A DNA stretch of 33,931 nt from Kiritimatiellia bacterium. Its GTDB lineage: Bacteria; Verrucomicrobiota; Kiritimatiellia; RFP12; UBA1067. The DNA lies in assembly GCA_017628165.1 (NCBI GenBank), contig JAGBZQ010000010.1, positions 1 to 33,931 of the forward strand, read 5' to 3'. Within the stretch, counting starts at the first letter, position 1. The number at the start of each line of letters is the position of its first letter. Both the position numbers and the translations under genes were made by a program. A model generated the notes under the pieces. That model was not told the origin of the DNA. It ran no database searches and saw nothing but the letters and a program-made list of their open reading frames with translations. Below are positions 1 to 33,931 of the stretch, piece by piece.

Positions 1-1522
1 CTATCGTCGGCTCGTCAAGAACGTAGAGAACCCCCGTAAGCCCCGAACCAATCTGCGTGGCAAGGCGAATACGCTGCATTTCGCCTCCGGAAAGCGTGGA
101 CGACGGGCGATCAAGCGTCAGATATTCGAGCCCCACATCGATCAAAAACTGAAGCCGGCGGCGGATCTCCTTTAAGACCTCGCCAAGCCCTGCGAACGAC
201 GGATCATTCTCATCAAGCGTCTCGAAGAACCCAAGACATTCCGCAATGGGCATCGCCATCACTTCCACAATCGTCTTTCCGGCAACGCGCGCCGCACGAG
301 ACTCAGGCCTTAAGCGTGCTCCCGCGCACTCGGGACAGACCTTGAAGCTCTGATACGCCTCGTACTTTGCACGCGTCTCTTCGTCCTCGGCCTCATCAAG
401 ACGCTTTTGAAGAGTCGCAAGAACCCCTTCAAAGGGCTTATCCACGTTACGCCACGGAAGAGCGAGATCCTCCTTGAAACCGTGCATCAAATCACGCCTG
501 AACGATGCGGGCAAATCGCGGTATGGCGTATTTAAGTCCACATTGTTCTGCCTGGCAATCTCCTCCAGGAGGGCGTTGTAATACATTATCGCATTATGCC
601 CGGCGCGGCGCCACGGATGGATGCACTCCCTCAGCGGAAGCGTTTTGTCGGGCACCACCAGATCCTCGTCGAAGAAGTAAAGCTGCCCCAATCCCGAACA
701 GACGGGACACGCGCCAAACGGCGAATTGAACGAAAAGCTCCGGGGCCTGAGCTCGTCAAATGAAATCCCGCACTCCGGGCAGGCGTTTAGCTCCGAATAA
801 GCCTGAATTTCGCCCTTCTCGCCTAAAAACTCCACGTAAAGCGATCCTCCGCCCTCCTTGAGAGAAAGCTCCACAGAATCGGTAAGGCGCGTCCTGTCAC
901 ACGGAAGAACAAGACGATCAATAACAATTTCAATGTTATGCGCCTTCTTGCCGTCAATCTCAGCAACCTCCTCGATGAGCGAGACAACGCCATCCACGCG
1001 CACACGGGCAAAGCCCTTACGCTTAAGCTCCTGGAAGAGATTTTCGTGCCTCCCCTTCTTACCCTTTATTACGGGCGCGTAAACAACGGCTCTTCCCTCC
1101 CGCTTAAGAAGAGCGTCCACAATCTCCTCCGCGCTCTGGCGGCGGACGGCCCTCCCGCACTTCGGACAGTAGGGCACAGCCGCAGAGCCATAGAGAAGGC
1201 GCAGGTAATCGTGAATCTCCGTAACTGTAGCCACGATCGAGCGCGGGTTTCCGCTCGTCGTGCGCTGCTCGATAGAAATCGCGGGGCTTAAGCCCTCTAT
1301 CTTGTCGACCTTGGGCTTGGCAAGACGATCAAGAAACTGCCGCGCATAGGCGCTTAAGGATTCCACATAGCGCCGCTGACCCTCCGCATAGAGAGTATCA
1401 AACGCAAGCGATGATTTTCCACTTCCGGAAAGCCCGGTCACAACCGTAAGAGACGAACGCGGAATCGTTACATCGATTCCGCGCAAATTGTGCATCCTGG
1501 CATTTACGATTTCTATATCCAT
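1..1522 (-). CDS. uvrA: Excinuclease ABC subunit A (UvrA), first ~507 codons. The 3' end runs off the left edge of the window.
   Basis: It is absent from the ORF track because it is open at the edge. My translation from the ATG at 1522 reads MDIEIVNARMHNLRGIDVTIPRSSLTVVTGLSGSGKSSLAFDTLYAEGQRRYVESLSAYARQF. It has a Walker A motif (GLSGSGKSS) and the zinc modules VPYCPKCGR and CPECGISFDELRPRSFSFNSPFGACPVCSG. The ABC signature and Walker B (LSGGEMQRIRLATQIGSGLTGVLYVLDEPTI) sit at the window edge. The frame is uninterrupted from 1522 to 1. Confidence 0.95.
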   Translation of the reverse strand, partial: MDIEIVNARMHNLRGIDVTIPRSSLTVVTGLSGSGKSSLAFDTLYAEGQRRYVESLSAYARQFLDRLAKPKVDKIEGLSPAISIEQRTTSGNPRSIVATVTEIHDYLRLLYGSAAVPYCPKCGRAVRRQSAEEIVDALLKREGRAVVYAPVIKGKKGRHENLFQELKRKGFARVRVDGVVSLIEEVAEIDGKKAHNIEIVIDRLVLPCDRTRLTDSVELSLKEGGGSLYVEFLGEKGEIQAYSELNACPECGISFDELRPRSFSFNSPFGACPVCSGLGQLYFFDEDLVVPDKTLPLRECIHPWRRAGHNAIMYYNALLEEIARQNNVDLNTPYRDLPASFRRDLMHGFKEDLALPWRNVDKPFEGVLATLQKRLDEAEDEETRAKYEAYQSFKVCPECAGARLRPESRAARVAGKTIVEVMAMPIAECLGFFETLDENDPSFAGLGEVLKEIRRRLQFLIDVGLEYLTLDRPSSTLSGGEMQRIRLATQIGSGLTGVLYVLDEPTI

Positions 1523-1528
1523 GATGCA

Positions 1529-3067
1529 TCAGCCGTTTTTGGCGTCGAACGCCAGAATGAACTCTGGATTCGACTGCGTCTTCTTGAGACTCGTAAGAAT
1601 GCTCTTCATCGAAGACTCCGCGCCTGCCGGGGCAAGAATCCTGCGAATCGCCCATGTCTTCTCAAGCTCCATGGGCGCAAGGAGAAGATCCTCCTTTCTG
1701 GTGCCGGACTTCTCGATGTCCATCGCAGGGAAAATGCGCTTGTCGGCCAGCGAGCGGTCAAGGACAATCTCCATATTGCCCGTGCCCTTGAACTCTTCAA
1801 AGATCACTTCGTCCATGCGCGAGCCTGTATCCACAAGGCCGGTGGCAATAATTGTAAGCGATCCGCCGCGCTCAATGTTGCGAGCCGCACCGAAGAAGCG
1901 CTTGGGCCTGTGGAGCGCAAGCGCGTCCACGCCGCCCGTCAAAATCTTGCCGGAATGCGGCTGAACGGTATTGTAGGCGCGCGCCATACGCGTAATGGAG
2001 TCGAGAAGGATGATGACGTCGCGGCCGTTCTCCACCTGACGTTTGGACATTTCAATCACCATTTCCGCCACGTTTACGTGATGCTGGGGCTCTTCGTCAA
2101 ACGTAGAGGAAAGAACCATCGCCTTTGTGTTGCGCTGCATATCCGTCACTTCCTCAGGGCGTTCATCAATGAGAAGAATAATGAGCATCGCATCTGGATG
2201 GTTGGCGGAAATGGCGTTGGCCATCTTCTGGAGCAGAACCGTCTTTCCGACGCGCGGCGGAGCGATAATGAGACCGCGCTGACCAAAACCGATCGGCGTG
2301 AAAAGATCAATAACGCGCGTAGAATACTCCGTGGGCGCGGTTTCGAGAATGATACGGCGCGTAGGGAACGTGGGAATCAAATTCTCAAAGTGAATTACGC
2401 GCGCCGCCACAGACGGCTCCTTGCCGTTCACCGTGTTCACATTGCCGAGGCAGAAAAAGCGGTCGCGGTCGCGCGGATCGCGGATGGGACCTTCGATAAT
2501 ATCGCCCGTTCTCAAAGCATGGCGGCGGATCTGCTGCTGTGTCACAAACACATCCTCGGGGCACGCGAGGAAGTTGTTCTTGGCCGAACGGAGGAAGCCG
2601 TGGCCTTCGCGGACGATTTCAAGACAACCGCTCGCAAGAACGGCGCCGCCCTTGGCAAGATAACTGCGTATGGCGGCAAAGATAAGCTCATGCTTTCTAT
2701 ATGTGCCAAGCTCCTCGGGATCCGCCCCCGGCATCATGGAATCGACGATCTGCTGCGCCGGCCAAATCTGAATATCAGAAAGGCGATACTCGGGCAGATC
2801 GCTGTTGCGGTTAGGATTGTTAGGCACCTCCTGATTCTGAGCGCGCTGCCCCTGCGGCAGCGGAGCGTTAAGGAGGGGATTTACAGATTCCGAACCGTTT
2901 GCACCCCTGATAGGGGAATTATTCACCTTCTCCCGGCGCTGATGCTGATGGGGCTTGTGGAACTGCTTCTTGGGATTCTGCTGCCCAGCAGAATTTGCCG
3001 CGGGTGCATTCTGAACAAGGCGCTGAGCCTTCTGCGGCTGCGCAAATACATCTAATTCGTCTGCCAT
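1529..3067 (-). CDS. rho: Transcription termination factor Rho, 512 aa, with a ~95-aa low-complexity N-terminal extension
   Basis: The ORF-track protein has the Rho RNA-binding core (GCLEIVREGHGFLRS, FVTQQQIRRHALRTGD). It has a Walker A motif (APPRVGKTVLLQ) and the C-terminal signature RIFPAMDIEKSGTRKEDLL. An AAAGAGG RBS lies about 6 nt upstream of the ATG at 3067. Confidence 0.97.
   Translation of the reverse strand: MADELDVFAQPQKAQRLVQNAPAANSAGQQNPKKQFHKPHQHQRREKVNNSPIRGANGSESVNPLLNAPLPQGQRAQNQEVPNNPNRNSDLPEYRLSDIQIWPAQQIVDSMMPGADPEELGTYRKHELIFAAIRSYLAKGGAVLASGCLEIVREGHGFLRSAKNNFLACPEDVFVTQQQIRRHALRTGDIIEGPIRDPRDRDRFFCLGNVNTVNGKEPSVAARVIHFENLIPTFPTRRIILETAPTEYSTRVIDLFTPIGFGQRGLIIAPPRVGKTVLLQKMANAISANHPDAMLIILLIDERPEEVTDMQRNTKAMVLSSTFDEEPQHHVNVAEMVIEMSKRQVENGRDVIILLDSITRMARAYNTVQPHSGKILTGGVDALALHRPKRFFGAARNIERGGSLTIIATGLVDTGSRMDEVIFEEFKGTGNMEIVLDRSLADKRIFPAMDIEKSGTRKEDLLLAPMELEKTWAIRRILAPAGAESSMKSILTSLKKTQSNPEFILAFDAKNG
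2798..3067 (-). other. N/Q/P-rich, probably disordered N-terminal extension of Rho (first ~90 codons)
   Basis: By my count, residues 1-90 contain 13 Q, 13 N and 10 P. The canonical Rho N-terminal helix bundle (LSDIQIW...RKHELIFAAIRSY) only starts at about residue 96. Confidence 0.7.
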
Positions 3068-3087
3068 ACGAACCTCTTTATCGTGTG

Positions 3088-3606
3088 TCAGGATCTTGAA
3101 GCGAGATATTGAACAAACTTGACGGCCTGAGCTTTCAAATTATCTTCAGTTGAATCGTTCAAGATCACATAATCGGATCTTCTGGCCTTCTCCTCAGCAT
3201 CCATCTGCGCTGCGAGACGGGCCAACGCCTCCTCATGGGTATAGCCGCGATTTGCGACCATTCGCTCAATTTGCTTTTCCCTTGAGGAGATAACGCACGC
3301 TATTATATCATAATCTTTCTCCCATTGCACCTCGAATAATAAAGGCACGACGGCAATTGTCGGGGAAGAGCCCCCGTCAATGGCTTCCATGAGAGCCTTA
3401 CGGACGATGGGATGAATGCGAGCTTCAAGCTTTTTGCGCTCTTCAGGATTGTTAAAGACAATCTTCCTGAGGCGCGCGCGCTCCTCCTCCGGAATCAGGG
3501 AATGAACGATATCATCGGCATCAATCGTTTTGACACCAAGCTCGTTCAAATAACGGCAAAGGAGGGATTTGCCAGAAGCAATCCCTCCCGTGAGACATAC
3601 TTTCAT
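3088..3606 (-). CDS. coaE: Dephospho-CoA kinase, short form (172 aa)
   Basis: The N-terminal P-loop is MKVCLTGGIASGKS, followed by IDADDIVH, then RKIVFNNPEERKKLEARIHPIVR and AVVPLLFE. All are typical CoaE motifs. The start lies 8 nt after the secretin stop. Confidence 0.9.
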   Translation of the reverse strand: MKVCLTGGIASGKSLLCRYLNELGVKTIDADDIVHSLIPEEERARLRKIVFNNPEERKKLEARIHPIVRKALMEAIDGGSSPTIAVVPLLFEVQWEKDYDIIACVISSREKQIERMVANRGYTHEEALARLAAQMDAEEKARRSDYVILNDSTEDNLKAQAVKFVQYLASRS

Positions 3607-3614
3607 GATGCCTT

Positions 3615-6600
3615 TTATTTCTGCTCGGGTGCTGCCAAAACAGCGCCGTCATTCTTGGATCCATCACCGCTCGTGGAAACCACAACCTCGCGGCCATGAG
3701 GATCCACAAGACGCGTGGTCACGAAGATGAGAAGATTGCGCTTCGAGGACCACTCGGAGTGGCTGCGGAAGAAGCGTCCGAGGAAGGGAATATCGCCCAG
3801 GAACGGAACCTTGTCATCCATGGCCTTGCGCTGCTCGGTAATGAGACCGCCCATCACAATCGTAGCGCCAGGATACACATCCACCTTTGATTCGATTGAG
3901 CGGACATGGAAGAACGGCTGCTCCATCGGGGCGTCATAGTACGTCATGTTCTCTGCACCACTTGAGGAGAGGCTGTCAAGCGCAGATGTGGCAGAATTGA
4001 CGGCCTTCTCGGCAAACGCCTGCTTTACGCCCTTTTCAAGCTCCGTTCCGATGGTGCCCAGAATTCCGGTAAGACCCTCAAAAATCCCGCCGATTCCCTC
4101 GAAGCTCTGAAGCGAGCTGTTGCCCGTGAAAGGAATGCGCATACCGTAGTTCTTCCACGTAGGCTCGTCAACCACCTGTGCGTTGATATCAAGGCTGATG
4201 AGGCTGGAGCTTCCCTCGTTCATCGTGGGCGTAACATCAAGGATCACGCCAACTTCACGCATATCGAACTCGCCAGGCTCAACGATTGCAAGAATGGCGC
4301 TCTGGGAATTGCCGCCGTAATTGCCGCCGCCGGAAGAGCTGCTGGACTGGAGCTGGACATCATAATCCTTAGGATACCTATACTCCGTGACCACCTTGAT
4401 TACCGCCTGCTCGTTGGCGCGGGCAAGAACCTTCGGTGCAGAGAGAAGATCCGTATCGCTACGCTGCGAGAGCATGTGAAGAATCATCGAGAGATCGGCA
4501 TTGCCGAGGAAGGCATTGACGCGCATGAACTGATCGTTCGTGGAATAGCCCTCGCCGGAAATATGGTTGCCAAGCGTGGAGAGGTAGCGGTTGTTCATGC
4601 CATAGCCGGACTTGCCGTCCATCGCATTGATTCCAAGGTTTCCACCTTTACCCCTGACCCATGAAGCACCTGAAGTAGGCTGCTTCACATTTGCACCTAC
4701 GGTAGAGGAAGGCCCGGTGACGCCTGGCTTAACGAACTGATCCGGCGGGTTGTTGATGCCTGAACTACCATCACTTTCCACCCCAGAAGAATTTACGGAA
4801 GCATCCCACACGCCACGATTGAGATTGAGCGCGCGACCAATGTGCTTCCCGAGATTAAGGGAGTAGTCGCTGTTTAAAATCCACTCAAAGCCGAGCGAAT
4901 TGAGATCGTCCTGGGAGACTTCCACGAAACGCGTTTCGATCTCAATGAGCGTGGTACTGGCGTTGATGTCGTTGAGCGCATTCTGGATAAGGGCGATATT
5001 CTCCTGTGTATTCTTGACGTAGAGTCTGCCGAGAGTCTTCACATAAGCGATAGACGATCCGTCCGGCCAATCAACATCCATAAAGGAGAAGAATGTCTTG
5101 AGGCTCATCTCCTTGGCCGCGCTCTCGGAGTCGCTGCTGCCAGCGGCGAATCCGCCGTTCTTATCGGTGAGCCCCTGAACTTCCTCGGAGGCCTGCTGCA
5201 CACGCTCCTCGAAATTCGGTAGTACGGGGAAGTCACGCGAAACCATCTCGTCTGCGGAATCACGCTTGTCCATGATCATAATCATGGGACCCTTGATGAC
5301 GTACTTGTAGTCCACCGCTTCGCAAACGAGCTTGAGAGCGTCGGCAAAAGAAATCTTGATGGCGGAAAGCATGGGGATCTCGGGCACGCCAGTATCCTTG
5401 GCGGCACCGGCATCCACGGAGTCGTCAGCGGCGAAGCCGCCGCCAGCATCATCAGCTGTTTCTGCGGCTGCGGCAGACTTGACGTAATTCACCTTGCGCG
5501 GCTTGACGAAGAAGTTAAATCCGCGCTCATCCTCCTGCTTCTGCTGATCGTCAAGATCCTTACTGGCCTGACGGAAGAATTCAATGGCGTCATTGAGCGT
5601 GGCCGGCGGCTTGAAGGAGATGGACTGAAGCTCCATCTTCTGCATACGCATGAGAATATCCTGCTCGATCGTATACTCCGAATCTCCGACGCTGGGCTTC
5701 TTCGTGGTCTCGCTCACGTTTTCAACGGAACGGGCGGTAAGCGCGTAAGTGGGCCTCCAAGCCTCGTCCACATCGGCAATCATACCCTCACGCGTAGCCT
5801 TGCGCTCCTGCTTAAGGATAACGGCGCGCTTCTCGTGGATTTTCTTGCGAAGACGGATAGCCTCCTGATTGTGCTTGTCAGACTGAAGAACGAGATCGCA
5901 CTCGGCAAGCGCGCGGTCGAGATCGCGAACCGCGAGGAAATGCTGCGAACGCTTAAGATGCTTGGCGATCTTGGCACGTTCGGACTTGTAATCTTCGTCG
6001 TTGCGACGATGTGAAATCTCACTGTAATCAGTCTTGTTTGCGTCAGGATCGCCCTCGGCTACCCATGCCTCATACTGACGGCGAGCCTTCGGATGGCGAC
6101 GCTCAATGGCCTTCTGCATAAGCTTAAGAGCCTTTTCGCGCCTACCCGTCTGATCCTCCTGAATGGCCGCGCGGTACAAACCTTCCGCCACTCCGTCATC
6201 ACACTTCTTGCGCAGATACGCAAGCTGAGGAGCGGAATTCAGCAACCCCATCGCCTGCACGTAATACCTGACGGCGGCCTCATAATCCTCAGCAAGCATG
6301 CACTTGTCCGCTTCTTCGATCGTGCGCTCGGCCTGAATCTTGAATGTCTTAAAACGGAGTTCCTGCGCCGTACGGAGCTGAGCCATAAGCTTACGCTCCT
6401 CAGCCGAGAGATTTGACACCTCTTCTTTTGCGGCAAGCGCTTTCTCCGGCGCCGTACCACCTGCTGCAGGCTCTGCCTTTTCTTCCGTTGGAGAGTCAGA
6501 GGAAAGCTCATTGAGAAGATCAACTACCTCCTCGGCAAGATTATCCTCCTTAACCGGCTCTGCGGGAGCTTCCTTTACGGGCTCGGCATCAGCCTCTTTA

Positions 6601-6938
6601 ACCGGCTCCGCGGGTGCTTCCACAGGCACAACCTCCGCTTCCTTTACAGGCTCGGCGGGAGCTTCCTTTACGGGCTCGGCATCAGCCTCCTTAACCGGCT
6701 CCGCAGGAACATCCTCAGGCTCAGGCTCAGAGACCTTCTCCTCCTTCGCAGGAACCAGAGGAGCCGCCGCAGCCGGTTTTTCCGGCTCCGCAACCTTCTC
6801 CTCCTTGACAGGAGTCTTTTCCTCAAGCCCTTCTAAAAGAGCTTCGAGGTCATCCTGCGCAACGGCATTATAACCAGCCACAACGGCTACAGCCGCTGCG
6901 CCTATGGCAAAAAAGTTCCTTAAGGTCGTCATATTCAA
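3615..6938 (-). CDS. Large type II/IV-family outer-membrane secretin (PilQ/GspD-like, 1107 aa) with a signal peptide, an acidic AEPVKE repeat linker and a TPR-like helical region
   Basis: The signal peptide is FFAIGAAAVAVVAGYNAVAQD. The secretin core starts at LIEIETRFVEVSQDDLNSLGFEW. The canonical C-terminal motifs are DLLSAPKVLARANEQAVIKV and VPFLGDIPFLGRFFRSHSEWSSKRNLLIFVTTRLV. The track start is a TTG at 6938, 7 nt after AAGGAG; an ATG at 6932 is an alternative. Confidence 0.88.
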   Translation of the reverse strand: MNMTTLRNFFAIGAAAVAVVAGYNAVAQDDLEALLEGLEEKTPVKEEKVAEPEKPAAAAPLVPAKEEKVSEPEPEDVPAEPVKEADAEPVKEAPAEPVKEAEVVPVEAPAEPVKEADAEPVKEAPAEPVKEDNLAEEVVDLLNELSSDSPTEEKAEPAAGGTAPEKALAAKEEVSNLSAEERKLMAQLRTAQELRFKTFKIQAERTIEEADKCMLAEDYEAAVRYYVQAMGLLNSAPQLAYLRKKCDDGVAEGLYRAAIQEDQTGRREKALKLMQKAIERRHPKARRQYEAWVAEGDPDANKTDYSEISHRRNDEDYKSERAKIAKHLKRSQHFLAVRDLDRALAECDLVLQSDKHNQEAIRLRKKIHEKRAVILKQERKATREGMIADVDEAWRPTYALTARSVENVSETTKKPSVGDSEYTIEQDILMRMQKMELQSISFKPPATLNDAIEFFRQASKDLDDQQKQEDERGFNFFVKPRKVNYVKSAAAAETADDAGGGFAADDSVDAGAAKDTGVPEIPMLSAIKISFADALKLVCEAVDYKYVIKGPMIMIMDKRDSADEMVSRDFPVLPNFEERVQQASEEVQGLTDKNGGFAAGSSDSESAAKEMSLKTFFSFMDVDWPDGSSIAYVKTLGRLYVKNTQENIALIQNALNDINASTTLIEIETRFVEVSQDDLNSLGFEWILNSDYSLNLGKHIGRALNLNRGVWDASVNSSGVESDGSSGINNPPDQFVKPGVTGPSSTVGANVKQPTSGASWVRGKGGNLGINAMDGKSGYGMNNRYLSTLGNHISGEGYSTNDQFMRVNAFLGNADLSMILHMLSQRSDTDLLSAPKVLARANEQAVIKVVTEYRYPKDYDVQLQSSSSSGGGNYGGNSQSAILAIVEPGEFDMREVGVILDVTPTMNEGSSSLISLDINAQVVDEPTWKNYGMRIPFTGNSSLQSFEGIGGIFEGLTGILGTIGTELEKGVKQAFAEKAVNSATSALDSLSSSGAENMTYYDAPMEQPFFHVRSIESKVDVYPGATIVMGGLITEQRKAMDDKVPFLGDIPFLGRFFRSHSEWSSKRNLLIFVTTRLVDPHGREVVVSTSGDGSKNDGAVLAAPEQK
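6534..6821 (-). repeat. In-frame acidic P/E/K/A-rich repeat region inside the secretin gene, including a near-identical 93-nt-period duplication
   Basis: The protein reads PAEPVKEADAEPVKEAPAEPVKE ... PAEPVKEADAEPVKEAPAEPVKE. At the DNA level, the 48-nt core gggagcttcctttacgggctcggcatcagcctcYttaaccggctccgc occurs at 6564-6611 and at 6657-6704 with one mismatch. Confidence 0.9.
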
Positions 6939-6945
6939 AACAATT

Positions 6946-6996
6946 CTCCTTGGATATTATCAAATATATTATACCTTATTTCCGATTACGGTTCAA
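6946..6996 (-). promoter_or_regulatory. Putative sigma70-type promoter plus RBS for the secretin gene
   Basis: On the minus strand, TTGAAC (6996-6991) is followed by a 17-nt spacer and then TATAAT (6973-6968). AAGGAG (6951-6946) follows. The -35 element overlaps the last codons of the upstream gene. This is motif matching only. Confidence 0.4.
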
Positions 6997-8068
6997 GTAC
7001 GTCTATAACACGCTCGCGAAGGGTTCTGAGATTCTTAACCTTCACAACACCCCGCTTGCCGTCTTTTTTAACCTCCAGCGTCTTAAATTCCGTATCGAGA
7101 ACTTTAAACGTTTCGCCTTCAGCCACCTTGAATTCAAGCGTCTTGCCGCGATTGAACACCACCTTTGCGCGGACATCGGTGGGGGTCGGGGATTTATCGA
7201 TTACAAGTGCAATGCGCTTGCCGTCTCGTGCGCGCTCCACAATGACCTCGTCGAGCGTGACCGTAATCGCCATTTCCATGCCAGGCCTGACGACCTTCTT
7301 GGATTTCGCCACGAACGATCTCACCACAAAGCCCGTATCGCCGATCTGCTCACCCTCGAACGCGCGATAATTGCCATGCCCCAACTCGGCCTCCTTGCCG
7401 GGCATCTTGAATTGGAAGCGAAGCTTCCCGTTGATCTTCTCCTTCTTGATGAACTTAAGGAGCGTATACTCCTGCTCAAAGGGCGCCTCAAGAGAAAGGA
7501 AGTCTATGTAATCAGGATGCGAAGAAGAATCGGAAGGTGAAGTCTTGGCCGTAAACTCCTCCGTGTTGGTAAAGCCGTCGCCGTCCTTGTCGGCATCTGC
7601 ATCCGCCACTAAAGGATCAAGCCCATGCTGCTTCTCGTAGTCGTCAAGAAGCCCGTCCCCGTCAGTATCGAGAACCACCTTGATTTCCTTCTCCTGCATT
7701 TCGCCGCAGAAACGGCACTTCTTGTCCGTAAACGGAATCGGCTTCCCGCATCCGGGCTTGTCGGAGCCTTCGGGGGTAGAGCAGGAAACGCGCATTTCGG
7801 ATGCGAGGAAACTCTTGGCGTCTGCCGGCACCTCGGCGAGAGCGGCACTCTCGACGGCACGCCCGAAAATCTCCTTGGCGGGAGCCAGATCAAATTCCTC
7901 CCCGGCAGTTTTTACAGCTCCGGAATATCCGCCGAAAAATTCATCCTCTTCCCCGGAGACAAGCACGAACTTCACGACTACGACAGCCGCCACGGCCGCG
8001 AATCCCGCAAAAGCCACGAGCTTATGCCACTGCTCCTTCAGAAAATCACCATCACCGCGCGCGCTCAT
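6986..8068 (-). CDS. Membrane-anchored protein (360 aa) with a Cys cluster, two bacterial TSP3-type Ca-binding repeats and a beta-rich C-terminal domain. It occupies the PilP position of the cluster.
   Basis: It has an N-terminal TM helix (LVAFAGFAAVAAVVVVKFVLV) and a C-x10-C-x10-C-x2-C cluster (SCSTPEGSDKPGCGKPIPFTDKKCRFCG). The TSP3 repeats are DTDGDGLLDDYEKQHGLDP and DKDGDGFTNTEEFTAKTSP. An ATGA start/stop overlap with the upstream gene lies at 8065-8068. The function is assigned by position only. Confidence 0.75.
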   Translation of the reverse strand: MSARGDGDFLKEQWHKLVAFAGFAAVAAVVVVKFVLVSGEEDEFFGGYSGAVKTAGEEFDLAPAKEIFGRAVESAALAEVPADAKSFLASEMRVSCSTPEGSDKPGCGKPIPFTDKKCRFCGEMQEKEIKVVLDTDGDGLLDDYEKQHGLDPLVADADADKDGDGFTNTEEFTAKTSPSDSSSHPDYIDFLSLEAPFEQEYTLLKFIKKEKINGKLRFQFKMPGKEAELGHGNYRAFEGEQIGDTGFVVRSFVAKSKKVVRPGMEMAITVTLDEVIVERARDGKRIALVIDKSPTPTDVRAKVVFNRGKTLEFKVAEGETFKVLDTEFKTLEVKKDGKRGVVKVKNLRTLRERVIDVLEP

Positions 8069-9015
8069 TTAGATTCCTCCTTCGCAGCAAAAACAATTGT
8101 GGAAACATTCAAAACCACTCTGAACGGCTCAACCGAAGAAGGGTCTGTAAGACACATTTTGTTGCGGCCGATCTCGGCCTCTTTCTCTTCGGCCGCTTTC
8201 TTATTTCTGCCGCCCTTGGCTCTGCCCTTTTTATCCTTTTCGCCATCTCCACCGATCGCCTGCAGAAGAGAATCGCGCGGCTGGTCAAAGGACATGGCGT
8301 CTACGGCGTAAAATCTTGTCTTGTCTGCGGCAAGCGCATTCAATACCTTTACGAGCGCGGCGGGCTTTGCAAGAAACTCGATTTCGTAAAGTTCTTCGCT
8401 GCACGGATATTTCTCACTCCCCGTCTTCTGGGAGGTCTGCCTTCTTCCGCGATGATTCCTTGTGATTGCTTCCGTTTCGGCGCTCTCATCCTTTGTAAGC
8501 ACCTTGACGGCAAGAAGCTCGGTAGCGCCCGAATCAAGAAGGATTTCCGTCATGGCCGAAACGTCGCCCCGGCGGCGGAAAAGCTTGGGCACATCCCGCT
8601 TAGCCGGAACCTTGCCGTTGATGTATTCGGCAAAAACTCCAAAGCCGAAATCCTCGGCTATGATTTTCTTCGCCGAATTCCGCGGAAGCGCCCTGAACTT
8701 GACGGCATCGGCGTACATCGTTTTCTGCAACGCATCCTTATCGGGCGTTTCCGCCAAGACGCCCCTGTTGGTCAAGGAAGCGTACGCGGCGATAGCCACA
8801 TCGGCAAGCGCCTTCATGTTGGCGCGCGCCTCGTTGCCGCTCTTGCGAGTGATCCCGCGCTTGCTCTCGCACACGGAGCGGCTGCCCGCCACATCATCGC
8901 GCGTTTCGGAGACATTCTCTGCTCCCACGTAAACCATTGCCAGAAGCGCAAGCGTGATCACGCCTGCAACGCCTCCGGCCACAGCCATCGTCAATTGATT
9001 TCTGTTCATTTCCAT
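8065..9015 (-). CDS. Amuc_1100-family pili-associated membrane protein (316 aa), in the PilO position
   Basis: It has one N-terminal TM helix (MAVAGGVAGVITLALLAMVYV). Its length and block order match my recollection of Akkermansia Amuc_1100 (317 aa). The matching blocks are FGFGVFAEY vs WLGFQVYS, EELYEIEFLAKPAALVKVLNAL vs PMPLEIAFQGDRESVLKAMNAI, a charged low-complexity segment, and then FRVVLNVSTIVF vs VFVQVSLNLVHF. It overlaps both neighbouring genes. Confidence 0.65.
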   Translation of the reverse strand: MEMNRNQLTMAVAGGVAGVITLALLAMVYVGAENVSETRDDVAGSRSVCESKRGITRKSGNEARANMKALADVAIAAYASLTNRGVLAETPDKDALQKTMYADAVKFRALPRNSAKKIIAEDFGFGVFAEYINGKVPAKRDVPKLFRRRGDVSAMTEILLDSGATELLAVKVLTKDESAETEAITRNHRGRRQTSQKTGSEKYPCSEELYEIEFLAKPAALVKVLNALAADKTRFYAVDAMSFDQPRDSLLQAIGGDGEKDKKGRAKGGRNKKAAEEKEAEIGRNKMCLTDPSSVEPFRVVLNVSTIVFAAKEESK

Positions 9016-10715
9016 TCCGACTCCTTGAACTGCAATTTCAACACAACCTCCTGAAGAGAGCCGCCCCTGCCTCTCGTGGGCGCTTCAGGCGTCTCTATCC
9101 CATCCTCGGTAAACGCAAGCGTCTTTTTCAGACGATCGCGGATAATCTTCTGGATCGTATCGCCGTTATTCTCCTTTGAGAGAGCCTCCGTGCGGTCCTT
9201 CCAACCGCGCACAACCACCTCGGTGAGCGTGATTTTCTTCTTCTCCTCTTCACCGCTCCTGTTGCGGCGGTGGCGGGTGGAATTCTGCGGCTGAGGAACA
9301 GCCACCTCTACGGTCTTTTCCTCCCACTTGGATATCCACATGTCAGGCTCTATGGCCTTGCGGACCGCGTCAAGGCGCATCAAGCACTTATCGCGCCGTT
9401 CAATGCGCTTGGCGAATTTTCCTGCCGCTTCCTTCTCCGCATTGAAAAGCTGAACCGACTCTGTATTGAATCGTTCATTGCCCGTAAGCATATCCGCTTC
9501 TTGAGAAAGACGCTCGCTCTCTTCGGTAAGCGCAGCCAATTCCGCCCGCTGGGCCACGAACCACGCCGCGCTCGCCACCACAAAGGCAACTGCGCCGGCG
9601 AGAACAAAAGGAATCCGTGCGGCCTCCTTCTTCGCCTCCACGATTGAAGGCGGAATCAGGTTCACCGAAATGTCCGCACTGCCTGAAGCCTGCAGAGCAA
9701 GGCCGGCGGTAGCTCCAAGAAGAACAACATCGGATCCGACAGACTCCGGGTCGGCCGACGATATCACATCAAGAGGATTCAAGAACTCGACTTCCACTCC
9801 AAGCGCATCCTGGAAGAACTCCCCGATCTGCGGCAAAAGCGCGGTTCCTCCGGTAAGGTAGAACTTCACCGGAGTTCCGCCGCCCTGCTGGCTGCGATAG
9901 AAATTGATGGACCTGTTAATCTCCGTCTGAAGCCGTGTCATCACGGAGCGGCAGACCTTGGAGATGCGATCGAGGGTTTCGTCCTCGTCCTCCGTTACGC
10001 CGCCCATGGAGACGTATGCGCTTGTAAGCTTGTAACTCTCGGCCTCCTCAAAAGTGCATCCGAGATTTTGCGCGATCTCCTTGGTGATTGTCCTGCCTGC
10101 CACAGGAATCGCGCGGTTGTAAAGCTTTTCGCCTTCAATTATGGAAAGTGAGGTGGTCTTGGATCCGATATCGACAATAACGGAACATTCTCCGGAATAT
10201 GCGGGATTCGCCTTTACAAGGTTCACCAGCGAAACGGGAGCAACGCTGATGATCTCGGGCTCGAGACCAGCCATCTTAACGGCCGCGGCGATGCTCTCCA
10301 CCTGCTCCACCTTGGTGGCCATGATCAGAACAGATTTATCGCCGTTTTCAGTGTCGCCAAGAACCTGATGGCCGCAGACCATGTCATCTATCGGGAAAGG
10401 AATGTTCTGCTCGATATCGCCGCGGACGAGCGAAGCGAACTTCTCGCTGTCGCCAACCATAGGAATAGCCACGGTGCGCAGAAACGCCATCTGCCCGGAA
10501 ACGGACACCGCCACTTTGCCCGGCTTCATGCCCTTCTCGCGCATAATGCCCTGAATGGCCGGCACGAGAATCATATCGGCGTTGCCTGCGTCTATATCGG
10601 CTGGAAGAGCTGCGCTTCCGTATTTGAGCAGCGCCGGAGTCTTCGCTCCTATATCATATTCTGCAAGGACTATTCCTGCAGCTCCGATATTGAGTGTTAA
10701 AATTTTCTTTCCCAT
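9006..10715 (-). CDS. pilM: Type IV pilus assembly protein PilM (actin-like ATPase fold) fused to a PilN-like TM and coiled-coil module (569 aa)
   Basis: The N-terminal ~345 aa are PilM/FtsA-like (ILTLNIGAAGIVLAEY, VIVDIGSKTTSLSII, FYLTGGTALLPQIGEFF). They are followed by the PilN hallmark VNLIPPSIVEAKKEAARIPFVLAGAVAFVVASAAWFV, then a coiled coil and a charged tail. Confidence 0.85.
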   Translation of the reverse strand: MGKKILTLNIGAAGIVLAEYDIGAKTPALLKYGSAALPADIDAGNADMILVPAIQGIMREKGMKPGKVAVSVSGQMAFLRTVAIPMVGDSEKFASLVRGDIEQNIPFPIDDMVCGHQVLGDTENGDKSVLIMATKVEQVESIAAAVKMAGLEPEIISVAPVSLVNLVKANPAYSGECSVIVDIGSKTTSLSIIEGEKLYNRAIPVAGRTITKEIAQNLGCTFEEAESYKLTSAYVSMGGVTEDEDETLDRISKVCRSVMTRLQTEINRSINFYRSQQGGGTPVKFYLTGGTALLPQIGEFFQDALGVEVEFLNPLDVISSADPESVGSDVVLLGATAGLALQASGSADISVNLIPPSIVEAKKEAARIPFVLAGAVAFVVASAAWFVAQRAELAALTEESERLSQEADMLTGNERFNTESVQLFNAEKEAAGKFAKRIERRDKCLMRLDAVRKAIEPDMWISKWEEKTVEVAVPQPQNSTRHRRNRSGEEEKKKITLTEVVVRGWKDRTEALSKENNGDTIQKIIRDRLKKTLAFTEDGIETPEAPTRGRGGSLQEVVLKLQFKESEWK

Positions 10716-10742
10716 ATTTTCGACCTGTCGGTTAATAGCTGC

Positions 10743-11489
10743 TTACTGGGCAACAACTTCGTAATCATTGGGGTTGACGAGCGCCCAAATCGTCTTGGAG
10801 CGATCCACGAGACCCTGACGGCGCTCGATCAAAGGATCGCCGGCGGCGTTTCTGGCATCCATAATCTTGGCGTCCTCCCACCACTTGGTGTGCGACGGAA
10901 GATTTCTGATTTCGCTTGCGCTGTCGCCTGCAAGAATCTCTCCCTCGGGATTCGTGATAACGACACCGACCGCCATAGGCGCGCCGTACCTTTCGTAATA
11001 CGAAGGAGGCAGGCAGACAGATGTGGCATGCGAACCTTTGGGGATGTTCATGTAAGTGACGGTGGTGGAGAAATAAGAATACTGCGCCATCTTGACGAGA
11101 TTGCCGGCGGCATCCTTTTCCTTCTCCTTCATCGTGGAGGTGTCAAGAAGGACATGCCATGTCACGGTGAGACGATCGAACCACTGGACGTTGGTTTCGA
11201 ACTTGCTCTCAAGAACAATCCACTTGCGATCCCTGGTGTTGCAGCGTCCGATTGCGCTTGCGCCTGGCACCGCAGGTGCGGAAAGAAGAGAGGCGGCATT
11301 CCTGCCGATCGTTTTGCGCAGCTCGTTACCGTCAAGGAACACCTTGGCACGCGAGGCCTGAGCAGCCTGAGCGGACACCTTAGTGGAAACACCGGCGCCA
11401 GAAGCTCTGCGGCGCGTCTGCGCATCAGCACTGCCGGCAACCATAACCCCTGCAAGAGCTGCTGTAATCAAAACAAGACTTTTGTTCAT
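10743..11489 (-). CDS. Secreted hypothetical protein (248 aa), first gene of the pilus-like cluster and the positional equivalent of Amuc_1102
   Basis: It has a Sec signal peptide (MNKSLVLITAALAGVMVAGSADA|Q) and a strong AAGGAGG RBS about 7 nt upstream. There is no prepilin G|F motif. I recognise no other motif. Confidence 0.7.
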   Translation of the reverse strand: MNKSLVLITAALAGVMVAGSADAQTRRRASGAGVSTKVSAQAAQASRAKVFLDGNELRKTIGRNAASLLSAPAVPGASAIGRCNTRDRKWIVLESKFETNVQWFDRLTVTWHVLLDTSTMKEKEKDAAGNLVKMAQYSYFSTTVTYMNIPKGSHATSVCLPPSYYERYGAPMAVGVVITNPEGEILAGDSASEIRNLPSHTKWWEDAKIMDARNAAGDPLIERRQGLVDRSKTIWALVNPNDYEVVAQ

Positions 11490-11516
11490 GGAATACCTCC
11501 TTCTTTTTTAAATTCT

Positions 11517-12509
11517 TTACAGCACCTTCATCTTTGGAAGGTCCTGGATATCAATAAGTCCAACCACGTGCCCGGCGTCATCGCACACCGGAAGATCGTC
11601 AATGCGCATTTTCTCGAAAACCTTGAGAAGCTCGGACGCATAAACGCTTTGCCTGACGAACATGGGCGAAGGCGTCATTACGGAAGAGACTTCAGCCTCG
11701 AGAAGCGAAGCCGCCTTCTCCGAGCCGTCGCTCACCAGACGGCGGAAATCCCCATCCGTGAAGATGCCCGCAAGAACACCATCTTCGCCGGCTATCACGG
11801 CAGATCCGGACTTCGCGCGCGTCATCGCCATAAGCGCGTCCATTACCTTTGCCCCGGGGCTTACCAAAGCAAGGCGGTCGCCCTTGCGCATGATATCCGC
11901 GGCCTTCATAACGAGAGCCCTTCCGATTGCTCCGGCGGGATGATTCATCGCATAATCCTCGATAGGAAATTTCTGCGCGTCGATAAGCACCATCGCAAGA
12001 GCGTCGCCCATAGCCATCGTGGCCGTGGTGGAGTTGGTGGGCGCCATCCCGAACGGACACGCCTCGCGTCCGCAGGGAATTTCAAGGTGGACGTCAGACA
12101 TCTCCGCGAGAGACGACGCCGGATTGCCCGTCATGGAAACAATCTTGAGCCCATGGCGGCGGATGGCCGGAACAAGCTTCAAAACCTCATCGCTCTCGCC
12201 GCTGAACGAAAGCGCCACAAGGATATCCTTAGCGGAAACCATCCCGAGATCGCCATGCATGGCCTGCACGGGATTAAGAACGATGGACCTTACGCCTGTA
12301 GACGCAAAAATGGCGCTCATCTTCTCGGCGATGTGAAGATTCTTCCCGACGCCCGAGACGACAACAATGCCGCCAGCGCGCGAACAGTCAAGAATCATCT
12401 TCACGGCATCCGTGAAGGCGCCGCCTATTGAATCGCGCGTACGCTTAAGCCCTTCGATCTCGACATCGAAGACCTCGTGCGCGCGGGATATCATTTCCGT
12501 TTCAGTCAT
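11517..12509 (-). CDS. kdsD: Arabinose-5-phosphate isomerase (KdsD/KpsF family, SIS domain plus two CBS domains)
   Basis: VVVSGVGKNLHIAEKMSAIFASTG, HGDLGMVSAKDILVALSFSGESDE, CPFGMAPTNSTTATMAMGDALA and NHPAGAIGR align closely with E. coli KdsD/GutQ. GIFTDGDFRR is followed by the CBS tail. Confidence 0.93.
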   Translation of the reverse strand: MTETEMISRAHEVFDVEIEGLKRTRDSIGGAFTDAVKMILDCSRAGGIVVVSGVGKNLHIAEKMSAIFASTGVRSIVLNPVQAMHGDLGMVSAKDILVALSFSGESDEVLKLVPAIRRHGLKIVSMTGNPASSLAEMSDVHLEIPCGREACPFGMAPTNSTTATMAMGDALAMVLIDAQKFPIEDYAMNHPAGAIGRALVMKAADIMRKGDRLALVSPGAKVMDALMAMTRAKSGSAVIAGEDGVLAGIFTDGDFRRLVSDGSEKAASLLEAEVSSVMTPSPMFVRQSVYASELLKVFEKMRIDDLPVCDDAGHVVGLIDIQDLPKMKVL

Positions 12510-12528
12510 TTTTCCTCTCGCACTTTTC

Positions 12529-13569
12529 TCAGCGCTTACTTCTGCTCTGGAGGAGCGTCACCGCAACCGTGCCTACAATATCCTCGGCAGAACATCCGCG
12601 CGAAAGATCGTTCATCGCCTTGGCAAGCCCTTGAAGGTTCGGACCGATCGCTTCGGCATGGCCGATACGCTGCGCGATCTTGTAGCCGATATTGCCAGAC
12701 TGGAGATCGGGGAAAATGAAGACGTTCGCATCGCCATGGATGGATCCGCTCGGATTCTTAAGCTGCCCCACTGAAGGAACAAACGCCGCGTCGAACTGAA
12801 GCTCTCCGTCCATATCGATGCGCGCTTCGGCGAAACGCGGACGCGCAAGCTCGACGGCCTTCTGCACCTTCTCGACAATCGGGCCCGCGGCGGAGCCCTT
12901 CGTCGAATACGAAAGAAACGCCACACGCGGCACTCCGCCGGTAAGATCACGGTAGGTCTTCGCCGTGGCAAGCGCGATATCTACAAGCTGCTCGGACGTA
13001 GGGTCGGGAATGACGGCGCAGTCGCCAAAGGCGAGAACCGTATCTCCGGACGGCGTAGGCTCAGCCAAATCCATAATGAAGCACGAGCTTGCCGTATGAA
13101 CCCCCGGCTCGGTGCCAAGCGTATGGAATGCCGCACGGAGCATATCGCCCGTGGAGGCGATCGAGCCCGCCACAAGCCCGTCGGCGCGGCCAAGCTTTAC
13201 CATCATTCCGCCAAAGTAGATGCGCTTCGTACGGAGCATCTGGGCCGCACCCTCAAGGTCGAGAAGCTTCTGCTTCTCCACCGGCTTCTTAAGCTCCTTC
13301 TCGTTCCAGGAATCGAGAAACGCTTTTTCAAGCTCGCTGTCGCCCTTGGTGTAATCGATGACTCTGATTCCGCGCGCGATAAGCGAAAGCCCGGCAGACG
13401 CCTCGGCAAGAGAAATCTCCTCGGGAGTGCCGAGAACTATCGGAGTACAAATCTTGCGGTCTGCACAAGCGCAGGCGGCGGTGACTACACGCGCGTCCAT
13501 GCCCTCCGGGAGAACGATCGTCCCGTGGAGCTTAGAAGCGTTTTCTATAATTGTTTTAATCGCGTTCAT
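12529..13569 (-). CDS. pta: Phosphate acetyltransferase (short PTA_PTB-only form, 346 aa)
   Basis: The motifs are GTIVLPEGMDARVV, VAGSIASTGDMLR, FGDCAVIPDPTSEQLVDIA, VAFLSYSTKGS, NVFIFPDLQSGNIGYKIAQR and LQGLAKAMNDLSRGCS. Confidence 0.93.
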   Translation of the reverse strand: MNAIKTIIENASKLHGTIVLPEGMDARVVTAACACADRKICTPIVLGTPEEISLAEASAGLSLIARGIRVIDYTKGDSELEKAFLDSWNEKELKKPVEKQKLLDLEGAAQMLRTKRIYFGGMMVKLGRADGLVAGSIASTGDMLRAAFHTLGTEPGVHTASSCFIMDLAEPTPSGDTVLAFGDCAVIPDPTSEQLVDIALATAKTYRDLTGGVPRVAFLSYSTKGSAAGPIVEKVQKAVELARPRFAEARIDMDGELQFDAAFVPSVGQLKNPSGSIHGDANVFIFPDLQSGNIGYKIAQRIGHAEAIGPNLQGLAKAMNDLSRGCSAEDIVGTVAVTLLQSRSKR

Positions 13570-13595
13570 TTAACTGTGTTTAAAATTTTCAATTT

Positions 13596-13644
13596 ACCAA
13601 TCGCTAACCACCAACAGCCAACCGCTAACGACTAACCGCTAACC
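13596..13644 (-). repeat. Degenerate tandem heptanucleotide repeat, 7 units, consensus GGTTRGY on the coding (minus) strand
   Basis: The minus strand reads GGTTAGC GGTTAGT CGTTAGC GGTTGGC TGTTGGT GGTTAGC GATTGGT. The first unit contains the ackA TAG stop codon. The repeat lies in the longest intergenic gap of the window (69 nt). Confidence 0.85.
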
Positions 13645-14766
13645 AAGCACACGCACGGTGTCGCGAGCGATCATAAGCTCCTCGTTAGTTGGAAGGATGA
13701 TCACGGGAATCTTCGAATCTTTCGTAGAGATGACAATCGTCTGGCCGCGCACCTTGTTGGCCTTCTTGTCAAGCTTGATTCCGAGAGCCCCGAGGCGTGA
13801 GACGATGCGCTCGCGCACTTCACTGGAGTTTTCGCCAATGCCGCCGGTCATGATGATGGCATCTGCACCGCCGACGACCGTGTTGTAAGCGCCGATGTAA
13901 AGAGCCATGCGATAAGCGAGCATTTCAAGGGCGAGCTCTGCCTGAGCGTCGCCACCTTTCGCCTTGGCCACGATGTCGCGGCAGTCGGTGGAGCCGGTGA
14001 GCGCAAGAAGGCCAGACTTCTTGTTGAGAAGCGTATCCATCTCAGCGGGTGTCTTGCCCTCGGCCTCCATGATAGAGAGGACGGCCGCTGTATCGATATC
14101 TCCGCAGCGCGTTCCCATGATAAGACCGGCAAGCGGAGTCAAGCCCATCGTGGTGTCGATGCACTCGCCGTTTTTAACGGCGGCGAAGGACGATCCGTTG
14201 CCCATGTGGCACGTGACGAGATTCACCTTGGAGAGAGGCTTCTTGAGGAACTTGGCGGCCTCCTGGGTGATGAACTTGTGTGAAGTGCCGTGGAAGCCGT
14301 ACTTGCGGATGCCCATCTTCTTGTAGTACTTCGGGTCGATAGCGTACATCGCCGCGCAGTCTGGCATCGTCTGATGGAAAGCCGTATCAAAGACAGCCAC
14401 GTTCGGAACGCCCTTGAAGATCTTCTCGCAGGCCTCGATGCCGCCGAGATTCGGCGGCATGTGAAGAGGCCCGAACTTGACGAGCTTCTTGAGAGTCCCC
14501 ATCACCTTGCCGGTCACCTTGACGGAATCCTTGAACGTTTCCGCGCCATGAAGGACGCGGTGTCCGATGGCATCAATGTCCTTCGGGGTGCCGAGCTCCT
14601 CGACCACCCGCTTGAGGGCCTCGGTATGATCCTTGGGCCCTCCGCATCCGATGCGCTCCACGAGCCCCTTAGCAAGGCGCTCACCCTTCTTCATGGAGAA
14701 AAGCTGATACTTAAGCGAGCTCGACCCAGAATTTATTACGAGAACTTTATCAATTGCCTTTTTCAT
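13639..14766 (-). CDS. ackA: Acetate kinase (375 aa)
   Basis: The motifs are VLVINSGSSSLKYQLF, AIGHRVLHGAETF, VFDTAFHQTMP, YGFHGTSHKF, CHMGNGSSF and IIMTGGIGENS. It forms an ackA-pta pair. Confidence 0.95.
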   Translation of the reverse strand: MKKAIDKVLVINSGSSSLKYQLFSMKKGERLAKGLVERIGCGGPKDHTEALKRVVEELGTPKDIDAIGHRVLHGAETFKDSVKVTGKVMGTLKKLVKFGPLHMPPNLGGIEACEKIFKGVPNVAVFDTAFHQTMPDCAAMYAIDPKYYKKMGIRKYGFHGTSHKFITQEAAKFLKKPLSKVNLVTCHMGNGSSFAAVKNGECIDTTMGLTPLAGLIMGTRCGDIDTAAVLSIMEAEGKTPAEMDTLLNKKSGLLALTGSTDCRDIVAKAKGGDAQAELALEMLAYRMALYIGAYNTVVGGADAIIMTGGIGENSSEVRERIVSRLGALGIKLDKKANKVRGQTIVISTKDSKIPVIILPTNEELMIARDTVRVLG

Positions 14767-14777
14767 AACTTTTCTTT

Positions 14778-17700
14778 TTATTCGGTAATTTTGACTTTGA
14801 AGAATCCGCTCGAAGCGCGCTTGAGATCCTCAATAATCTTGAGCGTGACCTCCTGCGGCTTATCCCCTACCGTGATCTGGACAGGGAAGGAAACCTCATC
14901 CCATTCGGACTTATCAAGCGTCTCTTTGTACAGAACCTGGCATTCGACAGTCTTCTCGCTATCGCCGGAAAGCGGAATGAATCCAAGGCCGTTAGCATTG
15001 CCTTCGGCGGTGTTGAGTTTACCTTCGATGGTGAGCTTTACGTTGCCATCAGCATCGAAACCTACGCCCGTAATCTCAATCTCCTCAACCTCGCTCTCGA
15101 CAGAGATGGAGCCGTCGGGACGGATTGTGATCGAATCGGGATCGAAACCGAGAGCAAGCGCGGTCATAGCGGGCGAAGAGAACGCCGTCATGATATAGTT
15201 GTTGTAGGCGTCCGTCCGGACAGATCCGACAACCTTGTCCTGAATGTTGGCGGTCAGGAGCTTGTTGATGGCGTAAGCGTTTGCCAAAGACGCATCAAGG
15301 CTGCTCGCCCCGTTATCGAGCTTGCCGCCATTCTTGACGAGCTCCCATGCGTCGGGCAGACAGCTGCCGTTCGTGTCGACATCCTCGATATAGATGTCAA
15401 TCGGAGCTGCAAAGCCATTAGCGTCGGTGACGACAAAGCCAAGAGGCGTATAGATGTCAGAGACCTTTTCGCCGCGCTTGCAAGCGTAGCCCCAGGACTC
15501 GGTGAGATCACGGACGCGCTTTGCCGTACCGGGGATATCCTTCATATCCGCGTAAGCCCTGAGGTAATACTTGCCGACGGGCACGCCGTACAAGAAGGCG
15601 TTCGTCTGATGTGTGACGCCCGCTGCAATGACGCTCTCAAGGTTATCCACCACAGCGCGCGCTGCGGGGATGCCGGTAAAGTCGGGCGTGGAGAACGCTT
15701 CCACCACAAACTCGGCCTTCTGGGCCACGCTGGCAGGCCCGAAGTATTTCACCGAGACGGGAATGTTCGCGTATCCGGCACCGATGGTGGGCGCGTTCAT
15801 GCGGAAGACGTAATTCTCCGTGGACCAAGCGTCCGTCTTGAACTTGGCGTTGTACATCGAGACCCTCCAAGTGTAGTTCTTGTTGTTCTCAAGCTCGTCG
15901 CCGATATACGCATCGGCTTCGAATGTATGGACGCCGTCAAGATCCTGCGCGGGAGCGCGGCGGAAGCCGGAATCCCAAACCACCTTCGTGCCGTCGAGAA
16001 TCTGCACCTTGAATGCCGTATATGTATGCGAACGCTTCGGCATTCTCCACTTAAACGTCGGATGAGTTCCGAAAACAACGGAATTTGCGGATCCGGGAGA
16101 GATGGCCTCAGCAACGGCCCGGCCGTTTTCAGGGTCGAAATAGCGGCGGACACCTACGGATGAACAAGGTGCAGTCTCCAGGTTTTCATCGCTTCCGAAA
16201 TAGATCAGATATCCGACCCATTCAACGTCATCACCCTTGTTAAAGCCGTTGATGATTTCATCGTAAAGACTATCCCAATCAAGATCCAACGCGCAATACT
16301 CGAGAATGTCCGCTTCTGTCAAGCACGCGTTCTGATCAAAATTAACAATCTTGTCAACGACTACGCGCAGAGGAGTGAAGGCCGGCTGCTTTCCATAACA
16401 GGAGGAATACGCGCGCACGACACGAATGCGCTCGGAACGCCCGCCGGAAACCGAGCCTCCATCGATTATGGACATATCGCTGCCGGCCTCTCCGAATATG
16501 ACCTTCCGGTCTGTTGTTTCCGTCGTAAGATTAATACGCGCAAAAACAGGATTCGTATCGGTAAGTTCAATCTCTGTCTTGGCCTGATGCCAGCCCACAT
16601 CAACACCAACGGCGGTGCCGAAAGGTTCGCCCGGCGTATAGTCGCCGCTGCCGTCAAGATCGTAGAACGCCACGATGGTGTTCTTTCCTTCCTTGACAAA
16701 GCCGTTTTCCGCCTCGCCAAGGAAGAGATCAAGCTTGTTGGACTGCATTCCGGGAACAACAGAATTGTACTTCAAGCGAAGCACCATCTGCGCCATGCTG
16801 ATTACAGCGGTGGAATTCGTCATCTCAACCCCGTGACGTGCGAGCGGAGTAAGGTCAAACGAATAGTCACCCGTCTTAAGATTGATCGTTCCCGTACGCT
16901 CTCCGCCGATGCAGATATAACCATTCTCGCCGGGGGTGTTGGTATCCTGGGTGACGGTAATAGCGCTGGCCTCTTCAAACTCGCCCCACTCGAACTCCGC
17001 AGACTGAAGCTGAATCAGATTCGGCCCGAACCTGTTGTAAAGGCTCATATACGCCTCATAGGAATCGGCGTAATATCCAGACGGCATCTGGGCGGCAAGG
17101 GCGGCGTCCACCCCGCTCAAATCGCCCACAAAGAACGTGTAGATGTCGTTGCGGTCGATCTCGGCAAATTCAAGCGTGAAGGATCCCGCGTTGATGTAGC
17201 CGGGGGTAAGAGTGCCGGAAACGGTCTTCTCGTCCCAAGGTCCGATGTACGCGATGTTCTCCCGCTCCTCTCCGGGCTGAATCGTAAATGTCGCATCCGC
17301 CACGGAAGAGCCGTCGCCCTTGCGCGTATAAGTCTTGACCACTATCGGAGCAAGAGTAGCCCTCTCTTCCTCGTTTCCGCCGCCACCTTCGTCGGAAGTG
17401 CCCGTCAAAGGCTGCAATCCGTTATAGCGGAGCGTGAGCTTCAAAGTCGGAATCGGCATATCCTTGATCTCGGAGTCTCCGACGACATGAGAAGCATAGG
17501 GTGCCACGATCGACTTCGTGAAGTTATGGAAACGCGCCTCGGCGTAGTTGCTCCAGCCGTCCTCGTCAGCATCGGAGAAAGCATCCCACTTGTAGCGGCT
17601 TGCAAACGCGGCGCCCCAGGAATCCTCGAGCTGATCCTCGATGAAGTCATGGTCGCTGAAGAGTTCGCCGGCGTAGAGCTCGCCTACCTTGATGAAGTAA

Positions 17701-20700
17701 TCAAGATCATAGCCATTGACACTCTTCGCATCAATCGGACTAAACTTGAGGCGATTGCCTGCGGAGTCCTTAACTTCAAAGACTTCGCTCAAGAGATACT
17801 CCGCCCAGTTAGAGAGACCATCACTATCATTATCGTCAACATCGCTCGAAGCGAAGATGTCGTACTTCTTCTCCCACCAATCAGGAATGTTATCGCCATC
17901 GGTATCGACAGTCGCCTTGTATGCCTCGTCAATGGTGCCATTAGGCTGCATACCGTTGATGAGATCAAACTTGTAGAGCTCGCCTGCGGTAGCCGGGAAC
18001 ATATCCTTGTGGAGGTCCTTGTATGCGGCAGGAACATCATTCTCGCCAATCATCATATCCCAGGCGATGTCAGTGCCGCCGGAGACAAGATTCTCCCACC
18101 AATCGGGAAGGCCGTCCGCATCATCGTCAGATCCGGTAAGATCCCATGCATCGGCAACGGCGCGGTCCCACATCTTCGGGCAAGTCTTCGCATAAGCATT
18201 GCCGAGCGGAATGAGATCCGTAGTGGCGGAGAAGCTCGAGCGCATCGCAAACTCTGCCATACGCTTATATGTCGCGAACGCTTCGCCATACTGCTCGGCA
18301 ACACGCGTAGCGGCAAAGACCTTCATATAACGATCAAGGTTATAGACCACGCTAGAGTAAGGCACGGCAGAGTTCGGGAATTCGAAGACCGCAAGCTCGT
18401 GCATCGCCGCAGGCGTGTAGAGGGCACCGAACTGCTTGGCGTAGATGGAGGTGTCCACCACATTTCCGTCAGCAAGCGGCAAGTGCCCCACTGTGTTCTG
18501 AATCCACGGCACTACATGATAATCAGAGTAAACGGTATTCTTGAGAAGGCTCTCGTTCCACCAGCCTACATTGAGATCGTCAGCCGATCCCTTAAGCGCG
18601 GCAACATCATAAAGACCGGCAGCATCGATCTCCGGATTGGCGGCGTAGCTGCCAACCGCAGCATCAAGAACCTTGGCGGCGAAACCGGCAGGCGTCTTAA
18701 GAACGTCTCCAGCGTTGACTGCGCCAGGAAGCGTCATGAAGTTATAGTGGAAAACAAGCTCGGCCGGGAGCATTTCCTCGCTGTCGTTATTATTGCGAGT
18801 AGCATCCTCAAGCCACGCATACGCCACTTCGCTACGGTTCTCAAGAGCATCCTCGAACGTATAGCGCTTGCGGAAATCGGCCTTGATTTCGGCAGCGGTG
18901 CGCGCGCCGTCCCAAACACGAACTTCGTCGATCCAGCCACCGAAGAACTCGCGCATGTTGGCAAAGGTTTCCAGATGATCGCCCGTGGTCTCGTCAATCC
19001 AGTATGGGGCGAGCGCAGCCTGAGGATCGCCAGAATTCTGCACCACCACCGAAGCCTTCTCGGGGCGAGCACCAATAATAAGCGAAGCCGGGAGCGAGGA
19101 GTAGCCGGTAGTGGGGATGCCACCTTCCGCACCAGGATTCTGCTGGAGCATCGTCACGCCGTTGGCAGGAATGAGTGTTGTCGCGGCGCTATTGACAGCG
19201 TCACCGTTCACATAAAGAGTGAGCGTAGAGCCGTCGAACGTAAGCGCCACGTGCGCCCATTCGCCCACAGTGAGGCTCGTACCGTCAACACGCTGGCAGC
19301 TGATCGGATGATTGAGACCAGACTCCATGGCATCGTTGTTGTCGAACATACCGTAGACGCGTCCGTCGCTATAAAGACCGATGCGGAAGTTCGCGCGAAT
19401 CGCGGCGGCGTCGCCCGTAATGCGGCTTCCATCGTAAACGATAGCACGCTCGATAATCGTCTGCTCGGCGCCCGTCTTCTCGGGCCTTACCCAGCACTCC
19501 ACCGTGAACTGCTTGAGGAGGTCGGACGACTGGATGGGACGCTCCTGAAGCTCTCTTGAAAGGGCATAGGACTGCACACCATCAAGATAGAGCGCCTGGC
19601 GGCGGTCAGGGTCCTCAAACTTGAGAGGATCGGTGGCAGGGGTGAAGCCAGTCACCACTTCCGCACCGTCAAAGACGAAGTCGCCGTCCGTATCGTAGCC
19701 TTCACCCTCTTCAAAGCCGTACATATACTCGAAGTCCATACCGCCGGCCACGGCTGCAATCTCGAACTCGGAGGACGGTGGCGGCATCCAGGGTTGCGCT
19801 ATGAGGCGCTGCGAAGTCACGTAATACTGCGCCACGTAGCTCACAGGAGTTGAGCGCTCGGTGAACCAAAGCGGAGTGGGGTCGGTATGGCGCGGCATCG
19901 GATCTGCCGCATTGGCCACGATGCGCTCGTCGTCATTGCGCATTCCGTCGCCGTCGGCATCTGCGAGAGCCGTACCCATGATCCACGGATAGAGAACTGC
20001 ATCAAACGCCTGAGGAGCCGCAATCGGAGTGGCAGCCACTGTGGGCGGCTCACCACTCACGCGGCCATCGAGGCTCACGTAATCGGGGAAAATCCACTCG
20101 TTATAGTAGGCGTTAAATGAGCCAAGGCAAGAGTCGCCATTGCGCTCGGCGTTGACAGCAGAGATGATATCGCCGCGCTTACCGCCAGTCCATACGGATG
20201 CGTCAGGCGAATCAACATTCGTTCCAAGAATCGGATTGAGACCGTGGAACATTTCATAGTAATCGTCCATGCCGTCGCCATCGGTGTCGGCCATGCGCGG
20301 ATCGGTGGTGACATATCCGGCCACGCTGCCTGAAGTAATCATAGAGGGCTCTTCGCCTTCTTCTGTCATAACGCTTACAGGCCACATATAAATCGGGTCT
20401 GCCAAAACAACGCTCGTGATGGCGCGATCCCACTCCTGAACGGGAGCGGCAAAGTAGCCGAGCATACGCCAACCTTCCTCCGTCCAAGGCTTCATGAGAT
20501 CATATACATCTGCACGAGCCTCCACATCCTGCGGAACCTCTCCCCATGCCTCTGTGACATTACCCTGGAATGTACCAACATCTGCCATATCGAAAGGCAC
20601 ATAGCCATAGAACGCCTGCTGGAAAGCGCCCTGATCACCAGAAAGGAGGCGTCCCATGAGCGGAGTGGAAACGTCGTCGTAGCGGAAGTGACGAACGGAC

Positions 20701-23700
20701 TGGATCAAGTACTCCTGGAAGTTCTGCAGGCCGTCGTGGTCAAAGTCCACATCGCGGACAGTGCCGAGAAGCGGATCGTAAGAAAGTCCTCTCTGGGCGG
20801 AATCGGTGCAGACATCGCCGGGGAACGTGGCGTCCATACCGCCGGCGATATAGATAACGGCAGTAAGGGCTTCACTATCAGCGGCACCACCAGCGGTGTT
20901 CGCATCTCCTGATGCGCTGTCCGTAGAGTTCGTGCCTGCGGCGGCTCCCGCAAGGCGAGCAAAGATACCGTCTGCCACCAAGGTTGCCATATCCACCTGA
21001 GCCGAGCCTACACGACCATTGTTGAGTGGATCTACCGGCGTGCCCGTGAGCGCATCCACAGGAATACCCGCATGCTGCATTTCCCAGCCGTCGGGGATGC
21101 CGTCAAGATCTGTATCGATCGTGCAGGGGTTCATGCCTGCGCCGCGGATGCAGCAAGAGCCGTCATCTGCGGGCGAACCATAGATAAAGCCGAGAAGGAG
21201 ATCCGTATAGGTATTGCCTCCATTGTAGAAGTCGTGCGCCCAATTGCCGCCCTCCTCACCGTCGGTCACACCATCGCGGTCCGTATCAGCGCCGGGGATA
21301 ATATCCTCACCCATGTGCTGACCAGGGCCGACAGTGTTGACACCAGGATTCGTCGGGAAGAACTTGTTGAACCAGCCCATCGTATTGCCAAGATGGTTCT
21401 TGTAGATGGAATCGCACCCCTTATACGCATTGCAGGAATCGGTACCTGCATATTCAAGAGCATAGCTAAGACCGTCGGCATCGTAATCAGACGCGCCAGG
21501 AATGCCTTCGCCGTCCTCAGCGCCAGGCACGAGAGGTGCGAGGCAAGGATTGCGGCCCATATAAAGCTCCCAGCCGTCAGGAACTCCATCAAGATCCGTA
21601 TCGGCGCCATGGGTGGTCACAGGAGTATGGATGCTGCCGGCCTGCTTAAATGCTTCCTGAAGCTTCTCGGCAATTTGCTGTGTGGACGACTTTCCGCCCT
21701 TCTCTTCGCCTTCACCTTCACCGTCACCTTCTTCTTCACCCTCACCTTCGGTCTTCGGATTCACAACATTTGGATTGGTGGTCATGTCCCCAAACACCCC
21801 CCATGGATGAGGCGTTGGAGGAACATCGTAATAAGAAATCTCAAAGTCGTTACGATACTTCATCACCAAATACTCGTCATAAGTATAGTAAGGACGGGTA
21901 TTGATGGCCGCGCCAGTGGTATCACCAAGCTGAAGAGCCGTATTGATCATGGGGTTCCAGCGATCGGTCACATAGCCGTTCACATTGCTCCAAGCAGTAC
22001 GCGGATCGAACCCGAACGCCTGGCGCACCTGATCGTGGATAAGGATACGGTCGTTGCCTGAAGTAATACGGGCTACTTCAATTCCCTCGGCGAGATTCTC
22101 GGAACCTACCTCGAGGACCTCCACCATCACATGGCCCCAAATGCGCTCAGCGGGTGGCACATTATCAGGATTGGGATCTCCCTCAAGACCATAGCGAACA
22201 ATCTCGCCATTAGCATCTTTCTTGACACCCACCCTAACGAAGCGCGCATTTTCTACCGCTTCAGTGAGAACGCGCCTAACTTCAAATGTAGGCTCGCCTT
22301 CGGGCTCCGCCGGCGGCACGGTCACCACGTCAATTCCGACAGCACCCTCGGGGATGTTGATATAGACCTTGAAGCCGCCTTGATCTTTCGAAGCATCGAG
22401 GTTGGCATCTGCAGGCACCCAACCATTGCTCAAGCGGAAATACGCCATGAAGTCTCCGTCAGGGTTGGTGCTCTTATCTGAATTACTGAGAGGATCAAGG
22501 CACATCATAACTTCCCAGCCGTCACACATGTGATCGCCGTCAGTATCCCAATGGCAAGGATTCGTGCCGATAACAAGCTCTTCAAGATCGGAGAGACCGT
22601 CGTTATCAAAATCGGGATTCTTGGCAAGCACGTCCGGCTCAAGAGGCGAGCAGGGATTGAAGCGAGCCTCGATATCGGCATCATCAATCGTCTTACCTTT
22701 GAGAATATTGGCATGATTGAATTTTTCTGCCTTGAAGTAGCCTGGCTTCGCGAGATTGTTGACGTGCGCCTGATACCAGAAGAAATACTCCCAGCCATCC
22801 GAGAAGCCGTCGCCGTCGGTATCCTCAACCGTCGGGTCCATGCGCGGGTAACGGTCGGAGCCCGGCTCAGGAGACCAAAGCTCGAGATCGGGCACGGCCG
22901 GATCAAGCCCCTTAGCGGCGGCAAAAGCCTGCCACGCCTCCGTTTCATCCGGAGGATCCTTGTCTGTGCCGTCGTCCTCAGGCTTCTCAGGTTCGATGAC
23001 ATTGAAATCAGCATCAGACCTCGTCATGTCAAGAGCATTGAGTCCGTCGCCTAAGCCGCGGATCTCCAGACGGGTCGTGAAGGGAAGCCCGATCGGCGCA
23101 TAACTGTTGCCCTTTCCGCCGTAAACTGCAGGAAGGAAGTCCTCGTCGGGATTGGAAGAGGAAAGATTGACGAGGTCGTTGTCGATGACCGCCTCGGCGC
23201 CGGTAACCAGATTGATCAGGTTGCCGCCGCCCCATGTCTTCACAGCAAAGACGTCAGGAATACCGTCGGCGTTGATGTCGCCGAGGTTGTCGCTCACGCG
23301 CCATTCGCGGGCAAAAATCGCCTCGACTTCCGTATCAAGGTAGTTGCCGTCCTTGGTCTGCTCGTTGGGGAGGTTCACACGCCCCGTTGCCGCCTTGCCG
23401 GGGATTTCAGGGGAAATCGTAGCGCCGAGGATGGAATCTGTCGAACCACCGTTTTCATCAACCGTATGAAGAATCCAGCAATAGAAGAAGGAGTCCTTCT
23501 TGTCTTCATCCTTCGCGGCATCGGCAAACGTGTAGCGATAGCAATTATTCTGATTTATGCTGACGCCAGCCTGCGCGCGGCCGTTCTTGTCGATCGCAAT
23601 GTCGTTTCCGCCGTCAAGCTGACCGCCGTCCACGGGATCGTTCACCTTGTAGCCGTACGCGTAAATCTCGACCGCCGTTTTCTTGGAGCAATTCCACTTG

Positions 23701-26700
23701 AGGCGGAAGTTGTTCGCGCTCGAGAAAGAAGCGCCGCTTCCGACAAACGTATGCCCCTGTCCGAGAGTTCCGTAAATGTTCGAACCGAGAAGCGCATACT
23801 TCTGCGAAAGCTTCGAAGTGGACGTGCCGCCCGAAGGACCGGTCGAAATCGTGGTAAGGAACTTAGAAGGCGTAACCTTGTAGAGGTACGTGTAGGTGGT
23901 GTAGCCGCCGTCCTTATCCTCGATCGTCATCGTGACGGTCTGGTCACCCTGGACCGAGCCGAAGTTGGGGATGAAGACGCCGCTCGTTCCCGATGTGCGG
24001 CTCGTCACGTACGCAAGGCCGTCGTCGGCATTGTCGCATCCGGCGAAGCTGACCTTGATGCCCGTCGTCTGACCGTCGGACCAAAGGCCGGTGTAGTCGT
24101 TGTCCACGTCATTGCGCACAGTCCAGCGGATAGGATACTGCGTGGCCGCGCCGCCCGCAACCTCCCAGCGGTTGCTTTCATTGTTCTGATCGGTGACCAC
24201 CGCTACAGGGGCGATGTTGTTGATATAGAAGCGCGTAGTCTGAGGGAGATAATATTCAGCCCAAGACTTGGCAGGATCGCTGCTTGCCGCCGTATTGAGA
24301 ACCTGCGCCTTTATGGAGAAGCCCGGCGACATGGTGAGCATCGTGCCGTCCATCTTTGTGACGGAAATCTCCTGACTCTCCGTACCGCGGAACTTAAGGA
24401 AGTAATGCTTGCAGCCCGCAGTGCCGTCTGCGGCGATCGCATTCGAAGCAAGAGTTTCATATCCCTGCGGAATATTCTCAAGAGCCGCATCAAGCTCCAG
24501 GACTCCGGCATTATCGCCCTCCGGCGGAATGACCGTAACCATTACCACCATTTCCTCGGCGGCATTGTAGTACCCGCCGAGACTGACGGAGACCTTGCGC
24601 CTCTTGGCCATTTCGCTGTCTACCTCTTCGCTAGGATCCTGAACATCCGCCACGACGAGCTGAGGCTGATCAACCACATCCACATAAACCTCGGCAAAAA
24701 CCTCCGACCAGTCGTCCATATCCTTGTCCTTGATCTGGACCTTGACCTTATAAGTGCCTGCCTGCTGGAATGTGACGGCATGCTTCTTGTCATTCGGATT
24801 GCCCACAATTGGCGTAACAGGAATCGTAATGCCGCCGCCGACGCGCGTAATCGTCCAGCGCGTGGTGAAGCCGTCCGTAAGATCGAATCCGCCCTTATCC
24901 TTGACAATAGCCTGGAACGTCTGAGTCTGCCCGATGGGATACGCGCCGTCGAACTTGAGAAGGCCGCCGTTCTCCACCGGCTCGAACCCGTTCATTTCAA
25001 TGCGCGTAATCTCAGGCACGACATTGAACACCTGAATTGTGGCGTAATTGGAGTTGTAACCGGTGACAACGGAATTGGGATCGTACTCGGCTTTTGTGCA
25101 GAGAACAACTGAGAAGTAGTAGGAGCTTCCGCCGGTATCCTCGCTCAGGCCGTCGAGCAGCTTGATCGAAGCAACAGCCTCTTTGCCGGGGCCGCCGTTG
25201 TCAGGATTGATGACGATACCCTTCGTAAGGAGATAGTCCTGCGCAGTCATGTCAGGCGTAATCACGCACTTGCGCCCGAGCGCGCTAAAGTGACCGGCCT
25301 TGGTTTCATCCGGTCCTGCCACAAGAAACGCATAAAGCTCCGAGCCCGTATCATTGTCGGCGTTAAGCTGGATCTTGAACTTGGCCGTATCGCCTTCGTT
25401 GTAGGTGTCAGACTCGGTTGTCACCATAACCGTCTTCGGGGCAGCCACCGTGGCTATAAGCTTAAGTATGACGCGCGTGCCGTTGATCGGATCGGTCACG
25501 CGGATCTGCGTGGTGAAGGATCCTGTTGAGGTGGAAGCGGAAGATGTGGGATAGACGAGCTCGGGAAGCTTGCCGGCTGCGTCGCGGAGAAGGCCGCCCT
25601 GTCCGATGTAGAAGAAGCCGGAGAGCTCCTTCCAGCCGAGGGAATCGTTGTACTTGATCTCCACCTTGTAGCCATTGGCGGGACTCTCAATCTGCTGGGC
25701 GGCGTAAGTGTCGGCAAGCTCGATCTCAAGCTCCTGCGCAACGCCTGCCGTAGCGCCGATTTCGGAATCCTCGAGAGGAGAGTCAAAGCGCGGAGCCTCA
25801 GCCACCACTTCACAGCCGCCGGCCACGAAGCGATCCTGAGAGGTGAGCCCCGTAGCGGTCTGCTGATCGGCAGGAATCGAAGGCGTAAAATCGATTGTGG
25901 CGCCGCCGGAGGTGCGCGCGTCAGCCTTAAGGAAGAAGGCGTAAATCTTAGCGGAAGCCCTAAGCTGCCCGGCGGGGATCGTGACGGTGGCGGTATCGCT
26001 CAAAGCCGCAATCGTCTTAACCGACGTGGCAGATGTGGAGAAACGGACATAATCCGCCATATCACCGTCAAATCCGACGATGGAGGGCGTGACGGTAACA
26101 TCGATCGGCGTTGCGACAGGCTGGGTGAGCGCCACATCCACGATGGCGGAATATTCCTTCCAACCGTCGCCAACCTTGGCGTACGCCTTGTCGCGATCAA
26201 CGCTTACCACCACCGTGGGCGGAAGCGGCTTAAGGCATTTGACGGGAACCGTCACATAATCCGTAAGACGAACATTGGAAGCATTGAAATTGTATCCGAT
26301 CCAGGGGCTGAGCACGAGCTCGCAGGTCTTGCCTTCGCCGCCGGCGGCGCCTTCAATCTGGAAGTCCGCCGTCATCTGGCCGCTGCCAAAGGTGATCTCG
26401 CCCACCTTGACGCTCTTTTTGATGGGATTGCCTCCTTCATAGCCGACAATCATTTCAACACTCGTGCCGCCCTTGATGGTAACGGCGTCATCATCGGTGG
26501 ACCATACATAGAGCGTTACGGCGTGATCGGGGGCCGCGAGAGCCTCGAGCATGGGGGCCGTATTTCCGCCGGTGATGGATGAGGACTCGTGGACTGTGCG
26601 CCAGACGGCTCCAGCCTCGCCCTTGGGGATTTCCCAGTTGGCGTCAAAGCCGATAGTCTGAATATAGAATCCGCACTTAGCAAGGGTATAATCAAGCGCA

Positions 26701-27326
26701 CGCCCGCCCACTCCGACCTGTGCAGTCTGGACGTCATTGGCAAAAAAGAGCTTGGGCGTCTTGGGAGTATCTTCATCCGTGGTAATCGCCCACTTGTCGG
26801 TTCTGTTGAGAACGTAGGAGTATGAATCGCTCGTATCGTCGGAAGCAGGCTTGGGGCCGTCTGCGGTATTCGCCGCAAGAACAATCGGAAGCGCCACATC
26901 GCCTGTGCGGGAAACATACTTGAAGACGAACTCCGTTCTCGCAACGAGAGGGGCCTGCGCCTGCTCGACCGTCTTCACTTCGACAAGATCGGCATACTCG
27001 AGCTTACCGGAAACAAAGATGCCGATCTGAAGAGGGAAGAGCGCGTCATCAAGAAGCTCGGAGCTTACGCCGACGTGCTTGAGCATCCACGGCTTTGAGT
27101 CGGGAGAGAAATCCCTCGTCTCGAGAGAAACCTTGAAGTAGAGCGGCTTTCCTCCCACTGTGATAGGCTTTTCAATCGAAGCGTACGCTTCGACGGGATT
27201 GCCTTCGGCATCACAGGGGCGGATATCAAAGATATCTCCGTCTACGCCGGTTGCAGCAAAGGAACAGGCCGAAATGACCATTCCAAATGCCATGGTTATG
27301 AGCTTCATTAATTTATTCGTTGTCAT
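14778..27326 (-). CDS. Giant secreted or lipidated multi-domain surface protein (4182 aa): Ig-like (Calx/PKD-like) modules, at least 16 bacterial TSP3 Ca-binding repeats, a LamG domain and C-terminal beta-sandwich modules
   Basis: This is a single uninterrupted 12,549-nt ORF. The N-terminus MTTNKLMKLITMAFGMVISAC fits a lipobox (ISA|C) or a Sec signal. See the sub-features for domain motifs. A GAGGG RBS lies upstream. Confidence 0.9.
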   Translation of the reverse strand: MTTNKLMKLITMAFGMVISACSFAATGVDGDIFDIRPCDAEGNPVEAYASIEKPITVGGKPLYFKVSLETRDFSPDSKPWMLKHVGVSSELLDDALFPLQIGIFVSGKLEYADLVEVKTVEQAQAPLVARTEFVFKYVSRTGDVALPIVLAANTADGPKPASDDTSDSYSYVLNRTDKWAITTDEDTPKTPKLFFANDVQTAQVGVGGRALDYTLAKCGFYIQTIGFDANWEIPKGEAGAVWRTVHESSSITGGNTAPMLEALAAPDHAVTLYVWSTDDDAVTIKGGTSVEMIVGYEGGNPIKKSVKVGEITFGSGQMTADFQIEGAAGGEGKTCELVLSPWIGYNFNASNVRLTDYVTVPVKCLKPLPPTVVVSVDRDKAYAKVGDGWKEYSAIVDVALTQPVATPIDVTVTPSIVGFDGDMADYVRFSTSATSVKTIAALSDTATVTIPAGQLRASAKIYAFFLKADARTSGGATIDFTPSIPADQQTATGLTSQDRFVAGGCEVVAEAPRFDSPLEDSEIGATAGVAQELEIELADTYAAQQIESPANGYKVEIKYNDSLGWKELSGFFYIGQGGLLRDAAGKLPELVYPTSSASTSTGSFTTQIRVTDPINGTRVILKLIATVAAPKTVMVTTESDTYNEGDTAKFKIQLNADNDTGSELYAFLVAGPDETKAGHFSALGRKCVITPDMTAQDYLLTKGIVINPDNGGPGKEAVASIKLLDGLSEDTGGSSYYFSVVLCTKAEYDPNSVVTGYNSNYATIQVFNVVPEITRIEMNGFEPVENGGLLKFDGAYPIGQTQTFQAIVKDKGGFDLTDGFTTRWTITRVGGGITIPVTPIVGNPNDKKHAVTFQQAGTYKVKVQIKDKDMDDWSEVFAEVYVDVVDQPQLVVADVQDPSEEVDSEMAKRRKVSVSLGGYYNAAEEMVVMVTVIPPEGDNAGVLELDAALENIPQGYETLASNAIAADGTAGCKHYFLKFRGTESQEISVTKMDGTMLTMSPGFSIKAQVLNTAASSDPAKSWAEYYLPQTTRFYINNIAPVAVVTDQNNESNRWEVAGGAATQYPIRWTVRNDVDNDYTGLWSDGQTTGIKVSFAGCDNADDGLAYVTSRTSGTSGVFIPNFGSVQGDQTVTMTIEDKDGGYTTYTYLYKVTPSKFLTTISTGPSGGTSTSKLSQKYALLGSNIYGTLGQGHTFVGSGASFSSANNFRLKWNCSKKTAVEIYAYGYKVNDPVDGGQLDGGNDIAIDKNGRAQAGVSINQNNCYRYTFADAAKDEDKKDSFFYCWILHTVDENGGSTDSILGATISPEIPGKAATGRVNLPNEQTKDGNYLDTEVEAIFAREWRVSDNLGDINADGIPDVFAVKTWGGGNLINLVTGAEAVIDNDLVNLSSSNPDEDFLPAVYGGKGNSYAPIGLPFTTRLEIRGLGDGLNALDMTRSDADFNVIEPEKPEDDGTDKDPPDETEAWQAFAAAKGLDPAVPDLELWSPEPGSDRYPRMDPTVEDTDGDGFSDGWEYFFWYQAHVNNLAKPGYFKAEKFNHANILKGKTIDDADIEARFNPCSPLEPDVLAKNPDFDNDGLSDLEELVIGTNPCHWDTDGDHMCDGWEVMMCLDPLSNSDKSTNPDGDFMAYFRLSNGWVPADANLDASKDQGGFKVYINIPEGAVGIDVVTVPPAEPEGEPTFEVRRVLTEAVENARFVRVGVKKDANGEIVRYGLEGDPNPDNVPPAERIWGHVMVEVLEVGSENLAEGIEVARITSGNDRILIHDQVRQAFGFDPRTAWSNVNGYVTDRWNPMINTALQLGDTTGAAINTRPYYTYDEYLVMKYRNDFEISYYDVPPTPHPWGVFGDMTTNPNVVNPKTEGEGEEEGDGEGEGEEKGGKSSTQQIAEKLQEAFKQAGSIHTPVTTHGADTDLDGVPDGWELYMGRNPCLAPLVPGAEDGEGIPGASDYDADGLSYALEYAGTDSCNAYKGCDSIYKNHLGNTMGWFNKFFPTNPGVNTVGPGQHMGEDIIPGADTDRDGVTDGEEGGNWAHDFYNGGNTYTDLLLGFIYGSPADDGSCCIRGAGMNPCTIDTDLDGIPDGWEMQHAGIPVDALTGTPVDPLNNGRVGSAQVDMATLVADGIFARLAGAAAGTNSTDSASGDANTAGGAADSEALTAVIYIAGGMDATFPGDVCTDSAQRGLSYDPLLGTVRDVDFDHDGLQNFQEYLIQSVRHFRYDDVSTPLMGRLLSGDQGAFQQAFYGYVPFDMADVGTFQGNVTEAWGEVPQDVEARADVYDLMKPWTEEGWRMLGYFAAPVQEWDRAITSVVLADPIYMWPVSVMTEEGEEPSMITSGSVAGYVTTDPRMADTDGDGMDDYYEMFHGLNPILGTNVDSPDASVWTGGKRGDIISAVNAERNGDSCLGSFNAYYNEWIFPDYVSLDGRVSGEPPTVAATPIAAPQAFDAVLYPWIMGTALADADGDGMRNDDERIVANAADPMPRHTDPTPLWFTERSTPVSYVAQYYVTSQRLIAQPWMPPPSSEFEIAAVAGGMDFEYMYGFEEGEGYDTDGDFVFDGAEVVTGFTPATDPLKFEDPDRRQALYLDGVQSYALSRELQERPIQSSDLLKQFTVECWVRPEKTGAEQTIIERAIVYDGSRITGDAAAIRANFRIGLYSDGRVYGMFDNNDAMESGLNHPISCQRVDGTSLTVGEWAHVALTFDGSTLTLYVNGDAVNSAATTLIPANGVTMLQQNPGAEGGIPTTGYSSLPASLIIGARPEKASVVVQNSGDPQAALAPYWIDETTGDHLETFANMREFFGGWIDEVRVWDGARTAAEIKADFRKRYTFEDALENRSEVAYAWLEDATRNNNDSEEMLPAELVFHYNFMTLPGAVNAGDVLKTPAGFAAKVLDAAVGSYAANPEIDAAGLYDVAALKGSADDLNVGWWNESLLKNTVYSDYHVVPWIQNTVGHLPLADGNVVDTSIYAKQFGALYTPAAMHELAVFEFPNSAVPYSSVVYNLDRYMKVFAATRVAEQYGEAFATYKRMAEFAMRSSFSATTDLIPLGNAYAKTCPKMWDRAVADAWDLTGSDDDADGLPDWWENLVSGGTDIAWDMMIGENDVPAAYKDLHKDMFPATAGELYKFDLINGMQPNGTIDEAYKATVDTDGDNIPDWWEKKYDIFASSDVDDNDSDGLSNWAEYLLSEVFEVKDSAGNRLKFSPIDAKSVNGYDLDYFIKVGELYAGELFSDHDFIEDQLEDSWGAAFASRYKWDAFSDADEDGWSNYAEARFHNFTKSIVAPYASHVVGDSEIKDMPIPTLKLTLRYNGLQPLTGTSDEGGGGNEEERATLAPIVVKTYTRKGDGSSVADATFTIQPGEERENIAYIGPWDEKTVSGTLTPGYINAGSFTLEFAEIDRNDIYTFFVGDLSGVDAALAAQMPSGYYADSYEAYMSLYNRFGPNLIQLQSAEFEWGEFEEASAITVTQDTNTPGENGYICIGGERTGTINLKTGDYSFDLTPLARHGVEMTNSTAVISMAQMVLRLKYNSVVPGMQSNKLDLFLGEAENGFVKEGKNTIVAFYDLDGSGDYTPGEPFGTAVGVDVGWHQAKTEIELTDTNPVFARINLTTETTDRKVIFGEAGSDMSIIDGGSVSGGRSERIRVVRAYSSCYGKQPAFTPLRVVVDKIVNFDQNACLTEADILEYCALDLDWDSLYDEIINGFNKGDDVEWVGYLIYFGSDENLETAPCSSVGVRRYFDPENGRAVAEAISPGSANSVVFGTHPTFKWRMPKRSHTYTAFKVQILDGTKVVWDSGFRRAPAQDLDGVHTFEADAYIGDELENNKNYTWRVSMYNAKFKTDAWSTENYVFRMNAPTIGAGYANIPVSVKYFGPASVAQKAEFVVEAFSTPDFTGIPAARAVVDNLESVIAAGVTHQTNAFLYGVPVGKYYLRAYADMKDIPGTAKRVRDLTESWGYACKRGEKVSDIYTPLGFVVTDANGFAAPIDIYIEDVDTNGSCLPDAWELVKNGGKLDNGASSLDASLANAYAINKLLTANIQDKVVGSVRTDAYNNYIMTAFSSPAMTALALGFDPDSITIRPDGSISVESEVEEIEITGVGFDADGNVKLTIEGKLNTAEGNANGLGFIPLSGDSEKTVECQVLYKETLDKSEWDEVSFPVQITVGDKPQEVTLKIIEDLKRASSGFFKVKITE
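17540..23290 (-). repeat. Region carrying D-x-D-x-D-G-x-x-D-x-W/E (bacterial TSP3-type) Ca-binding repeats in the giant protein
   Basis: I count 16 copies. Examples are DTDGDGFSDGWEYF, DFDNDGLSDLEELVIGTNPCHWDTDGDHMCDGWE, DTDLDGVPDGWELY, DTDLDGIPDGWEMQ, DTDGDGMDDYYEMFHGLNP, DDDADGLPDWWENL, DTDGDNIPDWWEKK, DDNDSDGLSNWAEYL and DADEDGWSNYAEA. Two more degenerate copies lie nearer the C-terminus, at about 15345-15395 and about 16650. Confidence 0.8.
18850..19600 (-). other. LamG / concanavalin-A-like lectin domain within the giant protein
   Basis: The domain runs LYLDGVQSYALS...FTVECWVRPEK...GEWAHVALTFDGSTLTLYVNGDAVNS...LIIGARPE...FGGWIDEVRVWDGARTAAEI. This is the classic LamG_3 pattern. Coordinates are approximate. 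Confidence 0.75.
24700..24930 (-). other. PKD-like Ig domain within the giant protein
   Basis: TFQAIVKDKGGFDLTDGFTTRWTITRVGGG...AVTFQQAGTYKVKVQIKDKDMDDW matches the PKD pattern (W.f.dG ... f...G.Y.V.l.v.D). Coordinates are approximate. Confidence 0.5.
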
Positions 27327-27351
27327 GATGATTTATCCCTCTTTGCTAAAA

Positions 27352-27708
27352 TTACCTGCTCTGGGTGGCTCTCATCTGATTGGCCACCGTCTCGCGCGCC
27401 TTGATCGTATGCTGCTTCATCAGCTCGGCGTATTTATCCACTTCCGCCTGAAGCTTCGCAAGGACCTCGGCGGACTGATTAGCCGCCTTTGCTTCCTCGA
27501 GAGCTTTGACCGCTATGGAAGCGGCTTTCATAATCTCCCTGCGCGCCGAATTCAGTTCATTGAGTTTCTCAAGATAAACAGGATCGTTCATGCGTCTTTT
27601 AACCGGATCTTTCTCGACTGACGCGGCATCTGCATCAGACGACTTCGAGCATCCGGCAAGGATACTCGCGCCGATCATAAGCGCTATAACGGAAGTTTTA
27701 ATTGCCAT
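27352..27708 (-). CDS. Small coiled-coil lipoprotein (118 aa) between the two giant genes
   Basis: It has a textbook lipobox (MAIKTSVIALMIGASILAG|CSKS). The rest is helical and charged (LEKLNELNSARREIMKAASIAVKALEEAKAANQSAEVLAKLQAEVDKYAELMKQH). Its start overlaps the upstream gene's stop by 11 nt. Confidence 0.8.
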   Translation of the reverse strand: MAIKTSVIALMIGASILAGCSKSSDADAASVEKDPVKRRMNDPVYLEKLNELNSARREIMKAASIAVKALEEAKAANQSAEVLAKLQAEVDKYAELMKQHTIKARETVANQMRATQSR

Positions 27709-30700
27709 AGTAGTTTTCTTTCTTCAAAAGCTCCACGGTGAAGGGCTTGAGCTTCGTGTCAATCGCCCACTTGAAAAAGATAGGTGTCTGGCCGTGCTGC
27801 TCAACCCATTCCGACCAGCCTGCGCCATATCCGGGAGACTCGGTGCCGAGCGGATCTTTCACCTCAATCTTGGAGATGAAATCGGCATCAAAGGAGTTGT
27901 CGTCAAAAACAAACCACCTGAGCGGCACCCAGTTCTGCTCGTTCTGCTCGCTCGTAAGACCGTTGGCCAGAAGGCCCGCCACCTTGAACGTGACGCTCGT
28001 CCAGGCCACATTCCCCGCCAGATCCTTGGAGAGCGAGCCTGGCTCAAGACCTCTGAGCGTATACGGTGCGTATGCCGTCTTGCCGTTGAAATACGTTTCG
28101 GCATTCTCGGACGTATTCGTCACGAACATCTTGACGGACATCTTGACGTTGGTGACGGATTCAGATCCCAGATATCCATCCTTGATCGCCGGAAGCGGTG
28201 CGGAAGCCATACCGGCCACAAACGCCTGGTTGCTGACGGTAGGATCAATATCGAGCCAGTAAATCTGCGTAAGAGTGAGGTTCGTGACCACCGTTCCATA
28301 AAGCGAACGGAATTCTACTGGGCAGATTTCCTCCAAGCCGTAGTTCTTCCACCGGCCCTTCGCCGTGCTGCCCTCCTCAAGCCATTTCATGATGGCGTCA
28401 CGATATTTGTTGTCTACCGTAAGGCCGTAATCAGTCTCAAGATCGCTGCGCACCTTTGCGCCCGCCACGACAGTAACGTTATTGGATGCACCCACGCCCA
28501 CGGTGACCTGATACGTGCGCGGCGCAGCAAGGGGCGTAGCCACCGCCGCGCGGCCGTTTGTGGTGACGCCCGCAAGCTCATACCAGGGATCGACCGTATA
28601 TGTGATGTTCGTTCCGCGGTCGCTGCCCTTCTGGATCACGAGAATCTGGTTCCTGTTTGTGTTTACGGCATCGCCGATCGTCTGGTAGATGTGGCCGAAG
28701 ACATTGTCGAGGTTGGCATAGATGATGATCGATGAGCCGTTCGGCGTGGGGTGATCCGGGTCAATCTGCTGGCCTTCGTTTATGCGGCCGGGGGTCATGG
28801 TGACGACGCGCGACCAGTCATTAGAGACCTGCCCGCGATTCGTAAGTACGCTGAGCGAGAGGTTCTCGCCTGCATTATCCTCGCCGACATACTGGAAATC
28901 GGAGCCCTTCATCATGCGGTTGAGCGCATTGACGGTATTCGAGGGCTGCATATCGGTGTAGGACTCCCAGACGCCGGACCAGTAGTTCGTGCCGAGCGCC
29001 ACGATCTCATGCTCCACGATGCCGCTGCCGCGGACGAGCTGAATGCCGATAGGCTCGATGGAACTTATCTCCTCGGCGGAAACGTCGGCGGAAGGATAAT
29101 CCACATTCCAAACTCCGTCAAGAGTGCCATCGGCATACTTAAGCCGCTGGCTCTGACGCGAACGGGTGTTGCCGAGGACGCGGAAGACCATGTTCGACGC
29201 CATGCCGGTCAGATTCGGCTTCGTAGGCTCAAGATCGGCAGATCCGAAACGGCCGATCGTATTCGTCACCACTATGTTGCTTCCGATCAGGGCCTCGAGG
29301 ACGCGGACGCTCCATCCTGTGATATCGGCCTCGGCGGGAACCGCGATCTCCACAAACTGAAGGTCTCTGTCGGTATTCACGTAGTTGCTGTTGTATGTGC
29401 CGAAAAGATTGACCTCGTTGATCCACGCCCACTTGGGAGCCACGGTATCGAGAATGTTGTACGCCGTGAAAGCGTCCTTGCCCGCATTTTTGTCCACAGG
29501 CGCATACCACTCGGGCGTCGTCCATGATCCGGCGGAGGAAAGGTAGTTCGTGACGGGCACATTGCTATCCTTCTGATAGTAGACCACTTCAAGCTCGTAC
29601 TGCACCACTGTGCCGGGCGCGAACGACGGGGTGACAATGGCATCCTGAGCCGTCGTATAGCTTGAGCGGTAGATGAGATTTGTGCCGGTAGCACGTGCCA
29701 AAAGCGCAGACTTTGCCCCCTTCACACCCTTCCAGTTCACATAACCCCAAGGATACTCGCCCTCAAACCAATGGAGACGGACGGAAGGCGTGCGCTCGAA
29801 ATCAATCTCATCGGCAAGCTGCGCGGCGAAAATCTCGCACTGGATGCCCCAGCTCTCGTTGCAAAGCGGCTGCTCCGCCGTGCTCGGCACATTAGAGACG
29901 TATCCCGTGCCGTCCAAATGCGTCCTGAACGCGCCGACATTCCTGAATGCGAGCCTTGCGCGAACAGCCTCGGAAACCACCACTTCGTCGATGAGGACTC
30001 TCACCGGATTTTCATAGCCTTCAGGCTTATGATTTTGGACGTGAGGATCGGCAATGCCGTCGATGCCCGTCACCGCCAGGCGGAACGCCGCGTACGCCTT
30101 GGAAGGATCGGTCTTGTATGAAAAAGTCTCGTATGTCTTGTTGGAAACGACGAACTTCTCCAAAAGCTCCCAATTCTGATCCACGCTGCCGGTGAGCGAA
30201 CCGTAGAGCGTCACCTGAGCGGGCTGAGAATTGCCAAGGTCAAATTTACGCGCCTTGAAAGAGACTTCGCCCACGAGATTGGAGACGAAGGTAGGCGTCT
30301 GAACAAACGGCTGATGCGCCTTGTATGCCTCCTCTTTCATCGGCTCCACATTCGCGGCCCAGGAGTTGTTGAGTGCCAAGGAAAGCCCGCGGCTCACAAC
30401 GTTAGTCCCAGTAGAATCATCGCGGACGAACGAATACATATCGGAGAGAAGCATACGCTTTTCCGTGTCGAGATCGCCGCCGAGAGTGCGGAGGTTCCAG
30501 CCCCACCATGAGCCGGAATCGAGCATAGGCTCGTCACGGCAAAGAACATCGGTGATGAGAATCTCTGCAAAATTCTTCGGATCCATCTCGTCCTGGACGT
30601 CCTCTACCACCTTAGGATCCATCACAAGGCGCACAACGCCCTTGACGCCGTGAAGCCCCAAGTAGACACTGAAAGTTCCGTTTTCAGGCAAAATATATTT

Positions 30701-33700
30701 GCCAGAGGAATCCTTTTCTGTAAAGTCGATAACAAAAGGCTTCCCGTCTTTCTCGTATGTCGTCCAAGTAGCGGAATCAAAATTATGGATATTGTCGATA
30801 TTAGATGAGTTGACGTTGTTTGTAGCAATCTGAACGAGAAGCTTCACCTTGCGAAGTGATGTCTTATAATCCGCTGACGAACCTGCGGGGGCGTAGTTGA
30901 ACGAAAGCATACCGATGCCGGCGCCAGCGTTGTAGCCGTCAAAAAGCGGCGAACGGATGGACGCAGGCTTCTCAGGCGTAGTGCGGCGACCAGAGAGGAG
31001 AATGCCCTTGTTTTTAATCCACGAAGAAGTGAAGATGATGTTCGTAAGCCCTCTATAGTCAGAGGCATCATTAAGCCCGGGGATGCACTCTCCGCCGACA
31101 TTCGCCCAATCATCGCCGCGGAACTGCTTAAGCTCGATATCGTCGATGACAACATCTGTGCGGATATCGTCCGTAGAGCCGTTGTGCTTAATCTTGACGG
31201 AGCAATCGCTTGTCGTATAGACCTTGATATCGTTTGCCTTGGGAGTTCCAAACGTATCGCAAGTCTCGCTCTTGAGAAGCTTCCAGTCCGTCTTGCCTGC
31301 GCTTGCCGTAAGAATATCAATCTGCTGCTCTGGAACGACATTCTTAAGCGCTGTGACCACATCGCTTACCGGCACCGCTGTCATTCGCGCAGGACGAATA
31401 TACCACAAATCATTGCGGATCTGCGATGTCGCCACTCCCGACGGGTTGGAGAATGTAACAAGGTTATTGGAAAAAATGTCAAATGTATTCGCCGGTCCGA
31501 TCTGGGCAGTCTGTGCGATAGGCTTTTCAAAAACCACATAATTGGAAAAATATCCTTCGCTGTTCGCGGAAAGTAAGCCATACGTACCACCCTTAAGACG
31601 CTCGTCCGAAGTATCGCGATAGCAAATCATATTATACTGCTTGCCAGAGATTTCGCTCGTACTGAACGAAGGGGTGACGGCATCACTCAGCTTATATCCC
31701 GCAACAATACAGGTGCCCGTAGGGCTAGACGCAAGCGAAATAAAGAGCGGCCTGTAGCCCTTGCCAGTCAAGGAAGAGCATTCGGGCCAATTATCCTTTT
31801 GCCCGTAAGAATCCACATACTTCTCGCCAAGCTTCTTGGACAGAATCTTGCCCTTTGCATCGTATGTCCAACGATAAAGCGAGAGCACCTGCCCCTGTGC
31901 ATTGTATTCGCCGTTCTTGGCCTTGGCCTGCTCGACACGGAACTCGTAAAAACCCTTGTCCCGGCGGTAGTAGCCGATGAGAGAAAGCGAAGCGTTGCCG
32001 GTAAAGCTTTTGTTCTTTTTAAGATCGAAGGCACTTGCCGCCACAAACGAATAATTCGTCATTGTGCTCTTGAGAGGTGCATCATAGTAAGCAAAATCAT
32101 CGAAGTTTATGAACTGCGACAACCGCACCTTGAACGAGATTGATTCAAGACCGCGCGGAGACTCGGCGCCGTCCACAAACTGGATATAGCCCTTGCCCTG
32201 ACCATGCATCTGCAGGGCGCGATCGGTAAAGCCATTGGATTGCACCTGAGCATCCCTGTACTTGCCGTAGATATACATGCCGTTCTCGGCCGTCCAGTTG
32301 TTCGGAGTCACCGTAGAGTCAAAGGAAACATAATCGCCATATTGCTGCTGCGTTGTATACTCAAACGCCTCACGCCAATGCTTATTGACACTCGGCATAT
32401 CGCTCCAATTGTCAAATGATTCCACATAATCCTTGGACTTTGCCGACGCGCCAGACTTGTCCACGCTGTCGTCGCTCGTGGAAGTGCCCCGGTAGACGCT
32501 ACCTTTGGCATCATTCCATGCATTGAAGTTCTGATAATCGGCGTGGACGACCGTAAGCCCCCTCGTGGTTTCATCAATCTGGAAGAGGAGATATCCCGTC
32601 ACGGCATCGCACGGAACCGTAGCCCAATCATCATCACCATCGGCAACTTTAAGTATATCGCTCACGGGAAGCGTCTCAGAGTTGGCTGTAGCGCGCCAGA
32701 CAGCCGTATTCGTCTCCCATTCGGCAGCGCCCGGCTCCTGGCGGTTCATAAGCTCAAAGCGATATTTCACACCTTTCGCAAGCGGCTCGGCAGTCTTCAA
32801 GTAGCCGCGCCACATTCCGTTACCCACCACTGCCATATCAACAAAGTTCGTCTTGACGAAAACGCCTTCGTATTTCTCCTCTTCTGTAATCGCCACAAGG
32901 CGAATGGACTCATAATCGCTCTTCCCCTCCCTCAAGCGAACGAACCAATCGCGCCCCATACTCTCGGCAAAATAAACATTAGCCCTGTTGGTGACAACGG
33001 CAACATTTTCAGTGTAAAGCCCGGAGAGGCCCAAATTCGCGCCGGAATAGTCCACATACTCATAATAGGGAGCCTTAAGGAACGACTCAAACCAGAACTC
33101 CACATCGCCTTGACGCCCCGCAGGGAGCTGAAGCGGCGCATCAGCCTTAAAGCCATTCTTGTGGTCAAGCCCCACCTCCTGCCACTCGCCATACTCCTGC
33201 TCCAAATAGCGCCAGCGGTAATGCATCTTAACCCCCGTAAAGAATTCGGCGGTATCTGCATCTTTATTGCCACAATTCGTAGTATACTTGGCATTGCCGC
33301 GCGCCAAAATGTTCGTATCATTCACAGACGGGAACGGGACATTCCATGCGCACGCCTGCCCCAGAACCTGCGCTCCGCCGCGATTGGGATTGTACTCGCC
33401 GCACGGCTCCATATCGGCACGCATCGCCGGATACGATACGATGATGTTGTCGAGGAGGACATATTTTGCAGTTAATGCAGAACCCTCTGCCGCTGATACC
33501 CTTTTTATTCTAAAACGAATAGGTCCGCGATAATCAACCTTGGCGCAAACTCGGTAAAAATTATCACAAGTTCCACCGTTGTTTATGGCGAGCGCAAGTT
33601 CATTCGTTTTTCCGGCCGGCTCAAAATTCGGTGTTCCGTTTTTAACGAGCGGCAGAAGCTCCACCCTGTCCCATACTGCATTACCATAGCGATCTGTTAC

Positions 33701-33931
33701 CGTCTCGCCGCTGTTTTCATCTAAAGTTGTACGAAGAAGATTTTCATCTGTAGGAATCTGGTAAACTGCGCTGACAGTATTAGTACAAATTTCAACGACT
33801 ATCTTGTACTCATCGCCAGTTTCCGACACAGATGAGTTAACGGCATCAAAGTAAATCGTTCCGATTCCGTTAGTATAACACGGCGAATAAATCTCTGCAT
33901 TCGTTGTATTACGCATAATCAAATGCGCCGA
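27698..33931 (-). CDS. Very large beta-rich, W/Y/N-rich protein (at least 2074 aa) with repeated jelly-roll-like modules and a lamin-tail-domain-like segment. It is probably 5'-truncated by the window edge.
   Basis: The track starts it at a TTG at 33922, but the frame stays open to 33931. The visible N-terminus (MIMRNTTNAEIYSPCYTNGIGTIYFDAV) has no signal peptide. It already sits in the motif that ends the internal modules. Confidence 0.85.
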   Translation of the reverse strand, partial: SAHLIMRNTTNAEIYSPCYTNGIGTIYFDAVNSSVSETGDEYKIVVEICTNTVSAVYQIPTDENLLRTTLDENSGETVTDRYGNAVWDRVELLPLVKNGTPNFEPAGKTNELALAINNGGTCDNFYRVCAKVDYRGPIRFRIKRVSAAEGSALTAKYVLLDNIIVSYPAMRADMEPCGEYNPNRGGAQVLGQACAWNVPFPSVNDTNILARGNAKYTTNCGNKDADTAEFFTGVKMHYRWRYLEQEYGEWQEVGLDHKNGFKADAPLQLPAGRQGDVEFWFESFLKAPYYEYVDYSGANLGLSGLYTENVAVVTNRANVYFAESMGRDWFVRLREGKSDYESIRLVAITEEEKYEGVFVKTNFVDMAVVGNGMWRGYLKTAEPLAKGVKYRFELMNRQEPGAAEWETNTAVWRATANSETLPVSDILKVADGDDDWATVPCDAVTGYLLFQIDETTRGLTVVHADYQNFNAWNDAKGSVYRGTSTSDDSVDKSGASAKSKDYVESFDNWSDMPSVNKHWREAFEYTTQQQYGDYVSFDSTVTPNNWTAENGMYIYGKYRDAQVQSNGFTDRALQMHGQGKGYIQFVDGAESPRGLESISFKVRLSQFINFDDFAYYDAPLKSTMTNYSFVAASAFDLKKNKSFTGNASLSLIGYYRRDKGFYEFRVEQAKAKNGEYNAQGQVLSLYRWTYDAKGKILSKKLGEKYVDSYGQKDNWPECSSLTGKGYRPLFISLASSPTGTCIVAGYKLSDAVTPSFSTSEISGKQYNMICYRDTSDERLKGGTYGLLSANSEGYFSNYVVFEKPIAQTAQIGPANTFDIFSNNLVTFSNPSGVATSQIRNDLWYIRPARMTAVPVSDVVTALKNVVPEQQIDILTASAGKTDWKLLKSETCDTFGTPKANDIKVYTTSDCSVKIKHNGSTDDIRTDVVIDDIELKQFRGDDWANVGGECIPGLNDASDYRGLTNIIFTSSWIKNKGILLSGRRTTPEKPASIRSPLFDGYNAGAGIGMLSFNYAPAGSSADYKTSLRKVKLLVQIATNNVNSSNIDNIHNFDSATWTTYEKDGKPFVIDFTEKDSSGKYILPENGTFSVYLGLHGVKGVVRLVMDPKVVEDVQDEMDPKNFAEILITDVLCRDEPMLDSGSWWGWNLRTLGGDLDTEKRMLLSDMYSFVRDDSTGTNVVSRGLSLALNNSWAANVEPMKEEAYKAHQPFVQTPTFVSNLVGEVSFKARKFDLGNSQPAQVTLYGSLTGSVDQNWELLEKFVVSNKTYETFSYKTDPSKAYAAFRLAVTGIDGIADPHVQNHKPEGYENPVRVLIDEVVVSEAVRARLAFRNVGAFRTHLDGTGYVSNVPSTAEQPLCNESWGIQCEIFAAQLADEIDFERTPSVRLHWFEGEYPWGYVNWKGVKGAKSALLARATGTNLIYRSSYTTAQDAIVTPSFAPGTVVQYELEVVYYQKDSNVPVTNYLSSAGSWTTPEWYAPVDKNAGKDAFTAYNILDTVAPKWAWINEVNLFGTYNSNYVNTDRDLQFVEIAVPAEADITGWSVRVLEALIGSNIVVTNTIGRFGSADLEPTKPNLTGMASNMVFRVLGNTRSRQSQRLKYADGTLDGVWNVDYPSADVSAEEISSIEPIGIQLVRGSGIVEHEIVALGTNYWSGVWESYTDMQPSNTVNALNRMMKGSDFQYVGEDNAGENLSLSVLTNRGQVSNDWSRVVTMTPGRINEGQQIDPDHPTPNGSSIIIYANLDNVFGHIYQTIGDAVNTNRNQILVIQKGSDRGTNITYTVDPWYELAGVTTNGRAAVATPLAAPRTYQVTVGVGASNNVTVVAGAKVRSDLETDYGLTVDNKYRDAIMKWLEEGSTAKGRWKNYGLEEICPVEFRSLYGTVVTNLTLTQIYWLDIDPTVSNQAFVAGMASAPLPAIKDGYLGSESVTNVKMSVKMFVTNTSENAETYFNGKTAYAPYTLRGLEPGSLSKDLAGNVAWTSVTFKVAGLLANGLTSEQNEQNWVPLRWFVFDDNSFDADFISKIEVKDPLGTESPGYGAGWSEWVEQHGQTPIFFKWAIDTKLKPFTVELLKKENYYGN
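29130..29440 (-). other. Lamin-tail-domain (LTD)-like segment in the 2074-aa protein
   Basis: PKWAWINEVNLFGTYNSNYVNTDRDLQFVEIAVPAEADITGWSVRVLE resembles the LTD core pattern (INE ... E[FW][IV]E[IL] ... [DV]L[ST]GW). This is motif-level evidence only and the coordinates are approximate. Confidence 0.4.

Follow-up and report, generated by a model that had tools for sequence, protein, structure and literature searches.

A diverged Kiritimatiellia counterpart of MUL2 (Amuc_1098-1102) from Akkermansia, probably encoding scaffold and secretin for a type IV filament machine

Classic pilMNOPQ operons lie apart from pilin and motor genes, and that of Pseudomonas lacks pilins and ATPases in the same way as the gene cluster analyzed here. 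Between the T4aP and T2SS machineries, GspL is equivalent to PilM plus PilN, GspM to PilO and GspC to PilP. The closest described system is the Amuc_1098-1102 locus of Akkermansia, named MUL2, which is reported to be necessary for mucin acquisition or uptake, with mucin products building up in internal compartments in a MUL-dependent manner; the primary source for this glycan-uptake role is Davey 2023, as conveyed by the papers citing it. On the same second-hand account, an earlier verdict in the preliminary description of the present locus, that the machine is essentially uncharacterised, is outdated. Further pilus proteins of Akkermansia are reported to be encoded elsewhere in its genome (Amuc_1523-24, _1583, _0394 and _0745), and so is a prepilin peptidase family (A24A) that is conserved in Akkermansia. 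One published survey of MUL2 spans Verrucomicrobiota only.

Within the window, i.e. the whole analyzed stretch of 33,931 nucleotides from a gut Kiritimatiellia bacterium, five co-directional and tightly packed genes occupy positions 3615-11489 of the minus strand, to which all coordinates below refer. In gene order, the first two genes lie 27 nt apart, the next two junctions overlap by 10 and 4 nt, and 47 nt separate the fourth gene from the fifth; a hydropathy scan identified exactly one hydrophobic segment in each of the five proteins. All five were matched by the corresponding NCBIfam models (Amuc_1102, 1101, 1100, 1099 and 1098), in matching order. Equivalog cut-offs were missed by four of them, which, judged by sequence, are divergent relatives rather than equivalogs, while the Amuc_1099-like protein passes its own. 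By Pfam, a kdsD-like gene (SIS+CBS, 11517-12509) lies directly upstream of the cluster across a 27-nt gap; coaE (3088-3606) follows directly downstream of the secretin gene after 8 nt, and rho (1529-3067) another 20 nt downstream of coaE. The gene set, its order and the housekeeping character of both flanks were described in the same way beforehand, and the domain assignments of the second to fifth genes given then are borne out by the searches below.

The first gene (10743-11489) encodes a 248-aa Amuc_1102-like protein with an N-terminal Sec signal peptide (aa 1-23, cleavage between SADA and Q) that is not of the prepilin type, followed by a disordered R-rich linker, an Ig-like beta-sandwich and, at the C-terminus, the invariant block ERRQGLxDRSKTIWALVNPNDYE. 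It matches NCBIfam Amuc_1102_rel under the cut-off (E 4e-4), and PF28178 is present in its relatives. The top PDB fold match of its AF2 model (pLDDT 74) is Amuc_1102 itself (7DSZ, E 8e-7), the remaining matches being generic Ig sandwiches, and no pilin folds were found beyond 7DSZ among the 50 best. Comparison of Amuc_1102 with the family profile by hhalign gave 89.6% and E 1.9e-6. This is also the most conserved of the five proteins, with a median identity of 52.6% across 80 species.

The second gene (9006-10715) encodes a natural PilM-PilN fusion of 569 aa, belonging to the Amuc_1101 family (Amuc_1101_fam E 7.5e-103, 345 bits, cut-off 650) and 31% identical to Amuc_1101 over 378 aa (E 1.5e-54). 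Its cytoplasmic actin-like PilM domain (aa 9-342, 9690-10691; Pfam PilM_2 E 3e-31, FtsA E 5e-16) is best matched in the PDB by PilM of Myxococcus xanthus (3jc8_M, E 4e-33) and second best by that of Thermus thermophilus (2YCH, E 1e-26). The domain is kept at full length and exceeds the TIGR01175 pilM cut-off (156.8 bits against 133), which argues for a cytoplasmic partner. Directly after it, the translation reads NLIPP (9648-9662), corresponding to the N-terminal INLLP motif of PilN; across 36 orthologues the consensus is INLLPPS, with N, L and P nearly invariant, and the motif was aligned by profile to M. xanthus PilN and to the engineered Pseudomonas aeruginosa PilM-PilN chimera 5EOU. A single TM helix (aa 368-389, 9549-9614; hydropathy scan and translation) and a periplasmic coiled coil with a small alpha/beta domain (aa 390-569, 9009-9548) complete the PilN part. 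Pfam PilN did not match this C-terminal part, but a profile of the 36 orthologous C-terminal parts matched M. xanthus PilN (3jc8_N, E 9e-7) from the motif through the TM helix and coiled coil into the beginning of the core.

The third gene (8065-9015) encodes a 316-aa protein with an N-terminal TM anchor, long helices, a ferredoxin-like core and a disordered K/R/E-rich insert at about aa 250-290. It is the fastest-evolving component (median identity 29% across 80 species). It matches NCBIfam Amuc_1100_fam at 19 bits (E 7.7e-4, cut-off 180), and 39 of 43 family members match that model with a best E of 4e-26. The sequence of the Amuc_1100 crystal structure 6KNY was recovered (E 4.8e-12) by a family profile built with this protein as seed, and hhalign against Amuc_1100 gave a probability of 97%. 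In a Foldseek search with the AF2 model (pLDDT 79), ranks 1-10 were all Amuc_1100 chains (E 3e-8, TM 0.7-0.78), with PilO 2RJZ (E 1.3e-3, probability 1.00), 3JC8_O and 5UVR next, placing the protein in the PilO fold.

The fourth gene (6986-8068) encodes a 360-aa protein composed of an N-terminal TM anchor, a 4-Cys motif, TSP3 repeats and a C-terminal beta-rich domain, without a lipobox. NCBIfam Amuc_1099_fam matches it above the cut-off of 50 (68.8 bits, E 5.8e-19), and Amuc_1099 of the Akkermansia contig at E 6.7e-7; two TSP3 calcium-binding repeats together with an SHPDY motif were identified (TSP3_bac E 1.5e-8). In an alignment of 34 orthologues plus Amuc_1099, the four cysteines of the zinc-ribbon-like motif (C96/C107/C118/C121, 7706-7783, from the translation) are nearly invariant among the Kiritimatiellia sequences, and the whole segment is missing from Akkermansia Amuc_1099. 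A profile search of the PDB found no similarity to PilP, and neither a PDZ nor an HR domain was detected in the protein, the equivalence to PilP/GspC being by gene position only.

The fifth gene (3615-6938) encodes a secretin of 1107 aa (Pfam Secretin E 8.6e-31; Amuc_1098_fam E 5e-118, 395 bits, cut-off 750), which is 24.6% identical to Amuc_1098 over 892 aa (E 1.4e-63). An N-terminal signal peptide (cleavage between AVA and Q) is followed by P/E/A/K-rich repeats over about 180 aa, by a helical region of TPR-like character and, at the C-terminus, by the secretin domain, which insertions split; a tandem repeat in the gene spans 6545-6720. AMIN domains were not detected in this protein, and its PDB matches are to GspD and PilQ alike.

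The five genes are a Kiritimatiellia orthologue, in the form of a diverged copy, of the Akkermansia MUL2 locus. This confirms the homology and synteny proposed earlier, on the basis of the five family matches in one order, the pairwise matches of fusion, Amuc_1099-like protein and secretin, the profile and fold matches to Amuc_1100 and Amuc_1102, and the coaE-rho order common to both lineages: on the Akkermansia contig Amuc_1098 is followed by coaE and then rho, an order likewise drawn for Verrucomicrobiota MUL2 loci (PMC13174399). Gene types, order, orientation and the PilM-PilN fusion are also the same, and the PilO-like fold of Amuc_1100 and the Ig-like fold of Amuc_1102 occur in both. The two loci nevertheless belong to different phyla, Verrucomicrobiota and Kiritimatiellota, with protein identities of 0-31%. 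The canonical INLLPP is kept in the Kiritimatiellia fusion, while Akkermansia has NIDLEP; the Kiritimatiellia Amuc_1099-like protein adds the 4-Cys motif and one further TSP3 repeat; and the Kiritimatiellia secretin exceeds its Akkermansia counterpart by 200 aa and begins with a repeat region. Upstream, Kiritimatiellia keep the kdsD-like neighbor beside the cluster, whereas a peptidase gene takes its place in Akkermansia. In all 80 of the 80 retrieved gut and rumen Kiritimatiellia species genomes the five genes have identical order and context, a recurrence that is not due to chance. Since this order is invariant despite median identities of 29-53% for the five proteins across these genomes, it points to purifying selection.

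Compared with T4aP PilMNOPQ systems (M. xanthus 3JC8, P. aeruginosa, T. thermophilus), the order M-N-O-(P)-Q, the PilM domain, the motif, TM helix and coiled coil of PilN, the PilO fold and the C-terminal secretin domain are shared. Unlike in T4aP, a single chain comprises PilM and PilN; similarity to PilP is undetectable in the fourth protein, which has a TM anchor and TSP3 repeats; the secretin shows no AMIN domains; and there is an extra Sec-secreted Ig-like first gene. With a PilM-bitopic PilN fusion, a bitopic PilO-fold protein, a periplasmic, TM-anchored calcium-binding protein in the PilP/GspC position, a secretin and a secreted Ig-like protein, the locus likely supplies a type IV filament machine, T4aP/T2SS in class, with its alignment scaffold across the envelope and with the secretin as its conduit through the outer membrane, motor and pilins being encoded elsewhere. 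The fusion and the Amuc_1100-like protein would form an inner-membrane ring, which the Amuc_1099-like protein would bridge to the secretin. The PilM face would dock a PilB/GspE-type ATPase and a PilC/GspF platform, and these would assemble prepilin-type subunits into a pilus or pseudopilus passing through the secretin, all three partners being assumed to be encoded elsewhere. Extrapolated across phyla from Akkermansia, the role is probably glycan capture or uptake, i.e. the machine would capture large host or dietary glycans and/or take them up into the periplasm. K. glycovorans, the first cultured member of the phylum, is reported to be without TonB-dependent polysaccharide uptake systems.

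It is unlikely that the cluster is instead the core of an outward-acting T2SS, exporting folded CAZymes, sulfatases or giant adhesins with neither surface pilus nor glycan import. In that reading the place of GspL would be taken by the fusion, that of GspM by the Amuc_1100-like protein, that of GspC by the Amuc_1099-like protein and that of GspD by the secretin. The fusion does have the GspL architecture (cytoplasmic actin-like domain, TM helix and periplasmic domain), accompanied by a GspM/PilO-fold partner and a GspC-like fourth protein that is TM-anchored and not a lipoprotein; four of the 43 members of the 316-aa family match T2SS GspM, and the secretin scores slightly higher for GspD (120 bits) than for PilQ (106 bits). 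Moreover, a T2SS is described for K. glycovorans, together with numerous glycoside hydrolases and sulfatases that it secretes, and a conserved giant surface-type protein of 4182 aa is encoded near the cluster. However, the sequence affinity of the N-terminal domain is to PilM and not to GspL, the gene order is M-N-O-P-Q, both secretin scores are far below their cut-offs (351 for GspD), the fourth protein showed neither HR nor PDZ domain, and no gspC-M operon with gspE/F/G surrounds the cluster. The Akkermansia orthologue is also tied, in the papers citing the primary work, to mucin uptake and pili rather than to secretion.

No prepilin-type N-terminal motif was found in the six frames of the window and no T2SSE/T2SSF-type gene among its large ORFs, as noted previously, and pilin, PilB/T, PilC and PilD genes were absent from the window and from 10 kb on either side of the cluster in the 167 loci examined. 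While the preliminary description was right on homology, synteny, fusion, TSP3 protein and secretin, its step from these missing genes to "not a conventional pilus" is not supported, because classic pilMNOPQ operons are likewise separate and the Akkermansia pilus genes lie elsewhere. An autonomous PVC-type envelope apparatus, in which the five proteins would suffice without pilins, assembly ATPase or platform (e.g. a channel, passive or gated by PilM, whose own component at the surface or in the periplasm would be the Amuc_1102-like protein), appears very improbable. It would agree with the lack of linked pilin or ATPase genes at 80 loci each from Kiritimatiellia and Akkermansia, with the extra secreted subunit being the most conserved part, and with a module made more self-contained by the fusion. 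Yet such separation is the norm for T4aP, a full-length PilM domain is hard to account for unless it has a partner in the cytoplasm, other pilus genes are both present and required in Akkermansia, which also has the prepilin peptidase family, and prepilin-type proteins are plentiful in PVC genomes (more than 7800 matches, including Lentisphaerae and Victivallales).

A scaffold for a DNA-uptake pilus, like Thermus PilMNOWQ or those with HofQ-type secretins, is the least credible reading, given that beyond the annotation of 2YCH as "competence protein PilM" and weak secretin matches to HofQ models, far below their cut-offs, there are no com genes near the cluster, the Amuc_1102- and Amuc_1099-type parts are lineage-specific and have no competence counterpart, and the citing papers connect the Akkermansia orthologue with mucin use.

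The observation of the locus is thereby confirmed and its conservation is strong, but the apparatus is of an already described kind and not new: NCBIfam and Pfam models (PF28028, PF28178) exist for the families of the Akkermansia Amuc_1098-1102 type, and some Kiritimatiellia relatives already carry the name "Amuc_1100 family".

We found the five minus-strand genes at 3615-11489 to be a new, divergent instance of the MUL2-type locus, i.e. the Amuc_1098-1102 locus of Akkermansia muciniphila, and not a new class of system, since the families are already covered by curated NCBIfam and Pfam models (PF28028, PF28178) and some Kiritimatiellia relatives already carry the database name 'Amuc_1100 family pilus-like protein'. 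NCBIfam has models for all five Akkermansia families, Amuc_1098 to Amuc_1102, and an HMM search gave the corresponding model as the top match of each cluster protein, in the order 1102-1101-1100-1099-1098. The 248-aa protein (10743-11489) matched Amuc_1102 with E 4e-4 (20 bits, cut-off 55), the 569-aa PilMN protein (9006-10715) Amuc_1101 with E 7.5e-103 (345 bits, cut-off 650), the 316-aa protein (8065-9015) Amuc_1100 with E 7.7e-4 (19 bits, cut-off 180), the 360-aa protein (6986-8068) Amuc_1099 with E 5.8e-19 (68.8 bits, cut-off 50) and the 1107-aa secretin (3615-6938) Amuc_1098 with E 5e-118 (395 bits, cut-off 750). As the curated equivalog cut-offs were passed only by Amuc_1099_fam and missed by four of the five families, the proteins scoring below them are divergent homologues rather than equivalogs.

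The anatomy that had been read from the sequence was borne out by the ORF positions, the junctions between the genes (+27, -10, -4 and +47 nt, head to tail) and a hydropathy scan, which found one hydrophobic segment in each of the five proteins: cleavable-looking signal peptides in the 248-aa protein and the secretin, N-terminal anchors in the 316-aa and 360-aa proteins, and a single internal transmembrane (TM) segment in the 569-aa protein (aa 368-389). The same-strand gene series is unbroken, with ackA, pta and a kdsD-like SIS+CBS gene (11517-12509, minus strand) upstream of the cluster, and coaE (3088-3606, minus strand) followed by rho (1529-3067, minus strand), both identified by Pfam, downstream of it. 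A chance arrangement of five ORFs was considered and rejected, as was an origin as a mobile element or island, given the housekeeping flanks and the flat GC content over the cluster region (0.52-0.58). An Rfam scan gave no match in the window, and promoter and terminator scans of it were uninformative. A sigma-70-like TTGAAC-17-TATAAT sequence, a consensus match at 10 of 12 positions, lies at 6968-6996 (minus strand) in the 47-nt gap ahead of the secretin gene and may be an internal promoter of the cluster. The left end of the window (1-1486, minus strand) should contain the start of a uvrA gene running beyond it. Identical rho and 248-aa proteins are encoded, within a matching gene series, on the 96.6-kb contig JAZOWU010000062.1 (GCA_045659385.1), where a 912-aa UvrA gene is found directly past rho, followed by ABC-F, U32 peptidase, luxS and ribosomal protein genes.

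The Akkermansia contigs used for comparison were obtained by searching metagenomes with the sequence of Amuc_1100. In one of these (L109) the gene order is Amuc_1102, 1101, 1100, 1099, 1098, coaE, rho, so that the synteny originally proposed with Amuc_1098-1102 not only holds but reaches coaE and rho downstream; the upstream neighbor of the Akkermansia locus is, however, unlike that of the Kiritimatiellia cluster. Pairwise BLAST against the L109 proteins aligned PilMN with Amuc_1101 (31% identity over 378 aa, E 1.5e-54) and the secretin with Amuc_1098 (24.6% over 892 aa, E 1.4e-63), while the 360-aa protein matched Amuc_1099 in the TSP3 region only (E 6.7e-7), the 248-aa protein matched Amuc_1102 with E 0.016, and the 316-aa protein gave no pairwise match to Amuc_1100. 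The secretin-coaE-rho order is also found in a Verrucomicrobiota synteny legend in PMC13174399.

By scanning species-representative genomes, we found relatives of the 248-aa protein in 117 genomes, and 80 of these loci, from gut and rumen Kiritimatiellia MAGs with at most 62% identity, were retrieved. All 80 have the order giant protein-ackA-pta-kdsD-five genes-coaE-rho, within contig limits. Median identities to the window proteins were 52.6% for the Amuc_1102-like protein, 51.5% for the secretin, 45.9% for PilMN, 37.3% for the Amuc_1099-like and 29.3% for the Amuc_1100-like protein, and 72-82% for ackA, pta, kdsD and rho. By this measure, the most constrained part of the cluster is the Sec-exported Amuc_1102-like protein, and not the famous Amuc_1100. 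The rho-proximal position of the cluster is conserved in two phyla. The MUL2-type module extends past Verrucomicrobiota, into apparently every retrieved gut or rumen Kiritimatiellia species, which are uncultured yet abundant glycan degraders; the MUL2 survey PMC13174399 is confined to Verrucomicrobiota (Akkermansiaceae and others) and makes no mention of Kiritimatiellota. This provides a second, very divergent sequence set for finding the essential features of the machine, the candidates being the fused PilM-PilN and its INLLP motif, the PilO-fold protein, and the C-terminal block that does not vary in the Amuc_1102-like protein.

Several observations concern the wider block of about 20 kb (1529-27326 in the window), whose order is invariant in the 80 species-level genomes with cluster proteins only 29-53% identical, and whose cluster-coaE-rho portion is also retained in Akkermansia, a different phylum. 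Its giant protein is a 4182-aa ORF (14778-27326, minus strand) with Laminin_G_3, TSP3, PKD and Ig-like matches, the TSP3 repeat type being common to this and the 360-aa Amuc_1099-like protein, and in 67 of the 80 loci a homolog is found at the corresponding place, upstream of ackA, pta, kdsD and the five genes. Directly upstream of it a 2074-aa ORF (27698-33922, minus strand), without a Pfam or NCBIfam match, reaches almost to the window end. Fully syntenic loci of the Kiritimatiellia type were also found in records titled Lachnospira hominis (L019), Barnesiella intestinihominis (L021), Gemmiger sp. (L022), Azospirillum sp. (L023), Faecalibacterium sp. (L029) and Methanomethylophilaceae archaeon (L072), and these six bins look mislabelled or contaminated.

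The 569-aa protein passed the pilM model TIGR01175 (156.8 bits, cut-off 133), and its PilM part is closest in PDB to the PilM of Myxococcus xanthus (3jc8_M, E 4e-33) and that of Thermus. Immediately C-terminal to the PilM domain its translation has NLIPP (aa 352-356), at a site where 36 orthologs have the consensus INLLPP followed by a TM segment, a coiled coil and a small alpha/beta domain. A profile of the PilN part matched M. xanthus PilN (3jc8_N, E 9e-7) and the engineered PilM-PilN chimera 5EOU, and the Pfam PilN model gave no match to the isolated C-terminal part. The motif after the PilM domain, together with the profile matches to PilN and 5EOU, identifies the protein as a natural PilM-PilN fusion, in agreement with the single-chain fusion first described. 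The canonical INLLP motif is kept, and with it the TM segment, coiled coil and periplasmic core of the PilN of type IVa pili (T4aP).

For the 316-aa protein, the weak NCBIfam match is backed by the family, profile and fold searches. An exhaustive search placed 513 clusters in its family at E <= 0.001, and the Amuc_1100 model NF038287 was matched by 39 of 43 sampled members (best E 4e-26). Direct PDB sequence search with the protein found nothing and a shallow 9-sequence profile missed Amuc_1100 in PDB, so that the link was reached only by the 43-sequence profile, which matched the Amuc_1100 crystal-structure sequence 6KNY at positions 30-247 (E 4.8e-12), and by fold search; hhalign of the family against Akkermansia Amuc_1100 gave 97.2% (E 3e-11). 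With the AlphaFold model (pLDDT 79), Foldseek ranks 1-10 in PDB were all Amuc_1100 chains (E 3e-8, TM 0.7-0.78), followed by PilO 2RJZ of Pseudomonas aeruginosa (E 1.3e-3, probability 1.00), 3JC8_O of the M. xanthus T4aP machine, and 5UVR. The Amuc_1100-like identity is thereby confirmed at the levels of sequence profile and structure, the two at which a lack of similarity would have spoken against it. PilO sequence models in Pfam and NCBIfam did not match the protein. A paralogy of PilN and PilO was also considered, and it lacks sequence support, as hhalign of the PilN-part against the Amuc_1100-family profiles aligned the TM region only. The likeness of Amuc_1100 to PilO and PilN has been noted in the literature. 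The combination of a PilO fold and an N-terminal anchor fits rather poorly with the description of Amuc_1100 as 'outer-membrane', and prompts a re-examination of the placement of Amuc_1100-type proteins.

The model of the 248-aa protein (pLDDT 74) had as its top Foldseek match the Amuc_1102 structure 7DSZ (E 8e-7), the remaining matches being generic Ig-like sandwiches, and this was the structural comparison suggested at the outset. Furthermore, hhalign of its family against Amuc_1102 gave 89.6% (E 1.9e-6), and a direct PDB sequence search with the protein found nothing.

In the 360-aa protein a TM anchor, four cysteines that are nearly invariant, a pair of TSP3 repeats and an SHPDY motif are found, and the C-terminal domain is beta-rich. 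Its cysteines form a zinc-ribbon-like C-x10-C-x10-C-x2-C segment (7706-7783, minus strand) in the predicted periplasmic part, which is not present in Akkermansia Amuc_1099. No PilP similarity was detected by Pfam on the C-terminal part or by PDB profile search, in which the family matched only calcium-binding repeats, and the PilP placement therefore stays positional only. T4aP PilP is, moreover, a lipoprotein whose beta-sandwich domain binds the secretin N0 domain, whereas the 360-aa protein has a TM anchor and no lipobox. In the 1107-aa protein, Pfam identified a secretin domain, and NCBIfam and PDB found the C-terminal domain to be equally like GspD and PilQ, with 106 bits for PilQ (TIGR02515, cut-off 284), 120 for GspD (cut-off 351) and a similar result for MshL. 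The AMIN domain gave no match in this protein. An imperfect 24/48/93-nt tandem repeat (6545-6720, minus strand) encodes PAEPVKEA-type P/E/A/K-rich repeats near the N-terminus, a region that falls outside the Amuc_1098 family model.

Taken together, the cluster combines a PilM-PilN chain, of which the PilM part is cytoplasmic, with a PilO-fold partner, a secretin and two additional proteins typical of the lineage. The alignment complex in the inner membrane is built from PilM/N/O/P and connects the PilQ secretin with the motor, PilB/PilC, and in type II secretion systems (T2SS) GspL corresponds to a fused PilM and PilN, GspM to PilO and GspC to PilP. Only the architecture of the cluster is T2SS-like, as GspL and GspC families had no match among its proteins and GspM was matched by four of 43 relatives of the 316-aa protein but not by the window protein itself. 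A competence system was considered and rejected. In motif scans, neither a prepilin-type motif nor PilB/PilT, PilC or PilD was found in the window or within +/-10 kb of the cluster in any of the 167 loci, so that 'pilin-less and ATPase-less' describes both the window and its related loci correctly. The accompanying claim, that this is not a conventional pilus, cannot be supported by the same absence, which does not set the cluster apart from an ordinary pilMNOPQ operon; in Pseudomonas that operon lies apart from the pilin and ATPase genes. Most likely, the cluster supplies scaffold and conduit for a type IV filament machine, with motor and filament subunits presumably encoded elsewhere.

The machine had initially been considered essentially uncharacterised, and this no longer applies to Akkermansia, where the locus, called a type IV pili cluster and now MUL2 in the literature, is reported to be important for mucin acquisition and needed for mucin foraging, on A. 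muciniphila genetics only (Davey 2023, as relayed by citing papers). Also reported is a MUL-dependent build-up of mucin products in internal compartments, and the locus yields the TLR2-active Amuc_1100. Pilus genes elsewhere in the Akkermansia genome are needed for colonisation, and the genus has a conserved family of prepilin peptidases (A24A). For K. glycovorans, the first Kiritimatiellota isolate, a T2SS is described together with numerous glycoside hydrolases and sulfatases that are exported, and TonB-dependent polysaccharide uptake genes were not found in it. On the basis of the mucin reports and these K. glycovorans traits, we favor a putative role in glycan capture or uptake, although we are distinctly less confident of this than of the structural assignment. 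A far-reaching reading, which we regard as rather unlikely, would make the MUL2-type module an ancient machine common to Kiritimatiellota and Verrucomicrobiota, in which large glycans or glycoproteins enter through the secretin, in effect a type II system working in reverse that functionally substitutes for TonB/SusCD uptake in these phyla, with the Sec-exported, non-prepilin and highly conserved Amuc_1102-like protein as a dedicated substrate-handling or fiber subunit, and the Amuc_1100-type protein as an inner-membrane PilO and not an outer-membrane pilus protein.

Lastly, a protein search seeded with a pseudopilin (an approximate query for a generic PVC N-terminus) gave no Kiritimatiellia-labelled match; the prepilin-type fragments that it did find, thousands in number, came from Lentisphaerae, Victivallales and others. 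In five MAG loci (L168-L172), prepilin-type genes (N_methyl with SBP_bac_10/DUF1559) adjoin very large CAZyme-like genes (CBM9, PcRGLX, GH42) as well as GntR/LacI-type regulator genes, a hint that pseudopilins and the use of glycans may be connected in these bacteria. In L168, a PilM-type gene of 676 aa, only distantly related to the Kiritimatiellia cluster, lies at a distance of 6 kb from one of the prepilin-type genes.

Follow-up and report, generated by a model that had tools for sequence, protein, structure and literature searches.

Giant repetitive surface adhesins such as LapA, SiiE and the Bap-type proteins are secreted by T1SS, and the giant flavobacterial surface adhesin SprB is co-transcribed, in the sprCDBF operon, with small envelope proteins needed for its handling. 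In the Omnitrophota, genes for giant proteins adjoin T2SS-like loci (West-Roberts et al. 2023, bioRxiv 10.1101/2023.11.21.568195). DUF2341, whose annotation places it among the predicted parts of type IV pili-like systems, occurs in Patescibacteria in proteins of more than 4000 aa for which a role in adhesion has been proposed (PMC11809585), and Amuc_1098-Amuc_1102 of Akkermansia muciniphila constitute a 'pili-like' cluster (Ottman et al. 2017, PMC5332112). Here we analyse one entire 33.9-kb contig (the window) of a Kiritimatiellae MAG, on which a small gene lies between two giant ones, called A and B below.

Like the Omnitrophota giants, those described here are secreted proteins of very large size and for the most part without annotation. 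In both cases there are modules related to attachment or carbohydrates and Ca-binding (dockerin-type) ones, and the genes lie next to secretin or T2SS/T4P-like genes of a lineage not yet cultured. It is a likeness without demonstrated sequence homology and implies no predatory lifestyle here; moreover, proteins of the window's type have 3-6 thousand aa rather than tens of thousands, the phylum is Kiritimatiellota, from the gut, and only a PilM/N/O/P/Q-type subcomplex is present, downstream and separated from the giants by ackA-pta-kpsF. The genes of that subcomplex are homologues, in the same order, of Amuc_1098-1102, although the scores for Amuc_1098 and Amuc_1101 fall below the equivalog cutoffs; this cluster is the context of the giant operon and not the finding itself. 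With the T1SS adhesins the giants share huge size, Ca binding, a wealth of beta-sandwiches, the lack of catalysis and a length that varies by module number, but they have no RTX repeats, T1SS genes or tandem Ig repeats, and their signal is a Sec peptide rather than a C-terminal one. As in sprCDBF, the gene of a giant, putative surface protein is grouped with a gene for a small envelope protein, but the giants have no T9SS C-terminal domain match and the phylum is another. TSP3 Ca-binding loops recall the Myxococcus envelope proteins CglD and MtsD (local NCBIfam matches, 2.8e-7 and 2.9e-5), but these matches span the TSP3 stretch alone (~130 aa) and reach 29 bits against a cutoff of 800.

Gene layout and domain composition

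Giant gene A, the small gene and giant gene B all lie on the minus strand, tightly packed or overlapping in the ORF listing (Table 1). The head-to-tail arrangement of the preliminary description agrees with the ORF coordinates and with the sequence of the 11-nt overlap between gene A and the small gene, ATGGCAATTAA. A 25-nt gap with a Shine-Dalgarno-like site, AGAGGGA, separates the small gene from giant B, and ackA begins 11 nt past the giant B stop codon. Gaps within the block are very short, no intergenic terminator was predicted in it, and the co-directional genes run on into coaE, rho and uvrA.

Table 1. Features of the giant operon and of the genes downstream of it, in window coordinates
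Feature	Position	Strand	Remarks
Giant gene A	27698-33922/33931	-	ORF, 2074/2077 codons, open to contig end
Small lipoprotein gene	27352-27708	-	ORF, 118 aa; overlaps end of gene A
Giant gene B	14778-27326	-	complete ORF, 4182 aa
Giant B signal peptide	27255-27326	-	aa 1-24, ...VISACSFA/AT
Giant B N-terminal region	23426-27254	-	aa 25-1300; most variable part
Giant B TSP3-type Ca-binding loops, dispersed	17538-23279	-	aa 1350-3263; DxDxDGxxDxxE
Giant B LamG/concanavalin-like lectin domain	19176-19517	-	aa 2604-2717, best-scoring stretch
Giant B 'supermodule'	15327-18176	-	aa 3051-4000; helical TSP3 cluster, then beta-sandwich string incl. Ig_Rha78A_N
Giant B C-terminal domain	14781-15326	-	aa 4001-4182; ends in conserved SGFFKVxVxE motif
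ackA	13639-14766	-	between giant B and secretin cluster
pta	12529-13569	-	between giant B and secretin cluster
KpsF-like SIS+CBS isomerase gene	11517-12509	-	between giant B and secretin cluster
Amuc_1102-1098-like type IV pilus-like cluster	3615-11489	-	candidate outer-membrane route
Amuc_1102-like gene	10743-11489	-	weak Amuc_1102 match
PilM-like gene	9006-10715	-	Amuc_1101_fam 7.5e-103; has TM segment
Amuc_1100-like gene	8065-9015	-	weak Amuc_1100 match
Amuc_1099-family gene	6986-8068	-	Amuc_1099_fam above its cutoff; two TSP3 loops
Amuc_1098-family secretin	3615-6938	-	Amuc_1098_fam 5e-118

Only the 3' two-thirds of giant gene A are present, and since full-length orthologues have ~2900-3450 aa, ~1370 aa should be missing. 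What remains is a ~2070-aa C-terminal core conserved across the family (350 representatives at 50% clustering), which always matches at the C-terminal end of proteins of 2200-7000 aa, the full-length range of the family. The variable N-terminal heads consist of a signal peptide, 0-4 Gly_rich_2 and, in many but not all orthologues, DUF2341 and LamG; it is these heads that recall the DUF2341/LamG giants of PMC11809585, but giant A's own head is missing from the window and DUF2341 is absent in some orthologues. Searches with the core against Pfam, NCBIfam and PDB sequence families gave no match. An AF2 model of aa 878-2077 (pLDDT 76) consists of nearly all strands, which bears out the earlier description of this protein as beta-rich, and Foldseek matched it solely to generic jelly-roll/CBM/MAM/MG-like folds with low TM-scores.

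Giant B aligns end to end with eight orthologues of 4114-4433 aa. Of the 'signal or lipobox' N-terminus first proposed, the signal peptide stands; at the lipobox position the orthologues read ...TAGASSGATGDIF, and because the cysteine is not conserved SPase I cleavage is likelier than lipidation, so that giant B is itself probably not a lipoprotein. LamG was found in all nine proteins (PF13385, 71 bits), as a single domain just as had been described, and a profile search of the PDB matched it to the LamG domain of pappalysin (2.8e-7). The count of at least 16 TSP3 repeats is roughly right, with 12 canonical and 17 relaxed motifs against 0.13 expected in shuffles, and TSP3_bac is found in eight of the nine. 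The C-terminal beta-sandwiches also hold up: Ig_Rha78A_N occurs in 8/9, and a low-confidence AF2 model of the C-terminus (pLDDT 59.5) gave Foldseek matches to Ig/FN3/MG arrays, again with low TM-scores. The Calx-beta-like modules, in contrast, find no match in any of the nine, and the PKD-like module (aa 798-878) is sub-threshold only (17.3 vs 23.5 bits, seen in 2/9).

Giant B has no HExxH, LPXTG, PEP-CTERM, RTX GGxGxD or thioester motif and no T9SS or autotransporter family match, in line with the catalytic and sorting signals already reported as not seen. More broadly, both giants carry Sec signal peptides (for giant A from the full-length orthologue P0003) and are mostly beta-sandwich chains, and neither has an internal repeat, catalytic motif, known sorting signal, internal TM segment or prepilin-type leader. 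They share a polarity, with variable N-terminal parts, head domains that differ between orthologues, and conserved C-terminal parts. In giant B the N-terminal region (mean pairwise identity 0.30-0.49) is presumed to be the distal or ligand-facing end and the supermodule, ~900 aa, is the best-conserved part, present once in the window and in 2 to at least 7 copies in relatives. The giants diverge far more rapidly than the housekeeping genes next to them: between relatives giant B is 29-57% identical vs 78-92% for ackA (except the more distant L032, ackA 60%).

The small protein is, as reported, a lipoprotein in this window, with an LAGC lipobox followed by a helical (coiled-coil-like) tail free of Pro and Gly. 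In this it resembles the Lpp/OprI alanine-zipper lipoproteins, but the match is weak and sub-threshold (21 bits, cutoff 43) and the C-terminal lysine is lacking. Its positional homologues have 111-208 aa. The notion of a dedicated lipoprotein applies to some lineages; others (L010, L013, L014 and L024) have a plain N-terminal TM anchor in place of the lipobox, and one junction, in L028, lacks the gene.

Conservation of the triplet and its neighbourhood

The triplet is found again at ~18 related loci in MAGs and metagenomes of herbivore guts, and a small gene lies between the giants at 17 of the 18 visible junctions. This answers the preliminary description's question about conservation in relatives, and the comparison of gene orders supports the triplet as a conserved, uncharacterised module. 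Downstream of it, ackA-pta-(kpsF) and then the secretin cluster follow in each of the 19 relatives whose flank is long enough; in the window the three housekeeping genes together span 11517-14766 (-), and their order is kept in all relatives.

The synteny may reflect descent rather than function, because the block includes coaE, rho and uvrA and the relatives are close: all syntenic genomes but L032 share at least 78% ackA identity with the window, and the more distant supermodule-bearing genes L015-L017 have no ackA or secretin after them within their short visible flanks. The giants could then be ordinary lineage-specific surface proteins with an unlinked export route, their adjacency to ackA-pta-kpsF and the secretin being gene order inherited in one family. 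We consider this possible but on balance unlikely, as the 5' flank of gene A differs between loci and has been rearranged repeatedly, whereas the downstream junction has stayed intact throughout, also at loci with inserted extra giant genes; the short gaps without a predicted terminator also speak against it.

The preliminary description had called the export route not obvious and had set, as what would overturn its proposal of an uncharacterised system, homology to a known secretion substrate class with its transporter nearby. It had overlooked that genes for an Amuc_1098-family secretin and its PilM/N/O/P-like partners lie 3.3 kb past the giants in the same orientation; by that same rule their presence weakens the export mystery. 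However, no known class of secretion substrate is homologous to the giants, and ackA, pta and kpsF intervene. The TM segment in the PilM-like product indicates a PilM-PilN fusion, and orthologues of the cluster in relatives carry PF28178 and PF28028. The window contains neither a pilin gene nor one for an ATPase (PilB/GspE) or a platform protein. The neighbouring secretin is a plausible candidate for the export route of the giants.

Proposed function and alternative readings

We give about even odds (roughly 0.5) to a clade-specific operon of herbivore-gut Kiritimatiellae for a pair of giant cell-envelope proteins together with a small helical partner anchored in the membrane. Its product would most likely be a long, Ca-stabilised adhesin or fibril with glycans or particles as ligands. 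LamG with the jelly-roll/CBM-like folds, the Ca-binding loops, the fast divergence and the variation in module number all fit adhesion or glycan capture. In such an assembly Sec would export the giants and their conserved C-terminal parts would remain cell-proximal, where the small lipoprotein or TM coiled-coil protein, or else Ca-dependent contacts, may keep them in place; ligands would be bound by the outward-facing N-terminal heads of variable make-up, the number of supermodules would set the reach of the fibre, and the outer membrane might be crossed via the PilM/N/O/P/Q-like secretin of the same co-directional block. The secretin synteny, the TSP3 loops in the Amuc_1099-like component and the precedents of the Omnitrophota giants and of DUF2341 also speak for this reading. 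Points against it are the housekeeping genes lying between giants and secretin cluster, the lack of a prepilin leader and, in the window, of pilin, ATPase and platform genes, L015-L017 with no ackA or secretin in their short visible flanks and the L028 junction without a small gene, and the low pLDDT of the giant B model with the low Foldseek TM-scores. We also know of no T2SS substrate that approaches 450 kDa, which counts against it too.

A secretin cluster that stays linked to the giants, whatever lies upstream of them, would also suit pilus-associated adhesins or cargo of an Amuc-type machine, PilY1/MshQ-like tip or fibre proteins that the downstream system presents rather than merely lets through. 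The DUF2341 and LamG of many giant A heads agree with this, given the type IV pili-like annotation of the former, as do the TSP3 loops common to giant B and the Amuc_1099-like component. We nevertheless regard it as improbable: the giants match no NCBIfam pilus protein model, some orthologues have no DUF2341, no prepilin leader was found, and pilins and ATPases are not nearby, where housekeeping genes intervene.

We think it similarly unlikely that the giants form a periplasmic or envelope-internal scaffold, a spacer or lattice between the membranes with the small lipoprotein or TM coiled coil as its tether. Sec signals without a recognisable outer-membrane sorting signal, the plain inner-membrane-type TM partner of some lineages, the faint Lpp/OprI-like coiled coil and a resemblance of the MG-domain arrays to bacterial periplasmic alpha-2-macroglobulins are set against the missing thioester motif, the lectin and CBM-like folds, and the very fast divergence with varying heads and module numbers that is typical of exposed proteins.

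Kiritimatiellae are glycan degraders, large stretches of the giants are without annotation, and the Foldseek matches of giant A include GH2 N-terminal sugar-binding domains and sialidase CBMs. These points would suit enzymes that process polysaccharides while bound to the cell, with the LamG/CBM-like domains binding substrate and a novel catalytic domain somewhere in the unannotated stretches. We regard this as very improbable: there is no HExxH, neither Pfam nor NCBIfam gave a catalytic family for the 9 giant B and 18 giant A orthologues, and the Foldseek matches, low in TM-score, are to non-catalytic beta-sandwich parts.

Organization of the gene block

The best-supported reading of this locus is that of a clade-specific operon for giant, Sec-exported, calcium-binding envelope proteins with lectin and Ig-type domains. 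The window is a complete contig (33,931 bp) of a Kiritimatiellae MAG. All credible genes of the window lie on the minus strand, so that the contig is a single co-directional gene block, and the ORF positions and order in the preliminary description were correct, as was the 11-nt overlap it reported between the gene of the first giant (gene A) and the small gene (ATGGCAATTAA). The small gene is followed by a 25-nt gap with an AGAGGGA ribosome-binding-like site and then by the gene of the second giant (gene B), 11 nt separate the stop codon of gene B from the start of ackA, and the central fermentation genes ackA-pta and a KpsF-like gene, with gaps of 19–69 nt, come between the giant genes and a pilus-like cluster. 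With ackA placed so close behind a 12.5-kb gene and with such short gaps, either co-transcription or promoters inside gene B are implied. No intergenic terminator was predicted in a promoter/terminator scan of the window and, since every terminator-like match falls inside a gene, the scan gives no usable operon boundary; Rfam and tRNA scans were empty. Horizontal transfer was rejected, GC content being unremarkable over the whole window. Antisense ORFs within the giants (up to 1131 codons) were likewise rejected as real genes: orthologues have similar stop-free stretches of up to 1879 codons at other positions, and this shifting position, together with the in-register antisense frame, identifies them as an artefact of codon usage.

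Features of the window, genes in order of transcription
Feature	Coordinates	Strand	Remark
Giant gene A	27698-33931	-	cut by contig end
Small gene	27352-27708	-	118 aa
Giant gene B	14778-27326	-	4182 aa
SGFFKVxVxE motif, end of giant B	14781-14810	-	
Gap between gene B and ackA	14767-14777		
ackA, pta, KpsF-like SIS+CBS gene	11517-14766	-	
Homologues of Akkermansia Amuc_1102, 1101 (PilM-like), 1100, 1099, 1098 (secretin)	3615-11489	-	
Amuc_1099-like gene	6986-8068	-	within the preceding cluster
coaE, then rho		-	
uvrA, 5' part	1-1522	-	begins 6 nt past rho, leaves contig at end
Stop-free antisense frames	16164-19559, 23055-25112, 20913-22061, 27578-28735	+	inside giant genes

The giant proteins and their small partner

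Giant B was aligned end to end with eight orthologues of 4114–4433 aa. These were taken from related loci; a protein-database search with its C-terminal part returned fragments only, not the 4182-aa protein itself. The shorter proteins encoded next to it on the contig are in that database, in which very long proteins seem to be under-represented. An N-terminal signal peptide is conserved among the orthologues. The lipobox read at this N-terminus in the preliminary description does not hold for the family, since the cysteine of ISAC is kept in the window but most orthologues read ...TAGASS/ASFA... without a cysteine, making cleavage by signal peptidase I likelier than lipidation. The LamG lectin domain proposed from the sequence was recovered as Laminin_G_3 (PF13385) at aa 2604–2717, with 71.1 bits against a gathering cutoff of 27.6, and is found in all nine orthologues; a profile search of the PDB matched it to the LamG domain of pappalysin, the only match that PDB sequence and profile searches gave for the giant proteins. 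The TSP3-type calcium-binding loops (DxDxDGxxDxxE) are equally well borne out, with 12 canonical and 17 relaxed motifs scattered over aa 1350–3263 where shuffled sequences lead one to expect 0.13 canonical ones, and TSP3_bac (PF18884) is matched in eight of the nine orthologues (best E = 4.7e-13), the window copy scoring 21.9 bits, just below the cutoff of 25. The C-terminal beta-sandwiches also stand: Ig_Rha78A_N was found by Pfam in 8/9 orthologues, and a poor AF2 model of aa 2983–4182 (pLDDT 59.5) agrees, a helical region of TSP3 loops being followed by a string of sandwiches whose Foldseek matches are generic (complement/alpha-2-macroglobulin MG arrays, FN3 and cadherins, with TM-scores <0.3). 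Of the PKD-like module a sub-threshold Pfam match is left, and the Calx-beta-like modules were not recovered, no profile matching at E <= 0.05 in any of the nine orthologues. Giant B carries no HExxH, CxEQ, LPXTG, PEP-CTERM or GGxGxD motif and no internal transmembrane segment, and BLAST found neither internal repeats in the giants of the window nor similarity between them. Mean pairwise identity among the orthologues rises from 0.30–0.45 in the first 1300 aa to 0.5–0.72 in aa 3100–4000.

The visible part of giant A, 2077 codons, is the C-terminal two-thirds of a protein whose full-length relatives reach ~2900–3450 aa. In P0003, a full-length orthologue 67% identical to it, an ordinary signal peptide, two Gly_rich_2 domains, DUF2341 and LamG stand at the N-terminus, and the 2070-aa part seen in the window lies C-terminal to such head domains. 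This conserved core has no Pfam match in any of 18 orthologues, no NCBIfam match (the full-length protein likewise has none, pilus models included), and neither sequence nor profile searches of the PDB gave a relative. When 1.84 billion representative proteins were searched exhaustively, 350 relatives emerged (249 with E below 1e-30), and the core always matches the C-terminal end of proteins of 2200–7000 aa, the N-terminal heads of which vary from none to four Gly_rich_2 domains, with or without DUF2341 and LamG. Among the 18 orthologues DUF2341 occurs in the heads of ten and LamG in five; this part of the protein is cut off in the window, and some orthologues do not have these domains. An AF2 model of aa 878–2077 (29-sequence alignment, mean pLDDT 76) is almost wholly beta-strand, in keeping with the earlier description of giant A as beta-rich, and its Foldseek matches (E ~1e-4 to 5e-9, TM-scores <0.3) are generic, among them jelly-roll/CBM, MAM, the GH2 N-terminal domain, the ligand-binding domain of ephrin receptors, BcsB, MG domains and multi-sandwich phage tail proteins. 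Going by this model, we read this part of giant A as a probable chain of heterogeneous binding-type beta-sandwiches; no catalytic fold was detected. Outside the window, the Gly-rich head of P0003 (aa 61–392) matches the phage protein family phrog_2295, of unknown function (E = 9e-63), the sole match in a PHROGs search, indicating a domain shared with phages.

The small protein is a periplasm-facing, membrane-anchored helical partner. In the window a classical lipobox (SILAGC/SKSS) after an N-terminal hydrophobic segment bears out its assignment as a lipoprotein, and its tail runs for ~70 residues without Pro or Gly. The Lpp/OprI alanine-zipper family (NF040598) was rejected, its weak match of 21.2 bits lying well under the cutoff (43), and the C-terminus reads ...ATQSR, without the terminal lysine used for linkage to peptidoglycan. 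A gene of 111–208 aa, usually overlapping the end of gene A, occupies the equivalent position at 17 of the 18 inspectable A-B junctions, so that the triplet, whose conservation in relatives had been put forward as a check, is conserved; several of these positional homologues resemble the small protein of the window in sequence, including an RMxDPxY..KL motif. The exception is locus L028 (750–828), where the small gene is absent and A and B lie 78 nt apart, and the small protein is thus conserved but not indispensable. Of the dedicated small lipoprotein that had been supposed to pair with the giants, the pairing stands and the lipidation is less constant: most orthologues have a lipobox, but those at L010, L013, L014 and L024 carry an N-terminal transmembrane helix only.

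Conservation and module number across gut loci

The C-terminus of giant B was scanned against species genomes of GTDB and metagenomes of JGI, and loci were also looked up from giant A and PilM homologues; some two dozen different loci were obtained, the gut samples coming from yak, sheep, goat and other hosts. Given enough flanking sequence, ackA and pta always come after giant B (or after an added giant gene), and an Amuc_1102-to-1098-like cluster comes next in 19 loci. Departures from this plan are minor, L022 and L025 for instance lacking kpsF. The upstream flank of gene A differs between loci: L002 has gyrB there, and L001, L030 and L031 have unknown genes unrelated to one another. Identity to the proteins of the window is 29–57% for giant B and 27–64% for the proteins of the pilus-like cluster, against ~84% for rho and 78–92% for ackA in all loci save L032 (60%), which indicates that the giants diverge at least as quickly as the envelope machinery and far more quickly than housekeeping genes. 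An operon of 23–30 kb per genome, kept across the clade while quickly diverging, represents a large genomic investment.

More distant relatives revealed that aa 3051–4000 of giant B form a repeatable unit, a supermodule of ~900 aa in which a TSP3 cluster is followed by beta-sandwiches. Counted with an HMM built from the copies, it occurs once in the window and in orthologues of ~4100–4400 aa (L004, L010, L013, L014, L024), twice in L027 (5441 aa) and L029, at least three times in L026 (a stop-free stretch of 6452 codons) and at least seven times in L032 (1–23239), spread over three consecutive ORFs of 6185, 2233 and 2168 aa; further copies lie in an additional 8076-aa gene of L033 (14032–23978). 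In all these loci, single-copy ones included, ackA-pta closes the array wherever the flank can be seen, except in L033, which stops within the extra gene. Variation in length through the number of modules is typical of stalk-like surface adhesins.

Export, function and the downstream pili-like cluster

The Amuc_1098-1102 system has been intensively studied in Akkermansia because of Amuc_1100. A complete cluster of this type, in a gene order identical to that of Akkermansia, is present in the window, just outside the stretch singled out in the preliminary description. Its secretin (1107 aa) matches Amuc_1098_fam strongly (5e-118) but below the equivalog cutoff, and PF00263 Secretin at 8.6e-31; the PilM-like protein likewise matches Amuc_1101_fam strongly below the equivalog cutoff (7.5e-103) and TIGR01175 pilM with 156.8 against a cutoff of 133; the Amuc_1099-like protein scores above the cutoff of its family, and the Amuc_1100- and Amuc_1102-like proteins match theirs weakly, their orthologues being recognised by PF28028 and PF28178, two more recent Pfam families. 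A transmembrane segment near aa 364–390 of the PilM-like protein suggests a PilM-PilN fusion, the two proteins after it are anchored by N-terminal transmembrane segments, and the secretin carries a signal peptide. The type of TSP3 loop seen in giant B occurs twice in the Amuc_1099-like protein (aa 134 and 160). In Akkermansia the cluster encodes abundant envelope proteins for which pili-like structures have been proposed (PMC5332112). Our literature search found no mention of the cluster in Kiritimatiellae, of giant proteins in Kiritimatiellae, or of a link between MshQ and LamG.

The giants were compared with the known classes of exported or anchored giant proteins. RTX/T1SS adhesins were rejected with no GGxGxD motif, no ABC, MFP or TolC genes in the window and no tandem Ig or internal repeats by BLAST; T9SS cargo with no C-terminal sorting domain of the TIGR04183 type by NCBIfam; autotransporters and two-partner secretion with no Pfam or NCBIfam match and no barrel by Foldseek in the modelled C-terminal regions; and PEP-CTERM or LPXTG anchoring with both motifs and a C-terminal hydrophobic segment absent. 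Bacterial alpha-2-macroglobulins were rejected as well, for Foldseek finds MG-like arrays but there is neither a CxEQ thioester nor a Pfam A2M match. Motif and family searches thus uphold the absence of HExxH, PEP-CTERM, LPXTG, autotransporter and RTX/T1SS signals reported in the preliminary description, and by these tests the giants belong to none of the classes named. The accompanying statement that the export route is not obvious is softened by the secretin cluster within the same window.

Most likely the giants are surface fibrils or adhesins, as judged from their domain types, the polarity of their conservation, their fast divergence and the variation in module number. The variable N-terminal heads would then point towards the environment and the conserved C-terminal parts would be cell-proximal, with the small anchored coiled-coil protein as a putative partner accompanying them. 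We hypothesize that they are exported through the neighbouring secretin, on the basis of adjacency, the shared TSP3 loops and two leads from the literature: DUF2341, which many giant A heads contain, has been annotated as a part that type IV pili-like systems are predicted to have, and it occurs in Patescibacteria in proteins of >4000 aa (PMC11809585), and giant genes of Omnitrophota adjoin T2SS-like loci (10.1101/2023.11.21.568195). As type II secretion substrates of this particular secretin the giants are candidates by genomic adjacency and synteny. We give rather low odds to a bolder version, in which the PVC-type PilM/N/O/P/Q machine would have the giant pair as its long-sought cargo or fibre, the secretin both exporting and holding modular, calcium-stiffened adhesins whose reach would depend on how many supermodules they carry, with the small coiled-coil anchor as a dedicated tether or chaperone; if true, very large proteins would have a new route of secretion and anchoring.

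A rival explanation is that the adjacency of giants and secretin is inherited synteny without meaning. The syntenic genomes are close relatives except L032 and the block also holds the unrelated coaE, rho and uvrA, so that synteny alone is no proof of a functional tie; moreover, the short flanks seen for the distant supermodule-bearing genes of L015–L017 show no ackA after them, and the ORFs flanking them gave no family matches. Alternatively, the giants may be a pilus-tip or fibre-associated adhesin, perhaps akin to pilus-associated proteins with DUF2341 and LamG such as MshQ; both domains occur in part of the giant A heads, and no NCBIfam pilus model is matched. A periplasmic scaffold would suit the plain membrane anchor that the small protein has in some lineages, and the fast divergence and varying module number are among the points that made us favour surface fibrils or adhesins over it. 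An enzyme with a hidden catalytic part is the weakest of these alternatives, its place would be in the long stretches without family matches, with HExxH absent from giant B and no catalytic fold seen in the modelled part of giant A.

As giant, non-catalytic, calcium-binding surface proteins of bacteria that come with accessory genes and in some cases adjoin secretin systems, the giants are of an already known kind. What appears to be undescribed so far is the giant A family, with its 2070-aa core and no detectable relatives beyond ~350 clusters, the paired A/small/B architecture, the ~900-aa supermodule, and the constant place of the genes, upstream of both ackA-pta and a cluster of the Amuc_1098-1102 type. 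In ruminants and other herbivores, gut Kiritimatiellae (lineages of the RFP12 type) are common, though uncultured, and we know of no account of their attachment to particles, mucus or other cells; the core family and the repeatable supermodule offer a concrete handle on their cell surface. Should the linkage to the cluster be functional, it would point to the cargo of that system and add an export route for very large proteins, and should it not be, the locus is still a well-delimited, fairly ordinary lineage-specific adhesin locus.

The motif SGFFKVxVxE forms the C-terminal end of giant B in nearly all orthologues. It could be a lineage-specific C-terminal signal or merely the last strand of a sandwich. 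In L019 an additional 822-aa gene with Listeria-Bacteroides repeats (Flg_new; L019 3016–5484) lies between giant B and ackA, and near the end of its product stands a similar stretch, MFYKIKV.
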